DNA of 64,000 nucleotides from positions 1 to 64,000 of the forward strand of contig JBBQPO010000001.1 of assembly GCA_038217285.1 (NCBI GenBank), given 5' to 3'. The notes beneath the pieces are model-generated. The model was given only the letters and a program-made list of their open reading frames with translations, was not told the origin of the DNA and searched no databases. A program made the translations under genes and the position numbers. Positions 1 through 64,000 of this stretch are shown in pieces. Origin of the DNA: Chthonomonadales bacterium (GTDB lineage Bacteria > Armatimonadota > Chthonomonadetes > Chthonomonadales > Chthonomonadaceae). Position 1 is the first letter of the stretch; each line of letters opens with the position of its first letter.

Positions 1-93
1 GGCGCGCCCGAGCGACGGGTGCGACGGCGAAAGCCGCGCGCTACGGGTGCCAAGCCGCCGGAACAGACTACCAGATAGACACTGGCGCGCTAC
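1..93 (-). repeat. GTAG-type REP-like palindromic sequences
   Basis: The minus strand reads GTAGCGCGCGGC-TTTC-GCCG (GTAG followed by a hairpin); GCGCGCTAC occurs twice. Cut off by the window edge. Confidence 0.4.
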
Positions 94-139
94 ATAAAAA
101 AAGTTGACAGTTTTGTCTCAGAGACCTTGACACATTCCG

Positions 140-180
140 CTTCTCCGTCGGCGTCACCAAATTCGCCAGCGAGTACAACC
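140..180 (+). repeat. Direct-repeat copy of an internal segment of the ABC permease gene (18218-18258)
   Basis: CTTCTCCGTCGGCGTCACCAAATTCGC is identical at 140-166 and 18218-18244; the match extends to 41 bp with 4 mismatches. Confidence 0.9.
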
Positions 181-189
181 AAGGTTGTT

Positions 190-708
190 CTATGTTTTCA
201 ATTTCGATATAAAAATCAGTTCTTGAACAACTACGCGCAAGTCTGGAATTATTATGTATATATCCGGACGTTGAGCGATAAACCGCCTGCTATGCGCCGA
301 TTTATCGCCTATATCTTTCAGTTTGGGCAAAGCGCTTTTTGCGTTGCGCCCCATGTTCCAAGCAGTCTCTGAAACACAGAGGGGAATAAGGTTGCTCAAG
401 TACATAAATTCTCCTTGAGGATTTTGTATCTTTGAGGCGATATTATACGCCTCAAAGGCTTCAATGATAAGCGTTTCGACCAGTCTACGGATCATTACAG
501 CACACGCGTCATACCATCCCTTGTCGTAAGTTCCGTTAATCTGGTGGGCAGTCTGCTCGATATAACCACGTGTCCCCCTGACTAGCGACATATAAACAAT
601 ACGATCTGTGCTAGAATGTGCCCCGGCAGCTGGCGGAAAGAGAGTTACCAAAGCATCATCATGAATCGCGCGTGCCATGGAAACCGCTGCATCAATAGTC
701 TCTCTCAT
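190..708 (-). CDS. DUF4145-like / HEPN-superfamily protein
   Basis: 172 aa; YDACAVMIRRLVETLI helix and C-terminal LKDIGDKSAH resemble the DUF4145/HEPN signature; ATGA overlap with the upstream gene. Confidence 0.65.
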   Translation of the reverse strand: MRETIDAAVSMARAIHDDALVTLFPPAAGAHSSTDRIVYMSLVRGTRGYIEQTAHQINGTYDKGWYDACAVMIRRLVETLIIEAFEAYNIASKIQNPQGEFMYLSNLIPLCVSETAWNMGRNAKSALPKLKDIGDKSAHSRRFIAQRPDIYIIIPDLRVVVQELIFISKLKT

Positions 709-1414
709 TCAGCGTTATTCTCCTTCATCCCTTTGAAGTGCTTTGACATACTCTCGAAAATCCTATCGATTTGCTCGGATGATGTGTCCGCCGCGATGTG
801 AATTTGCACATCGATGTGCAGAGATGGAAACATCGAGAATTGTGTTGCGGGCTTTTGTGGTCGGGGTGGGTCGACCGTTTGCTCGGCATCAGATACGTTC
901 GGTTTTGCTGGCTTGCTTACTGGCCTAGACTGAGTTTTCGGGGCGGAGCCGTTAGAGTTTCGTTTGGGCGCTTCTGAGGCTCCTGATGCATCAGCTTTAG
1001 TTAACAATAAGTAGAAGCTTGATTGCTTGCTTGCAGCAGAAGCACCGATGCCAGCATCAACCCGAAACCAACGTTCTACTGCTGTGGCATCAACATTAGG
1101 CCCCGAATAGAGATCCAAAAGCTCTTGTGGGTAGCAACTCCGCCGAATAGTTTCACACGCATCAGCATAACTCTCGTTGTCGCGCCATTTCATAGCGAGT
1201 TCAGTAGAATTTCCTGTATCGTCTACCAAGCCGACTTTCTTGAAGTAGTTTAAGGCATTGATGCGGGCCGAACGCACGTCTATGCCTAGAAGATTGGCAA
1301 GAAATGTGTCTGTTACTTTCGCTCGTGCATTCTCATGTAGTTTTTTGCGTAATGCCCACCAACTCTTGGCAGACAGCATTGGATACGTGGTTTTTTTTCG
1401 TTGACCTCAGTCAT
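705..1414 (-). CDS. DUF5343-like protein; probable true start at 1414 is out of frame across an A8 tract (in-frame ATG at 1379)
   Basis: YPMLSAKSWWALRKK...GLVDDTGNSTELAMKWRD, a low-complexity linker and a C-terminal LHIDVQIHI...IDRIFESMSKH resemble DUF5343. SD AGGAGA at 1430-1425 precedes the ATG at 1414. Confidence 0.65.
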
Positions 1415-1447
1415 GTGGCTCTATTCTCCTTATGCGAATTCGATTCT

Positions 1448-1476
1448 ATGATAGCATATTGTTGCCCGCTTGTCAA
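1448..1476 (-). promoter_or_regulatory. Sigma70-type promoter of the DUF5343/HEPN pair
   Basis: TTGACA-17 bp-TATCAT with an extended -10 TG, on the minus strand. Confidence 0.7.
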
Positions 1477-1542
1477 AGAATGTGGTCGCCACATTCAAAA
1501 ATAAGCCATTCAACAGATGTGATGTCGCAGCCGTGCATCCTG

Positions 1543-1567
1543 TGGTATAATATGTTCTGATAAGGAG
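1543..1567 (+). promoter_or_regulatory. Extended -10 promoter and RBS of the type I R-M operon
   Basis: TGgTATAAT at 1543-1551; AAGGAG at 1562-1567 before the ATG at 1576. Confidence 0.6.
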
Positions 1568-1575
1568 TCTGGTCT

Positions 1576-2166
1576 ATGAATGTATTGCGAGAGGTCGGTT
1601 ATTTGCGTACCGGGTACCAATTGCGAGGCGCGGTGCCTTTGTCACCGCAAGGTCCGCATCAGATCGTGCTATTGGGAGATGTTCAGGATGAGGGAATTGA
1701 TTGGAAGCGGGTAGCGCGGACCCATCTGCGTAAGGGTACAAGTGACTTCCTGACCGCTGGAGACATTATTATTCGCAGTCGTGGGGCGCATTACGGTGTG
1801 GTCCTTGCACCTGATCCGCCCCCTGATACTGCCGTTGCAGCTCCCCTCTTTCTACTCTCCGTAACGAGACAAGGCATTGTACCGGAGTATGTGGCCTGGT
1901 ATCTGAACCGCCCCTCAACGCACAGTATTCTTGAGAAAATGGCACAAGGCACGTCATTACCAACTATCAGTCTGCGAGACTTGGCAGAATTGGAAATTCC
2001 TATCCCTCTGCTCGCTTTACAACAGGAGATCGCCGAGATTGCTCGCCTCGTGCGACAAGAACGCGACCTTTCCAAACGCCTGATAGAACGTCGGACTTTG
2101 CTGGCGGATACAGTCTCTGACGCTTTATCCCAGGGCAAACGACGGGAGAAGGCGTCCGTAACTTAA
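1576..2166 (+). CDS. Half-size (single-TRD) HsdS-like specificity protein
   Basis: 196 aa; PEYVAWYLN...QGTSLPTISLRDLAELEIPIPLLALQQEIA is the HsdS conserved-region motif; lies directly upstream of hsdM. Confidence 0.75.
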   Translation: MNVLREVGYLRTGYQLRGAVPLSPQGPHQIVLLGDVQDEGIDWKRVARTHLRKGTSDFLTAGDIIIRSRGAHYGVVLAPDPPPDTAVAAPLFLLSVTRQGIVPEYVAWYLNRPSTHSILEKMAQGTSLPTISLRDLAELEIPIPLLALQQEIAEIARLVRQERDLSKRLIERRTLLADTVSDALSQGKRREKASVT

Positions 2167-2226
2167 GCACCCACACGAATGATCACTTTCGAGGATTGAG
2201 GAATAGACAGGAAGGAAGCAGAGCGC

Positions 2227-3747
2227 ATGAGTACCGTTACCCAGAAAGAGATCAACGATGTCCTGTGGAGAGCGTGTGACACGTTCCGGGGCATTATCGA
2301 CCCTTCGGATTATAAGAACTATATTCTGGTCATGCTTTTCGTGAAGTACATCAGCGATGTCTGGGAGGAGCGAAACGAAGAGTTGAAGGAGAGGTACGGA
2401 GACAACCAAACAATGATCGACCGGCAATTGAGCCGGGAGAGATTTGTTCTGCCGCCCCACTCCTCCTTTCACTATCTCTACAGCAAGCGCAACGACGACA
2501 ACGTTGGCGAAACCATCGATATCGCTCTCGAACAGATCGAAGATGCGAACCGAATAAAACTCGAAGGCGTGTTTCGCAACATCAGTTTCAACTCGAATAA
2601 TCTCGGCGAGGCCCGTGACCGCAACCGCCGTCTCAAGAACCTGTTGGAAGATTTCAATGACTCGCGCCTCGATCTTCGGCCCTCTCGGGTAAAAGAAGAC
2701 ATTATCGGCAATGCCTATATGTATATGATCGAGAACTTTGCCAGCGGAGCAGGCAAAAAGGGCGGCGAGTTCTATACTCCCCGGCAGGTTTCTATGCTGC
2801 TGGCGAAGCTGCTCAAGGCAAAACCAGGTGACCGCATCTGCGACCCGGCCTGTGGCTCCGGTTCGCTGCTTATACGCGTCGCCGACGAAATTCCAGAACA
2901 TGAGCGGCATAACTACAGCCTGTTCGGGCAAGAGGTCAACGGCAGTACCTGGGCGCTCTGTCGAATGAACATGGTTCTGCACGATGAGGACTCGGCAGTT
3001 ATCAAGTGGGGCGATACGCTGAACAACCCTCTGCTGATCGAGAACGACCGCCTGATGAAGTTCAATATCGTGGTCGCCAATCCGCCTTTTTCACTGGACA
3101 AGTGGGGCGCGGAGGAGGCTTCCGGGGACAAGTTCAAGCGGTTCTGGCGGGCCGTTCCCCCGAAGAGCAAGGCGGACTACGCCTTTATCTCTCACATGGT
3201 TGAGGCGGCATTGCCGAAAGAGGGGCGTATCGGCGTCATCGTGCCGCACGGCGTTCTGTTTCGGAGCGGCGCTGAGGGGAAAATCCGTCAGAAGTTCATA
3301 GAAGAGAACCTGCTCGACACCGTTGTCGGACTGCCCGAAAATCTGTTCTTCGGAACGGGTATTCCCGCCGCCATCCTGATCTTCGACCGCTCCCGCGAAA
3401 CAGGCGGCGCAAACGCCCAACGCAAAGACATCCTGTTTATCGACGCCAGCCGCGAATTTCAGCCCGGCAAGAACCAGAACGCGCTGCGCGAAGAAGATAT
3501 GGACAAGATCGCCGCCACATACCATGAGCGGCAGGAGATAGTGCAATACAGTCGGTGTGTTCCGGTGGAAGAGGTACAGGAGAACGAATTCAATCTGAAT
3601 GTCCCACGCTACATCGATACCTTCGAGGCTCCCGCCGAAGTCGATATTGCCGCCCTGCAAAGCGAGATCGATAGCCTGGAAACCGAACTGGCGACAGTCC
3701 GAACGAAACTCTCCGCACACCTGCGCGAACTGGACCTCGTGCCCTAA
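2227..3747 (+). CDS. hsdM: Type I R-M methyltransferase subunit M
   Basis: LWRACDTFRG N-terminus, GEFYTP, DPACGSG (motif I), NPPF (motif IV), PHGVLFR. Confidence 0.97.
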   Translation: MSTVTQKEINDVLWRACDTFRGIIDPSDYKNYILVMLFVKYISDVWEERNEELKERYGDNQTMIDRQLSRERFVLPPHSSFHYLYSKRNDDNVGETIDIALEQIEDANRIKLEGVFRNISFNSNNLGEARDRNRRLKNLLEDFNDSRLDLRPSRVKEDIIGNAYMYMIENFASGAGKKGGEFYTPRQVSMLLAKLLKAKPGDRICDPACGSGSLLIRVADEIPEHERHNYSLFGQEVNGSTWALCRMNMVLHDEDSAVIKWGDTLNNPLLIENDRLMKFNIVVANPPFSLDKWGAEEASGDKFKRFWRAVPPKSKADYAFISHMVEAALPKEGRIGVIVPHGVLFRSGAEGKIRQKFIEENLLDTVVGLPENLFFGTGIPAAILIFDRSRETGGANAQRKDILFIDASREFQPGKNQNALREEDMDKIAATYHERQEIVQYSRCVPVEEVQENEFNLNVPRYIDTFEAPAEVDIAALQSEIDSLETELATVRTKLSAHLRELDLVP

Positions 3748-3750
3748 ACG

Positions 3751-3779
3751 ACTTGCGGTCACAATTTGTGACCGCAAGT
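3751..3779. repeat. Perfect 14-1-14 bp palindrome immediately after the hsdM stop codon
   Basis: ACTTGCGGTCACAA-T-TTGTGACCGCAAGT; no U-tract follows. Confidence 0.9.
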
Positions 3780-3878
3780 AGGTGACTGTTGTATTGAGGA
3801 TCGCTCGACAAAAAAGGCAATGCCGCGCTTGCGCGCTTCAAAGCCTCCGCAGATATTATACCATATCGCACGAGCTTG

Positions 3879-4066
3879 CCGCCCGTAAACGAGCGGCCTG
3901 ATGCGTTAAAGCCCATGAATGGGCTTGGGAGTACTGTAAGGCAAATGGAGCGCCTGAGAAAAGTGGCACGGTGCTCATCCGATTGCGCGAATGTAAGAAT
4001 ATGTTCGCGGCGCTCCCAGGCCCATTTATGGGCCTTACAAAAGACAGACCGCTCGTTTACGGGCGG
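3879..4066. repeat. REPIN/MITE-like element with nested inverted repeats
   Basis: 3879-3900 versus 4045-4066 inverted (1 mismatch in 22); 3907-3930 versus 4014-4037 inverted (3 mismatches in 24). Each arm is itself palindromic. Confidence 0.7.
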
Positions 4067-4143
4067 GCCCAAATGTAGATATCGCATCAGGCTCTCCTAA
4101 AGCGGATTGTTGATCCCGAAATGCTGTTTGAGGAGCAAACCCA

Positions 4144-5205
4144 ATGAACAGAGGCATTGTCCCCAGCAACTCTGACGATAATTCGGAGTTCGTGCTGTAC
4201 CAGACCGAAGACGGTCAATCCCGTGTGCAGGTGCGCGTCCTCGATGAGACCGTCTGGCTCACGCAACGACAATTGGCGGAACTCTTCCAGAAAACAGTTC
4301 CTACGATCAACGAACATATCCAGAACCTTTTTGAGGAAGGTGAGCTGGAACGGGATCCAACTATTCGGAATTTCCGAATAGTTGGAATGGAGGGCAGTCG
4401 GCAGGTTGAGCGAGAAGTTGACCACTACAATCTGGATGTCATCATCTCCGTCGGCTACCGAGTGCGCTCCCATCGCGGCACACAGTTCCGACAGTGGGCG
4501 ACGAAACAACTGCGAGAGCTTATCATCAAGGGATTTGTCCTGGATGATGAACGCCTGAAAGAAGGGCGCAATCTGGGCAGGGACTACTTCGACGAACTCC
4601 TGGAGCGCATCCGCGACATTCGCGCATCCGAGCAGCGGTTCTATCAGAAAATCTGCGACATCTACTCCACCAGCGTGGACTACGACAAAGCGCACCCCCT
4701 CACGCTGGAGTTTTTCAAGACCGTCCAGAACAAACTGCACTGGGCGATTCACGGACATACCGCCGCTGAGATCATCGTGGAGCGCGCCGATGGGACAAAG
4801 CCGAACATGGGTCTCACCACCTGGAAGAATGCTCCCGAAGGACGCATTCGCAAAGCAGACACCGAGATCGCCAAAAACTATCTGACCGAAGACGAGATTT
4901 CCAACCTTAACCTGATCGTAGATCAATATCTCTCTTTCGCCGAACTCCAGGCCCGACAACGCAAACCGATGACAATGGCAGACTGGAAGACGAAACTCGA
5001 CGCCTTCCTGACCCTGAACGACCGGGATATTCTAACAAACGCCGGAACCCTTTCAGCAGAGGACGCAAAGGAGATCGCCGCCAGCGAGTACAAAACCTAT
5101 CTTGCAGAACGCCGCCGTCTGGAAGCTGAGACAACCACCAGCGACTTCGATGAGTTTGTGGACCGGATCAAAAAATTGCCACCCACACATGAGGAGCAAA
5201 ACTAA
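4144..5205 (+). CDS. rhuM: RhuM-family protein
   Basis: ETVWLTQRQLAELF, YNLDVIISVGYRVRSHRGTQFRQWAT, KGFVLDDERLK, IRDIRASE, VQNKLHWA, IAKNYL. Confidence 0.92.
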   Translation: MNRGIVPSNSDDNSEFVLYQTEDGQSRVQVRVLDETVWLTQRQLAELFQKTVPTINEHIQNLFEEGELERDPTIRNFRIVGMEGSRQVEREVDHYNLDVIISVGYRVRSHRGTQFRQWATKQLRELIIKGFVLDDERLKEGRNLGRDYFDELLERIRDIRASEQRFYQKICDIYSTSVDYDKAHPLTLEFFKTVQNKLHWAIHGHTAAEIIVERADGTKPNMGLTTWKNAPEGRIRKADTEIAKNYLTEDEISNLNLIVDQYLSFAELQARQRKPMTMADWKTKLDAFLTLNDRDILTNAGTLSAEDAKEIAASEYKTYLAERRRLEAETTTSDFDEFVDRIKKLPPTHEEQN

Positions 5206-6458
5206 TGCAAACCACCCTTCCTTACAGCGAAGAAAACGAGGTCTCGGACGACTGTCTCGATCTGCCCAATGGATGGCAAGTCAAGAAACTTGGTCAGTTG
5301 GTGAAATTGAAATCTGGTGGAACACCTTCGAAATCCAACCCAACCTACTGGAACGGAGATATTCCTTGGTTGAGTGCCAAAGACCTCAAGTCATTTCGGC
5401 TTTCCTCAGCACAGGACATGGTGACAGAGTTAGCAGTAGCGAATGGTACGCACCTTATTTCTGCTAATCACTTGCTCATTTTAGTTCGTGGGATGACACT
5501 GCTAAAGGATGTTCCCATTGGCTTGACAACGTGCGCTGTAGCCTTCAATCAGGATCTGAAGGCTATGGAAGTACGACAGGGTACTGATGCAGCATATCTT
5601 GCCTACTGGCTTGTTGCCCACAAAGAATATTTGAAGGACTTGGTGGATCGCGCCGGACACGGAACGGGAAGATTGCCTACTGAACGACTAATCGAAGTGA
5701 AAGTCTGCTTGCCATCTTTGCCTGAACAGGCACTAATCGCCAAAATCCTAGATGACGCTGATGCTGTTGTTCGCGCCTCCGAAAGCCTGATCGAAGCCAA
5801 ATCCCGCTATAAACGCGCTCTTGCCGAACAACTACTGACAGGCAAGTTCCGGTTCCCTGAATTTAAGGGGCAGGCATGGCGTGAAGCAAAATTGGGTGAG
5901 TTTTTGTCACAGATGTCAGAACGTTGTCCTGTTAATGAGACACCTGTCGTATTGTCCTGTTCGAAACTATACGGCATATTGTTACAGTCGGATCGCTTTT
6001 CAAAGCAAATGGCCTCGCACGACTTACGACGCTATAAGTTCGTCGAGGCTGGCAATCTGGTATTCGACCCCATGCTTTTGTGGGACGCTTCCATCGCTTT
6101 CTCAGAATTACGCGGAGTTGTCTCACCTGCTTATTGTACTCTGCAGTTTGTGTCCGAACAGGCCGACCGGCGCTTTTTTCGCTATCTTCTCTACACTGCC
6201 ACTATGCGCTACAACTACAAGGCAATTTCAAAAGGAACCAACGCACGACGCAAAAAGGTCACAGCCTCTGATTTTCTCAAAATCGATGTTCGAATTCCTT
6301 CCCTGCTTGAGCAAAGCAAAATTGCAGAAGTACTGGAATTGGTGGATTCCGAGATCGCATTGCTACGCCGGGAACTGGACGTGCTGAAAAAGCAGAAGCA
6401 GGAATTAATGCATCAGTTGCTGACCGGGCAGGTGCGCGTGAAGGAGTTTCATCCATGA
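5205..6458 (+). CDS. hsdS: Type I R-M specificity subunit S
   Basis: Two TRDs (LPNGWQVKKLG, GGTPSKSNPTYW) with conserved PSLPEQ/PSLLEQ regions and LLTG motifs; visibly more AT-rich. Confidence 0.95.
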   Translation: MQTTLPYSEENEVSDDCLDLPNGWQVKKLGQLVKLKSGGTPSKSNPTYWNGDIPWLSAKDLKSFRLSSAQDMVTELAVANGTHLISANHLLILVRGMTLLKDVPIGLTTCAVAFNQDLKAMEVRQGTDAAYLAYWLVAHKEYLKDLVDRAGHGTGRLPTERLIEVKVCLPSLPEQALIAKILDDADAVVRASESLIEAKSRYKRALAEQLLTGKFRFPEFKGQAWREAKLGEFLSQMSERCPVNETPVVLSCSKLYGILLQSDRFSKQMASHDLRRYKFVEAGNLVFDPMLLWDASIAFSELRGVVSPAYCTLQFVSEQADRRFFRYLLYTATMRYNYKAISKGTNARRKKVTASDFLKIDVRIPSLLEQSKIAEVLELVDSEIALLRRELDVLKKQKQELMHQLLTGQVRVKEFHP

Positions 6459-9400
6459 GCGCGACAATAGGCCCGGACGATGAGGAAGTTGGCTTCGAAG
6501 GGACGGAGCGGGAGCAGTCGCAGATGGCTGCGGTTGCCCTACTCTCTCGTCTTGGCTACCAGTATTTGACGCGGAAAGAGGCGCTGGAGATGCGCGGTGG
6601 GAAGGCGTCACGTATCCTGCTGACGGACATCCTGAGCGCCCAACTTTCAAAACTGAATCGGATCCGCTACAAAGGCCGCGAGGAGTATTTCACTCAGGCG
6701 AACGTCCGGCGAGCGATCCAGGCTCTGGAGGATGTGCCGCTGGTCGAGGGGATGCAGAGGGCGGGGGAGCAGGTTTACGATCTGCTGCGCCTGGGCAAGA
6801 GCCTGGAACAGACTATTGAAGGCGACAAGGGAGAGCGGGATACTAAGAGCTTCACCATCCGCTATGTAGACTGGGAGAACCCGCAAAACAACGTCTATCA
6901 TGTCACCACGGAGTACAGTCTGCTTCGGGCGAGCAGTCAGAAGATGTGCTTGCTCGACGTGGTTCTCTTCGTCAATGGCATTCCGTTCGTCGTGGTGGAG
7001 TGCAAAAATCGGGGTGTAGATGTTGCCGAAGCCATCTCCAACATTCTGGCCTATCAGAGCGCCGATTTCGTGCCGGAACTGTTCAAATACATACAGGTCG
7101 TTCTCGCCACCAATGTCAACGAGGCGAAGTATGCGACGGTCGGAACCGAAGCGAAGTTCTGGGCGGTCTGGAGGAGCAGGGTAGATCCGGATGCGGAGAT
7201 CGAGGCGCTGCTTCGAAAACCTCTCCCTGAGAAAGAGCGTGAGGCCGTTCTGAGTAACTTCGTCCATGAAGAGCGGCAGTTCTACGCCATCGAACAGCAG
7301 GGACGTAAAGCGACGGAACAGGACCGGGCACTCTATAACCTGTGCCGCCCGGAATGCTTGATCGAACTGACCGGAAAGTTCGTTCTGTACGATGGCGGCA
7401 TCAAAAAGATCGCCCGGTATCACCAATACGACGCCGTCGAACAGGCGCTCAAGCGAATTCTCACCCGCCAGAGCGATGGCAAACGACTTGGCGGCGTCAT
7501 CTGGCACACGCAAGGCAGCGGCAAATCGCTGACGATGGTCATGCTCGCAAATGCGATTGCCCTGTCGAAAGAGATCGAGAACCCCCGTATCATCCTCGTC
7601 ACCGACCGCACCGACCTCGATAAACAGATTGCCGGAACCTTCTACCGCTGCGCTCTGGAGCCGAAACGCGCCACCAGCGGAGCCGATCTACGCCGGCTTG
7701 TCAGTGACAGCCGGGCGGGTGTCATTACCACGCTGGTACAGAAGTTTCAGGCGGCTATGACGCAGGGAGAGTTCACCGATGCTTCGCCGGACATCTTCGT
7801 ACTCGTAGATGAAAGCCACCGCACCCAGTACGGCACGTTGCATGCACAGATGCGTCGTGTCTTCCCGAACGCCTGTTATCTGGGTTTCACCGGAACCCCG
7901 CTTCTACGCGACGACAAAAGTACGCTGACAAAGTTTGGCGGACTGATAGATGCTTATGACATGGAGCAGGCAGTGGAGGACAAGGCGGTCGTGCCGTTGC
8001 TCTACGAGCGCCGCCATGTCCCGCAGGATGTTCAGAGCGGGCCGATAGATCGCTGGTTCGAGCGTATCTGTGAGGGATTGACCGAAGAGCAGAAGAAGGA
8101 TCTCAAAAAGAAGTATAGCCGTGCAGAGCCGCTTCTTAAGACCGATGAGAGACTGCGCGAAATCGCCTACGATGTGTGGGGACACTACCGCACAAGTTGG
8201 CAGGGAGCGGACGGTTTCAAGGCGCAGTTGGTCGCGCCGGATCGTCTCTCGGCTCTCAAACTGCACGACTACCTGGAAGACCTCGGCAAAACCGATGGCA
8301 AGACTATTTCATCCGCCGTCGTTATCTCGACCAATCGCGATGATCGCGAAGGTTATGAAGAGACAAACGATCCGATCTCCAACCGGATTGCGGACTTTGG
8401 AAGGCAGATAGAGAAGGAGTACGGCTCTGAAGAGCAGTACGATGAAAGCATTATAGATCGCTTCAAACACGCGGAGGAACCGGAAATTCTGATCGTGGTC
8501 GATAAATTACTGACGGGTTTCGATGCACCTTGCAACACCGTCCTCTACCTGGCTCGGCGTCTCGCCCACCATTCGCTGCTCCAGGCCATTGCGCGCGTCA
8601 ATCGTCTCTACCCTGGCAAAGAGTTCGGCTTCATTCTGGACTATGTCGGCGTGTTGGGGGAACTGGATCGCGCTTTGAATGAGTATGCCGCGCTAAAAGG
8701 CTACGATCTGTCCGACATCGAAGGCACCATCGATAGTATCCGAACGGAGCTCCAATCCTTACCGCAGCGCTATGCCGATCTGATAGATCTCTTCCGTTCC
8801 ATTCAGAACAAGAGCGATGAGGAGGAATATGAACTCCTCCTTGCCGAGGAGGACGTTCGCAAGGAGTTTTATAGTGTGCTGGCAGCGTTCTCGAAATCCC
8901 TGAAGATAGCGCTCTCCACGGAACTGTTCTATGAAGAGACGCCCCCAGAGGTCATCGAACGCTATAAGGTCGATCTACGCCGTTTCCAAAAACTACGTGC
9001 TTCCGTGCAGCGACGCTATGCGGATACCGTCGATATGAAGGCTTATGAACCGCAGATCGCCAAGCTGCTGGACACCTATGTCCATTCGGATGCCGTCGAA
9101 ATCCTGACTGCCGGTCCTATCAATATTTTTGACGACAAAGCGATGGAAGCGGCGCTGGAGCAGTTGACATCCAAAACAGAGGCGGCGCAAGCGGACCTGA
9201 TTGCCAGCAACACCGACAGGACGCTTATTGAGCGGATGGACGAAGACCCGGCGCTCTATCGCAAGTTTTCCGAAATGATTCAGGAGACGATCAAGGCATT
9301 CCGTGATCGCCTGATAACCGAGACGGATTACCTGCAAAGAGTGCTCGACATTCGTGGGCAGGTCGTTTCGCGTTCGGGGAGCGATGTGCCGACCCGGCTT

Positions 9401-9700
9401 GCAGGGAACGATATCGCCCAGGCATACTATCGTCTAGTGCTGGAACGCCTGGATACTATCACAAAACAACCGGGAGATAACGAAGTTGCTGTCGATCTGG
9501 CCCTGATGATTGAAGAGGCTATCCGTAAAGAGGTTGTCGTCGATTGGCGGCAGAAGGAGGACATTATCAACCGGATGCGCTCCAACATCGACGATGGGTT
9601 TTTTGAACTATCTGAGCAGGGCAAACTGGAACTCAACTGGATGGTACTGGACGAAATAGCCGGAGAAGCCTTGCGCGTTGCCAGGAGCAGACTGGAATGA
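6455..9700 (+). CDS. hsdR: Type I R-M restriction subunit R
   Basis: DVVLFVNGIPFVVVECK nuclease motif, HTQGSGKS Walker A, DESHR, GFTGTP, LLTGFDAP, QAIARVNR. Confidence 0.97.
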   Translation: MSATIGPDDEEVGFEGTEREQSQMAAVALLSRLGYQYLTRKEALEMRGGKASRILLTDILSAQLSKLNRIRYKGREEYFTQANVRRAIQALEDVPLVEGMQRAGEQVYDLLRLGKSLEQTIEGDKGERDTKSFTIRYVDWENPQNNVYHVTTEYSLLRASSQKMCLLDVVLFVNGIPFVVVECKNRGVDVAEAISNILAYQSADFVPELFKYIQVVLATNVNEAKYATVGTEAKFWAVWRSRVDPDAEIEALLRKPLPEKEREAVLSNFVHEERQFYAIEQQGRKATEQDRALYNLCRPECLIELTGKFVLYDGGIKKIARYHQYDAVEQALKRILTRQSDGKRLGGVIWHTQGSGKSLTMVMLANAIALSKEIENPRIILVTDRTDLDKQIAGTFYRCALEPKRATSGADLRRLVSDSRAGVITTLVQKFQAAMTQGEFTDASPDIFVLVDESHRTQYGTLHAQMRRVFPNACYLGFTGTPLLRDDKSTLTKFGGLIDAYDMEQAVEDKAVVPLLYERRHVPQDVQSGPIDRWFERICEGLTEEQKKDLKKKYSRAEPLLKTDERLREIAYDVWGHYRTSWQGADGFKAQLVAPDRLSALKLHDYLEDLGKTDGKTISSAVVISTNRDDREGYEETNDPISNRIADFGRQIEKEYGSEEQYDESIIDRFKHAEEPEILIVVDKLLTGFDAPCNTVLYLARRLAHHSLLQAIARVNRLYPGKEFGFILDYVGVLGELDRALNEYAALKGYDLSDIEGTIDSIRTELQSLPQRYADLIDLFRSIQNKSDEEEYELLLAEEDVRKEFYSVLAAFSKSLKIALSTELFYEETPPEVIERYKVDLRRFQKLRASVQRRYADTVDMKAYEPQIAKLLDTYVHSDAVEILTAGPINIFDDKAMEAALEQLTSKTEAAQADLIASNTDRTLIERMDEDPALYRKFSEMIQETIKAFRDRLITETDYLQRVLDIRGQVVSRSGSDVPTRLAGNDIAQAYYRLVLERLDTITKQPGDNEVAVDLALMIEEAIRKEVVVDWRQKEDIINRMRSNIDDGFFELSEQGKLELNWMVLDEIAGEALRVARSRLE

Positions 9701-10398
9701 GCAGCGTCACCTACGGAAGCCGGACTATCTCCTATTCACTGAATCGTGCAGACCGCAAGACACTGGCCATCACCGTAAAGCCAGATATGTCCGTCGTAGT
9801 CTCCGCTCCACATGCCGCAGAACAAGAAGCCATCGAGTGCATTCTGCGCAAGCGCTCTGCCTGGATAGTTCGTCAACAGCGTTTCTTCGCCCAGTTCTTG
9901 CCACGTACCCCTGCCCGGCAGTTTGTAAGCGGGGAGACCCATCTTTACCTCGGGCGGCAGTATCGCCTGCGCCTCCGTCAAGCCGAAAATGAAGACGTCA
10001 AACTGATCGCCGGTTACCTCTATATCTATGTTGGAGACACTTCCGATGGAGATAAAGTGAGAGAACTGCTCTGTCACTGGTACGCGACCCACGCCGAAGT
10101 GCGGTTCAACGAACGCTTAACAGCCTGTATGCAACAGATCGCAGGCTGGAACATTCCGATGCCCCAATTAGACCTCCGCAGTATGGCGCGTAGCTGGGGC
10201 AGTTGCAGTCCAACCGGACGTCTGACGCTCAATATCGATCTGGTACGCGCTCCGCGCGCCTGCATCGATTACGTGATCCTTCACGAATTCTGTCATCTTG
10301 TTCATCCCAACCATTCGAGAGAGTTCTACAAACTGCTCGCGACGGTCTTACCTGATTGGCGAAGCCGGAAAATGCGTTTGGAAAAGATACTGTCGTAG
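9697..10398 (+). CDS. M48/YgjP (DUF45)-type metallopeptidase associated with type I R-M
   Basis: GETHLYLG, WGSCS, DYVILHEFCH (HExxH), NHSREFY; ATGA overlap with hsdR. Confidence 0.9.
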   Translation: MSSVTYGSRTISYSLNRADRKTLAITVKPDMSVVVSAPHAAEQEAIECILRKRSAWIVRQQRFFAQFLPRTPARQFVSGETHLYLGRQYRLRLRQAENEDVKLIAGYLYIYVGDTSDGDKVRELLCHWYATHAEVRFNERLTACMQQIAGWNIPMPQLDLRSMARSWGSCSPTGRLTLNIDLVRAPRACIDYVILHEFCHLVHPNHSREFYKLLATVLPDWRSRKMRLEKILS

Positions 10399-10736
10399 AG
10401 ACATTATAGGCTACGGTTTTGTGACGCAGGCAGTAAGTCGGCGGTCCAGGTCGAGAAGCAGGAATAGACCCGTTCCGAAACAACATCGGAACGGGTCTTT
10501 CTCTCATTCCAAGGAACCGGATTTCCTCGTCAGAGAAGTCTCTCACAACTCTGCCACATAATCCTCTTCCGAGCGCCTTCCAACGCATACTTCCACCGCG
10601 TCCGACGGTCTTGACGGCAGCCGTTTTCCCATAGCGAACGTTTTCTTGCAGGATATACGACGTTTACGTCGAACTTGGGATTACTGGCTTCGATGTCCGC
10701 TACAGAAGCAAATGCCAACCCTCCTGGATACGCCCG

Positions 10737-12773
10737 ATGCCGTTTTACAAAAACGCCAGTTATGCCGGTGAGACCATTACCCTACAGAATGCAGGCATGC
10801 GCGTAGAGTTTCATAAGCGCCTGACCGGTTGGGGCTGGGCCGAGATATTCAACGGGCAGGGTGAGCCAATCGCCGTCCTCGACCATCTGGGCGAGATCCT
10901 GTTGTGCGGTCAGGAGATCCCGATGCGCCTGGAGGCCGCCGAGGTGCGCCGGGAGGACGGGGAGTTCGGCAGCCGCCTCATCTGCGCCGTACGCTCCCTC
11001 ATCGTGCGCGACAGTCTGCGTGGAACCTCCTTTCAGGACTGGATCGACTATCCCCTTGACAGACACATCCTGGAAGGTGAAGTGATCCTGACTCTCTCCC
11101 CGGACCGCTCGATCCTTTCCCTCTCGCATCGCTTTACGGCGAAAGGCAATGTCACGGCACGGTATATACGCGGGCCGTGGCTCAAAGTCGGGCAGGATGC
11201 GTTCGGCACGGAGAAAGACGACGCGCTCTTTCCGGGCGTGGAGTGGCTGGTCGGCGCGGAGTGGTCGAGCGGGACCGACTGGTTCAAAGATCCCTGGGCC
11301 AAACGCTGGATGCCGCATCCGAACAAAGTCACTGCGCCCGTGATGGCTGTCAGTCGGGGCGGAACGGCGATCGGCCTGACCTGGAACCCGGACGCCATGG
11401 CGACCGGCTGGTTCAACAACCGGCGCTGCCTCCCGCAGCCGGTCTTCGCCTCACCGAACTTCCTCGATCGCCGCAACAACCATCTGCTGGGCCTTATGGT
11501 TCCCGACGCCAGCAGTGAGGACCAGGAGAACCGGGTCGAAGCGGAGCCGCCGCTGGAGCTGCACCTCGATCAGCGCATCGCCTTCGACTCCGAGATTCTG
11601 CTGTGCGAGGGCAACAGCCTGGATATGATGGTCGCGTGGGCGCAGCGCACGGGGATGCCCCCGGTTCCTGTGCCGCGCCAGACCCTTCCGGAGGCGCTGC
11701 ACCGTATCGCGACGGCCTACAACACACACCTGTGGCACGAAGGCAAGGGATTCGGTAATGGCCAGACACCCGACGACATCCGGGCCAGGGAGCCGCGTTT
11801 TGCCGCCCGCTATCTGCGGCAGTTCTCCGGCGCGGCGCCGGCGCGCGATTTGCAGGCGAAAATCGACTGGTGTCGCGGACAGTCGCCTCGGGAGGAGCGG
11901 GCGCCAGCCGAAGCGGAGATTGAGCGACGGCGGCAAGGCGAAGAGCTGCTTTCTCACCAGCGTCCGGACGGCTCGTTCGCCTTCGATCCCGATGGACGGC
12001 ACTACCGTAAAGACGATTTCGTGATCGCCCGCGCCTTTCTGGAGCCGATGGGCCTGGCAGGCGATACCGCACTCGACATCACGATCCTGCCGGCCCTGGA
12101 GCTGCTCCGGCTCGCCGAGACGACAGAGGATGCGGACTTCCGGTCCGCAGCACAGCGGGCGCTCGACTACTGCCTGCCGATGCAGCGGCCCGAAGGCGGC
12201 GACTTCTGGGAGACGCCGCTGCACGCGCCCAATCTTCTGGCGGCCGGGCACGCCGCCTGCGCCTATCTGCTCGGCTCACGCGCCTTTCCCGACGATGATC
12301 GCTACCGCCGCAAAGCAGTCTACTGGATTCGCGCCCTGTTGCCGTTCACGCATCTCTGGGAGCCGCGCAGCCTGCCGATGCTCTATAACACCAAGCCGTG
12401 TCTCTGCTCCAGCGACTGGTATTTCGCGAACTGGGTGCGCGATCACGTGCAGTGGGAGGTCCTGGAGACGTTCGCCCTCTCCACGGAACTAGGTATCGAC
12501 TGGCAGAGCGTAGACCCGGAATTGGAATGGCGCACCTACCATTGGGGCATCACCGTAGCCTCTCTGCGCTGGATGCTCGATCACACCGACGGCAACTGGC
12601 TGCCGCACAACCTGCCCGACTCCTACGCCGCCTACCTGCGGGGCGACTTCGACGCCTGCTTCGCCGACACGCACAACAGCGTTACCGGGCACTACGGTGG
12701 TATGGCGATCCTGCCGGATGTCATCGCGCTCAATCTCATGGCCATTTTGGAGTACGGAGAGGAGGCTTCATGA
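10737..12773 (+). CDS. Large hypothetical protein, possible carbohydrate-active enzyme
   Basis: 678 aa, Trp/Asp-rich, no signal peptide; heads the sugar-acid operon and is coupled (ATGA) to the next gene. Confidence 0.6.
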   Translation: MPFYKNASYAGETITLQNAGMRVEFHKRLTGWGWAEIFNGQGEPIAVLDHLGEILLCGQEIPMRLEAAEVRREDGEFGSRLICAVRSLIVRDSLRGTSFQDWIDYPLDRHILEGEVILTLSPDRSILSLSHRFTAKGNVTARYIRGPWLKVGQDAFGTEKDDALFPGVEWLVGAEWSSGTDWFKDPWAKRWMPHPNKVTAPVMAVSRGGTAIGLTWNPDAMATGWFNNRRCLPQPVFASPNFLDRRNNHLLGLMVPDASSEDQENRVEAEPPLELHLDQRIAFDSEILLCEGNSLDMMVAWAQRTGMPPVPVPRQTLPEALHRIATAYNTHLWHEGKGFGNGQTPDDIRAREPRFAARYLRQFSGAAPARDLQAKIDWCRGQSPREERAPAEAEIERRRQGEELLSHQRPDGSFAFDPDGRHYRKDDFVIARAFLEPMGLAGDTALDITILPALELLRLAETTEDADFRSAAQRALDYCLPMQRPEGGDFWETPLHAPNLLAAGHAACAYLLGSRAFPDDDRYRRKAVYWIRALLPFTHLWEPRSLPMLYNTKPCLCSSDWYFANWVRDHVQWEVLETFALSTELGIDWQSVDPELEWRTYHWGITVASLRWMLDHTDGNWLPHNLPDSYAAYLRGDFDACFADTHNSVTGHYGGMAILPDVIALNLMAILEYGEEAS

Positions 12774-13870
12774 GGCCTCCTGTGCGTGTGGCAGTGATCG
12801 GAACCGGCTGGTGGGCGACGGCCACCCACATTCCAGCGCTGCTTGAGGACCCCGCCGTCGAACTCGTCGCGCTGTGCGACCGGAGCGCGGAGCGGGTGCA
12901 GACGGCCGCGACCGCCTTCGGCATCGAACGTACCTACACCGACCACCGCGTGCTGCTGGCCGAGATGCGCCCGGACGCGGTCGTCGTCGCTACCACCCAT
13001 GCGACGCACTTCACGGTCGCCGACGACTGCCTTGCGGCGGGGACGCACGTGCTTATCGAGAAGCCCATGACGCTCCTGGCAGCGGATGCACGCGCCCTGG
13101 TGGAGCATGCGGGACGAGTCGGTCGGGCCGTGATCGTCGGGTATCCGTGGAACTACCTCGCGCAGGTCCGACAGGTTCAGGCGCGGATCGCCTCCGGAAC
13201 GCTCGGCCTGATCCAACTGGTGCAGTGCGTCTTCAACTCGTACAACGCCGATCTTATCGCTGGCAAGGACCGCTCGGCGCATCCCGGAGGTTATGCGGTG
13301 CATGGACCAGGCGATGTCTATAGTCGGCCGGAACACTCCGGCGGCGGGCACGGGCACCTCCAGATAACCCACGCGGCGGGACTGCTCTGCGCCGTCACCG
13401 GCCTGCGGGTCGCGCGGGTGCAGGCGCGCATGGCGAACCACGGCCTGCCGCTCGATCTGGTCGATGTCATCCTTGTCGAGTTCGAGGGCGGCGCTCTGGG
13501 CACGGTGAGCGGAACCAGCAACGGCTTCCTTCCAAAAAGTACTCTCTCCCTCGGCTGCGCACGCGGCAGTGTGGAGATGGATATTTTTACCGGAACAACC
13601 GTGATTAAGGCGGCAGACGCCGAACGCGAAGCGCTTCCGACCGTGGAAGAGCCCGACACGCGGTTCGCGCCGGTGCGCCACTTGATCGCCATCGCCCAGG
13701 GCATAGAAGCGCTGCCTGCGCGCCCTGAAGTCGGCCTGCACGCCGTGGAACTTCTCGATGCCGCATACCGCTCCGCCGCCGCGAACGGCGCGCCCGTCCG
13801 CGTGGAGGAGCTGTATCCACGGGATTTCAATCCCGACGACCCTGGATTGTCAAAGAGGACAAACACATGA
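12770..13870 (+). CDS. Gfo/Idh/MocA-family oxidoreductase
   Basis: VAVIGTGWW Rossmann motif, HVLIEKPM; start moved to ATG 12770 (GGAGG SD, ATGA overlap). Confidence 0.9.
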   Translation: MRPPVRVAVIGTGWWATATHIPALLEDPAVELVALCDRSAERVQTAATAFGIERTYTDHRVLLAEMRPDAVVVATTHATHFTVADDCLAAGTHVLIEKPMTLLAADARALVEHAGRVGRAVIVGYPWNYLAQVRQVQARIASGTLGLIQLVQCVFNSYNADLIAGKDRSAHPGGYAVHGPGDVYSRPEHSGGGHGHLQITHAAGLLCAVTGLRVARVQARMANHGLPLDLVDVILVEFEGGALGTVSGTSNGFLPKSTLSLGCARGSVEMDIFTGTTVIKAADAEREALPTVEEPDTRFAPVRHLIAIAQGIEALPARPEVGLHAVELLDAAYRSAAANGAPVRVEELYPRDFNPDDPGLSKRTNT

Positions 13871-15036
13871 AGATCACCGAGGTAAAGGCCGTACGGGTCC
13901 GGTTTCCGGGTCGGAACGAGCGGGAGGTCGGTCGCAGCAAGGCGTGGACGCACGACGCGGAGGTCGCCAACCCAATGTCGCGCTACCCCGCTTACAAGCG
14001 CCACCGCAGTCTCTGGACCCCGAAATGGGGCGAGGTCTGGTGCAAAGTAGTGCTTGAAGACGGGACGTGGGGCCTTGGTCAGACCGCCAACGGGCGTCCG
14101 GTCGCGGCGGTAATCGACGACCACCTCGGCCCACTGCTGGTGGGGCACGACGTGATGGCCGGCGAGAATATCGCCGATATGCTCTTCCGCCTGACGAAGC
14201 CGTACGGCTCGACGGGACTCGCGTCTTACGCTGTCAGCGCTATCGATCTGGCGCTCTGGGACGCGCGCGGCAAACACCTGGGTCAGCCGGTCTATGCCTT
14301 GCTCGGCGGGCTTCAAAAGGAGAAGATCCAGTGCTACGCCACCGGTAACGATGTCGAATGGTACAAAGAACTCGGCTTTACGGCGTTCAAACTGGCCTGC
14401 CCCTACGGTCCTGCCGACGGCATCGAAGGGATTCGGAAGAATGAGGATTTTGTGGCACGGGCGCGGGAGAGCATCGGCCCGCAGGCGGAACTGATGCTCG
14501 ACTGCTGGATGGCGTTCGATGTCGAGTACACCGTGCGCCTCGCCGAAGCCCTGCGGCCCTATGGCCTCAAATGGATGGAGGAGTGCCTGATCCCCGAGGA
14601 CACCGACGGCCATATCGCCCTTCGGCAGCGGCTGCCCTGGCAGACGCTCGCGACCGGCGAGCACTGGTATACCCACGTTCCGTTTCTGTGGGCCGCCTCG
14701 CACCGGGTCGCCGACATTCTGCAGCCCGACATCAACTGGTGCGGCGGAGCGACCGCCTGCCGCCGCATTGCAGACGCCGCCGATGCAGCCGGGATTGCCG
14801 TCATCCTCCACGCCGGAGGCAACACCGTCTTCGGCCAGCACTTCAGTTTCGCGACACCCTGTGTGCCGTGGTGTGAGTTCTTCGTCGCCTCCGATCCGGG
14901 CGTTCCGCTCGAAAAAGGCTGGCGCTATCCCGGCCAGAGCCTGCCGGTCGACGGATGGATCACACCGAACGACGCCCCTGGCTTTGGTCTGGAGGTCGAT
15001 CCGGCGTGGATCGAACCTTACTGGGGCGCAGAATGA
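13867..15036 (+). CDS. Mandelate racemase/enolase-family sugar-acid dehydratase, L-rhamnonate dehydratase-like
   Basis: VANPMSRYP, SAIDLALWD, CYATG, LMLDCWM, WMEECL, TGEH, LQPDINWCGG. Confidence 0.85.
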   Translation: MKITEVKAVRVRFPGRNEREVGRSKAWTHDAEVANPMSRYPAYKRHRSLWTPKWGEVWCKVVLEDGTWGLGQTANGRPVAAVIDDHLGPLLVGHDVMAGENIADMLFRLTKPYGSTGLASYAVSAIDLALWDARGKHLGQPVYALLGGLQKEKIQCYATGNDVEWYKELGFTAFKLACPYGPADGIEGIRKNEDFVARARESIGPQAELMLDCWMAFDVEYTVRLAEALRPYGLKWMEECLIPEDTDGHIALRQRLPWQTLATGEHWYTHVPFLWAASHRVADILQPDINWCGGATACRRIADAADAAGIAVILHAGGNTVFGQHFSFATPCVPWCEFFVASDPGVPLEKGWRYPGQSLPVDGWITPNDAPGFGLEVDPAWIEPYWGAE

Positions 15037-16583
15037 GAACACGGCGTCAGCCATCAAGACCGATTCGGCGTCGATCAAGAACCGTGCTCTGGCTGCTGTT
15101 GATGGGGTGGGCGCTGCTGGCGGGCGGGGATCGCGATCTGCGGGCGCAGACGCCGCCCGACTCGAAGGCGCACATCGTGCTCAGCACCGTCAGCGCGAAC
15201 TACCGCGAGGGCCTGCTTCAACTGGCGCGAGAGTATGAGCAGAAACACCCTGACGTCTCGGTGACGATCCAGGTGCAGCCGGTCAACGGCTACGAGACGG
15301 TCCTGCGCACGCAGATCGAGAGCCACGCCGCCGGCGCGCCCGACATCTACAACGTCAACTATACCAACGGCTACTACGAGCGCGGACTGCTGGTGAACCT
15401 GACGCCGTTTCTCAAAGAGCGCAACCCCTCCACCGGCAAGCCGTGGCGTGACAACCTGGACGCGCAGTTCCTGGAGAAGTACAAGTCCGGCGGCGACGTC
15501 GCCACGATCCCCTTCGACTTCATCGAGGTCGCCTTCTTCTACAACAGGCGTCTCTTCGACCGGCTCGGCCTGCAACCGCCCCGCACCTGGGAGGAGATGC
15601 TGGCGACGGCGGAGAAGATCCGGCAGGCGGGAATGATCCCGTTCGCGGTACCGGGCGACACCGACTCCTACTGGTCGGGCACGGTCGGATGGATCTTTCG
15701 CTTCTTTACCGACGCCTACCTGCGCGACACGGTACCGCAGGTGATGTCGCAGCCGGGTGACTGGGACTATGACCGCCGCAAGAATGGGTCTTTTCACCTG
15801 AATGTCGGAGACGCCTATAACGACGCGACGGTTGTCGTCAACGCGGAGCGTCTGCTGGCCGCCGTGCGGGACCACAAGATCCGCATGGAGAGCCCGCGCT
15901 TCCGCGAAGCCTACACCAAAATCTTCGCGTTCGCGCAGTACTGGCAGCCCGGCTTCAACGGCACCAGCGCGAACTCCGCGTACCAGTTGTTCCTCACCCA
16001 GAAAGCGGCGATGATGATCAACGCCTCGCCGACTATCGCGACGCTGACACGCGACATGGACGATCTCTACCCACGGGACCGCTTCGACTGGGGGCTGTTC
16101 CCGGTGCCGCCCATGACGCAGTCGGCCTTCCACATTCCGCCGTTTCGAGGCGTGGGCGGCGCGGGCGTGGTGTTCGGGGTCGTGAAGAAGAGCGACGCGC
16201 AGACCCGGCGCGTCGTCGATTTCCTGATGTTCCTGACCTCGCCGCACGCCGCGCAGACCCTGGTGGCAGAGGCGACGAAGGCCCGGCAGCCGATCAACGG
16301 CCCCCTGCTGATTCCGGGCGCGGCGCTGCCGGAGGCGATCGCGCGCCGCTTCTCCGCCTTCGAACATCGGGGCTTCGAGAAGCTGAGCTTTCGCGGCCTG
16401 GCGGACGAACAGGAGTCGGTCTGGAAATGGACGGTCTGGGCGCAGCGCTATCTGGACGGCCGCATCTCCGTGGACGAGTGCCTGGCGCACTACCAGCAGG
16501 TGATGGACGAGGCGGCTCCCCGCGTCGCCCGTGAGATGAACTACGATATGGACCCGCGGACGAAGGATCCGCCGAAGCCATGA
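15033..16583 (+). CDS. Carbohydrate ABC transporter substrate-binding protein
   Basis: N-terminal signal-like segment, APDIY, FFYNRRLFDRLGLQPPRTWEEM; start ATG 15033 overlaps the previous stop. Confidence 0.88.
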   Translation: MRTRRQPSRPIRRRSRTVLWLLLMGWALLAGGDRDLRAQTPPDSKAHIVLSTVSANYREGLLQLAREYEQKHPDVSVTIQVQPVNGYETVLRTQIESHAAGAPDIYNVNYTNGYYERGLLVNLTPFLKERNPSTGKPWRDNLDAQFLEKYKSGGDVATIPFDFIEVAFFYNRRLFDRLGLQPPRTWEEMLATAEKIRQAGMIPFAVPGDTDSYWSGTVGWIFRFFTDAYLRDTVPQVMSQPGDWDYDRRKNGSFHLNVGDAYNDATVVVNAERLLAAVRDHKIRMESPRFREAYTKIFAFAQYWQPGFNGTSANSAYQLFLTQKAAMMINASPTIATLTRDMDDLYPRDRFDWGLFPVPPMTQSAFHIPPFRGVGGAGVVFGVVKKSDAQTRRVVDFLMFLTSPHAAQTLVAEATKARQPINGPLLIPGAALPEAIARRFSAFEHRGFEKLSFRGLADEQESVWKWTVWAQRYLDGRISVDECLAHYQQVMDEAAPRVAREMNYDMDPRTKDPPKP

Positions 16584-17473
16584 AGTGGCCCCTCCTGTTG
16601 TGGCGGCATCGCGCCTCCTATCTCTTTCTGCTGCCGACTTTTCTCTTTCTGGCGGTCTTCAACTATGTGCCTGCCCTCTCCGGGCTGGCCCACGCCTTTA
16701 CGGAGTGGGAGACCGGCGGCACGGCGCACTGGATCGGCCTAGGCAACTTCCGGCAGATGGCGGGCGACGAGTTTCTGCGCCTGAGCATCGTCAACCAGCT
16801 CCTTCTGCTGATCGCCAATCTGGTCAAGACGCTGGTCTTTCCGCTGATCGCGGCGGAGATGCTGTTTCATCTGCGCTCGAAGCGCCTCCAGTATGCGCTG
16901 CGCACCGCGCTCCTGATTCCGATGGTGGTGCCCGGCATGGTAGGGGTGTTGCTCTGGGGGTTCATCTACGACCCGAACATCGGCCTGCTGAACCGGCTGC
17001 TGACGGCGGTCGGCCTCTCGTCGCTGACGCGGGCCTGGCTGGGGGACTGGCATACGGCGCTGCCAGCGGTCATCGGGGTAGGGTTTCCGTGGATCAGCGG
17101 GCTGGCGCTGCTGATCTATCTGGCGGGGCTGATCGCCATGCCGCAGGAGGTGCTCGACTCCAGCGCGGTGGACGGCGCGTCGGGGTTGCAGCGGATCTGG
17201 TCGGTGGACCTGCCGCTGATCCGGGGCCAGATGCGGCTGCTCGCGGCGCTGACCATCATCGGGACGCTCCAGGATTTCGGCAGCCTGCTGGTCCTGACCG
17301 GCGGTGGGCCGGGCCTGGCGACCCACGTTCCCGCCCTGCACATGTACTACGAGGCGTTCCGCTTCGGGCACTATGGCTATGCGTCGGCCATCGGGTTCGT
17401 GCTGTTCCTGACGATTCTGGCGTTTACGGTCACGAACATGCGCTTCGGCCGTTCCACGGTCGAGAGGGGATAG
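16580..17473 (+). CDS. Carbohydrate ABC transporter permease
   Basis: Multiple TM helices, EAA-like loop (VLDSSAVDGAS), GYASAIG. Confidence 0.93.
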   Translation: MKWPLLLWRHRASYLFLLPTFLFLAVFNYVPALSGLAHAFTEWETGGTAHWIGLGNFRQMAGDEFLRLSIVNQLLLLIANLVKTLVFPLIAAEMLFHLRSKRLQYALRTALLIPMVVPGMVGVLLWGFIYDPNIGLLNRLLTAVGLSSLTRAWLGDWHTALPAVIGVGFPWISGLALLIYLAGLIAMPQEVLDSSAVDGASGLQRIWSVDLPLIRGQMRLLAALTIIGTLQDFGSLLVLTGGGPGLATHVPALHMYYEAFRFGHYGYASAIGFVLFLTILAFTVTNMRFGRSTVERG

Positions 17474-17486
17474 GGAGAGGCGCGTC

Positions 17487-18377
17487 GTGACCACAAAGAT
17501 CAACTCAGTAAAGACGCGCAATGCGTTCGGTCAGGCCGCGCTCCTCGGCGGACTGCTGGCGCTGTTGGCGCTGGCGCTCGTGCCGTTCGTGATGATGGTG
17601 GGGATGTCTCTCAAGAGCAACGCGCAGATCTTCGCGCACTTCTGGGAGCCGCCCGCCCCGGCGCGCTGGGACTTCTACGGCAAAGCCTGGGATGCGCTGC
17701 ACGGCTATATCTTCAACACCCTCGTCGTCGCGCTGGCGACCGTGGCGGGCGTCCTGACGCTCTCCTCGCTCGCCGCGTACACCTTTGCACGGCACCGCTT
17801 TCCAGGGCGCGAAGCGCTCTACTACCTCATTCTCGCCCTGATGATGATCCCCGGCGTCCTTACCCTGATCCCGACCTTTGCGCTGGTCAAATCGCTCGCC
17901 CTGCCGGAGATGCACCTCGGAAGCTGGTCTTTCGGTCCGTTCGCGCTCCTCAACACGCGCTGGGCGCTGATCCTGCCCTACATTTCGGGCGGACAGGTGC
18001 TGGGCATCGTCCTCTGCCGGGCCTTCCTACAGGGGCTGCCGGAGGAGATGTTCGAGGCCGCCCGCCTGGACGGGGCGAGCGAGTTCGAGATCTACCGCCG
18101 GATCGCCCTGCCTCTCTCCAAGCCCATCCTCGCTGCCCTCGCCATCACCACGACTCTGAGCGTCTACAACGACTACATATGGCCCCTCGTCACCCTCACC
18201 GACAACAACATCCAGACCTTCTCCGTCGGCGTCACCAAATTCGCAGGCGAATACAATCTCGACTACGGCCCCACCCTCGCCGGATACGCCCTCGGCAGTC
18301 TGCCCCTCCTGCTCCTTTTCGCACTCGGCATGCGCCCCTACCTCCAGGGCCTCACGGCCGGTGCCATCAAAGCCTGA
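17487..18377 (+). CDS. Carbohydrate ABC transporter permease
   Basis: EMFEAARLDGAS EAA motif, YNDYIWPLV, GLTAGAIKA C-terminus. Confidence 0.93.
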   Translation: MTTKINSVKTRNAFGQAALLGGLLALLALALVPFVMMVGMSLKSNAQIFAHFWEPPAPARWDFYGKAWDALHGYIFNTLVVALATVAGVLTLSSLAAYTFARHRFPGREALYYLILALMMIPGVLTLIPTFALVKSLALPEMHLGSWSFGPFALLNTRWALILPYISGGQVLGIVLCRAFLQGLPEEMFEAARLDGASEFEIYRRIALPLSKPILAALAITTTLSVYNDYIWPLVTLTDNNIQTFSVGVTKFAGEYNLDYGPTLAGYALGSLPLLLLFALGMRPYLQGLTAGAIKA

Positions 18378-18539
18378 CAGCCTTCCAACTCTATCCTTTC
18401 TCAAGCTTTCCGAAAGATCGAAAGAAGTTGACGATCCTGAGCGCGGAGGAAGTCGCGCTCACAGGCTCCGTTTTCCAGGTGGAGGATGAGAGGCTCGGGA
18501 AGATCTTGCGCGATCGCGGAGTAGCAGGAACCGCAGGCG

Positions 18540-18752
18540 AGGGCAATGGCAGCGACGGAAACCGCCACAATCACGACAACCTGCCCATTCTGCTGGCAGG
18601 CGGCGGGGCAAGGGCCATCAAACAGCAGGGCCAGCACCGCACGTTCGCGCAGGACACGTTCCTCAACACTCTGTTCCTCTCTCCTGGACCGCATAGGCGT
18701 ACACGCCGGATTGACAGGAGACAGCACAGGGCGCCTCATTACCCTTATCTAA
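18540..18752 (+). pseudogene. C-terminal remnant of a DUF1552-like gene
   Basis: SDGNRHNHDNLPILLAGGG in one frame continues as LLDRIGV...GDSTGRL in another frame; no 5' part present. Confidence 0.6.
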
Positions 18753-19860
18753 GTACTGCTCCCAGCAATAGGGGATCGGAAATCATGCTGCCATCGGTAA
18801 TGCTTCAGAAGCTGGCTCTGACTTCTGGCATTTCGCCAGGATCTTCTCGAAAGACTTTTGCGTCCAGCGGAAGGGATGGGCACGTTCATTCCACTCGCGA
18901 ATGAACGCTTGGATGCGCTCCGACAGAGCGGCTTTGTCCGCGAAATCCACAATGCGCAGCCGTTGACGCTTGAGAATGCCGGACCACTGCTCCACCTGGT
19001 TCAGCCACGAGCAATGCACCGGAGGGTGATACCAGACAAAACGCGGGTGACGCGAAAGCCATTCTTGGACTTACTTGCCCGTGTGCATCGGCACATTGTC
19101 CAAAACCACGCGGATCATGCGGATATTCTGTGGGATCTGCTCCTCCAACTGGTTCAAGAAGGCGATCAACTCGATCTGACGTTTGCGCTCGACCAGGTAC
19201 CCATATACCTGCCCTGTGCGCGTATCAAACGCCGCCAACAGATTAAGAGCGCCCGCCCGCTTGTATTCGTGCTCCAGACGCACCGGTTGGTCAAAACTCG
19301 CCGCCAGGGTAGGCGAGAGACGAGGTCTGGGTTGGAGGTTGGTGTTCTCATCCAGACATAAAACCATCTCGTCCTCTGCCAGGGGAGCCGTGTAGAGCCA
19401 ACGAATCTGTTTTACTCGCTCGGCAAAAGCCTGGTCGCGCGGTACCTTCGCCGACAGCCACATCTTGACGATATAATCATCCACCAGAGGGGGGGAAGAG
19501 GGCTTTCGCCCTCGTCCCGGTCGATCATAAAGTCCCTGAAGTCTTTGCTCCAGAAAGCGTTTGCCCCATTGGCGGACATGGACTTCGGTGAGTCCGACCG
19601 CCTTGGCGGTATGACTAAGTGGCATGCCCTGTGCCACCAACCAGACTGCTTGGGAGCGGGTGACCAGTCCTGCGGGCAGAGAGGTAGAACGGGACCAACG
19701 CAGGGGTTGCTCGCGTTCTGGGTCGGTTAAAACAACGACCAGTGAGGTTTTTCGGCCTTGCATCGACGGCTCCTTGGGACCGCAGTGCGGAAAGATGCCA
19801 CTATTATATCCGAAAATCGAGACATTGACAATTCCGACCCCCTATTGCTGGGAGCGGTAC
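18753..19860 (-). mobile_element. IS630-family insertion sequence, degenerate
   Basis: 29-bp terminal inverted repeats (GTACYGCTCCCAGCAATAGGGGRTCGGAA, 2 mismatches) with TAA on both flanks. Transposase is split over ORFs 19071-19763 (HTH, DE, VLDN) and 18783-19019 (SWLNQVEQW). Confidence 0.9.
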
Positions 19861-20025
19861 TAAGCGATTGAGGCGGCAAACTCAGGTACAGAGACCCCAC
19901 AAGGTGCGCTGCCCGTGTGCCGAATCAGCCTGCCCGGTGACAATGGAAGTTCGCTGGGGACTGGCATCCTTACCGGCCCTTTGATGGCCTGTTTTGAGTG
20001 ATTCGCAGAACAGTTATCGCGTTTC

Positions 20026-20066
20026 CAAGAGCCGAACAAAAAATTTGTTCGGCTCTTGTATTTTTG
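20026..20066 (+). terminator. Intrinsic terminator-like hairpin
   Basis: CAAGAGCCGAACAAA-AAA-TTTGTTCGGCTCTTG followed by TATTTTT. Confidence 0.6.
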
Positions 20067-20227
20067 CGCCTGTCTGTCTCTCTACTTGTTACGCAAGGGC
20101 CAGGTTGACACTTGCGCTGGACCAAAATCCCCACAAGCGTCGAACGCAGACCTAGTTGACGCTTCGTGGCATCGGGTCGATGGATCCCCTGCCTTTGTCA
20201 AAAAACTTCTCGAAGAAAGAGGTACTT

Positions 20228-21625
20228 ATGAAATTCGTGAATCTGAACAAGACGAACACCACACTGGCGGTCACCGCGCTTGTTGCCCTGTCCCTGGCAA
20301 TGGCACAGACGGCCCAGGCCCAGTACGTCGCGGTCGATCTAACCCCGGCACCCGGCGTGCTCATGGCGCCTGCACAAGCTTATGGAGCCGATAACGGCCA
20401 GCAGGTTGGTTTCGGGTCGCTTGCGAATGGCAACTCTCATGCGCTGCTCTGGCCCAGCAGCGCCATCGGTTTCGTAGACCTGCACCCCGGAGGAATGGTC
20501 TCTTCGCTGGCAGTCGGCATCGGCGACGGGCAGCAGGCCGGCTACGGCCTACTTTCCAACGGCAACTTCCATGCCCTCCTCTGGACCGGAAGCGCTGCCA
20601 GTGCTATCGATCTCAATCCGCCGAGTTGGGCGAGTCAGGCGTTCGCCGCAGCAGGTGGGCAGCAGGTCGGCTTCGGCACGCTGCTGGGCCATGTGCAGGG
20701 CCGCACAACCCAGGCTCCAGACCACGCCCTCCTCTGGGCGAGCAGCGCCACCAGCGTCGTCGATCTGCATCCGAGCCAATATGTGGATTCGCGGGCTCGC
20801 GGCGTCTCTCAGGGAACGCAAGTCGGCTACGGCGATGTCTCTGGACTGGGTCAGATAGACCCGCATGCGCTGCTATGGTACGGCAGCGCTCAGAGCGTCG
20901 TCGACCTGCATCCCGCCGGTTTTATCAACTCGGAAGCCTGGGCCGTTTCCGGCTCGCAGCAGGTCGGCTTCGCGACCCTTCCCAACGGCTCCATCACGCA
21001 TGCTCTCCTCTGGGCGGGGAGCGCCGCCAGCGTGGTCGATCTGCATCCAAGCGCTTATGTCTACTCGGCGGCCAGCGCCATCAATGGGGGAAAACAGGCC
21101 GGCTACGGCTTCGTGGCCGATCCGAACGCTCCTGTCTTGATGGCTTCGGTGGGATTGACCGGTTATACGCATGCCCTGATATGGTCCGGCAGTGCCAACA
21201 GCGTTATCGACCTTAACCAGTTCCTGCCAGCCGGCTACACCGATGCGGTCGCGTCCGGCGTGGACGCGCAGGGCAATATTGTCGGGGCTGCCAGCGGCCC
21301 GGCAACGCAGGGGGTCGCCCATGCCTTTCTCTGGAAGCCGGGTTCCTCCAGCATCGCTGGCCCGCCCACTCCCTCGGATGCGGTGGCCGTCACCAGGGCG
21401 GAGTATACGCTCTCGACAAAGGTCTTACTGGTGCAGGCAACCAGCACCAACGCTACCGCGACATTGACGGTCTCTGTCACGTCGACCGGAACGCAGATCG
21501 GAACGCTTACCAATGTGGGAGGCGGCAAATACCAGTTTCAGGGCAGTTGGTCCACCAACCCCCTGAACGTCACCGTTAAGAGCAGTTTAGGCGGCTCTGC
21601 CAGCCTTACCGTCACCCTCAAGTAA
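20228..21625 (+). CDS. Secreted HAF-like repeat (putative beta-propeller) protein with C-terminal beta-rich domain
   Basis: Signal peptide ending AQA-Q; about 7 repeats of QQVGFG...HALLWxGSAxSVVDLHP; start ATG 20228 after GAGG. Confidence 0.8.
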   Translation: MKFVNLNKTNTTLAVTALVALSLAMAQTAQAQYVAVDLTPAPGVLMAPAQAYGADNGQQVGFGSLANGNSHALLWPSSAIGFVDLHPGGMVSSLAVGIGDGQQAGYGLLSNGNFHALLWTGSAASAIDLNPPSWASQAFAAAGGQQVGFGTLLGHVQGRTTQAPDHALLWASSATSVVDLHPSQYVDSRARGVSQGTQVGYGDVSGLGQIDPHALLWYGSAQSVVDLHPAGFINSEAWAVSGSQQVGFATLPNGSITHALLWAGSAASVVDLHPSAYVYSAASAINGGKQAGYGFVADPNAPVLMASVGLTGYTHALIWSGSANSVIDLNQFLPAGYTDAVASGVDAQGNIVGAASGPATQGVAHAFLWKPGSSSIAGPPTPSDAVAVTRAEYTLSTKVLLVQATSTNATATLTVSVTSTGTQIGTLTNVGGGKYQFQGSWSTNPLNVTVKSSLGGSASLTVTLK

Positions 21626-21733
21626 GACATTCTCCCAGGAGTCGATGCTCAAAAAAGAGAGCGGGGGGACACATCCGTTACCCCCTCTACCCTTCAGGAA
21701 ACGCCCGTTCTCTCGTTTGAGAGCGGCAACCCC

Positions 21734-21808
21734 GACTACACTGCCCGTCCTTTCCTGGGCTACCGCAAGATGGTGCTGCATCTGCGCAAGCAAGGACATC
21801 CCGTCAAC
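21734..21808 (+). pseudogene. Tiny IS3-family transposase (OrfB) scar
   Basis: Encodes DYTARPFLGYRKMVLHLRKQGHPVN, resembling the IS3 OrfB N-terminal 'YGYRRM..L...G..VN' motif. Confidence 0.55.
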
Positions 21809-21886
21809 ATAACACTTACAAAAAGGCCGCCTGCGAAACTGATGCAGGTGGCCTTGTTGTGTGAACTGGCTGCGGTTGGCGATGGC

Positions 21887-22699
21887 TTACGGCATAGGTG
21901 GATCAGCAGGTTTCGGGGCGGTCGATGGCAGGGCCGAAGAGTCCACGACCTCGACACCGTTCGGGCCGTTAACCGTATACTTCGTCTTCACGTAGATGTT
22001 CTTGAAGGAGGCGATGGTGTTGTCGCCGTGGCAGAGTTGGAAGCCGAGGGGGCCGCTCGCGAAGCCGCCAGGATCGTCGCCTTCGGCGGTCTTGACGCCG
22101 TTGAGGAAGAGGACGATGTGCGGGCCGTGCATGCGGATATAGTAGTGGTTCCAGTCGTCCTTATGGAGGATCTTGTCGGCCTGCGCCTCGGGGAAATCGA
22201 AAATCTTCTTCTGGCGATGATGCTCGTCCCACAGGCAACCCCAGTAGCCCTGCCCCATGTCTACCTGATAGCCGGGGACATCGTCGAAGTTGACAGGGTG
22301 TATGCGGGCACAGACGCCGCTGTTGTAGCCGATCATCTTGACATCGATATGCATCTCGAAATCACGGTAATCTTTGGCGGAGAACATATAGTGGTGATGC
22401 GGCGTGCTGCCGCCCTTGTCACCGACGATCGCGCCGTCCTTGACCTGCCAGTACTCCTTTTCGAAGAGCCATCCGTTCAGAGTCTTCCCATCGAACAGCG
22501 AAACCCAGCCTTTGGTGACGGGCTTACCGCTGACCGTCATGCCTTCCGCGCTGTCGCCCCACTGCACGGCGTTTTTCCGCATCTTAACGTTTGGCTTGTG
22601 CGCCTTCACGACGGTATCTTGCGCATGGGAGACCGCCCATGTTCCGGCGACCGCCAGCAGGCCGACGCTCAGCCCGAGCAGTCTCAAATTTGTTTGCAT
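21887..22699 (-). CDS. DUF1080 (3-keto-disaccharide hydrolase-like) secreted protein
   Basis: GWVSLFDGKTLNGW, NSGV, GYQVD, DWNHYYI, GPLGFQLCHG; signal peptide from MQTNL (22699). Confidence 0.88.
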   Translation of the reverse strand: MQTNLRLLGLSVGLLAVAGTWAVSHAQDTVVKAHKPNVKMRKNAVQWGDSAEGMTVSGKPVTKGWVSLFDGKTLNGWLFEKEYWQVKDGAIVGDKGGSTPHHHYMFSAKDYRDFEMHIDVKMIGYNSGVCARIHPVNFDDVPGYQVDMGQGYWGCLWDEHHRQKKIFDFPEAQADKILHKDDWNHYYIRMHGPHIVLFLNGVKTAEGDDPGGFASGPLGFQLCHGDNTIASFKNIYVKTKYTVNGPNGVEVVDSSALPSTAPKPADPPMP

Positions 22700-22838
22700 C
22701 TTCGAAGCTCCTATGTTCGTGGGAGTTGGGAGGGGCGCGTCAATGATCCCGGGACGACGTTCGCGGCAGGCCACAGCGCCCTCTCTACATCGGTTCCTCA
22801 CGGTGACGTTTCCCTGCTGTCTGTCGGGAAAGACGGCT

Positions 22839-25112
22839 CTATGTTTCGGCGGATGTGGTTAGTTTCGCCTCCTTCAGGGCAGAATCCTCCGTATCAACGA
22901 GAGCTGCGTAGAGGGGGCAGGCGCAGGAGACGGCGAAGAGGCCCGCCGCTGTCACGACGCCGGAGTCTTTGAATAGCAGCGCGGCGATGATCGTGGCGAG
23001 GGTGACTTTGAGCCCCCGCGTCGACCAGGGCCGACGTACCAGGGCCTGACGCAGAGGAGCGCCGATGAGTGCATGGCCCAGGCCAAGCGGCAGCAACGCG
23101 AGGGCGGCAAGCACCCAGAACGGCGGCGAGATCAGCAGCCGCAGGTTCATGCCGACCTTGCGTACGATGATCTCCGCGAGATAGCCGGGGCCGCGTCCAC
23201 CCGCCGAGGCCTGGATCGCCGCCCCGAAGTGCGAGCTTGCGCCGCCGCTACGCGCGGCGTCCAGTACGCCGAAACCGAAGGCCAACGCGAGCCCAAAGCC
23301 GACGCAGAGCGCCGCGAGCCCGAACGTGACCCGACGCCCACATAGCAGCGCCAGCCCTACGCCGAACCCCGCGCCGGTGCAGGCCAGACTGCCCGCGTTC
23401 GCGCCCCAGCCGGGCCAGCCGAGCGCCACCATCATACCCAGCCAGCCTACGCCGATCAGCAGGCGCAGTTTCCGCCCGGTCGCGTCCGGCGGAAACTTCA
23501 GACGGCGGTCGTCGAGCAGTGCGAACATGCCGCTCAGCGCCGAGGCCAGCAGCGGCCCCAGATACTCGTTGCCGATCCCATAGTAGCGCAGTCCGGAGAT
23601 CGCGTCACTGCAGAGCGGAGAGTCCTTCTGCAGCGGCTGGCCCAGGCCGATGTCCACCATGAGCACGGCGATCAGGAGAAGTGACGCCCCGACAGGCGGC
23701 GACACGCGCAGTACGCGGGAGATCAGGTAACTGCCGACGGTCAGCGCGCCCATCCAGGCCGCGATGCGCAGGGCGTACTCCTCGGCCGTCGGTGGGATCA
23801 GAATCGGCGCGAGCAGGGTGGCGGCGGTCAGGCTCTGCAGGGTGACGATGGCCCAGGCGAGGCGTCGGGCAGACTGCGGCCCCTGCGTTCGCCGCAAGAC
23901 CATGCCGACAACGATCAGCAGCAGGCAGAGGAGCGTCAGCGGCGCGAGGCCCCAGGTCTTGACCGCTTCGTTCAGCGCCGAGACGAACTCCTTGCGCGCC
24001 ACCGTCGCCAGGCGCTCCTCGGCGGTACGCTCTGTCGCCGTCACCTGGAGTGGCCGTCCGACCATGGTGCTCGGAATCGGGGCGTGGAGGAGACGCAGTA
24101 CGGTCGGGGCGATATCGACATTGGCGATCAGGCCGGCGGTGCGCGTCGTGGCGGAGGTGAGCAGCCCGGCACCAAAATTCGGCCCGGTGGCGATCACCGG
24201 CGTCAGGCGCGTCCAGGGCACAGGGTAGCGATGCGGTTCGGCGGGTGGGTAAGACGAGACGAGGAGCAGATCGGTGTGGGAATGCGCGCGCATCCAGGGC
24301 AGGAGCAGCGACAGCATCAGATCCAGGCGCTGGAGGGCGTCGTGTCGTGCCTGCCGATAGGCCAATGGCGAGAGCCGGGGCCGGGCCGCTTCTGCCCGCG
24401 TCAGATCCCCCAACTGCAGCACGACCAGCCCGGCGTCCGATTCGGTGAGGGACTGCAGCAGCAGCAGCGGATCGTCCACGATGCCGAACGGACTGCCCGG
24501 ATGTTCGCGTCTGCTCCCTACTCTGCCCGCGCCGATCCCGACGGCATCAACCGTCAGCAGGGCCGCACGACGGTCAGGCGTATCGGTGTCGGCGTTTCCG
24601 TAAACCTCAGCGCGCACGGGCGGAATGGCCTGCGGCAGAGCCGCGCCCAGCCGCTCGGCCGCCAGCCCGCGCCGCTCCAGCCCCGCCATACCAAGATGCC
24701 AGACAGGGTTAGGCGGCAGGGCTTTGCCGGTCGGCAGGTCTCCCATGCGGCGCACATAGACCGCGCGCGCGGTGCCGTGTTCGCCCAGAACCATCTCGTT
24801 GTCATCGCCTGCCTGCGCGTCGGTCGGTTCGCTCCGGGCCTGCTCCCCGGTCGCCAGGGTCAAGGTGGCGGAGAGAGACGAGCGCGGTCCGGGCACGACA
24901 TCATTCATCACTCCGATAGCGCCTAGTCCTGCCCAGGCCCGCAGCCCTGCGCCGTCCACGCCCTGCAGATCGTCCATCGTCAGCCCGTCGCAGAGTACCA
25001 ACACGACCCTCGGTCGCTCCTGTGCAGGAGCGACCAAGGGCCAGACGAGCAGAGCCAGGAATAGCACAATGCGAAAGGCTCCGAGCGCCAGGAAGCAGGC
25101 GATGGAATGCAT
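22839..25112 (-). CDS. Membrane protein with an alkaline-phosphatase-like extracytoplasmic domain
   Basis: RVVLVLCDGL, GLIANVDIAPTVL, RYYGIGNEY, many C-terminal TM helices. The ORF-track extension to 25595 only reads through repeats, so the start is approximate. Confidence 0.7.
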   Translation of the reverse strand: MHSIACFLALGAFRIVLFLALLVWPLVAPAQERPRVVLVLCDGLTMDDLQGVDGAGLRAWAGLGAIGVMNDVVPGPRSSLSATLTLATGEQARSEPTDAQAGDDNEMVLGEHGTARAVYVRRMGDLPTGKALPPNPVWHLGMAGLERRGLAAERLGAALPQAIPPVRAEVYGNADTDTPDRRAALLTVDAVGIGAGRVGSRREHPGSPFGIVDDPLLLLQSLTESDAGLVVLQLGDLTRAEAARPRLSPLAYRQARHDALQRLDLMLSLLLPWMRAHSHTDLLLVSSYPPAEPHRYPVPWTRLTPVIATGPNFGAGLLTSATTRTAGLIANVDIAPTVLRLLHAPIPSTMVGRPLQVTATERTAEERLATVARKEFVSALNEAVKTWGLAPLTLLCLLLIVVGMVLRRTQGPQSARRLAWAIVTLQSLTAATLLAPILIPPTAEEYALRIAAWMGALTVGSYLISRVLRVSPPVGASLLLIAVLMVDIGLGQPLQKDSPLCSDAISGLRYYGIGNEYLGPLLASALSGMFALLDDRRLKFPPDATGRKLRLLIGVGWLGMMVALGWPGWGANAGSLACTGAGFGVGLALLCGRRVTFGLAALCVGFGLALAFGFGVLDAARSGGASSHFGAAIQASAGGRGPGYLAEIIVRKVGMNLRLLISPPFWVLAALALLPLGLGHALIGAPLRQALVRRPWSTRGLKVTLATIIAALLFKDSGVVTAAGLFAVSCACPLYAALVDTEDSALKEAKLTTSAET

Positions 25113-25140
25113 TGTTGAGCACGTGACGGACAGGCGTGAG

Positions 25141-25290
25141 CGACAGCAGGCAAGCGATGGAATGAATTCCGTTCGCATGTGACCCGCCCGACGGAATCGA
25201 CAGCAGGCGAGCGATGGAATGAATTCCGTTCGCATGCGACCCGTCCGACGGAAGCGACAGCAGGCGAGCGATGGAATGAATTCCTTCGCT
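25141..25290. repeat. 57-bp tandem repeat, about 2.6 copies, with palindromic core GGAATGAATTCC
   Basis: Units start at 25141, 25198 and 25255; a degenerate partial copy lies near 25095. Confidence 0.9.
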
Positions 25291-25312
25291 AGGAGCCTTC
25301 GGCTGAGTGACC

Positions 25313-25537
25313 GCCTTCGCGGGCACAAAGCACTGACTGCAACCCTGTCTCTCGTCCGTGAGGACGATCCGGCGGAGCCGTGTAGCGAGGGGTGATAACC
25401 CCTTGACCGCCCCAAGACGCTGGTGTCGCCTCGTCCGACGGGCTTCCTGCCGAACCCGCGTAGCGAGGGGTAACACCCCCTGGCTGCCGAACACGCGTGG
25501 CGAGGGGGAACACCCCTTGGCCTTCGCGGGCACAAAG
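25313..25537. repeat. GTAG-type REP cluster
   Basis: GT(A/G)GCGAGGGG..ACCCC hairpins at 25382, 25460 and 25497, bracketed by the direct repeat GCCTTCGCGGGCACAAAG (25313-25330 and 25520-25537). Confidence 0.75.
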
Positions 25538-25607
25538 ACGTTGCATTTCGAAAAAGCAATGGCTCTGGAACCGATAGGCCGATCTCTCTCTTCATGGGTG
25601 GCGCGCT

Positions 25608-28325
25608 CTACTTGACGCCAGCGGCGCGCTGGGCGCGGATCAGGCCGGGTACGGCGGTGAGGGCCTCGGTGAGTTTGCCGGGATCGCGTCCACCCGCCTG
25701 CGCAAAGTCGGCGCGCCCGCCTCCACCCCCGCCCGTCATCTTCGCGACCTCGCGCACCAGATTGCCCGCATGCAGGCCCTGGGCGATCAGGTCGGGCGTC
25801 ACCTTGGCGGCGAACGAGACCTTGCCGGCGTTGACCGTGCCGAGCACGATGACCGCCGAATGGAGTTTCTGCGCCGTGCTGTCGGCGAGATTGGCGAGCA
25901 TCTCGGGGTCGGCGTTGTCGAGCTGCTGAACGACGACCGCGATGCCGTCCAGGTTTTGTGGCGTCAGATCTGCCTCATGGGCCGAGCCGCCGCCCGCCCG
26001 AAGCTGCCGGTTCTGTTTCTCCAGCTCCTGGCGCTGCGCCAGCAGGCGCTCCGTCGCGGTGAGGACATCGTTGATGTTCGCTTTGAGCAGCCCGGCGAGT
26101 TGCGCCAGCGTCTCTTCTTGTCGCTGCACGAACTCATACGCGCCCACGCCGGTCACGGCCTCGATACGCCGTACCCCCGACGCCACGCCCGACTCCGAGA
26201 CGATCTTGAACAGACCGACCTGGGAGGTGCGCGCCAGATGGATGCCTCCACACAGTTCCAAACTGAAGCCAGGGATCTCGACCATCCGCACAGAGTCGCC
26301 GTACTTCTCGCCGAAGAGGGCCATCGCCCCACGAGCACGCGCCTCTGCAATCGGGATGTCGGTAAAGATCGTCACTTCGGCGTCGTCCAGCACGTGCGCG
26401 TTGACCATCTCCTCGACGCGGCGAAGCTCGGCAGCGGTCATCGGCTGGGTGTGGGTGAAGTCGAAGCGCAGACGCTCGGGCGCGACGAGCGAGCCTTTCT
26501 GATGCACATGGCCGCCCAGCGTCTGCCGGAGCGCAGCCTGGAGCAGGTGCGTCGCGGTATGGTTGCGCACGATGTGCCGCCGACGGGTGGCGTCCACGGT
26601 CGCGGTGACGGTCTGCCCGACGGTCGCCTCGCCTTCCAGCACCTTACCGGTATGGAAGAAGACGCCGCCGGTCTTTTTGGTGTCGGTGACCTCGATCTTC
26701 AGGGTGCAGGTGGTGTCGCCGCCGGGAGCAGTGAGAAGGCCGGTGTCGCCGACCTGTCCGCCCGACTCCGCGTAGAAGGGGGTCCGGTCGAGGGCCACGG
26801 TGATGGTTTCGCCCGCCCGCGCGAAGCTGACCTGCTCGCCGCCGCTCAGCAGCGCGACGATCTTGCTCTCCGCCGTGGTCTGGCTGTAGCCGAGGAACTG
26901 CGTCGGCGCGTCGAGGGTCAACGGTGTGCCGCCAGAGGTGACGAAGACCTCTTTCTCGCCGCCCGCCGCACGGGAGCGTTCCCGCTGCTCGGTCATGGCG
27001 GCTTCGAAGCCCGCCATGTCGAGAGCAAACCCGTGCTCCTGCGCTATCTCTTCCGTCAGGCGCAGGGGAAAACCGAAGGTGTCGTAGAGGGAGAAGATCT
27101 CGCGGCCAGGCAGGATCTTCGACGCCTGCAGCGCGGGGTTCGACAGCATCTCTTCCAGACGGCTCATGCCGTTGTCGAGGGTCTTGCGGAAGCCCTCTTC
27201 CTCGCGCTGGATCGTCTTGAGGATCAGTTCGCGACGCTCGTGGAGATCGGGATAGAAGTCGCCCATCTGCGCGATGATCTTCGGCGCGACCTCGTGCAGG
27301 AACGGCGCGTCGAAGCCCAGTACCGACTTGCCGTAGCGAATGGCGCGGCGCATGATGTAGCGCAGCACGTAGCCGCGACCTTCGTTGGACGGCAGGATGC
27401 CATCGGCGATACAGAAGGTCATCGAGCGCGTATGCTCCGCCACCACCCGGAACGCGAAATCGACAGGATCCATCGTGCCGCCATAGGGCTTGCCGGAGAG
27501 GGTCGCGATCTGCTCCAGCGTCGGGCCGAACAGGTCGGTTTCGAAGACGCTGCTCTTCTGCTGGGAGACCAGCGCGATCCGGTCGAGGCCAGCGCCGGTG
27601 TCGTTGTTCTTCTTCGGCAGGGGGGTCAGCAGGGGCGCACCGCTCGGCTCCTCGCTGCGGTCGAACTGGGTGAAAACGTTGTTCCAGACCTCGAGCCAGC
27701 GGCCCGCGCTGTCATCGACGAGGTAGCGCTCGGTGGGAGTCAGCGCGGGATCGGATGTCATCTCCTCCAGCGGCGCGACGCGATAGAAGACTTCGGAGCA
27801 GGGCCCGCACGGCCCGTTCGGCCCCTCGATGATGGCGTTGGCGGGCCAGAAATTCTTGTCCGCACCCAGCCGATGGATGCGATCCTCGGGCAGCCCAATG
27901 ACTTCGTTCCAAATCTTAAACGCCTCGTCGTCCTCGACATAGACCGTGACGCAGAACCGGTCCTTGTCCAGCCCGACCACCTCCGTCAAAAACTCCCAGG
28001 TCCACGGGATTACTTCCGCCTTGAAGTAGTCGCCGAAGCTGAAGTTGCCAAGCATCTCGAAGAGCGTGCAGTGTGAGTAGTCACCGACGCTGTCGATATC
28101 GTTCGTGCGCAGGCACTTCTGCACCGTCACAACACGGGACTGCGGCGGCGTGGCGGCTCCCGTGAAGAAGGGCTTGAACTGCTGCATGCCCGCACTGGTA
28201 AAGAGGGTCGAGGTATCGGGGTTGCCGAGCGCATCCACCGGGGTCAACGGCGCGCCCGGCAGAGGCAGATGTCCCCTGCTCTGAAAAAACTCGATATACT
28301 TCTGGCGTATCTCATGCGCTAACAT
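25608..28325 (-). CDS. alaS: Alanine--tRNA ligase
   Basis: LFTSAGMQQFKPFF, FEMLGNFSFGDYFK, GPCGPCSE, HTATHLL, ELCGG, GGGGGRADFAQAGG; start MLAHEIRQ at 28325. Confidence 0.98.
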   Translation of the reverse strand: MLAHEIRQKYIEFFQSRGHLPLPGAPLTPVDALGNPDTSTLFTSAGMQQFKPFFTGAATPPQSRVVTVQKCLRTNDIDSVGDYSHCTLFEMLGNFSFGDYFKAEVIPWTWEFLTEVVGLDKDRFCVTVYVEDDEAFKIWNEVIGLPEDRIHRLGADKNFWPANAIIEGPNGPCGPCSEVFYRVAPLEEMTSDPALTPTERYLVDDSAGRWLEVWNNVFTQFDRSEEPSGAPLLTPLPKKNNDTGAGLDRIALVSQQKSSVFETDLFGPTLEQIATLSGKPYGGTMDPVDFAFRVVAEHTRSMTFCIADGILPSNEGRGYVLRYIMRRAIRYGKSVLGFDAPFLHEVAPKIIAQMGDFYPDLHERRELILKTIQREEEGFRKTLDNGMSRLEEMLSNPALQASKILPGREIFSLYDTFGFPLRLTEEIAQEHGFALDMAGFEAAMTEQRERSRAAGGEKEVFVTSGGTPLTLDAPTQFLGYSQTTAESKIVALLSGGEQVSFARAGETITVALDRTPFYAESGGQVGDTGLLTAPGGDTTCTLKIEVTDTKKTGGVFFHTGKVLEGEATVGQTVTATVDATRRRHIVRNHTATHLLQAALRQTLGGHVHQKGSLVAPERLRFDFTHTQPMTAAELRRVEEMVNAHVLDDAEVTIFTDIPIAEARARGAMALFGEKYGDSVRMVEIPGFSLELCGGIHLARTSQVGLFKIVSESGVASGVRRIEAVTGVGAYEFVQRQEETLAQLAGLLKANINDVLTATERLLAQRQELEKQNRQLRAGGGSAHEADLTPQNLDGIAVVVQQLDNADPEMLANLADSTAQKLHSAVIVLGTVNAGKVSFAAKVTPDLIAQGLHAGNLVREVAKMTGGGGGGRADFAQAGGRDPGKLTEALTAVPGLIRAQRAAGVK

Positions 28326-28402
28326 GGTGTCTGGTTGCTCCGATAAGGTGATCTGTTGCCGTATAAGACAGAGGCGAGGCCAGTATAGTATACACGACAA
28401 CG

Positions 28403-28510
28403 TCAAATCGAAGACAGCGCCGGTTTCAGGCCAAGGGCTGTTTGAGCTTCTTTTGGAAGAACCAACCTGCCGTTCGGCTCAACCGTCGCGTGATACTGTA
28501 ATGTTGCCAT
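28403..28510 (-). pseudogene. Truncated AbrB/MazE/SpoVT-like small ORF (35 aa)
   Basis: AAGAGG SD, then MATLQYHATVEPNGRLVLPKEAQTALGLKPALSSI*; too short to appear in the ORF track. Confidence 0.6.
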
Positions 28511-28560
28511 GCTTTATGCCTCTTGTAGTTAAACTGCACCCTCTCTGTTCACGACATCAT

Positions 28561-31500
28561 TTATACACCGGATGCGATGACGCTGTGGAGCATTGTAGAA
28601 ATGTATGACGTTTTGTCTTCGACCTGGAAGAGAACGTTGCGACTTGCAAACTCCGCTTTCTCATCGGCGGCCCACCAGCCGACTGACTTGAATGGAGTTG
28701 TCGAGACGATGAAGGAGTTCAGGACGACACTGGGGTCGCCCAGACGTGCCTCCAGCTCTTTGATGGTCTTGTAGAAGGCGATCTTCGGATCGTTTAGCCC
28801 GGCAAGATTGCGAATTCCTTTGGGGTCGATGAAGGTCACGAACTGTCGGTCGCCTTCGACAAGCCAGAGGATAAAGTCGGGATAGAAGTTGCCCGCCTCG
28901 AAGAAGCCGATGCCTCGGCCACGGCTCATATTGCGGAGAAGGTAGAGTTCGCGCCCCTGGAAGAACTCGCTATGGCTCTCATAGAACTTACGAAGGTCTT
29001 CGACGAAGTCGCGCTCGCCGACATTCAGTGGAACCGGCGTGATCTCCAGCAGTTTGTTCTTGAGATGCAGCAACGGTCTGTAGAGATGTCGGGAGAACCC
29101 GAGCGCCACAAGCGAATCGAAACTCCAGCCATCCTCGCGGAGTTGTCCGGAGGTAACCAGTGATTTCAGTTCCGTCAGTTTGGCGACGACCTCCTCCCGT
29201 TCCTGGTCTACCCAGATTCGGTACTGCTGGATGAAGTTCGGGTCGTCGGGAGCAATCTCTCGGTACTGCGTATGGGGCCGTTCGAACTCCGCTTTGCGGT
29301 AGAGATAGAGCCTTTCCACGTATTTCTTGAGCAGGGCGACAGCGATCTCCTGCCAGCGACGCACCTTACCGAAATCGGTAAAATCCAGTTCCGCTGCCGG
29401 AATGTAGAGCGTATACCAGTCGTCGCGTTGGAGTATCTCAGAGACAGCCTCTCGGGAGAGGTTCAGGTTATACCAGGAACGCTCCGCCTTGTAGTTCTGC
29501 AGCGCAAACCAGATTTCGTCCCAATTGAAGAACGCCGTATGGAGAGGCGTCAACTTGTGCGTCTCCAGAGCGCTCTCATCCGCTGGACGGCCTGTTCCCT
29601 TGCTCTGTTGCGCTTGAATCCTGGGATACCAGTTCAATGAAACCGGCGGCAATCCTCCGGCTGGGGGCTCCAGATTCGGTTTCGTTCCCTGCCGCTTAAA
29701 ATCAACATCCTTCGGAACGTCCAGCACTTTTAATCTCCTTGATCCAAGGTTGTTGATGACCGGAAGTTCGAAAACGTCTTCTGAATCGCCAGGGGGAACA
29801 CCCTCCTCTTCAAGCATCTCCTTAAACTGGGTCATGTAGTCGGCACGAACGCCGAACACATTCAGGGTTTCCAGGAAACGAAGGGACTTCGGCGGTTTGG
29901 GATTCAGTTCTAGCATGGACGAGCGTTTCAAGCTCATCTCATGCCCCTTCAGGCGCACGCCACGCCCGAAAAGCTGAATGATCTGCGATCCTTCCGAGCG
30001 CCCGATGTTCATCAGTCCCATCGTCGAGACCCGCCAACTGTTCCAGCCTTCTGTAAACTTACGAGAACCGATGAGGATGTTGACCCTGGAATCTTTATCG
30101 TTGAGGCGTGCGAAGACCGAACCGCTAAACTGCTTCTCCCCGGTTATTAGCCCGGCCGCTTCGCAAAGCGCGTGTAGCCTCGGAGCGTCGCCGACGTTGA
30201 TGACGCCAAAAGCCTCATTGTCGCCCAGACGCAGAGTCAACTCGCCGTTCGAGCCTTTGAGCAGATCCACATGGAGAGCGGCCTGGAAGGGAGCATTGCA
30301 TACCAGATCCAGGATACCTTCGTAGGCTTGCTGACCGGTCATCCCCGACGTGTTCAAGTAATCGAAGGCGCCGGAGCCAAAAACGGAGCGGCCCTTCTGA
30401 TCTCGCAAAGAGCCATCGTAGTTCAGGAGCCTCTGCAAGCGAACAACCGATTTCGCGCCTGCATTCGCAATGAACTCTTTGAAGAAGAGCAGCACCGTGG
30501 TGACGTCCGAGACTTCGCGTTTGTCCTCTGTGCGAACGGCATTCACGCTGCCGCCGACGAAGATGGCGAGAGGCTTTTCCAGCAGGAACTTCGCAAATTC
30601 GGCACCCTTATCTTTGTATAAGCGGATCTGCTGATAGAAGGAGAGCAGGCAGGCGGTCAGGTAGAGATTCCGTATCTCGGCATCCTGGTCCTCTACGAGG
30701 TTCAGGATGCGATACTCTTTCCCGTAGCCGTCGCGATAGAAATACTTGTAGGAGTAGTCGAACAAGATACACCGCGCATACTCCTGCTCTAGTTTCCGTT
30801 GCGTGGCTCCGGCAGCGGCACGGACGACCTGGCCGAAAGTCGCAGAGTATTCAAAGGAAAAGCCCTGCTCGGCGAGCCTGTCACGCATCGACTTCCAGAC
30901 TTCGCCGCTTGCACCGCGATGGCCTTCGTCTACCAGCACCAGGTTGTTACCTTCGAAGGCTTCGATAGCGACCGCCTTATCGCCCATCTCTTCCTTGAGT
31001 TTGGTGATCTCGATGACCTCGACAGCCTTGCCGGAGAAGAGCGATGCGCCGTCCTTCCGGAAGATGTCGGCTTCGATACCGGACTTCGCGAACTCCTCCA
31101 GGTGCTGCCGTGACAGCCCTTCGTTCGGCGTCAACAGGATGATTCGGTTCAGGTCGCGCCCGCGCCCATGAGAGTTCAGATAGTGCTTGTACTGGAGGAT
31201 ATTGACGTGCATGAGCAGCGTTTTGCCGGAACCGGTGGCGCTCCAAAACGCGATTTTCCGCAGGTCTTCCAGTTTGTAAAGCTCAATGCCCGCAGCGTTG
31301 TCTCGATTGAACTCCCTGGAGAATGTATTCAAGTCAGCCAGCAAGCCGTTGAGATCCCGGAAATAGCGGTCGAGATAGATCTCGGCAAAAAGCAGGCTGA
31401 GATACTGGAAATACTTCCACTGCATCGGCTCGGGGCGACTTGCACTGATCGTCTGCGTATGCCGGACGATATTGTTGTCGTAGCGCAGGAGGTCGTCGTC

Positions 31501-31737
31501 CCGCAAATTGGCGCGTTCGACCGTCCGGTTGACCAACTGTTTGTGCAGGTGCGAGACGTTATCAACGTCAAGCCCTTCCAACTCCGGTCGCTTCAACTCC
31601 GAGGCAAGGTCTTCAAACCGCTCGACTTCGAAAAGCGACAGCATCCAGCGCACAAGAACCAGCTTCTGGTCGAAGCGCAAGGCAGGAGCAAGCATCTGCG
31701 GTTGCCCCGCATAGACCTGGGTGCGAGCGCGCCGCAT
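28561..31737 (-). CDS. Type III R-M restriction (Res) subunit-like helicase/nuclease
   Basis: ATGSGKT Walker A, DEGH, YSATF, QLFGRGVRL, C-terminal FYPDFILW...FIDPKG PD-(D/E)xK motif. Confidence 0.92.
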   Translation of the reverse strand: MRRARTQVYAGQPQMLAPALRFDQKLVLVRWMLSLFEVERFEDLASELKRPELEGLDVDNVSHLHKQLVNRTVERANLRDDDLLRYDNNIVRHTQTISASRPEPMQWKYFQYLSLLFAEIYLDRYFRDLNGLLADLNTFSREFNRDNAAGIELYKLEDLRKIAFWSATGSGKTLLMHVNILQYKHYLNSHGRGRDLNRIILLTPNEGLSRQHLEEFAKSGIEADIFRKDGASLFSGKAVEVIEITKLKEEMGDKAVAIEAFEGNNLVLVDEGHRGASGEVWKSMRDRLAEQGFSFEYSATFGQVVRAAAGATQRKLEQEYARCILFDYSYKYFYRDGYGKEYRILNLVEDQDAEIRNLYLTACLLSFYQQIRLYKDKGAEFAKFLLEKPLAIFVGGSVNAVRTEDKREVSDVTTVLLFFKEFIANAGAKSVVRLQRLLNYDGSLRDQKGRSVFGSGAFDYLNTSGMTGQQAYEGILDLVCNAPFQAALHVDLLKGSNGELTLRLGDNEAFGVINVGDAPRLHALCEAAGLITGEKQFSGSVFARLNDKDSRVNILIGSRKFTEGWNSWRVSTMGLMNIGRSEGSQIIQLFGRGVRLKGHEMSLKRSSMLELNPKPPKSLRFLETLNVFGVRADYMTQFKEMLEEEGVPPGDSEDVFELPVINNLGSRRLKVLDVPKDVDFKRQGTKPNLEPPAGGLPPVSLNWYPRIQAQQSKGTGRPADESALETHKLTPLHTAFFNWDEIWFALQNYKAERSWYNLNLSREAVSEILQRDDWYTLYIPAAELDFTDFGKVRRWQEIAVALLKKYVERLYLYRKAEFERPHTQYREIAPDDPNFIQQYRIWVDQEREEVVAKLTELKSLVTSGQLREDGWSFDSLVALGFSRHLYRPLLHLKNKLLEITPVPLNVGERDFVEDLRKFYESHSEFFQGRELYLLRNMSRGRGIGFFEAGNFYPDFILWLVEGDRQFVTFIDPKGIRNLAGLNDPKIAFYKTIKELEARLGDPSVVLNSFIVSTTPFKSVGWWAADEKAEFASRNVLFQVEDKTSYISTMLHSVIASGV

Positions 31738-32759
31738 CAGTTGTTCTCCTCGGACGAGCGCCCCTGAATCCGCTTTACTTCCCGCTCGAAATCGCTTTCG
31801 AACGCTCTGTCCTGCTTGACCCGAAATTCGGCATATTGCGCTTCGGCAAGCTGCTTTGCCACTTCCCTGGATACTTCGCCCGGGTTCGTCAAGACTTCGT
31901 ATTCGTTGAACTTGAGGAACGCGTCGAGACGGGCGACCCAGTCGGTCATTCGCATAGGAATATGGCGGGCAGCCTGATTTTCGGCATAGTCAAGGTACAT
32001 GCCGACGATGCGTTCGAGTTCTTTGATCTCCTGCTCGATGAGATAGTTCTTCGCCACGCAGACGTCGGCTTTCAGGATCTTTCCGTCCGGCCCGTTCTTC
32101 CAGTGGGTCAGTCCCATGCTCGGCCTGGAAGCGTCCGCACGAGAAGCGATGATCTCTGCCGCCGTCTGTCCTGTGACAGCCCAGTGAAGCTTGTTCTGCA
32201 CCGTGGCGAAGAATGTCTTCGTGATCTCGGCGTCTTTGTCGTAGTCTATGCTCGCCTGCTCATAGATGTCCGTGATCTTGAGGTAGAACCGTCGTTCGCT
32301 GGCGCGAATTTCGCGTATCCGCTCCAGCAACTGGTCGAAGAAGTCTTTCCCAAAGCGTGTGTTCAGTTTCAGACGCTCATCATCGAGGACAAAGCCCTTT
32401 ACGACAAACTCTTTGAGCGTTTGCGTCGCCCAGATGCGAAACTGCGTCGCCTGGAGACTATTGACCCGGTAGCCAACGGAGATAACCGCATCGACACTGT
32501 AGAACTGCACCTGATATGTCTTTCCGTCATCGGCAGTATGTGCAAATTTTGCACATACTGCCTCGCTGTCCAGTTCGCCCTCGTCAAAGATGTTAGACAA
32601 ATGCTTGGTGATGACACTGCGATCAACCGCAAATAGTTCGGCCATTCGCTTTTGTGTCAGCCAAAACGTGTCCTCGTCAAAGAGAACCTCTACCTTTACC
32701 GTTCCGTCATGCGACCGGTAGAGAATGACGTCACCCCGCTTGAGTTCCGGCTGATCCAT
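31737..32759 (-). CDS. rhuM: RhuM-family protein (second copy)
   Basis: FWLTQKRMAELF, VISVGYRVNSLQATQFRIWAT, KGFVLDDERLK, VQNKLHWA; start MDQPE overlaps the mod stop. Confidence 0.92.
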   Translation of the reverse strand: MDQPELKRGDVILYRSHDGTVKVEVLFDEDTFWLTQKRMAELFAVDRSVITKHLSNIFDEGELDSEAVCAKFAHTADDGKTYQVQFYSVDAVISVGYRVNSLQATQFRIWATQTLKEFVVKGFVLDDERLKLNTRFGKDFFDQLLERIREIRASERRFYLKITDIYEQASIDYDKDAEITKTFFATVQNKLHWAVTGQTAAEIIASRADASRPSMGLTHWKNGPDGKILKADVCVAKNYLIEQEIKELERIVGMYLDYAENQAARHIPMRMTDWVARLDAFLKFNEYEVLTNPGEVSREVAKQLAEAQYAEFRVKQDRAFESDFEREVKRIQGRSSEENN

Positions 32760-35700
32760 TAAATGTTCTCCACATCCCACATCAGACGATGGAAATCTTC
32801 TTCAATGAGGCGGACTTTCCATGTCTGGTCGTCCCTCTTAAAATTTTGCAGGTTGTTGTCGCCATTGACATAGATGACATCGAACTCCTGGTCGAGCGTA
32901 TTATAGGTCTGCTTGCGGAAAAACTCGTCGAGCTTATCGTTCGGGTTCTCCACTGTATCCCGCCAGATGATAAGGGCCTTCTCCCCATTTTCGCTGTTGC
33001 CCGGACCAGGCAAGCGACCGGTGACCACATGGAAACCGCGAATGACGTCCATCGTCTGCACACGAAGCCCAAGCAGCCAGTTGAATGTCTCGGCAAGGTC
33101 AACATTTACTTCCTTTGTCTCACCAATCGTGTCCGTAGCAACTTTGAGTTTGTACTGGAATGGGTGGGCGAATTCCTGGATATTGAGCATCGCCTGACTG
33201 CCCGCCGTTGCATCCTCTAGAACGTAGTGGAGCATATAATCTTCGCGCAACGTGTCATTTGATGCCAACAAGTCGGTTTGAAGGCTATTTGGCTTGTTGA
33301 TTTCCAAGTTAGTGAGGGCATCTTCGTAGGATTCGAGACGAAGAACCTTAATGATCCGTGGGCTACGTTCTACCTCTTTGACAGTAGCACGACGTTTGGG
33401 CTTTCCGTCCTTCCATTCCGGAGCATATGTTACTTTTTTAATGCGAGGTACTAGCACGGTGTCAAAGTATGTCCCCATTTCAACAAGGGAGAATTTACGC
33501 CGCCCTCCATCGTCGCGATTGAGGTTGATTACGGCATGTCCTGTGGTCCCAGAGCCTCCAAAAAAGTCTAAGATAAGTGGCTCCTCATATTGATAGCTCA
33601 TTGCCTCAACGGCATCAAGGACTGTATAGATTGACTTCGGATAAGAAAATGCCTCGCGGTTGCCAAGGATTTCTGCAACGAGAGCAGTGCCGTGTGGACC
33701 AGCGTTATACCTACTGTCAGTCCAATTGCTCATAAGACTACTTCGCTTGCCCTGAGTATCGACGACAAGTTTTATTGAGCCACCTTCGGTCATCACAATT
33801 TCTCCTGTTGCGAGACCTTTGACGGCTGATTCGTATGCTCTGCACCACACTTTTTCTTCGCCATTAGGACTAATGGGATAGCGTCTCGTATATCCCTCAG
33901 CAGTTTTGGCCGTTGGGTATGGTCCGGATGGGCCTGGCGACGGTTCAATTCCAACAATCTTGTTGGAATCATCTACAAGTAGTGCATAAAAACTGTTTGA
34001 GCGTCCTGCTCGGGCCTTGTTATCGCCAGGTCCACTCAACATAAAACTTCGGTATTCGATGTCTCCAGATTTAGCTTTTCCCTTGAGAATGTCATTGCCT
34101 GACGGAGTCAGCATAAGCATATATTCGTGAGTCCGTGAAACGTTATGGCTCATGCCTCCTTGAGGATGATGATTTACGACTACCATGTTGCGATCATAGT
34201 CAGTAAAGATACTGTCAACCAATTCACACAGGCGAGCCAATTCCAGGTCGTCGATCGCAATTGCATAGCATGCGTCCTTGTGCAAAAGATGTAACGATCT
34301 GTAAAGTCGATCATTCATAAGCGATAACCAAGACGCATCGCGGTACGAGTTTTTATAGATGATCTCAGATTGGCCAGTATTGTAGGGAGGATCAATGTAA
34401 ATACATTGCACTTGTGATCTATATCGTTGGTCCATGACGCCAAGCGCTTGGAAGTTCTCGCTTCTGAACATCAAGCCATCAGTCAATTCGTTTAGATCAC
34501 CCAGTACTCTTAGCAACGAATCAGTAAAGGCTTCATTGTAATGACGTGTATCTACTACCAATGTAGGATTCGCGTTCAGGAAATCCAATGTCAGCGGAAT
34601 CGTATATCCAGGCTGTTCGAGATCCTGCTCTATTTCATCTATAGCACACAGGTTTATCCACTCTAAACGTTGGGCATCGTTCGCCATAATGTCGTTATAT
34701 AGCAACTTTGGCACACAGTTGAGAGTGACCAAGTATTGCGTTTCGACGACAAACTTCTTCTTGAGCCAGAGACGTTTCTGGAAGTCCTCAAGTTGGGCCA
34801 GAAATTCGATAATTTTGCTGGCGACCCGGCGAATTGCGCGCACTTTCGCCAAATACTGTTCGACCTTGGGAGCGGAGGCGTCTTCGATGTCATCGAGGTG
34901 CATGACCTCGTTCTTGATGTAGAAATCGAGTTCCCGCCGCAGGAAGCCGCCAAGGTCTTTGTGGATGAAATAGTCGAAGGTATTTCGAGCGGTATAGTCT
35001 GTTAGGTGCTTAGCCAGGACGGTTCGGGTAGGCTCTTTCGCGGTCGGAGCCGTCGCGTTGAGCAGTCCCTTCCACTCAGCAGGAGCCAAGGACAAGATCG
35101 CTTCTTCTGCCACGCCGTTCAGGTCTTTCTGCTTGCGCTTGGAGGCATCGTTGCGATATTCGAAGCGGAGGAATAGCTCGCCGTTCTCCTCTATGATCGG
35201 GTCCGCTTCGACCAGGATGAAGACGCGTTTCTCCGTCTCCTTATTGTTGTCTCGCTCCGTCTGAGCGTCGGCCAGTTTGAAGTGAACGCGTTTTTCGCCG
35301 CCTGCTTTGAATGTGTAGTCGCGGAAGTGTTCGGCAGTCTTGATGTAGTACTGGTCGGCGTTCGCCCAGTGGAGTTTGACTTCCTCGCCTTCATAGGGGA
35401 TAGCATAGACGCCCTCTTTATAACGGCGCAGGCTGAGAAAGTCCCCTTCGTCGTAGTAGCGGCGGAAGAAGTTGTAAAGGTGGTTGAAGACTTCCTGCTC
35501 CAGCGCGCCCAGATCGCCCGCACCTGCATAGTTCGCGCGGAGTTCACGGACTTTGGGGCTGTCGTCGGGATTCATGCCCGCATTCCGAATCTGATTCTCC
35601 AGAGTTTCGAGTTCGTGCAGTCCGGCGCTGCCGATATCGCCCTGGGCGGCGTGCAGCACTTGTTTGACCTGTGGCAGCAGGTCGCGTTCGAGGAAGCGGA

Positions 35701-35812
35701 CGATCTCATCTCGCTTTGAGTTCATAATTCGGTAGATGCCGAAGTCGAGATCCGCCTGGTCGAGTTGAAATATCTCGGTCAGTTTGGAAAGCAGTTTATC
35801 GTAGTTCGTCAT
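32759..35812 (-). CDS. Type III R-M adenine methyltransferase (Mod)
   Basis: [10 protein letters not shown] (motif IV) precedes [11 protein letters not shown] (motif I), the beta-class order; [12 protein letters not shown]-terminus; AT-richer central TRD. Confidence 0.93.
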
Positions 35813-38673
35813 TAGATGATCCTCCAGCGGATCGTGAAAAGGTTGTCGGAATAGGTTTTCTGTTGCATGCGTTTCTCAAGAGCGCCGATGAGCAGGTTGC
35901 GCTTTTCGATGATTTCGTCTTCGATCTCAAATATCCGTTGCCGTTGTCGGCGCTGCCTTTGCTCCAGGTCGCGGATTTTGCTCTGAAAGGCGATCTGTTC
36001 TTCCGTGGTGGGAGCCTGCCGCGCCTGCCGATTGGCCTCCCGGAGCTGACCTTTAATGTCTTTCAACTCTTTTTCGGCCGCAAGGATCATGTCATCCGCC
36101 CACTTCTCCAGGCGTTCACGCTCCTCATTCATAAAGCGATTGTTGGCTTCGAAGGATTGATGCATCGTCGCCTTTTGATGCTGCGCTGATTCGGCGGTCA
36201 GTCGCTCGGGCAGCGCCGAGCCATCGACCAGAGCGGTGACTGCGCCTCCGCACAAGAACACCTTTTCCAGAACTTCCTGATCTACCGATGCACCGCTATC
36301 GGTAAAGCCAGACAGCAAAATGTACTCTTCACGCTCGAACGCGTCGATGACAAGCTTATTGAGCGTCATCCAGCCAGCCTGCCCTTGCAAGCCTTCGACC
36401 ACACTCAGGCGACCACGATGACTTGTGACGTCGAAGGTCACCTCTGCCAATGGGGTCGGGCACGCCTTCGCGCGGTCGATCACATGCTCTCCAAGTGGAT
36501 GAGAAAGCCGATACAGGAAATCGCCATCGATATTCTCTTTGCTCTTCGAGATGAGATGGTAGGTTCCTGTTGGGATGTCCGAGATCGGCGGACTGTTGAG
36601 ATCGAAAGCCAGCGCATCGTCATCGAACACGGCGGCATCTCCGATGATATGCTCGGTAAGCCACCAGAACTGCTTTCCAAATCGGTCGAGTTGCTGCTGC
36701 GCGCCTTCTAGTTGCAGGCGCAGGCGCTGATGGATCTCTTCGTCAAAAAACTCCAACAGCATCTGTCGCGTTGAGGCCATGCGGGCCTTGATGCTGGCAT
36801 CGAGTTGTTGCCGCAATTCGCGAAAGGCGACCTCGATCTGCGCGTTTGTTCGACAGGACTGATAGATGTCGTAAATCCGCTTTTCGAAATCGACCCCGGA
36901 TTCTATGCTTCCGAGGACTTCATCGGACGCGCCGAAAACACCATCGAACAGTTGAAACTTCTCCTCCAGGAGTTCAAAGGTGCGCTGATCGGCAGCGTTG
37001 CGCTCATTGACGAAGTTGATGACCACAACGTCGTGCTTCTGCCCATACCGATGACAGCGCCCGATTCGTTGCTCGATCCGTTGTGGGTTCCACGGCAGGT
37101 CGTAGTTCACGACCAGGCTGCAAAACTGAAGGTTCACGCCCTCGGCCGCCGCTTCCGTAGCAATAAGGATCTCGGCGTGATTCTTGAACTCCTCGATGAT
37201 AGCGGAGCGCGCATCGACATCTCGCGAGCCTGTGACTTTGCCGGAGCCTTTATTGGCAGCGACCCAGCGATCGGTAAGCTTCCGAGCCTCCTCGTCGTTA
37301 TTCGAGCCGTTGAAGCGAACGACTTTGCCCGCGTACCCATTGGCATCGAGGAAGTTGCGAAGGTAGGACTGGGTGCGCCGCGACTCCGTGAAGATGAGCG
37401 CCTTTCGTGCAGCGCCGTTCTCCTGCATCTTCGTGAAGCCGATTTCGAGCGCGTTCAAAAGCGTGCGAGACTTGGAGTCTACTCCGATGCTCCGCGCCCA
37501 CCGAATGTAGTGATCCAGCTCTTGTATCTCGGCGTCGAGCTTTGCAACGTCGATGGCGGGAGCGTTCTCACTCTCCTCTTCGACGTCGATGGCGCCCTCA
37601 AAGAGGTCGTCGTCCTCAAGATCCTCCCCGGCGATGATTTTGTCGACAATGTCGCCCTCGGGCATACCTGACTTCAGGTCCATGAGCCGCTGTTTGATGA
37701 TCTCCAGCGTTCCCGCGATGGCCGGAGAGGACGAGGCGAGGATCTTCCTCAACCGGAGAGTCAAAAGTACGCGCTGGCGTTTGGGAATGCTGAAGGTCTC
37801 CGCGCGTTGGAGGAAGGTTGAAATAGCCTCGTAGAGAGTATGCTCTTCATCGGTAGGGTGGAACGGGCGAGTGACGGCCTGGCGCTTTGTATACTGGACG
37901 TATTCCAGCACATCCTTCCGCAGCGTCCGCTTGCAGAACCCTTTGAGGCGCGTCTTCAGATCGTCCAGGTCGGCATCCGCACCGACATAGAGCGCACGAA
38001 AGACGGACGGCTCTCCGAACATATACTCGTCGATGATGGAGGACATGCCGTAGAACTCCATTAAGGAGTTCTGGAGCGGGGTCGCCGTCAGGAGAATCTT
38101 CTTAGGCCCTTCAACGGCGAGACGAATAGCCTGTCCTGTTTTGTTGCTTGGCTGGTGGGCATTGCGCAGCTTATGCGCCTCGTCGATAACGACCAGATTC
38201 CAACCGACCGCGCGAATCTCGTCCTTCATTTTTGCGGCGAAATTGTACGAACAGATGACGACCTTACCGCCTTCGAACGGACTGGCGGCGCCACCGTTCT
38301 TCACCTGGTTGTAGGCACGAGCATCCAGAATGATCGAAGGCAGATTGAACTTCTCTTCAAGTTCTGTCGCCCACTGCTTGCGAATCGAGGCCGGACAGAT
38401 GACGAGAAGCCTGCGCTTACGCTCCGCCCAGAGTTGACAAAGAACAAGGCTTGCTTCGATGGTCTTGCCAAGACCGACTTCATCGGCAAGAAGGACGCCC
38501 TTGGAGACCGGCGACCGCAGCGCAAAAAGAGCGGCTTCAATTTGGTGGGGGTTCAGATCTACATTGGCATCGAATAAGGCCATTGAAAGCCTTTCGAGTC
38601 CCTCCCGCGATGCTTGCCGAGTCAGATCATGAGCGAAGTACTTCGCATGGTAGTCGGTAACGAGCAACGCCAT
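35812..38673 (-). CDS. SNF2/RapA-like helicase
   Basis: LADEVGLGKT, DEAH, LTATPLQN, EGVNLQF, EQRIGRCHRYGQ, C-terminal coiled coil. Confidence 0.93.
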   Translation of the reverse strand: MALLVTDYHAKYFAHDLTRQASREGLERLSMALFDANVDLNPHQIEAALFALRSPVSKGVLLADEVGLGKTIEASLVLCQLWAERKRRLLVICPASIRKQWATELEEKFNLPSIILDARAYNQVKNGGAASPFEGGKVVICSYNFAAKMKDEIRAVGWNLVVIDEAHKLRNAHQPSNKTGQAIRLAVEGPKKILLTATPLQNSLMEFYGMSSIIDEYMFGEPSVFRALYVGADADLDDLKTRLKGFCKRTLRKDVLEYVQYTKRQAVTRPFHPTDEEHTLYEAISTFLQRAETFSIPKRQRVLLTLRLRKILASSSPAIAGTLEIIKQRLMDLKSGMPEGDIVDKIIAGEDLEDDDLFEGAIDVEEESENAPAIDVAKLDAEIQELDHYIRWARSIGVDSKSRTLLNALEIGFTKMQENGAARKALIFTESRRTQSYLRNFLDANGYAGKVVRFNGSNNDEEARKLTDRWVAANKGSGKVTGSRDVDARSAIIEEFKNHAEILIATEAAAEGVNLQFCSLVVNYDLPWNPQRIEQRIGRCHRYGQKHDVVVINFVNERNAADQRTFELLEEKFQLFDGVFGASDEVLGSIESGVDFEKRIYDIYQSCRTNAQIEVAFRELRQQLDASIKARMASTRQMLLEFFDEEIHQRLRLQLEGAQQQLDRFGKQFWWLTEHIIGDAAVFDDDALAFDLNSPPISDIPTGTYHLISKSKENIDGDFLYRLSHPLGEHVIDRAKACPTPLAEVTFDVTSHRGRLSVVEGLQGQAGWMTLNKLVIDAFEREEYILLSGFTDSGASVDQEVLEKVFLCGGAVTALVDGSALPERLTAESAQHQKATMHQSFEANNRFMNEERERLEKWADDMILAAEKELKDIKGQLREANRQARQAPTTEEQIAFQSKIRDLEQRQRRQRQRIFEIEDEIIEKRNLLIGALEKRMQQKTYSDNLFTIRWRII

Positions 38674-38900
38674 GAAGGCAGATCTCCCTACTCTGGAAAA
38701 CTTAAACTGCTTCCAACATAACTGAACGCCCCGGCGAGGCTGGCCCCGATTGGGCTTCTACCGGTCGAGATAGGAAGAGGATAAATCAGTATACACGAAA
38801 ACAGGCAAGTGATGATCCTGCCCTTCACGCGTCAACAACCATTGTGTACGAAGCGTCCGTGTTGCCGGAGCAGCGCAAGTCGGCGGTAAGTGACCGCCCT

Positions 38901-40163
38901 CTAAGCAGGGTCCGCGCCTTGCCAGAGCGCGGAGAGCGGCACGGCGAAGAGCTTTGCTCCGAACGGCACCACGCGCTCACCTGTATAGAGCACGATGCCA
39001 CGCACAAAGCGCTCCGCTGTCAGCGCTTCCAACGCGCGCAGGCCCTTGAAGTCCTCTGCCCCTACCGTGCTGGACGCTTTCACTTCTATGCCGACCAGGG
39101 TGCCATCGCGCTTTTCCAGCAGCAGATCTACTTCTTCTCGGTTGGCGGTATGCCAATGGTAGAGCGTTGGGCGTGTTTCGCTCCAGCCGATGTCTTTTAG
39201 CACCTCCATGACCACAAAATTTTCGAGAAGGCCGCCCAGATGCGTCGGTTCCTGCAAGAGTCTCGCTTCCGAGACACCGAGCAGATGCGCTGCAAGCCCG
39301 GTATCCGTCAATACGATTTTCGGCGATTTAATAAGACGGGTCGTCAGGTTTCCACTCCACGCTGGCACCGTGCGGACAAGATAGGTGGTTTCGAGCAGAG
39401 TCAGGTAGCGCGTGAGCGTGGAGTAAGGCACGTTGGCGGTGCGAGAAATGTCTGCAGCGTTCAGGAGCGAAGCGGTCCGAGCCGCAAGCAGTGCCAGGAG
39501 GCGCGGCATCTGAGTAAGGCCTTCAATGTTAGCCAGATCTCTGACATCCCGCTGCAGAATGGTTGCGATATACGATTCAAACCAGTTCTGTCGCCTTCTC
39601 GCGGGACGAGTCATCGGTTCGGGGTAGCCTCCCCGCACAACACGTCCTATAATATCTTCGCGTGATGTCACAGGCGCGGAGGCAAAGGCGTTCAGAGGCG
39701 AGGCGAAAGCAAACAGTCTGTCGACAAAACTCACACTTACCCCTTCGATCTCCGCTTGCGCGAGAGGCCACAGGGTCAGAATCTCCATACGGCCAGCCAG
39801 AGATTCAGAGAGCCTGGGAAGCAAGAGAACATTGGTCGATCCAGTCAGCAAAAAGCGTCCGGGCCGCCTGTCTCGATCCACGCTGGCTTTGATCACAGGA
39901 AATAGTCCGGGCACGCGCTGTACTTCGTCCAGAATGACCGGTTCACCCGAAGCACTCAAGCTTGCGATAAATCCCGTCGGATCCGAAATAGCCGCCGAAA
40001 GGACATCGAGATCATCGAGCGTAGCATAGGTGGCAGAATTCGATGTTATTTCCTGCGCGCGTACAAGAGTTGTTTTCCCGGTCTGGCGGGCACCACCCAG
40101 AAGCACGACAGGAGTGTCGGCCAGTGCATCCCGCATTTGCTCGGCTACATTTCGTCGGTACAT
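38901..40163 (-). CDS. AAA+ ATPase with DUF4143 domain
   Basis: GARQTGKTT, ILDEVQR, FLLTGS, ESLAGR, GGYP, DTGL, EVDLL...IEVK. Confidence 0.9.
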   Translation of the reverse strand: MYRRNVAEQMRDALADTPVVLLGGARQTGKTTLVRAQEITSNSATYATLDDLDVLSAAISDPTGFIASLSASGEPVILDEVQRVPGLFPVIKASVDRDRRPGRFLLTGSTNVLLLPRLSESLAGRMEILTLWPLAQAEIEGVSVSFVDRLFAFASPLNAFASAPVTSREDIIGRVVRGGYPEPMTRPARRRQNWFESYIATILQRDVRDLANIEGLTQMPRLLALLAARTASLLNAADISRTANVPYSTLTRYLTLLETTYLVRTVPAWSGNLTTRLIKSPKIVLTDTGLAAHLLGVSEARLLQEPTHLGGLLENFVVMEVLKDIGWSETRPTLYHWHTANREEVDLLLEKRDGTLVGIEVKASSTVGAEDFKGLRALEALTAERFVRGIVLYTGERVVPFGAKLFAVPLSALWQGADPA

Positions 40164-40276
40164 GGGTATATATTACCCACACTGTGGTGATTTTGCATAG
40201 GTTTCTTTTAGCCGCTATGGTCAACGTCCCACCAAAAGCGAATGGGCCTCTTGATCCCAATGTTAGGCTTCCATCC

Positions 40277-40318
40277 TTGACAGCCTCTGCTACATCGTGT
40301 ACAATCCTTACAATGTAG
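40277..40318 (+). promoter_or_regulatory. Sigma70 promoter of the TA operon with overlapping inverted-repeat operator
   Basis: TTGACA-17 bp-TACAAT; the CTACATCGT...ACAATGTAG inverted repeat (8/9) spans the -10 box. Confidence 0.7.
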
Positions 40319-40343
40319 TGCGGGTAGAGGAGGAGAGAATCCT

Positions 40344-40787
40344 ATGTCTCAGGTCGTCAGTTTGCGCCTGCCGGATGCGACGGCGGAACGCCTGAAGATG
40401 AATGCGCGGCGAACCGGAAGAACCGTCAACGAAACTGCCGCACGCTCTCTCGAAGAGTGGCTGCGACAGGAAGAGTTCGCCGACATCGAGTTTCGCAGCT
40501 TCAATGGCGAGCGCCATGCCTGCCTCAAAGGCGCGCTTCCGGTCTGGCAGTTCATTATGGTCGCAAAAGACCACGACATGGACGCGGACAGGACGGCGGC
40601 CTATTTCCGATTTCCGATCCCTCGGGTGAAAGCGGCTTTTCATTACTATGAAGCCTATCCGCACGAGATCGATTCGGTGATTGCCGACAACGACGCCATG
40701 ACATTCGACAAACTCAAGCGCCTTCTGCCGCAGTTGGAAGGCATCGCGGTACCGCCGTCGGTGTTGGATGGCGAGAGCGCCGCGTAG
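40344..40787 (+). CDS. Antitoxin-like protein: N-terminal RHH-like DNA-binding domain plus DUF433
   Basis: VVSLRLPDATAERLK (RHH), then ACLKGALPVWQFI...VKAAFHYYEAYPHEID (DUF433-like). Confidence 0.8.
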   Translation: MSQVVSLRLPDATAERLKMNARRTGRTVNETAARSLEEWLRQEEFADIEFRSFNGERHACLKGALPVWQFIMVAKDHDMDADRTAAYFRFPIPRVKAAFHYYEAYPHEIDSVIADNDAMTFDKLKRLLPQLEGIAVPPSVLDGESAA

Positions 40788-41167
40788 TGTTGTCGCTGTT
40801 GCTGGACCAGCATATCTCCGTGGAGATCGCCGAACAGGTGCGGGCAAAACGGCCGGAGATTCCGATTCGGAGCCTTTATGAGTGGCGCAACGGCGCGTTT
40901 ATAGGGGCCGCCGATCCGATTATTCTGCAGGCGGCTGCAGCCGAGAGTCTCACGCTGGTCACCTACGACCGCCAGACTATTCCGCCGGTTCTACGGGAAT
41001 GGGGAATCTCGGGCATCGCTCATGGCGGTGTGCTCTTTGTGGACAACCGTACGATAGCTACCAACGATTTCGGACGGCTGATTCGCGCACTGATCTACTA
41101 CTGGGACCGTGAACAGAACAACGGTTGGGCGAATCGGATCGGGTTTCTGCCTGCTCCTCTCGGATAA
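40787..41167 (+). CDS. DUF5615/PIN-like toxin
   Basis: LLLDQHIS, DPIILQAA...LTLVTYD, HGGVLFV; translationally coupled to the antitoxin. Confidence 0.8.
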   Translation: MLSLLLDQHISVEIAEQVRAKRPEIPIRSLYEWRNGAFIGAADPIILQAAAAESLTLVTYDRQTIPPVLREWGISGIAHGGVLFVDNRTIATNDFGRLIRALIYYWDREQNNGWANRIGFLPAPLG

Positions 41168-41257
41168 TCGGCATAGACCAGGGCGTTGCAGGGAAGAGGG
41201 CAGAGGCGCCTGTGTGTACCGCGTGTACGGAGGCACAGGCACATCTGCCCGTGCGGC

Positions 41258-43183
41258 TCACCGGTAGGCGGCGGCCTGGAGATCGAAGAGTTCGGCGTAG
41301 GTGCCGCCCAGGGCGAGTAGCTCCTCGTGGGTGCCGTTCTCCTTGATACTGCCGTCCTCCAGCACGAGGATTCGATCCGCGAGTCGGACGGTTCCGAAGC
41401 GGTGGCTGATGAAGAGCGCCATCTTCCCGGTGGTCAGTTGCTGCATCTGCGCGAAGATCTCGGCTTCGGCGCGTGCATCCAGGCTGGCGGTCGGCTCGTC
41501 GAGGATCAGCACCTCCGCATCCCGCATGAAGGCGCGGGCCAGCGCCACCTTCTGCCACTCGCCCCCGGAGAGCTGGACGCCCTCGTCGAACCAGCGGCCG
41601 AGCGTGGTGTCGTAGCCGCTCGGCAGCCGCGCGATCATCTCCGCCGCTCCGCTCTTGTCCGCCGCCTCCTCTATCCGCACGCGATCCTCGACATCGCGGA
41701 TCCGCCCCACCCCGATATTCTCCGCCGCGCTGAAGAAGTAGGTCACGTAGTCCTGAAAGATCACGCCGACCGCCAGCCGCAGCGACTCCAGGTCGTACTC
41801 GCGAATGTCGCGGCCGTTCAGGAAGATCACGCCCTCGCCGGGGTCGTAGAGGCGCGTGAGCAGCTTGACGATCGTCGTCTTACCCGCTCCGTTGCGCCCT
41901 ACCAGCGCGATCGTCTCGTCCAGAGCAAGGGTAAAGCTGACATCGTTCAGGGCAGGCGCGCTCTTATTCGGGTAGGTAAAGCTGACGTTGCGGAACTCGA
42001 TGCCCGATTCGAGGACGGGCGGAAGCGCGAGGGCGTCGGGTCGATTGCGGATCCTGGGCTCATAGTCGAGGTAAGAGAAGAGGTTGTTGAGATAGAGCCC
42101 GCCCTCGTAGAGCGAGGAGAAGCTGCCGAGGATGCTCTGAAAGCTGGACTGTACGCTGCTCACGGCCTGCGTGTAGAGGGTCAGATCCCCAAGCGTCAGG
42201 CGGCGCGAGATCGCCTGCAGAGCGACATAGAGAAACGTGCTGCTGGTCACCAGGGTCGTGAGGTTTCCCCAGAGGAAGCCCATCAGGGCGCGGCGGGTGA
42301 ACAGCGCCTGATTCTCGCGGTAGAAGCGATCCGCGATCTCTTTCCAGCGCTTCAGAAAATGACGGCCCAGTCCGAAGAGCTTGATCTCCTTGTTGTAGGT
42401 GTCTTTGGTCAGCAGGTCGAGGAAGTAGCCCATACGGCGGCGGTCCGGTGACTGTCGGCGAGCCTGCATGAAGCCGCGCCAGCCGTAACGTGTGCTCGCG
42501 ATGAAGCTGGGGATCGGAGCCACCAGCGCCATGGCGGCGACACCCGGCCCGAGCCGAGCCATCAGCACGATCATCGAGAGGAAGGTGATCAGCGAGCGCA
42601 CCAGGCTCAGGAGTTGCTGCACCATGCCGATAGGGCGGTACGACGCCTCGCTCTGCGCCTGCTGGAGGGTGTCGTAAAACTTGGGATCTTCGAAGAAGGC
42701 GAGGTCGAGCCGGTTCGCATGCTCCATGATCGTGAGCTGGACGCGGATGCCGGTCAGCTCCTGCAGACCCTGCTGCACGATACTCTGTGTCACCTGCAGC
42801 AGCGCACTCGCCAGCAGCAGCGCCAACTGCGTACCGACCAGGACCATGACCCAATGGACCTCCGCCGTGCGCCCTCCGACGCTCGTGGCGGCGACCACCG
42901 CATCGATCAGCAGCTTGGTGACCCAGGCGGTAGCGGTGGGGATAGCGCCCCCAATAACTGCCATCAACGCCAACCCGACCGTGAAGCCCCGATGCGCTCC
43001 CCAGACCAGCCCGAACGCGCGCGGCAGCCCCGAGAGGATCACGCGCACATTCTCCCGAGATCGCTTCCACTGCTCCCGTAACGACAGCGGAGCCACTTCT
43101 TCCGGTCCTGCCTTGGGCGGCGGCGCGCCCTCTCCGCGCCCGACGAACTGCGGACCCTCCTCACCCCCTCTGCGTTGACGCAT
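41258..43183 (-). CDS. ABC exporter (fused TMD + ATPase)
   Basis: GRNGAGKTT, LSGGEWQKVALARA, ILDEPTASLD, ISHR; N-terminal TM helices. Confidence 0.93.
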   Translation of the reverse strand: MRQRRGGEEGPQFVGRGEGAPPPKAGPEEVAPLSLREQWKRSRENVRVILSGLPRAFGLVWGAHRGFTVGLALMAVIGGAIPTATAWVTKLLIDAVVAATSVGGRTAEVHWVMVLVGTQLALLLASALLQVTQSIVQQGLQELTGIRVQLTIMEHANRLDLAFFEDPKFYDTLQQAQSEASYRPIGMVQQLLSLVRSLITFLSMIVLMARLGPGVAAMALVAPIPSFIASTRYGWRGFMQARRQSPDRRRMGYFLDLLTKDTYNKEIKLFGLGRHFLKRWKEIADRFYRENQALFTRRALMGFLWGNLTTLVTSSTFLYVALQAISRRLTLGDLTLYTQAVSSVQSSFQSILGSFSSLYEGGLYLNNLFSYLDYEPRIRNRPDALALPPVLESGIEFRNVSFTYPNKSAPALNDVSFTLALDETIALVGRNGAGKTTIVKLLTRLYDPGEGVIFLNGRDIREYDLESLRLAVGVIFQDYVTYFFSAAENIGVGRIRDVEDRVRIEEAADKSGAAEMIARLPSGYDTTLGRWFDEGVQLSGGEWQKVALARAFMRDAEVLILDEPTASLDARAEAEIFAQMQQLTTGKMALFISHRFGTVRLADRILVLEDGSIKENGTHEELLALGGTYAELFDLQAAAYR

Positions 43184-43343
43184 CGTGAACCCCCTCGCCG
43201 TAAACGTGGTCAGGACTCTATGGAGCCGGACCTTCTCCTGTCATCCGAAAAGAGCCGTCTTTTTGTGTACAGGGATAGATATTACCACGGCACGGTGTTT
43301 TCGCCTGAGTATCCGTGATTTGATGCAGTCAGAGGAAGGAGGT

Positions 43344-43760
43344 TCAAGAGGGAAGATGCAGGACAACGTTGCCGGACTGAACGGTGACCGGGAATGTCTC
43401 GACGACTGCCTCCGTTTCGGCGCTTTCGAGAGGATCGACGGTCACCTCGTAGGCACGCACGCGTACCTTCTGGGGGCTGCAGACCGAGCGCCCTGTGGTC
43501 ACATCGAACTCCCAGCCGTGCCAGGGGCAGCGGAGTATCTCGCCTTCGCGGGCCCAGATATATTCGCCGGGCTGCGACGGCAGGGCCGTTCCCTTCACGC
43601 TTCCCAAGCAGAGCGGAGCGCCCTGATGCGGGCAGCGGTTCCGCAGCGCGTAGTAGACGCCGTTCACATTGAACACGCCTATGGAGATCCCGTTCACCGC
43701 GACGATCTTGCGCTGTCCGGGCCCGATCTCCGCCGTCGAGCCCACCACATATTTTGCCAT
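43344..43760 (-). CDS. Rieske [2Fe-2S] ferredoxin
   Basis: CPHQGAPLC...CPWHGWEFD; start MAKY at 43760. Confidence 0.92.
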   Translation of the reverse strand: MAKYVVGSTAEIGPGQRKIVAVNGISIGVFNVNGVYYALRNRCPHQGAPLCLGSVKGTALPSQPGEYIWAREGEILRCPWHGWEFDVTTGRSVCSPQKVRVRAYEVTVDPLESAETEAVVETFPVTVQSGNVVLHLPS

Positions 43761-43774
43761 CTGTCCCGGCTCCC

Positions 43775-44863
43775 TTATAGTCCGTACCACTCACGTGCAT
43801 TGGCTTCGAAGATGCGATGATGCAGGGCTTCCGGCAGCTTCGGAAAGGCGTGCGACGGCGAATCGAAATCCCAGTGTGGATAGTCGGACGAAAACATCAG
43901 CAGATTTTCGGCATCCATCATCTCCAGCATCTGCAGGAAATGTCTGTCATCCTCGGGCCGTTCCAGTGGCTGTGTGGTAAAGCGAACATGATCTCGCAGG
44001 TAGGCAGACGGGGGCCGCTTCACCCAGGGAACCTCCGTGCGCAGCGCTTTCCACTCCGCATCCAGCCGCCACATCAAGCCGGGAATCCACGCGGTGCCCC
44101 CTTCCGTCAGCACCACGCGGAACTTCGGAAACTTTTCGAAGACGCCTTCGGTGAGCAGAGAGACCAGATGCGCCTGGAAGGCCAACGAGAGACAGGTGTG
44201 CCACTCGATATAGTGCGTCGGAAAGCCGGGCGAGGGCTGCACATTGATCCCCATCCCGTCTGTACCGGGATGGATCGCGAACGGCAGATCGTGTTTCGCG
44301 CAGGCTTCGTAGATCGGATGGTACTGGCGCTGGCCGAAGGGAGCGCGTGCGCCCGAGTCCGTCATGACCTGCACGAAGTGCGGGTGGCCCGCCCAGCGCT
44401 CGATCTCCCGTGCGGCCGCGTGAGGGTCCTGATGAGCCACGGTGATCGAGCCTTTGAACACGCCATCCGCATTGTATTTGTCCAGCCAGGTCTCCGCCAG
44501 CCAGTCGTTGAAGGCCGCAGCAATGGCCGTGCCGAAATCGGGATCGGGGTGCAGATTACAGAAGGAGCGCGGCAGTAAGATGGCATGGGCCATGCCGTGC
44601 TCCTCCACGAGTTGTGTGCGCAGGAAGTCCGGGTCGCTTCCCGCCCCTCCCCCGCCCGGCGGGTTCGAATCCAGTCGCGCGCCATGCACAGGATTGCCGA
44701 AGAAGCCGCGCCCGCCCCCGTTCCAGCGGTCCCGAAACGGCATCGGCATATGCGCCTTGATCTCCGCCACGCTCCTCGGGCCGGGATGCACATCGCAGTC
44801 GATGATCCCGACACGGCGCTCGCGCGTCGGGCGCGCCTCACGTTCCGACAAAAATGTGGTCAT
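43775..44863 (-). CDS. Amidohydrolase_2-fold metalloprotein, possibly a dinuclear oxygenase
   Basis: IIDCDVH, AIHP, EGG, FSSDYPHWD; start MTTFL at 44863. Confidence 0.85.
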   Translation of the reverse strand: MTTFLSEREARPTRERRVGIIDCDVHPGPRSVAEIKAHMPMPFRDRWNGGGRGFFGNPVHGARLDSNPPGGGGAGSDPDFLRTQLVEEHGMAHAILLPRSFCNLHPDPDFGTAIAAAFNDWLAETWLDKYNADGVFKGSITVAHQDPHAAAREIERWAGHPHFVQVMTDSGARAPFGQRQYHPIYEACAKHDLPFAIHPGTDGMGINVQPSPGFPTHYIEWHTCLSLAFQAHLVSLLTEGVFEKFPKFRVVLTEGGTAWIPGLMWRLDAEWKALRTEVPWVKRPPSAYLRDHVRFTTQPLERPEDDRHFLQMLEMMDAENLLMFSSDYPHWDFDSPSHAFPKLPEALHHRIFEANAREWYGL

Positions 44864-45777
44864 GGTTCCCTGACTCCTCTTTCCGAATGGGCTTTTGTGG
44901 CCTGCTCGTCCGCCTCTTTGTAGATTCCAGCGGTGCGCAGAGGAATCGCGGACAGGTCGAAGTCCGGCTTGAACTCCTCTGCCAGACGCACGTTTCGGGT
45001 GATCTCCTCCGGCCAGCGCGCGCCCACCAGCGCGGTATGTACACGGGGATCGGATAGCACGAAGCGCAGGCAGACCTCGTAGGGATCCTGCGCCGCCAGC
45101 CATGCGGGCGCCAGGTCGCGAAGTATACGCTGCAGAATACCGCTGGTCATCGGACGCATGATCGCCACGCCCAGATCCCCCTCTTTCGCTTTCGGCAGCG
45201 CCTGTTCCGCCGCCTGATGATTGAGAAGGTTATAGCGCAACTGCACCACATCGAAAAGGCCGGAGGCCATCAGCGGCAAGGCAGTGAAGGGCTCCTCGCA
45301 GGTGAAGCCCACAAAGCGCACTTTGCCCTCGTCCCGAAGATTGGTCAGCGCCTCCAGCGGGCCATTCTCCAGAATGTGGCGTGTATCGGCCTCCGTAAAC
45401 ATGCCGCCGTGGAACTGGACGATATCGACGGTGTCGCGCCGCAGTCGCCGCAGCGAAGCCTCCACACTGGCACGCACCTCCGTCGCGCCGACTCCCTGCC
45501 AGGGGCATTTGGTCGCCAGCGTGTAGGCCGCCTGAACGCCTTCCAGGGCCTCGCCAAAGATGCTCTCGGAGTTCCCGTCTCCGTAGCCGGGCGCGGTATC
45601 GAAGTAGTCGATCCCACACTCCACGGCCGTTCGGATCGTTGTCAGCGCCATCGCGCGTCCCTCGGGCGTGAAAGGGTTCCATCCCGACGCTTCGTTCACG
45701 CCGCCGAACGGAAAACCGCCCAGGCCCAGGCGCGTCACTTGCAGATTAGTTTTACCGAATCGGTTCGTTGGCAGCAT
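44860..45777 (-). CDS. Aldo/keto reductase
   Basis: LGLGG, FDTAPGYGDGNSE, ATK, SLRRLRRDTVDIVQFH, QLRYNLL. Confidence 0.92.
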   Translation of the reverse strand: MLPTNRFGKTNLQVTRLGLGGFPFGGVNEASGWNPFTPEGRAMALTTIRTAVECGIDYFDTAPGYGDGNSESIFGEALEGVQAAYTLATKCPWQGVGATEVRASVEASLRRLRRDTVDIVQFHGGMFTEADTRHILENGPLEALTNLRDEGKVRFVGFTCEEPFTALPLMASGLFDVVQLRYNLLNHQAAEQALPKAKEGDLGVAIMRPMTSGILQRILRDLAPAWLAAQDPYEVCLRFVLSDPRVHTALVGARWPEEITRNVRLAEEFKPDFDLSAIPLRTAGIYKEADEQATKAHSERGVREP

Positions 45778-45803
45778 GTTTCCTCGTCTCTGTTCCGTGG
45801 CAC

Positions 45804-46430
45804 CTAGCGGGCGGCCAAAAAGTAGTTGTCGTGTCCGGGAATCACGATATCGGCGATCTGTGCGAGGGCTTCTATGGAGCGGGTGGCGAGCTCGAAATCT
45901 GCGGAGTTGAAGTAGCCACGCCGGTCGTTCCAGAAGTCACGGTTCATCGCGGCATCGGCGGCGATCACGACGGAGCGCCCCTCGCAGTCGAAGCGCAGGC
46001 TGTGATGGCTGAGACTGTGTCCCGGAGTAGGGAGGATCTCTACAGCGTCGTAGAGCAGACCGGTCTGCGCTTCGACCGCCCTGTCATACTGTCCGGAACG
46101 ATTCAGGATGTCGGCGACAGGAGGAGCGGCCCACCATTTTGCGTGCGGAAAGTGCTTCAGGCCGAAGTGATGATCGCCATGTTCATGGGTCATGAAGACC
46201 GCATCTATCTCTTCCAGCTTGCACCCGGTGCGCCGATCCAACTCCGCGCGCATCTGCGCTTCATCCTGTAAAGAGGGGTCTACCAGCAGTCGGAAGCCAT
46301 CGCCGGTCACCAGCGTACAGGTGCAGATTGCGGATCGATACGCCTGTTCGTCTCGCTCGCCCCAGTACCGGTTTCGAGAGATGTTGCCGATGGTCACGAT
46401 GTCCCAGCGAACGATGTCAACGTGGCTCAT
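45804..46430 (-). CDS. Metallo-beta-lactamase-fold hydrolase
   Basis: THEHGDHH, TPGHS, AADA, IPGHD. Confidence 0.9.
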   Translation of the reverse strand: MSHVDIVRWDIVTIGNISRNRYWGERDEQAYRSAICTCTLVTGDGFRLLVDPSLQDEAQMRAELDRRTGCKLEEIDAVFMTHEHGDHHFGLKHFPHAKWWAAPPVADILNRSGQYDRAVEAQTGLLYDAVEILPTPGHSLSHHSLRFDCEGRSVVIAADAAMNRDFWNDRRGYFNSADFELATRSIEALAQIADIVIPGHDNYFLAAR

Positions 46431-46500
46431 TATATCTCCTCATGGTGGGATAGTGTCCGTCAAATGTCTGAGAAAAACTCTGCCCTGGCAGGCTGGTCGA

Positions 46501-48651
46501 TCAGGCTTTGAGGCCGTTGGGCGCCAGGGGCAGGGTATACAGCGGCTGGCCGGTCGCATTGAAGAGGGCGTTGCGGATGGCGGGCGCGATGACGACGATG
46601 GGCGTCTCCCCTGCCCCCTGTGAGGGCAGGTCTTTGCGATCCACGAGCACGATCTCGATGGGCGGCACGTCGGCGAAACGCGGGACGCGGTAGGCGGCCA
46701 GGTGCGGATTGAGAATTTTGCCCTGCTCGAACTGAATGGCCTCGAACAGCGCACCCCCCATGCCCATCACGAGCGAACCCTCCACCTGATTTTGCAGATG
46801 CAGCGGGTTGACGATCGCGCCGCACTCGAAAGCCGCGACGATCCGTGTCACCTGCACTTTGCCGGTAACTCTCTCGACCATAACCTCCACACAGCCGGCG
46901 ACATAGCTTCCCTTTTCCGTGCCACAGGCCAGACCATAGCCACGCCCAGGGGCAGCGCGCCGCTTGTCCCAGCCAAAGTGCGTTGCAGCCGCTTCCAGCA
47001 CGGCGCGCAAACGCGGATCTTCGAGATTCTTGAGGCGAAAGGCGAGCGGATCGAGCTTGACGGCATGGGCCAGGTCGTCGATATGCGATTCGCGCGCGAA
47101 GTGGTTGGCGGTGGCGGCCAGACCACGATAGGAGCCTTCGCGCAGCGGCGCCTGAGTCCGATGGAAATCGGCGCGCTGATCGGGAACGGCGTAAGGGGCG
47201 CGAATGCCGGACGGCCCGGAATTGTAGTTGTCGAACTCCCAGTGCGTCAGGGTTCCATCGGCCTGCGCCGTTGCCTTGACGTCGATGACCCCTGCCGGCC
47301 GGAAGTAGGCCCAGGTGAACTCCTCTTCCCGCGTCCAGACCAGTTTGACGGGTTTGCCCGCCGCACGGGCGAGCCGCGCCGCTTCGATGGCGACCTCGCC
47401 GGTATGCTTGCCGCCATAGCCCGACCCAGTATCCGGAACGATCACGCGCACACTGCTTTCCGGCACTTTGAGCGCTGTCGCCAGGTCGCTGCGCACACCG
47501 AAGGGACGCTGAGTGCCGGTCCAGACCGTGAGACGATCATCCTTCCACTCCGCGACCGCCGCGCGCGGTTCGAGCGGGGTGTGCGCGATATAGGCGACCG
47601 TGTACGTCGCCGCTATGGTGGAACCGGTCGCAGCAGGATCGGACGCCTTCGCCTCTCCCGTTTTCCCTGCCTTCGCGCCCGGTCGTAGCTGCTCGTAGAG
47701 AGTCTGACCGGACGGCTGGGCAACGGTCTGCCAGTCGGCTTTGAGCGCCTCCAGCGCGGCGACCGCTTCGTGCATCGAGGGCGCCGTGATGCCCACGAAG
47801 TCGCCCTCCTGCACGACGGTGACGCCGGGCATCGCTTTCGCGGCCTGCGCGTCGAGGGAGTTCAGCGTGGCATGAAAGGCCGCAGGGCGCAGGATCTTGC
47901 CGTACAGCATTCCGGCACGTTTGACGTCGGTCGTATACTGGTGGCGGCCGGTGACGAAGGCGCGGCCGTCCGCTTTGGGCGTGGATACTCCCATCACCTT
48001 CCACTCGGCAGTCGGAGTCAGCGCGATGTCGGCAGGGATCGTCTGCGTCAGCTTCTGGCCTTTGACCAGCTCCCCATACGTGACGGTGCGATTCGTGGCG
48101 ACATGATGGATCTTGCCTCCTCTGGCCGTGAGGGCGCTGCGGTCGACCTGCCACTGGGCGGCGGCAAGATCGAGAAGCGTCTCGCGCGCGGCGGCGGCGG
48201 CTTTGCGTAACTGGGGGATCATGGTCGGCGTGGTTCGACTGCCGAAGGTGCCCATATCGTAGGGCGTGAGGTCGGTATCTCCCAGCACCATCTGCACGGA
48301 GCCAAAAGGTACGCGCAGCTCCTCGGCCACAGCCTGCGCCAGGGAGGTGCGGGCGTTCTGCCCGACCTCGACCTTACCGCTATAGACCGTCACCTCGCCA
48401 TTGGCCGCAATGTGCAGCCAGGCTCCAATGGTCTGCGGAGTGGACGGCCCCTGTCGGCGACTGCCGCCGCCGGACTCCTGGGCCTCTGCATCGGGCAGGG
48501 CGACCAGCAGCAGAAGGCCCGCGCCCACCGTACGCAACAGCTCTCGGCGAGACAGAAGCGAAGGCGCATTCGGACTCGGGCGACCGGCGGCGGACAGAGC
48601 CACTGCCTCCTGCGGCTCCGGTTCCGGCAGTAGTAGCGGTCGGCGGCTCAT
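46501..48651 (-). CDS. Xanthine dehydrogenase-family molybdopterin-binding subunit (IorB-like)
   Basis: Tat-like SRRELL, KVEVGQNART, MGTFGSRTT, LEPRAA, GSGYGGK, QVEG, GAGE; start at 48651. Confidence 0.9.
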   Translation of the reverse strand: MSRRPLLLPEPEPQEAVALSAAGRPSPNAPSLLSRRELLRTVGAGLLLLVALPDAEAQESGGGSRRQGPSTPQTIGAWLHIAANGEVTVYSGKVEVGQNARTSLAQAVAEELRVPFGSVQMVLGDTDLTPYDMGTFGSRTTPTMIPQLRKAAAAARETLLDLAAAQWQVDRSALTARGGKIHHVATNRTVTYGELVKGQKLTQTIPADIALTPTAEWKVMGVSTPKADGRAFVTGRHQYTTDVKRAGMLYGKILRPAAFHATLNSLDAQAAKAMPGVTVVQEGDFVGITAPSMHEAVAALEALKADWQTVAQPSGQTLYEQLRPGAKAGKTGEAKASDPAATGSTIAATYTVAYIAHTPLEPRAAVAEWKDDRLTVWTGTQRPFGVRSDLATALKVPESSVRVIVPDTGSGYGGKHTGEVAIEAARLARAAGKPVKLVWTREEEFTWAYFRPAGVIDVKATAQADGTLTHWEFDNYNSGPSGIRAPYAVPDQRADFHRTQAPLREGSYRGLAATANHFARESHIDDLAHAVKLDPLAFRLKNLEDPRLRAVLEAAATHFGWDKRRAAPGRGYGLACGTEKGSYVAGCVEVMVERVTGKVQVTRIVAAFECGAIVNPLHLQNQVEGSLVMGMGGALFEAIQFEQGKILNPHLAAYRVPRFADVPPIEIVLVDRKDLPSQGAGETPIVVIAPAIRNALFNATGQPLYTLPLAPNGLKA

Positions 48652-49130
48652 CGCTTTGCCTCCTTCGGCTGGGCCTCGGCGGCCGCTCGCACGGCGTGCA
48701 CAATGCGGCGGTAGGTGCCGCAGCGGCAGACGTTGCCGTTCATACCGCGAATGATGTCCTGATCGGTCGGATGGGGCGTTTTGCGCAGCAGGCCGACGGC
48801 GGACAGGATCATGCCGGAGGTGCAGTAGCCGCACTGGAGAGCGTCGGCATCGAGGAACGCCTGCTGCACCGGATGGAGGCTGCCCCCGTGTTCGAGGCCT
48901 TCGATGGTCAGCACCTGCTTCTTGGCGACGGAACCGATGGGGGTGATGCAGGATCGGGTGGGCTGTCCGTCGATCAGGACGGTGCAGGCGCCGCACTGGC
49001 CTTCGCCGCAACCGTAGTGCGCGCCGGTCAGGTCGAGATCGTCGCGCAGGACGCTGAGCAGACTGCGCTCCGGAGCGGCTTCAACGGGATGAACGCTCCC
49101 GTTGACGTGAAGTTCGTGTCGGGCAAGCAT
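48648..49130 (-). CDS. (2Fe-2S)-binding small subunit (IorA/CoxS-like)
   Basis: GCGEGQCGACTVL, QCGYCTSG, CRCGTY. Confidence 0.93.
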   Translation of the reverse strand: MLARHELHVNGSVHPVEAAPERSLLSVLRDDLDLTGAHYGCGEGQCGACTVLIDGQPTRSCITPIGSVAKKQVLTIEGLEHGGSLHPVQQAFLDADALQCGYCTSGMILSAVGLLRKTPHPTDQDIIRGMNGNVCRCGTYRRIVHAVRAAAEAQPKEAKR

Positions 49131-49242
49131 GGAGTGCTCCCTTCAGCAGGGCGGAGAGACGAATTAGCCGAAGGTCAGGCTTACTCTATAGACGAACTCC
49201 ACGGCACAAAGTTAGCACTTCGCCCCCAAATTTGACGCCTCG

Positions 49243-51432
49243 CTATTGCGCCGTGGGAAGCACGGGGTCCGCTTTGGAGAGGCGGCAGGCGCAGGCTTTG
49301 TACTCCGGGATTTTGGAGACAGGATCGAGCGCCGGGTTCGTCAGCAGATTGGCCGATTTCTCGTCGCCCCAATGGTAGGGAATGAACACCGTATCCTCGC
49401 GAATTGTCGCCACGATGCTCGCTTTCAGCGTCACCTGCCCCCGGCGGGTTTCCACCTTCACCCAGTCGCCGGGAACGAGGCCCAGTGGCTCCGCTAGCTT
49501 CGGGTGGATCTCCACGAGTGGCTCGGGGTACTGGTCCACCAGGCTGCCGATGCGCCGGGTCTGGGTGCCGCTCAGATACTGGCTGACGACGCGGCCCGTC
49601 GTGAGGACGACGGGATACTCCTCATCCGGCACCTCGGCAGGCGGACGAAATTCGACGGCGTTGAAATGCGCTTTTTTGTCCGGAGTGAAGAACTTACGGT
49701 CTTCAAAGAGGCGCGGGGTGCCGGGATGATCCAGATCTGGACAAGGCCAGAAGACCCCCTGTGTGCGCTCGATCTTGTCGTAGGTGATGCCGTAGTAGTC
49801 CGCCGTCCCGCCTTTGGAAGCCACTCGCAACTCGTTGAACATATCCTCGGCGGTCTTGTAGGGGAAGTACTGCCCGCGGCCCAGACGGTTCGCGATGTCG
49901 AGCAGGATGTGCCAGTCTACCCGCGCCTCCCCCGGCGGGTCTACGGCTTTGCGGATGCGAATGACACGCCCCTCCGCGCTCGTAGAGGTGCCTTCGTCCT
50001 CTTCGTGCAGGGAGCCCGGCAGGACAATATCGGCGTGACGGGCTGTCTCACTCATAAAGAAGTCGATGATCGTGTAGTGTTCGAGACGGTTGAACGCCTC
50101 CTTGGTGAAATCGGCGTCCGGAAGAGAGACGACGGGGTTGAAGCAGAGCGACAGCAGGCCCTTGATCTCCCCGGCATGCATCAACTGGATGATCTCCTGG
50201 GCGGTCGCGCCCTTGTGCGGCATCTCCGACTCGGCGATCTTCCAGACTTCGGCGATATAGCGACGATGCTCCATATTCTCGATGTCGCGATTGCCGGGCA
50301 ACTGATCGCACTTGTGCCCGTGCTCGCGGCCGCCCTGACCGTTGCCCTGCCCGGTGATGGTGGCATAACCGCATCCCGGCCTGCCGAGGCGCCCGGTCGC
50401 CAGCACCAGATTGATGCACGACAAGACGTTCTCGACACCTTTCGTGTGGTGTTCGATGCCGCGCGCGTGGAGCAGAAAACTGGTCTTCGCCGGTCCCCAC
50501 ATCTCGGCCGCCCGGACGATGAGGGCCGGATCTACGCCGGAGAGTTCGCCCGCGAACTCCGGGGTGTATTTCTCGACCGCCTTTTTGACCTCTTCAAAGC
50601 CGCTCGTGCAGTTGTCGATAAACTCCTGGTCGATCCACCCACGGGCGATGACGACGTGCAGAATGCCGTTCATAAGCGCGGAGTCGCCGCCGGGACGAAC
50701 GGGAATATAAAGGTCGGCGGTGCGGGCCATGGGCGTCATGCGGGGATCGATCATGATGAGCTTCGCGCCCCGATCCCGCGCCCGCCAGATGTAGTCGGTC
50801 GTGATGGGCGCGCACTCCGCCACGTTCGCCCCGGTCACGAGGATGACATCGGCCAGGGGAATATCGTCCCAGGAGTTCGCCGCGCGGTCTATCCCGAACG
50901 CCTTCTTGTTGCCTGCGCCGGCCGAAACCATGCAGAGGCGGCCGTTATAGTCCAGATGTTTCGTCTGCAGGGCGACACGGGCGAACTTGCCCGCCAGATA
51001 CGATTTCTCATTCGTGAGGGAGACGCCGGAGAGCATAGCGAACGCGTCTTTACCGAACTGCTGCTGGATGCGCTTGATCTCCGAGACGGTCGTATCGAGC
51101 GCTTCGTCCCAGGAGATCGGCTTGAAACCGGCGTCCGTGCGCTTCAATGGGTGCAGCAGACGGTCAGGATGCTCGTTCTGGAGATAGCGCTTGATGCCCT
51201 TGGGGCAGAGTTTGCCCTGGTTGAAGGGGAAATCTTCGCGCGGCTCGAAGCCGATGACCTTGTTGTTCTTGACTTTGAGGTTGATGCCGCACTGCTGCCC
51301 GCAGAAGCAGCAGTGGGTCGCGACGAGCTTATCCGGCTCCCCCTGATACTGCCAGCCGCCGGGCGGCGTATAGTTCAGGGTCGGGCCGTACTCCCGAATC
51401 AGTTCCTTTACGGACAACGGCGGTTTCGCCAT
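49243..51432 (-). CDS. Mo-bisPGD oxidoreductase catalytic subunit, nitrate reductase (Nas/Nap)-like
   Basis: HCCFCGQQC...LCPKG [4Fe-4S] motif, GRLCMVSA (Cys-Met ligand), [22 protein letters not shown]; no Tat signal; start MAKPP at 51432. Confidence 0.85.
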
Positions 51433-51547
51433 AGTTCCCACGACCTTTCTACTCTTGGGAGGCAGGCGGCTGAAACCGGCTCCGCCTTGCACGAACCTGT
51501 CGGGAAATCGAGAACCATCCTATCGACGTCCCGCTTCCCACTGCGAC

Positions 51548-52588
51548 CTATAAAAAGCCTGGACCGCCGATGGCTTCCAACTGATTGACGGCGAGCATTT
51601 TACGCCGGCAGGTCGGGCAGATGTCCTGATAATGCGTTCCGTCTTCGTAGGTATAGTCCATTCCCAGTTCACCGAGCACCTGTTTCAGATCGGTAACCTG
51701 CAGCAGGGAGGCGAACGTCTCCCCGCACCGCCCGCACGGCGCCTGCGCCGTCTCCGCGCCCTCCTCCTTGTAGTACTGCACTCCCAGATTGGCGGGACGC
51801 TGGAAGATATGGAAGAACTTGCCGAACGGCAGATAGAGCAGCAGCAGGATGACGCTGTAGGCATGGAGCAGGGAGATGAAACTGTAGGAGTGACCGCGCA
51901 TCCAGGTGGCGCTGGCCGTCATCATCAGCCCAGTGATACAGACCGCAACGAGCAGGATAAGCGGCAGGAAGTCCATCGAGAACGACTGCAGGGTCATCGC
52001 GCCCTTGTCGTACATACGACGCCGAAACACCAGCGCCATGCCGACGATGATGGCGATGGCGCAGAAGTCCAGAATATGGAAGGTGACCCAGCCGACCAGC
52101 GAGTCCGCCGGGAAGACGCCTGCCGGAATCCCGAAGACCATCGCCTGATACATGGCGGGATCGCTTGGAGAGGCTTCGAAGTGGATCCAGCCGAAGACCA
52201 GTGGGAACGTCACCGCGAACGCGATGAGGCAGCCCCACGACATCAAGAAGTGCGCCGCCCAACGCAGATGGCTGCGCCGCGCAATGAAGAGCTGCAGCAC
52301 GAAATTGGTGACGAACATCTTCATCAGGTGCTGCAGGTTTTTCGGCAGGTGGGCGGGCCGCAGGAAAAGCTGCCAGCCACGCCGCCAGTAGAGCCGGGTC
52401 GGCGGCTTTTGCAGCCAGATCGAATAGCGGTAGACGATCCCGAAGGTCGCAAAAACGGTCGCGCTGGTATAGGCGATCAAGGCAGGATCGAAGTACCGAA
52501 GCCTGCCGGAGCCGAAGTAGATGCCCAGGACCAGTAACAACGAGGCGATGATTCCATTGAGGATGGCTTTACGATCCAGGGGGTGCAT
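51548..52588 (-). CDS. Integral membrane subunit (NarI-like, His-containing) with C-terminal CxxC...CxxC
   Basis: RWAAHFLMSWG, SLLHAYSV, LPFGKFFHIFQRPA, CGRCG...CPTC. Confidence 0.7.
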   Translation of the reverse strand: MHPLDRKAILNGIIASLLLVLGIYFGSGRLRYFDPALIAYTSATVFATFGIVYRYSIWLQKPPTRLYWRRGWQLFLRPAHLPKNLQHLMKMFVTNFVLQLFIARRSHLRWAAHFLMSWGCLIAFAVTFPLVFGWIHFEASPSDPAMYQAMVFGIPAGVFPADSLVGWVTFHILDFCAIAIIVGMALVFRRRMYDKGAMTLQSFSMDFLPLILLVAVCITGLMMTASATWMRGHSYSFISLLHAYSVILLLLYLPFGKFFHIFQRPANLGVQYYKEEGAETAQAPCGRCGETFASLLQVTDLKQVLGELGMDYTYEDGTHYQDICPTCRRKMLAVNQLEAIGGPGFL

Positions 52589-53687
52589 CAGGACGGCCTA
52601 ACCCTTTCTTGACATCTCCCAACGCCGCCGGGAGCGTCCACGACTGCCCTATCCCGCGCACAAGCGAGCGGACCAGGCCAAACATGGTGATCGCCCAGGC
52701 CGTCAGCGCTAGCCAGGCAAAGACGGCTGAAATCTGCTGCAGCGGCGCAATATGCATGACGACGGACACCCGGTAGGTGGCCACAGAGTACATTCCCAGA
52801 GGAAAGACCAGGCTCCAGTAGGCCGGATGATAGGTCACCGGAACTCTACATATCAGATGACGCCATATCCCATAGATGACAAGCATCGGCACCCACCAAC
52901 TGCTCCAGGCCAGGAGAAGCAGAGAGACGCCTCTCAGCATAGGCTCCAGCGACGCGAGCAGCGGCGAGGAGGGTGCGGCCGCCAGGAGATTGACGCCTGC
53001 CAGCGTGCTGATCGCGGTAGCGCCCAGAATGATCCAGTTGGGTGGCAGCATCTCGCCCAGATCGAGATGGGCAAAGAAGAGGCGGTAGACAATCAGCGTG
53101 ATAAAGATGCTATAGAGTGCCACGCCGATCCCCCAGAGTCCGTACAGCAAAAGGAGGACCATCTCCGTGTTTCCACCAAAACCCGGAGCCAACAGTGCGC
53201 CAAGGACCGTGACGGACTGCATTCCGACGATCAGGATCAGCCAGCTTGAGTTCACCGCTTCCGCCAGGGGCCGGGTGTTGACGAATGTCAGAGTGCTGAA
53301 ACAGAAGTATGCCAGAACCATACTGCCTACGAAGGCAACGATCCAGAGCGTCAGCGCGGGCGCCCTATAGCCTCGCAACAGGAACTGAATACCCAGCACA
53401 TCGCTCGCTGCCACAAAGGTAAAAAACGTAAACATCGTCGGCGCACCGATCAGATCTGCCCACAGTTTCGCCCCGAAGCGGAGGGCGCGGTACACGGTAG
53501 CGGCAATCAGCACGGGGTACAGGATCAGATTGATCCAGAAGAGCCATTGCGAGATGTCGCGCATTTTGAGAAAAAAGAGCGCGGTGGACACAATTCCGGT
53601 CGCCATGACCATCGAAAAGTAACTGGAATTCATCTTTTCGTTCGCGGCGGAGGCCCTGTCGGTCAGGCGTTGAATCAAAGCAGTCAC
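52569..53687 (-). CDS. TDT/SLAC1-family anion transporter
   Basis: YFSMVMATGIVS, PPNWIILGATAISTLAG, YWSLVFPLGMY. Confidence 0.88.
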   Translation of the reverse strand: MTALIQRLTDRASAANEKMNSSYFSMVMATGIVSTALFFLKMRDISQWLFWINLILYPVLIAATVYRALRFGAKLWADLIGAPTMFTFFTFVAASDVLGIQFLLRGYRAPALTLWIVAFVGSMVLAYFCFSTLTFVNTRPLAEAVNSSWLILIVGMQSVTVLGALLAPGFGGNTEMVLLLLYGLWGIGVALYSIFITLIVYRLFFAHLDLGEMLPPNWIILGATAISTLAGVNLLAAAPSSPLLASLEPMLRGVSLLLLAWSSWWVPMLVIYGIWRHLICRVPVTYHPAYWSLVFPLGMYSVATYRVSVVMHIAPLQQISAVFAWLALTAWAITMFGLVRSLVRGIGQSWTLPAALGDVKKGLGRPDAPPGS

Positions 53688-53700
53688 GTGTTTGCGTTCC

Positions 53701-53943
53701 TCATCTGTCGCTGCGATCCAGGTGGACCAGGTAGTGGAGCAGCCAGAGGTTCAGGAGGAAGCAGACGCCGGAGGCGCCGAATGTGGGCAGCGCCAGCGCG
53801 GTATGCGCCGCCATAAACTCCTCCAGCGCGATGTTCAGCAGCCAGAGCTGGATCAGCAGAACGGCGAGGATGAGCGCCATCAGGGTCAGGATACCCTGGG
53901 TGCGCTGCTCCAGTTTCGCCAGGCGGGGATCGATCCGTCTCAT
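53701..53943 (-). CDS. Small two-helix membrane protein (DUF6755-like)
   Basis: 80 aa, LLIQLWLLNIALE...SGVCFLLNLWL; ATGA-coupled to the Rieske gene. Confidence 0.65.
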   Translation of the reverse strand: MRRIDPRLAKLEQRTQGILTLMALILAVLLIQLWLLNIALEEFMAAHTALALPTFGASGVCFLLNLWLLHYLVHLDRSDR

Positions 53944-54434
53944 GCGCCCTGTACTCCTACGGCAAAAATCTGCTCGCCCTCGGTCTTCAGCAGAATGCGC
54001 GGCAGCGGTCGCGGCGGCGGGCCTTCCAGAACGTTCCCGGTCGTCGCATCGAAGGCCCCGTTGTGGCAGGGGCACTCCAGGCGATTGGTATTGGCGGCGA
54101 AATGGACGGGGCAACTGAGATGCGTACAGCGCTGCAGATAGGCGACATGCTCTCCACTCGCGAGACGGATGAGGAGGGCGGGTGAGTCCGCATCCGGGTA
54201 GCGAAACAGTTTAACCTGACCGGCCGTCAGCTCATCTGTCCGTGCAATCGGCTGCCGTGCGAACTTTTCCAGGTGCTGCCGATAGTGCTGCAGGACGAAG
54301 TAGCCGTTGCCCAGGAAGGTCGCGCCAGAGATCAGCACCAGAAATTTGGTAAACTCGCGGCGCGTGACGTAGTTGTCCGCGCCCCATTCGATGGGGAAAT
54401 CTTCGCGCCATTTCGGCGTCATCTCGTCGCTCAC
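53940..54434 (-). CDS. Membrane-anchored Rieske [2Fe-2S] protein
   Basis: Tat-like TRREF followed by a TM segment; CTHLSC...CPCHNG. Confidence 0.9.
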
Positions 54435-55042
54435 AGCGCATTCTCCTTCCGCTCCGTCGTCCGAATGTCCGTCAGGCGAATATCTATCTGGGGCCTGGCG
54501 CTGCTTCCGGCGGCATCCGCGCTCTCCGGCATCACCATGTAGACGTTGGTACGGACGGTCTGCCTGCCGAACTTCCAGGTGTTGACCGGTGTGCCGCGCC
54601 GACGCTTTTTGAACTCCTCCGGCGACCCAAAATAGAGGGCCTCAGACGGGCAGACGGTCGCGCACATGGGCCGTTTCCCAACGGAAGTGCGGTCGTAACA
54701 CATATCGCACTTCATCATCTGATCGGGCTCGGCGAGGTACTTGGGGACTCCGAAGGGGCAGGCAAGCACACAGTTCTGGCAGCCGATGCAGCGCGGCTTG
54801 AGGGAGGACTGCACAACGCCGTCGGGCATCTGCTTGATCGCATCTGCCGGGCAGACCTGGGCGCATGTCGGATTTTCACAGTGCATGCAGACCTGCGGGG
54901 TAGTCTGCACGGTTTCCGCGCGGTTGATATATTCCAGATGGATCAGAGAGACACCACGATGCGTGTCACACTCGCCACACGCATGCACACACGCCTGACA
55001 ACCGATGCAGCGAGCGGGATCGATGATAAAGACATTCTCCAA
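54431..55042 (-). CDS. 4Fe-4S dicluster (DmsB/NrfC-like) electron-transfer subunit
   Basis: [42 protein letters not shown]...CATVCP. Confidence 0.92.
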
Positions 55043-55314
55043 CGCGTCACCTCTTTATGGCGCTGACGGCTCCAGGTTTCATCCTGCCGGGATGCCTGCG
55101 GAAAAGATATCAGACTGCTTAAAGGCAGCCCTTGTTCTATAACCTTAGATATACCCCATTTTCCTCCTTATTATAACCTTCAATGGTCCCGCACCGCATC
55201 CCCTAAATGGCGGGTTGTGCTTCAAACCGGCTGCATTTCACCCCATTTCGATTGCCAAATCCAGGCCGCTCCTTGATCTCCTTGAGGAGCGGCCGTGGGG
55301 GTGCGATACCCGTA

Positions 55315-56058
55315 TCAATTTCCGCGCTTCTGTGCGGGGCAGGCTGTGGACAGTTCTGCTTCGCGCGCCTCCGCTCTGGGAAACAGGATACTGTTCTCTT
55401 TATGCACGTGCCGGTGCGTATCGGCTTCCAACTCGGCAAGCCCATCGAGCATCACGCGGTAAGTGGCGCAGCCGCCTTCGGGAAGTGTGAATCCGTTGGT
55501 CAGGCGACGCATGGTCTCCAGCGCCGCTCCTGCCGCCTCGTGTTCCTTTTCCAACACGCGGATCGAACTGCCTATTGCGGCAGAAGGGGAGGCAGGCAGC
55601 GTCTCTACCCGTTCCAGACGATCAATGTAGGGAAAGAACACCTTCTCTTCCTCTTGCGTATGCGACTCCATTTCGGCCCGAAACCCCGCGAAAATAGTGG
55701 CGAGTTCGACCAGTTCCGGATGTCGCTGTGCATGGACATCGCGGACCTTTTGAGTCAGGAAGCTCAGGCGCGGGAGCGCTTCGCGCAGATAGGCATGATG
55801 GGTCGTGAGGATGTCTGCGATGAGTTCGGAAAGCCGCGCCGTCCTCCAGTCCCTGCGGTCACCGCGTTCTTCCGTGCCTTCGGCCTGGAGATCACGCAGG
55901 ATGGCGTCGAGGGCGCCCGACTTGCCCACACAGGCCGCTTCCAGCCGTTGTTTGCCTCCACAGCAGTAGTCGATCCCCCAGTGTTCAAACAGACGGGCGC
56001 GAGACGGGCGCTCCGCGACCAGACCTCCCACCGTTTGCTGCAATAGTTCGGCGTTCAT
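55315..56058 (-). CDS. ric: Iron-sulfur cluster repair di-iron protein
   Basis: GIDYCCGG, HHAYLR, HTQEEE, EHEAAG, HVHKENSILFP; likely start MNAEL at 56058. Confidence 0.93.
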   Translation of the reverse strand: MNAELLQQTVGGLVAERPSRARLFEHWGIDYCCGGKQRLEAACVGKSGALDAILRDLQAEGTEERGDRRDWRTARLSELIADILTTHHAYLREALPRLSFLTQKVRDVHAQRHPELVELATIFAGFRAEMESHTQEEEKVFFPYIDRLERVETLPASPSAAIGSSIRVLEKEHEAAGAALETMRRLTNGFTLPEGGCATYRVMLDGLAELEADTHRHVHKENSILFPRAEAREAELSTACPAQKRGN

Positions 56059-56103
56059 TAGACTCTCTTCTCTGTTCCAGGAATCCAGGAATTCCCGCCG
56101 GAA

Positions 56104-56165
56104 CGTTAATTGGATATACATGTCCAATTAACGATACTGTACCGCTCGTCTTTCTCGACTGTCAA
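56104..56165 (-). promoter_or_regulatory. ric promoter with palindromic operator
   Basis: TTGACA (56165-56160)-18 bp-TACAGT; palindrome CGTTAATTGGA-N8-TCCAATTAACG at 56104-56133. Confidence 0.65.
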
Positions 56166-56232
56166 GCCAAATGCCGTAAAGCAGGCCACAATCCGCCATT
56201 CGGGGGATAAAACAGACCTCTTTTCCTGAGAC

Positions 56233-56267
56233 AAAAAAAGAACCTACAGCCTGTGACTGTAGGTTCT
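56233..56267 (-). terminator. Intrinsic terminator downstream of tRNA-Asn
   Basis: AGAACCTACAG-7 nt-CTGTAGGTTCT followed by a T-run on the minus strand. Confidence 0.85.
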
Positions 56268-56293
56268 CGATCATGGCCATTTTATGGCCTATA

Positions 56294-56365
56294 CTCCCTG
56301 TGATGGGCTCGAACCATCAACATTTCGGTTAACAGCCGAACGCTCTACCATTGAGCTAACAGGGA
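56294..56365 (-). tRNA. tRNA-Asn(GTT)
   Basis: TCCCTGTTAGCTCAATGGTAGAGCG-TTCGG-CTGTTAA-CCGAA...GGTTCGAGCCC...CAGGGAG cloverleaf; CCA not encoded. Confidence 0.96.
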
Positions 56366-56407
56366 TCACGCATTAGAAAAGGAGTCGTTAACTCCTCCAA
56401 CACACCA

Positions 56408-56436
56408 ATTATACTCAAAACATGCCAACCTGTCAA
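56408..56436 (-). promoter_or_regulatory. Consensus sigma70 promoter of tRNA-Asn
   Basis: Perfect TTGACA-17 bp-TATAAT. Confidence 0.85.
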
Positions 56437-56708
56437 GGCTTCTGCCTGCTCTTTAAGCCGCTTTTCCACATTTGCCCATCGGCCTGCCTTTTACCAGAGA
56501 AGACATGCCAAGGGGGACTGCACCTAATGCTCTTTGACATTCTATTTCGGTAACTCTAATGGCACCGCCGAACTGGCATGGAATGTTGAGCCGCAGAGGA
56601 TAACTTCCTTTCTGCCTGACTCCTTGCATATTCGAGAGAAAGTAGAAAATTCCTCCTAAAGAACAGAAATTATTTCAGCGGATGATCAGAAGGTTGAGAC
56701 GCACGTTC

Positions 56709-57395
56709 CTACTCCGCGCGCATGGCATTGAACAGCGTCTCCAGGAGCGTGTCGTCGAGGCGGTTCCGCATCTGTGGCGCGATGCAGGGCATACCGTAAG
56801 AGAGGGTCGCGTCGCCGTACCCGTTGACGGCGCGCACGTCCAGGTTCAGGTCGGCAAACGCGATGCCATCGTCCGCAGTCTCCGCCAGAATCGCGCCGAT
56901 CAAACCGATGATCATGCTTGGCGGGGTGATCGAAGCCGCGACGAAGTAGAGGCCATTGTCGAGCGCGCGCGTCCGCCAGGTGATCGGTTTGCCGCCGGCG
57001 ACCGGCAGGAACAGAATTTCGGCGCCCTGGTGCGCGAAGCTGCGCGCCACTTCAGGGAAAAACTCGTCGTAGCAGATGTGAATTGCGATGCGCCCGAAGT
57101 CGAGATCGAAGAGAGGATAGGCGCTGCCGCAGGAGAAGCCCTGCTGCAGTTCGCCGAACGTGGGGTGCGTCTTGTCGTACTGCCCCAGGAACCGGCCCTC
57201 GCGGTCGAAGAGGACGGCCGTATTGAACAGGTAGTCTCCCCGCCGCTCGATTACGCCTGCCAGGACGTACATTCGATGCTGTCGCGCCTTCTTGGAGAGG
57301 AGCGCGCCTGTCGGCCCGCCCGGAACGGCTTCGGCGACCTCCCAGTAGGATCCGTACACGTCGCGCGCAACACCGATGATCGGACTGTACTCTAA
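56709..57395 (-). pseudogene. Carbon-nitrogen hydrolase (nitrilase family), 5'-truncated
   Basis: FNTAVLFD, YDKTH, ICYDEFFPE, RALDN are present; the N-terminal strand/helix before the catalytic Glu is missing. Confidence 0.75.
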
Positions 57396-57651
57396 ACGGA
57401 ACCGCATGTGCCAGATGCTTGTCCCAGTCGCATCCCTGAATAAATCCGATGTCTACCTTCTCCGCCAACTCCTCGACGGTCCCACAACGGGCTTCCAGAT
57501 CGTGATGGCGAAGGAACGCCTCCACTTCGTCGTCGCCGCGAAAGCCGTCGTTGTAGACGGCGACATAGCGTGCCCGGCCGCCCTGTTCCAGCGTGCGGGC
57601 GAAAGCCAGAGGATGCGAGGTATCCAGGTTGACAACGCCGATGCGAATCAC
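57396..57651 (-). pseudogene. Gfo/Idh/MocA oxidoreductase, N-terminal fragment
   Basis: MIRIGVVNLDTSHP...DWDKHLAHAVPF, then similarity is lost abruptly at about 57395. Confidence 0.7.
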
Positions 57652-57667
57652 GGGGCTGAACTCCTCG

Positions 57668-58459
57668 TCACGGTGCGGCTGGCTCGTCTAAATCGGTGCA
57701 GTTCGCCAGCGAGGTTCCATAGGCGTCCCCGATCCCCAGCAGTTGTTGCATCACACGGGTTTTCGCTTGTGCGAGCGTCTGCTCGGTAGGGGCGTAGCCG
57801 GTCCATACCTTCATCCAGAAGTGGCCATAGTTATAGATCAGGGCGCGACGCGGGGATTCGGTGCGGTTATTGAGCGCGGCGTGATAGATGCGCCCATTGA
57901 ACAGATAGGCCGTTCCCGCAGAATAGGCCAAACTGACATGGCCCGGCATCTCGTCGGGATTTTCGACATTGGGCAGCGCGAAATCGTTGGGGAAGCGGTG
58001 CGAGCCGGGAATTACGGCGGTTCCACCCCCTCCTTCCGGCACATCGCTGAGCAGATAGAAGGCTTTGACCATCAGCGTAGAACGTGGATGATAGACACCC
58101 GCCTGCCCGACATCGTGATGCCAATGGGCATGGCTCCGGGTCTGGGGCAGAGTAATGAAATAGTCGTTGTCGATCATGGAGATGTCATCGCCGAGCAGCT
58201 CCCACGCGATGGGGAAGACCTTCGGATGCGCCAGAAGGTTGAGCAGGACCGGATCGTACTCGATGGGAGCCAGCACCTGTTCGAGATTGGGTCCGCGACT
58301 GCCGGGTCGGGTCGGGTCGGCGCGCCAGAGCGCCTCGGCGCGATCCGCAGCCTTGCGCACGGCTGTCAGCTCCACCGGCGAAAGCGCGTTCGGGATCACA
58401 AGATAGCCGTTCGCCTCAAAGCAAAGCCGCTGCTCGTCGGTCATTACGCGGACAGGCAT
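57668..58459 (-). CDS. Phytanoyl-CoA dioxygenase (PhyH) family Fe/2OG dioxygenase
   Basis: FEANGYLVIPNAL, WHHD (HxD), IPGSH, IYHAA, RRALI; start MPVRV at 58459. Confidence 0.9.
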   Translation of the reverse strand: MPVRVMTDEQRLCFEANGYLVIPNALSPVELTAVRKAADRAEALWRADPTRPGSRGPNLEQVLAPIEYDPVLLNLLAHPKVFPIAWELLGDDISMIDNDYFITLPQTRSHAHWHHDVGQAGVYHPRSTLMVKAFYLLSDVPEGGGGTAVIPGSHRFPNDFALPNVENPDEMPGHVSLAYSAGTAYLFNGRIYHAALNNRTESPRRALIYNYGHFWMKVWTGYAPTEQTLAQAKTRVMQQLLGIGDAYGTSLANCTDLDEPAAP

Positions 58460-58488
58460 CGATTCTCTCCTTCCTCCGGAACTCGGCA

Positions 58489-60918
58489 TCACCAGCCGAC
58501 GGAGTCTACGTAACAGACGCCTGTCCAGACGCCGTTCGTCTGGAACTGAACTCCAAGCTGAGACAAGGGCGTGGCTGCGGTGGCGGGAACCGTGACGGTC
58601 AGGGTATTCCAGGCGCCTGCCGCCAGGCTTGCAATCGGCTGCCAGTTGCCGGTCCAGGTCCAGTTGCCTCCCGCTCCCTGCTGCACGAAGGGCTGGATAG
58701 ATGTCAGGGTGCTGCCGGACGGGATCCAGATATGGAAGGTGACCGTCGCGCCCGCCGGTGTCGCTGGGGAGCCGACATAGGCCGTCTGGGCGCCTCCGGC
58801 GGAGGGGCTGTTGATCGATACGGCCAGGGAGTGCGACCCGGCATAGGCTTTCACCGTGCTGCCGGCCACGCCGGTGAGGATGCCGCCGGAAGAGACCCAA
58901 CCCTGCGCACCGCTCTCGAAGTTGTACTGGGCGGAGTCACCGGCGGTAACGGTCACGGTCGCCGCCGCGCCGTTCCAGTAGTAGTTGACCCCCCACGTCG
59001 AATTGAACACACCAACCTTCACCGTATAGGTGCCCACCGTGGAAGGCACCACCCAGGCCCATGAATAGGGGCGGGACTGATTGGCGGTAAAGTTCTGGCC
59101 GGTATAGGCTTGCTGACCGACTTTGGTCCCGGCCAAATTATAGACCTCCAGATCTACGATTCCGTTGGAGAGCGCGCCGCCCGCGTCGGTGACGGTCGTG
59201 GAGATGGTCGCGGTCGCTCCCGGAGCGACGGAAGACGGGGAGACGCTCGTGGAACTCGTGAAGGTCGGCGTCTTACCGGCGGATTTGGGCAGGACGAACA
59301 GCGTGATGCTCTGCGCGGGCGCGGTGAAACCAAGGCTGCTGCCACTGACGGTGATGTCGCTCAGGCGGTTGATGGCGTTGGCGGAGGTGAGCTGCCAGAC
59401 CTGCGCCGTGCCGGTGCTGGTGAAGTTGGCAAGGTTCAGGGTGACGGCGGTCGTGCCCGACAGGTACTTGCTGATAACCATGACGGTGAGCGCGCCGTCG
59501 ATGGTTCGCTGGGCGGCGAAGGCGGAGACATTGTCCGGGTTCGGAACGGTCGCAGACACGCTGGTATCGCCGAACGTGGACTTGCTGCCGTCGTAGTTGC
59601 GATACATCTTGATCGCTTTGTAGGTCGGCGTCGTGTTGCCCGGCGTCGTCCACCGGGTGGCCAAGTCCAGCCCTTCCCGCCCAAAGATGCCGAGGATATC
59701 CGCCTGCGTGGTCGCGCCGTTGATATGCCCTTCGGCTCCCCAGTTGTATTCGGTAATGCCGGTGAAGGTGCCCGGATAGTAGGTGTTCACCCAGCCCTTG
59801 ATGCGGGGGATGAGTTGAACCTGGCTATTGATCCACGACTGGTCTACATAGCTCGGATCCCACAGCGAGCGCGTGGACTGATTGCGTTTGGTCTGCATCG
59901 CCGTCGTCACATCGTTGCTGAACTCTCCGCCTTGCGGATAGTAGTGGACGCTGAACACGTCCAGGATCCGCTTGCCGGTAGAGGCATTGTTCTGACGCAA
60001 CTGATCGAGCAGCCAGGGCAGATAGTCCCAGTTGCCGTTTGCGGCTCTATCCGGGATCGTGCTCCATCCATGTATTCCGGTGTACTGCTGGTCGTAGCCG
60101 CTGTAGAAGTAACCGCTCCAACCCCACTCTTCCGGCCCAACCACCAGGGCGGAACTGTCGTTCGCCTTGACCTTCCCGCCATAATCGAGGATCTTATTGC
60201 GGATCTCGGCCATCGTGGCGCCGGTGGGATGGACATCGCGGTGGGTGCTATGCCAGAGGCTCGGCTCATTGTCCATGAGGTAGTATCGGAGCCCTCCGCT
60301 GTTGGCGGGACCCCACTTCGCGACAAGATGCTGCATCCAGCTATTCTGAAAAGTCGAATCGGAGAGGACATTGGCATCGTTCGGATCGTTGCCCGTCACG
60401 TTCTGCCCTGTGCTGCTCAGAACACCGTTGCCGGCATCCGGAAACCACTGAAAATCATTACCCGTCTGTGCGCCGTATTTGGCGATGGAGAAGCTGGCGA
60501 GTTTGCTGCGGTTGGCCCCTACCCTGGCGACCCAGCCGACCATCGGGATCGTGAGCAGGGCTTGCGCCCCGCCGCTCTTGCTGTTGGAGATAAACGTGTC
60601 GCCCCGCTCCCCAGCGACAGCGCTGGTGTCGCCGATGCTCTCGAAATAGTAGTCGCTGCCGCGATTGTCGGCGTTCACATTCCAGTTGTAGCGGCTGGTG
60701 TTGTTGCCGCCATTGCGATTGAGAAGGATATTCAGGTCTGACAGGGTAGGAGTATCCGCGTATGCCATCCCGTAGATGTTGGGGTTGATAGCGCGGCGGT
60801 TCGCATTCGCGTCGACGTTGACGGTGACGGCAGGATTTTGCCCCAGAGCAGGGCCTTCGAATGCGGTGATGGTGAGAAATAGGGCGGCGAAAGTCGCTGC
60901 AGGGTTGATTCGTACCAT
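58489..60918 (-). CDS. Secreted GH44 endoglucanase/xyloglucanase with two C-terminal beta-sandwich (Ig-like and CBM-like) domains
   Basis: Signal peptide, RNGGNNTSRYNW, MDNEPSLWHSTHRDVHP, GPEEWGW, HYYPQ, ITEYNWG; C-terminal YNFESGAQGW...YVDSVGW. Confidence 0.9.
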   Translation of the reverse strand: MVRINPAATFAALFLTITAFEGPALGQNPAVTVNVDANANRRAINPNIYGMAYADTPTLSDLNILLNRNGGNNTSRYNWNVNADNRGSDYYFESIGDTSAVAGERGDTFISNSKSGGAQALLTIPMVGWVARVGANRSKLASFSIAKYGAQTGNDFQWFPDAGNGVLSSTGQNVTGNDPNDANVLSDSTFQNSWMQHLVAKWGPANSGGLRYYLMDNEPSLWHSTHRDVHPTGATMAEIRNKILDYGGKVKANDSSALVVGPEEWGWSGYFYSGYDQQYTGIHGWSTIPDRAANGNWDYLPWLLDQLRQNNASTGKRILDVFSVHYYPQGGEFSNDVTTAMQTKRNQSTRSLWDPSYVDQSWINSQVQLIPRIKGWVNTYYPGTFTGITEYNWGAEGHINGATTQADILGIFGREGLDLATRWTTPGNTTPTYKAIKMYRNYDGSKSTFGDTSVSATVPNPDNVSAFAAQRTIDGALTVMVISKYLSGTTAVTLNLANFTSTGTAQVWQLTSANAINRLSDITVSGSSLGFTAPAQSITLFVLPKSAGKTPTFTSSTSVSPSSVAPGATATISTTVTDAGGALSNGIVDLEVYNLAGTKVGQQAYTGQNFTANQSRPYSWAWVVPSTVGTYTVKVGVFNSTWGVNYYWNGAAATVTVTAGDSAQYNFESGAQGWVSSGGILTGVAGSTVKAYAGSHSLAVSINSPSAGGAQTAYVGSPATPAGATVTFHIWIPSGSTLTSIQPFVQQGAGGNWTWTGNWQPIASLAAGAWNTLTVTVPATAATPLSQLGVQFQTNGVWTGVCYVDSVGW

Positions 60919-61203
60919 AGATTACACCTCCGGGTGTCTCCGTGGGCGCCGTGCCCATCGTGGGATCTGTCAGCCTCTCCAAGCCCCGGTTCCGTCGGCT
61001 CCCGAGAACGGGCAACCTATGTTTGAGTTGCATATCGCGAATTCTGGCAATCACAATCGTTTTGAAAACAGATTATGGGCTTAGGAGGGCTCATCGCGTG
61101 CACGTCTCATGCAATATCACACGTTAGATACAGCATTGTCGTTCCAAAGACCTGCTTCGAACGGGCCTAGTTTTTCCTGAGGCATACAGTGCGTGGCCAA
61201 AGC

Positions 61204-61237
61204 AGCAAAATGGCCGTCGCGGGACGGCCATTTTGCT
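61204..61237. terminator. Terminator hairpin downstream of purD
   Basis: AGCAAAATGGCCGTC-GCGG-GACGGCCATTTTGCT, a perfect 15-bp stem. Confidence 0.75.
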
Positions 61238-61320
61238 TTGGCGCAACTCCTTCATGAACGTGGTTTTCAGTCTTGCCGGCAATGAAAGTGGCTCAGTGGA
61301 TTCCGGGAGGCTCGTTTGCC

Positions 61321-62616
61321 CTATGTAGTGACCTGGAGGGCGCGGGCGGCGATGTCGCGGCGGTAGGTGATGCCATCGAAGTTCAGGCGGGCCATACCTT
61401 TGTAGGCGCGGGTAACGGCCGTGCCGAGGTCTTCGGCGAGGCCGGTGACGCTCAGGACGCGGCCCCCATCGGTCACGGTCTGGCCGTCGGCGAGGCGGGT
61501 TCCGGCGTGGAAGACGAGGCAGTCCTCCTGCGTTCCGAACGTCTCCAGGCCGGTGATGACTTTGCCTGTCTCATAGTCGTCGGGATAGCCGCCCGAGGCC
61601 GCCACGACGGTCGCGGAGGCGCCACCGCGCCAGCGCACCTCCTGCTGCTCCAGCGTACAGTCCGTCACGCCCAACAGCAGGGGAACCAAATCGCTCGCCA
61701 GCAGGGGCAGGACCGCCTGCGTCTCCGGATCGCCGAGGCGACAGTTGAACTCGATGCACTTCGGGCCTTCAGCAGTGATAATGATACCGGCGTAGAGGAC
61801 GCCCTTATAGGGGATGCCCAGTTCGCGCACCGCCCGAATAGCGGGCCGCAGAATGCGCTCCATCGCAATGTTCACCGTATCTGCGGGGATCGTGGGAACA
61901 GGCGCGTAGGCGCCCATACCGCCCGTATTCGGGCCGGTGTCGCCCTCCCCTATCCGCTTGTGATCCTGCGACGGCACCAGCGGAATGATCGTCTCGCCGT
62001 CTGTGATCGCCATGATCGACGCCTCTTCGCCGTAGAGCCGCTCCTCGATCACCACCACATCTCCGGCCTGTCCGAAGACCCTCTCGCCCATGATACGGAT
62101 CAGGCCTGCCTCGGCCTCGGCCTGGTTGTTCGCGACGATCACGCCTTTGCCTGCCGCAATCCCATCCGCCTTTATGACGATTCCGACATCCGGAGCGTTC
62201 TGCGCGTAGTAGGCCCGCAGGATCGCCTGCGCTTCCGCGAGCGAACGGCATGTCCAGAAGGCGGCCGTGGGAATGCCTGCCGACTGCATCAGCTCCTTGG
62301 CGAAAGTCTTACTGCCTTCCAGCCGGGCCGGATCGGTGGAGGGGCCAAAGATCGGCAGCCCTCGCGCCTCGAACTTATCGACGATCCCGGCGATAAGCGG
62401 CGCTTCCGGCCCCACAACGGTCAGGCCCACGCCGTTCCTCTCGGCGAAATCCGCCAGGAGAGAGATATCCGTCGCCTGGATCGGCACGCACTCCGCCATC
62501 TGCGCGATGCCCGCATTGCCCGGCGCACAGAAGATCTTCTCCACCAGCGGACTCTGGGCGATCTTCCAGACCAGCGCGTGTTCGCGCCCGCCCCCGCCTA
62601 CGACCAGTACACGCAT
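61321..62616 (-). CDS. purD: Phosphoribosylamine--glycine ligase
   Basis: VGGGGREHAL, VGPEAPL, KADGIAAGKGV, QDHKR, NTGGMGAY, EFNCRLGDPE, GGRVL. Confidence 0.98.
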   Translation of the reverse strand: MRVLVVGGGGREHALVWKIAQSPLVEKIFCAPGNAGIAQMAECVPIQATDISLLADFAERNGVGLTVVGPEAPLIAGIVDKFEARGLPIFGPSTDPARLEGSKTFAKELMQSAGIPTAAFWTCRSLAEAQAILRAYYAQNAPDVGIVIKADGIAAGKGVIVANNQAEAEAGLIRIMGERVFGQAGDVVVIEERLYGEEASIMAITDGETIIPLVPSQDHKRIGEGDTGPNTGGMGAYAPVPTIPADTVNIAMERILRPAIRAVRELGIPYKGVLYAGIIITAEGPKCIEFNCRLGDPETQAVLPLLASDLVPLLLGVTDCTLEQQEVRWRGGASATVVAASGGYPDDYETGKVITGLETFGTQEDCLVFHAGTRLADGQTVTDGGRVLSVTGLAEDLGTAVTRAYKGMARLNFDGITYRRDIAARALQVTT

Positions 62617-62730
62617 GCCCTTACGCTCCTTCCGTCTACTCCCCGAAATCAAAAATCTCTCCTTCTGCCAACGCCCTGAATTCAAAATCGTATCTCTCCA
62701 CTCCTCGACATTCCGAAATCAAAAATGGCT

Positions 62731-64000
62731 TCATTCTCCGCTGTCGCCAGGGTCATAGTAGCCGGGCGCGAGGTTTTCGAACCGGGCGTAGTGCGGCAGG
62801 AAGCCGACCTTGACCGGTCCGGTCGGGCCGTTACGCTGCTTGGCGATGATCAGCTCCGCCACTTCCAGTTTTTCCCGGTCCCGCTCGTCCCGGTCGCCCG
62901 ACTGCTGCTCCCGGTCATCCGCCGCTGAGCTCGCCTCTTTCATTTTGTAGTAGGCTTCGCGGTAGATAAACATGACGATGTCCGCCTCCGCCTCGATCGC
63001 GCCGGATTCGCGAAGGTCGGAGAGCATCGGGCGTTTGTCGGGGCGCGATTCGACGGCGCGGCTGAGCTGCGACAGCGCGATCACCGGGACTTCCAACTCG
63101 CGCGCCATCTGCTTGGTGGAGCGGGCGATCTCAGAGATCTCCTGGTTGCGGTTCTCGGTGCGTTTATGGGAGCGCATCAGTTGCAGATAGTCGATGACGA
63201 CCATGCCCAGGCCCTTCTGCTCTGCCTTCAGTCGGCGGCATTTGGCGCGGATCTCCAGCGCGGAGATGTCGGGCGAATCGTCGATGAAGATCGGGGCCTC
63301 GGCCAGCCGCTGGATTCCCTCGCCGACCCGCTGCCAGTCGTCGCTCTGCAGGAATCCGGTACGCAGCTTATGCGCGTCTACCCGCGACTCGGAACAGATC
63401 ATACGCGTGACCAACTGCTCCGCCGACATCTCCAGGCTGAAGATCGCCACCGGCAGCTTCTCGTTCAAGGCCACGTACTGTGCCAGTTGGACGGTCAGGG
63501 CGGTCTTGCCCATACTCGGTCGGGCGGCGACGATGATGAGGTCGGAGGGCTGAAAACCGGCGGTCTTGTAGTTGAGGTCGTCGAAGGGGGTTTTGCGGCC
63601 CGTCGGAGCGCCACGATTGGAGTCCAGACTGTCGAGGCGATCCAGCTCTTTGTCGAGCAGGGGGCGAAGCTGTTTGAAGAACTGGCCGGCGCGCCTGCGA
63701 CCGATCTCGAAAACGATCTGTTCCGCCCGGTCCACCACTTCACTGATATTGTTGAACTCGGAATAGGCCAGTCCCTGCACCTGCGTCCCGGCATCGAGCA
63801 GGCGGCGCAGAATCGATTTCTCTTCGACCAGGCGGGCGTAGTACTCGATATTGGCGGCAGTCGAGGGCGCCTCCATCAGGTTCTGAAGGTAGATCAAACC
63901 TCCGACCGAGTCGTACTGCCCACGCGCTCTCAGTTCGTTGGTCAGGGTGATCAGATCGACAGGCTCGTCCCGCTGGGTGAGGGCTAGCATGCCCTCGAAG
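62731..64000 (-). CDS. dnaB: Replicative DNA helicase (5' end outside the window)
   Basis: AARPSMGKT, FSLEM, IDYLQLM, LSQLSR, SDLRESGAIE, KQRNGPTG. Confidence 0.98.
   Translation of the reverse strand, partial: FEGMLALTQRDEPVDLITLTNELRARGQYDSVGGLIYLQNLMEAPSTAANIEYYARLVEEKSILRRLLDAGTQVQGLAYSEFNNISEVVDRAEQIVFEIGRRRAGQFFKQLRPLLDKELDRLDSLDSNRGAPTGRKTPFDDLNYKTAGFQPSDLIIVAARPSMGKTALTVQLAQYVALNEKLPVAIFSLEMSAEQLVTRMICSESRVDAHKLRTGFLQSDDWQRVGEGIQRLAEAPIFIDDSPDISALEIRAKCRRLKAEQKGLGMVVIDYLQLMRSHKRTENRNQEISEIARSTKQMARELEVPVIALSQLSRAVESRPDKRPMLSDLRESGAIEAEADIVMFIYREAYYKMKEASSAADDREQQSGDRDERDREKLEVAELIIAKQRNGPTGPVKVGFLPHYARFENLAPGYYDPGDSGE

Follow-up and report, generated by a model that had tools for sequence, protein, structure and literature searches.

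A conserved palindrome inside rhuM genes as a predicted operator for the winged helix-turn-helix of the encoded protein

We find that the two rhuM genes in a 64,000-nucleotide stretch of bacterial DNA (the window) carry a palindrome at the same codon position, and that homologous genes keep it through a constraint that acts on nucleotides. Its exact position is conserved, and its inner bases covary with the helix-turn-helix (HTH) of the encoded protein. Our preferred reading, which we regard as reasonably probable on comparative grounds, is that the N-terminal winged HTH of the gene's own product reads the 25-bp palindrome, in double-stranded DNA, as an operator that has diversified among lineages and likely serves autorepression. 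We found no published description of the intragenic palindrome in the literature, and this candidate built-in control site of rhuM has apparently been undescribed until now.

Results

Both proteins match Pfam PF13310 (Virulence_RhuM) above its gathering score of 33.7 bits (rhuM-1, 390 bits, E 5e-117; rhuM-2, 365.5 bits, E 2e-109), and they share 50% identity. The profile begins at the palindrome-encoded peptide (residues 73/74). Both are also full-length matches to PADLOC PDC-S05, a single-gene candidate defence system (E 4e-154 and 4e-149). The genes and their neighbours are listed in Table 1.

Table 1. Coordinates of the rhuM genes, their neighbours and the elements discussed in the text
Feature	Position	Strand	Remarks
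hsdM (N6_Mtase, HsdM_N)	2227..3747	+	upstream of rhuM-1
rhuM-1 CDS	4144..5205	+	353 aa; PF13310 / PADLOC PDC-S05; stop overlaps hsdS start
rhuM-1 codons 50-57 (KTVPTINE)	4291..4314	+	turn and N-terminus of second HTH helix (H52-64); covary with core
rhuM-1 25-bp palindrome (12-1-12)	4359..4383	.	centre 4371; inner core ATTCGG; peptide class R..R; outer AACT/AGTT
rhuM-1 codons 74-95, wing	4363..4428	+	beta-hairpin of predicted winged helix; first strand palindrome-encoded
hsdS	5205-6458	+	downstream of rhuM-1; starts and stops overlap along rhuM-1/hsdS/hsdR
hsdR	6455-9700	+	downstream of rhuM-1; start overlaps hsdS stop
ResIII / SWI2-SNF2 helicase-type restriction subunit gene	28561..31737	-	1058 aa; downstream of rhuM-2
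rhuM-2 CDS	31737..32780	-	347 aa; PF13310 / PDC-S05; overlaps methylase gene end, abuts res-type helicase gene
rhuM-2 25-bp palindrome (12-1-12)	32535..32559	.	centre 32547; inner core TGTGCA; peptide class A..A; outer AGTA/TACT (V..T type)
rhuM-2 codons 52-59 (VDRSVITK)	32604..32627	-	HTH turn and helix start
N6_N4 DNA methylase gene	32759..35812	-	1017 aa; upstream of rhuM-2
Other perfect palindromes, arms of at least 14 bp	3751-3779, 20026-20058, 61204-61237		all three between long ORFs

The sequence-only reading had described perfect 15-1-15 palindromes, and these are indeed present, at 4356-4386 and, in the minus-strand gene, at 32532-32562. Both directly follow the EGEL motif and have as their unpaired centre the last base of the codon that precedes Phe (N76, AAT, in rhuM-1; K78, AAA, in rhuM-2), about 215 bp into the gene and within the wing codons. 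The 15-bp arms are real in both copies, but the unit conserved in the family is 12-1-12, position 13 being paired at only 20 of 82 loci. Because conserved pairing stops at position 12, and because the palindrome of same-genus relatives with the same core ends at position 12 or 13, the longer arms are incidental. We note that windows with incidentally longer arms are those that a reader tends to choose. The arms of the two copies, previously called unrelated, instead represent two classes of one scheme in which the outer bases are AACT or AGTT, the centre is A/T and the core varies.

Chance is excluded as an explanation for this arrangement by a family-wide comparison, drawn from the best 80 loci per collection and hence from relatives that are roughly 50-70% identical. 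Of 205 distinct homologous stretches, 204 have their best 10-pair window (within ±25 nt) centred on the same codon base, and 191 keep at least nine of the ten pairs at positions 3-12. These homologues come from bacteria, archaea and viral contigs. When other centres in these stretches serve as controls, the mean is 2.57 of 10 pairs, and at least eight pairs are reached in 0.1% of 21,525 cases. The palindrome is retained in many bacterial phyla, in archaea and in viral contigs, and it is also present in PDC-S23 genes, whose C-terminus differs. Two of the 205 sequences have lost it, among them L142, which has 2 of 10 pairs yet retains a full-length open frame. The proposed tie to an embedding in restriction-modification (R-M) genes does not hold, since an R-M neighbour was seen at 20 of the 54 loci examined and the palindrome in nearly all homologues.

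In the aligned loci, the constraint acts on nucleotides. Watson-Crick pairs fill 789 of 820 cells at positions 3-12 (82 loci), with two to four pair types at most positions. Pairing amounts to 11.30 of 13, compared with 8.20 under synonymous resampling (sd of the mean 0.117), and exceeds all 2000 resamples (maximum 8.65). Similarly, third-base entropy is 0.69 bits in codons -4 to +4 versus 1.72 bits outside (minimum 0.98). Pairing, resampling and entropy thus strongly support the earlier idea of a nucleic-acid-level element hidden in a coding region. Base identity is constrained as well: among loci with four-fold degeneracy in both partner codons, 77 of 78 have A:T at position 12 and 27 of 32 have T:A at position 9. 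The formula of symmetry rather than sequence is therefore correct in that symmetry is kept, but it misses that the outer bases are also fixed and that the inner bases track the gene's own helix. The peptide residues encoded by paired codons obey a reverse-complement rule (I-I, V-T, C-Q/H, R-R, K-L, A-A, S-E, G-P).

Repetition of the REP or MITE type would predict many copies, but neither 25-mer recurs in the 6.2-Mb assembly at up to five mismatches; one match with six mismatches, on C322, was judged to be chance. Half-sites are not enriched in the assembly (8 extra each, about 27 expected), and a search for a second operator near the rhuM genes gave none (5 of 82 loci, about 2 expected). An intrinsic terminator was rejected, given that neither palindrome of the rhuM-1 region has a terminator-like site and that no T run follows either rhuM palindrome. 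Besides the rhuM pair, the window contains three perfect palindromes with arms of at least 14 bp.

The AlphaFold2 model (mean pLDDT 80.1) places two helices, H41-48 and H52-64, before a beta-hairpin, E74-83 and E86-95. The predicted model thus has the layout of a winged helix, with an HTH and a hairpin wing, and the palindrome-encoded peptide is the first strand of that wing. The closest solved fold is the DNA-bound 8csh_A (Z 6.5, rmsd 1.3 Å over 50 residues), followed by the winged HTH structures 3ez9_A (Z 6.2), 8u1j_A (Z 6.1) and 7npd_A (Z 5.7). The HTH and hairpin of the pSK1 Par DNA-binding domain (8csh_A) and of the ParA N-terminal winged HTH (3ez9_A, 7npd_A) can be superposed on the RhuM model without a detectable sequence relation; with all Z scores below 8, only the fold class is common to both. 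The top Foldseek match was DdrC (E 1.1e-3, TM 0.22/0.32). No curated Pfam HTH family scored above its cut-off, HTH_24 coming closest with 15.9 bits against 21.9 and others being weaker. Membership of the C-protein or XRE family was likewise rejected, as HTH_3 and its relatives are unlisted even at E up to 10.

Beyond the palindrome peptide, only the columns at offsets -26 to -19, codons 50-57 of rhuM-1, follow the core class among phylogenetically independent pairs. At matched background identity, the identity of same-class minus different-class pairs is +0.16 to +0.34 in these columns, and the 14 codons between them and the palindrome show no co-switching (-0.03 to +0.04). In other genomes, too, the VDRSVITK type of motif found in rhuM-2 goes with GTGCA cores (L165, L178, L197, L201).

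This covariation extends to a site that is purely synonymous. Within the R..R class, position 6 carries the third-base pair C:G in 23 of 23 cases with R/K at residue -23 and T:A in 34 of 34 with another residue; in a larger set, position 6 tracks residue -23 in 63 of 63. All seven independent pairs on supported branches of a FastTree tree agree, which amounts to few independent events (seven supported pairs on this tree, four on another). GC3 is similar in the two position-6 groups (0.57 vs 0.53, P 0.33). Among 125 protein columns, residue -23 is the best predictor of position 6 (0.63 bits; next best, 0.18) and residue -19 that of position 3 (0.76 bits). When 73 new metagenome sequences were used as a hold-out, the fit held for 32 of 33 R..R and 13 of 13 K..L sequences. 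Residue -19 also pairs with residue +2 of the peptide, in the combinations E/R, L/L and K/E. A contact inside the protein may account for part of the covariation, and most of all for this last pairing; the synonymous-site results alone escape that objection. Among the mechanisms listed in the sequence-only reading, a self-binding operator is the one favoured by the covariation of HTH and core, synonymous sites included. For a cassette diversified by inversion or template switching we found no support: class changes accompany HTH changes, and the centre holds either A or T.

The same covariation would be equally expected if the protein bound RNA. An mRNA hairpin could act generically, by slowing ribosomes or stabilising the transcript, or it could be a stem-loop to which the protein's own N-terminal domain binds in translational autoregulation. 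In fact, both copies fold as RNA, each with a 14-bp stem and a 3-nt loop (-21.5 and -23.9 kcal/mol; z -5.1 and -6.5; 0 of 200 shuffles fold equally well), and strict pairing at positions 3-12 around a looser centre resembles a 10-bp stem with a 5-nt loop. We nevertheless consider an RNA-level element unlikely. Mismatches in 2050 stem cells show no G.U bias (22 of the sense G.U type, 28 of the antisense type, 39 other), and pairing alone does not require the fixed base identity at synonymous stem positions; these two observations disfavour the earlier suggestion of a hairpin sensor. An HTH that reads ten consecutive pairs of an A-form stem would be unusual, and the predicted winged helix is of the kind that reads duplex DNA. 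Rfam 15 gave no match at E up to 1 in positions 3600-5300.

A hairpin or cruciform in the DNA itself, whether as a structure-specific site of recombination or cassette exchange or as a supercoiling sensor, appears quite improbable to us. Structure alone needs neither fixed identity at synonymous sites nor residue-specific covariation with the HTH, and a recombinase is not consistently adjacent (the nearest neighbours of 54 loci included a single integrase and a single transposase). In favour of such a structure are the perfect palindrome with an A/T-rich centre, single-stranded DNA folds of -14.7 and -16.4 kcal/mol, and a same-genus locus (L184) in which the block exchanged relative to rhuM-1 starts within the palindrome and ends after the wing.

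Palindromes of this size are typical of dimeric regulators, and the outer AACT/AGTT bases are nearly universal, as they might be for a host factor not encoded by rhuM; such a factor is very unlikely, however, because the element spans many bacterial phyla, archaea and viral contigs without a common factor and because its variable core follows the gene's own HTH. Least credible of all is a functionless palindrome, perpetuated by template-switch correction of quasi-palindromes or left as a by-product of protein constraint: such correction could yield co-changing arms and the reverse-complement rule of the peptide pairs, but synonymous resampling and third-base entropy exclude protein constraints, and under neutral correction one would expect neither an A:T fixed at position 12 nor a linkage that skips the intervening codons to reach residues 19-26 codons away.

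Discussion

If the palindrome is an operator, the N-terminal winged HTH of RhuM would bind it in its own gene, presumably as a homodimer. The turn and the start of the second HTH helix (residues 50-57 in rhuM-1) would read the inner base pairs, positions 3-8 of each half-site, while the conserved outer pairs 9-12 would lie within reach of the wing. Since the predicted operator lies in the codons for the first strand of the wing, site and DNA-binding module would travel as one unit. Lineages appear to have diversified into private helix/core pairs, and such private specificities would account for the different arms of the two copies in this genome. Among co-resident copies in one genome, 0 of 33 pairs share a core (2 expected, P 0.13).

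Bound RhuM would block elongating RNA polymerase and thereby exert negative autoregulation. We infer this roadblock, as we do binding and dimer formation, and autorepression is the likely output. With polymerase held at the palindrome, output of the toxin-type C-terminal domain would be throttled too, as would that of the downstream restriction genes (hsdS and hsdR in the case of rhuM-1).

Operators within coding regions, acting as roadblocks or auxiliary sites, include that of PurR in purB codons, lac O2 in lacZ and gal OI in galE. Like the predicted rhuM operator, these sit in codons downstream of the promoter; they differ in that they regulate other genes, lie outside the codons of a DNA-binding domain and are not known to co-diversify with one. 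Diversification of this kind is familiar from lambdoid phage immunity, where HTH proteins and odd-length palindromic operators have diverged into non-cross-reacting pairs. Those operators are intergenic, whereas that of rhuM would be intragenic, and the specificity pair would consequently form a single inseparable stretch of about 100 bp.

According to PMC6237814, C.Kpn2I, the controller of the Kpn2I R-M system, has its binding site within the sequence that encodes it and, when bound, stalls elongating RNA polymerase, resulting in negative autoregulation, and the authors consider that such an arrangement may be widespread. RhuM resembles it as an HTH protein in R-M context with a predicted binding site in its own coding region, and a conserved candidate site of this type is found in 204 of 205 homologues. 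RhuM may work like a C-protein, though it is outside that family. C.Kpn2I is, as described there, a small XRE-like protein whose site lies at or just upstream of the ORF start and lacks obvious paired inverted repeats, while RhuM is a predicted winged helix fused to a toxin-type domain, and its gene has a strict palindrome of 25 bp some 215 bp from the start. New with respect to this precedent would be a palindromic site inside the wing codons that has co-diversified, in distinct classes, with the protein's own predicted HTH. A further likeness is the autoregulation by RGG motifs and G-quadruplexes treated in PMC11789052, where a protein element and the nucleic-acid element that it binds share one coding stretch. 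That system is eukaryotic, acts at the RNA level and arises from codon composition, whereas the apparent DNA-reading residues of RhuM lie 19-26 codons upstream of the site.

In the RhuM passages of PMC3710099, RhuM-like genes take the place that DOC or PrrC toxins have in R-M operons and are thus placed among proposed toxins, with a C-terminal domain proposed, though not established, to modify proteins; those passages do not mention an intragenic palindrome. PrrC of EcoprrI and other toxin-type genes embedded in Type I R-M systems share, on that account, the genomic niche of rhuM. We can imagine, as a speculation to which we give little credence, that own-gene binding is the sensing step of a one-gene defence, in which the toxin-type C-terminus would be inactive while the N-terminus sits on its cognate site. 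If so, the cell would contain no cognate site but the palindrome, which would amount to a privately addressed DNA "antitoxin"; the toxin would be released once that site was lost, damaged, displaced or out-titrated in the course of phage attack or gene loss. Fast co-diversification of helix and core would then reflect selection for addresses that phages or sister copies cannot mimic. As reported in the preprint 10.1101/2024.09.26.614923, one PDC-S05 gene in E. coli B lowered the plating of T7 and T5 about 1000-fold and that of T4 about 10-fold.

Two rhuM genes with an internal palindrome

The two RhuM-type proteins encoded in the window are 50% identical to each other and both match PADLOC PDC-S05, a candidate single-gene defence family; no further such genes are present in the 6.2-Mb, 459-contig assembly. 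rhuM-1 is placed between hsdM on one side and hsdS-hsdR of a Type I system on the other, and rhuM-2 is flanked by an N6/N4 methylase gene and a ResIII-type helicase gene. Restriction operons and defence islands carry RhuM-type genes as some of their commonest passengers. The sequence-only reading had described a perfect 15-1-15 inverted repeat within each gene, and a sequence check recovers both exactly as described. RhuM in restriction-modification (R-M) operons has been proposed to act as a toxin (PMC3710099), and one PDC-S05 gene reportedly protected E. coli B against T7, T5 and T4 (preprint 10.1101/2024.09.26.614923).

Genes, palindromes and inverted repeats in the window
Feature	Position	Strand	Remarks
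rhuM-1	4144-5205	+	PF13310, E 5e-117; palindrome 4356-4386
rhuM-2	31737-32780	-	PF13310, E 2e-109; palindrome 32532-32562
Perfect 14-1-14 palindrome	3751-3779		Starts 4 bases past hsdM stop codon
Perfect palindrome, 15-bp arms	20026-20058		Between long ORFs
Perfect palindrome, 15-bp arms	61204-61237		Between long ORFs
Perfect inverted repeats, 18 bp	3879-3896 and 4049-4066		Bracket about 150 bp in the hsdM/rhuM-1 interval

A 12-1-12 unit is conserved across the family

Homologues were collected from one-genome-per-species contigs spanning many bacterial phyla and archaea (best 80 loci), viral contigs (best 80 loci), genomes of the window's own phylum and, as a hold-out, metagenome contigs (best 80 loci), and tblastn was used to place, in every locus, the codon that corresponds to N76 of rhuM-1. 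Among the first 82 loci, 78 have their longest perfect palindrome (within ±25 nt) centred exactly on the third base of that codon. Counting outward from the unpaired centre, 789/820 cells at positions 3-12 are Watson-Crick paired in these loci, with positions 7, 10, 11 and 12 paired in 82/82 and most positions showing two to four pair types. Position 13 is paired in just 20/82. As pairing is kept to position 12 and lost at 13, the conserved unit is 12-1-12, or 25 bp. The exact 15-bp arms remarked on in the sequence-only reading are therefore true of both window copies but not of the conserved unit, and same-genus relatives with an identical core lack them.

The 231 mapped loci correspond to 205 distinct 160-nt stretches, in which all ten positions are paired in 138, nine in 53, eight in 12, and six or two in two. 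The best centre is offset 0 in 204/205; at other centres in these stretches the mean is 2.57 pairs. The palindrome is kept in bacteria, archaea and viral contigs, both inside and outside R-M operons; an R-M gene is a nearest neighbour in at least 20 of 54 loci, a count that covers the first 100 neighbour ORFs out of 145. It is also kept in PDC-S23 genes, which have only the N-terminal module in common (9-10 pairs in 8/8). That the palindrome persists across lineages, with or without R-M genes, and in PDC-S23 genes that share only this module, points to a reader probably encoded in the N-terminal module itself.

The module is matched in 188/401 sampled genomes of the window's phylum, often in several copies each. 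Many short or stop-interrupted fragments of it also occur in this phylum, some of them ending just past the palindrome region. E. coli K-12 dinD (NC_000913.3 3817760-3818584), a distant protein that is not closely related to the N-terminal module in the window, has a partial palindrome at codon 57 (7/10 pairs).

The constraint acts on nucleotides and favours DNA

Family-wide pairing exceeds synonymous controls, with 11.30 of 13 pairs observed and 8.20 (sd of the mean 0.117) obtained when codons were redrawn by each gene's own usage. Third-base entropy is 0.69 bits in codons -4 to +4 and 1.72 bits elsewhere (never below 0.98). The amino acid at codon -4 is variable (1.86 bits), while its third base is A in 81/82 loci. 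The encoded peptides are very unlike one another (TIRKFRIV, TVKEYLTV, TCKDYLQV, TVANFATV, TISILETV, TIGKFPIV, TTEESSVV) and change only as mirrored pairs with reverse-complement codons (R-R, K-L, A-A, S-E, G-P, E-S, I-I, V-T and C-Q/H). Judged from these alignments, the constraint is on the nucleotides and not on the peptide; the excess over resampling and the low third-base entropy bear out the sequence-only reading's proposal of a nucleic-acid-level element within codons.

Both copies have strong predicted folds, as RNA and as single-stranded DNA. Mismatches among 2050 stem cells comprise 22 of the sense G.U type, 28 of the antisense type and 39 others, with no wobble preference. At sites where the codons of both partners have four-fold degeneracy, position 12 is A:T in 77/78 loci and position 9 is T:A in 27/32. 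Any pair at such sites would serve a hairpin, yet the bases are fixed, which argues for reading by sequence. The element thus appears to be DNA rather than RNA. The earlier suggestion that symmetry and not sequence is conserved is incomplete, as base identity is also conserved at positions 12 and 9. There is no Rfam match in 3600-5300, and promoter and terminator scans reveal nothing at the palindrome; one promoter-like site was found at 4418-4445, a number equal to shuffle expectation.

Helix residues covary with the palindrome core

All protein columns were scanned against the class of the inner core (positions 3-8) in phylogenetically independent pairs, taken from a tree that left out the palindrome columns. 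Only offsets -26 to -19 (codons relative to the centre codon), equivalent to residues 50-57 of rhuM-1, track core class, and the match between core and motif can be seen by eye.

Palindrome cores and the accompanying helix-turn-helix (HTH) motifs, offsets about -23 to -18
Core	HTH motif
CGG	T-I-N-E-H
TCGA	T-I-N-Y-H..E
CAAG/TAAG	Q-N-I-S/T-x-H
TGCA	S-x-I-S-R/K-H
TTCC	P-A-I-S/N-K-H
CCGAGG	D-T-I-G-L-H

Hitch-hiking was controlled for by matching background identity. Same-class minus different-class identity is +0.16 to +0.34 at offsets -26 to -19, and the palindrome itself is likewise more alike within class, whereas the 14 intervening codons give -0.03 to +0.04, and the wing (the β-hairpin of the predicted winged helix) and the rest -0.03 to +0.05.

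As a control for coupling within the protein alone, position 6 was set against residue -23. Genes whose palindrome encodes the mirrored pair R..R use ATC, ATT, GTC or GTT at codon -2 and CGG or CGA at codon +2, which makes the position-6 pair purely synonymous. In rhuM-1, residue -23 is P53 and the position-6 pair T:A. In these genes the position-6 pair is C:G with R/K at -23 in 23/23 genes and T:A with another residue in 34/34; on supported branches, 7/7 independent pairs agree. In a larger set of 161 proteins, the rule holds in 63/63, the independent pairs numbering 4 on supported branches and 16 when all branches are counted. K..L genes have C:G with K-Q in 15/16 and T:A with other residues in 10/10. 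GC3 is alike in both position-6 groups, as a composition control. Among 125 columns, -23 is the best predictor of position 6 (0.63 bits, next best 0.18) and -19 of position 3 (0.76 bits), each outperforming the codons that contain those bases.

In the hold-out of 73 new distinct metagenome sequences, the rules fit 32/33 R..R and 13/13 K..L genes. Residue -19 is E in 36/40 R..R and 0/18 K..L genes, K/R in 6/6 A..A and K in 5/5 S..E. An intra-protein contact could contribute to the signal of residue -19; the synonymous test at position 3 lacks power, having three informative A:T cases and a single independent pair.

Among natural swaps, sequences that are otherwise 82-89% identical in pairwise comparison have exchanged the start of the helix and the core together. 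A locus in a same-genus genome (L184, genome G369), compared over window 4144-4570, matches rhuM-1 at about 95% identity up to the palindrome and again beyond the wing. It retains helix and core and has exchanged the outer AACT/AGTT block (positions 9-12) together with the wing. The block is flipped (AGTT..AACT, peptide V..T), and the wing, of another type, has 3 residues fewer. The difference has the look of a small cassette-like exchange, one edge of which falls within the palindrome.

Predicted structure

An AlphaFold2 model from a 78-sequence alignment (mean pLDDT 80.1) displays three strands, helices at 41-48 and 52-64, and a β-hairpin at 74-83/86-95. With the helices so placed, the covarying residues would form the turn and the N-terminus of the second HTH helix, and the first strand of the wing is the stretch encoded by the palindrome. 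Among solved structures, the closest folds are those of winged-helix DNA-binding domains, all with Z under 8: pSK1 Par bound to DNA is the best match (Z 6.5, rmsd 1.3 Å over 50 residues), alongside ParA N-domains, the DdrC N-domain, Dachshund/Ski and Mbp1. A sequence search of solved structures gave nothing below E 0.1, and an ESM Atlas search no lead (best score 0.76). A dimer would place its helices in adjacent major grooves with the wings reaching outward, a geometry that core centres ~11 bp apart and conserved flanks beyond them would fit.

The helical C-terminal RhuM domain (rhuM-1 model residues 140-300) weakly resembles GntR/FadR FCD ligand-binding domains (Z 4.6-5.8), a likeness within the range expected of unrelated helical bundles.

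Candidate target and regulation

Each 25-mer is present once in the genome, with no further copies genome-wide. Other copies of the 12-nt arm lie near the rhuM-type genes at 5/82 loci, with about 2 expected, which gives no second site there. A single copy of each 25-mer in the genome and no second nearby site suggest that the cognate target is the gene itself. C.Kpn2I binds inside its own coding region and blocks elongating polymerase (PMC6237814). This is the closest tested precedent for the rhuM palindrome, and by this analogy we favour autorepression by roadblock as the probable output; we infer binding, dimerisation and roadblock alike. A roadblock in rhuM-1 or rhuM-2 would, besides, hold down the toxin-type domain and the genes that follow, hsdS-hsdR or res.

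Co-resident copies have a core in common in 0/33 pairs against 1.99 expected (P 0.13), an underpowered comparison, and a coarse class in 9 of 33 against 9.4 expected. The sequencing runs listed for the locus include no RNA run, and in four contig-level DNA runs nothing was seen at the palindrome among the differences listed. A literature search on RhuM, PDC-S05, ORF6N palindromes and HTH operators within their own coding region found no description of this element; PMC7581432 deals with sites beside a gene, not inside.

If this reading is true, a widespread DNA-binding module has its operator written into the codons for its own wing, and whichever operon, host or phage the gene then enters, its regulation comes along. 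Protein and site would have split, as a pair, into many private specificities, which would explain two copies in one genome without cross-talk, and how a toxin-type gene and downstream restriction genes could be kept low. Strong, so far unexplained synonymous-site constraint would be accounted for. The family would then provide a natural table of helix-residue to base-pair rules (e.g., R/K at -23 with C:G at position 6; E, L/M or K/R at -19 with CGG, AAG or GCA cores), directly testable and reusable as orthogonal repressor/operator parts.

Other repeats in the window

Besides the two in rhuM-1 and rhuM-2, the window contains three perfect palindromes whose arms measure at least 14 bp, all between long ORFs. 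The one next to hsdM has no sequence relationship with those in the rhuM genes, and the last has the form of a bidirectional terminator (G+C-rich stem, A run on one side, T run on the other). An open-frame screen for intragenic palindromes in the genome was set aside as not discriminating at 60% GC, since 182/228 lie in some frame of at least 120 aa. In part of the interval between hsdM and rhuM-1 (3999-4112), summed depth in public metagenome contigs is far above that of the flanks, as for a dispersed MITE-like repeat.
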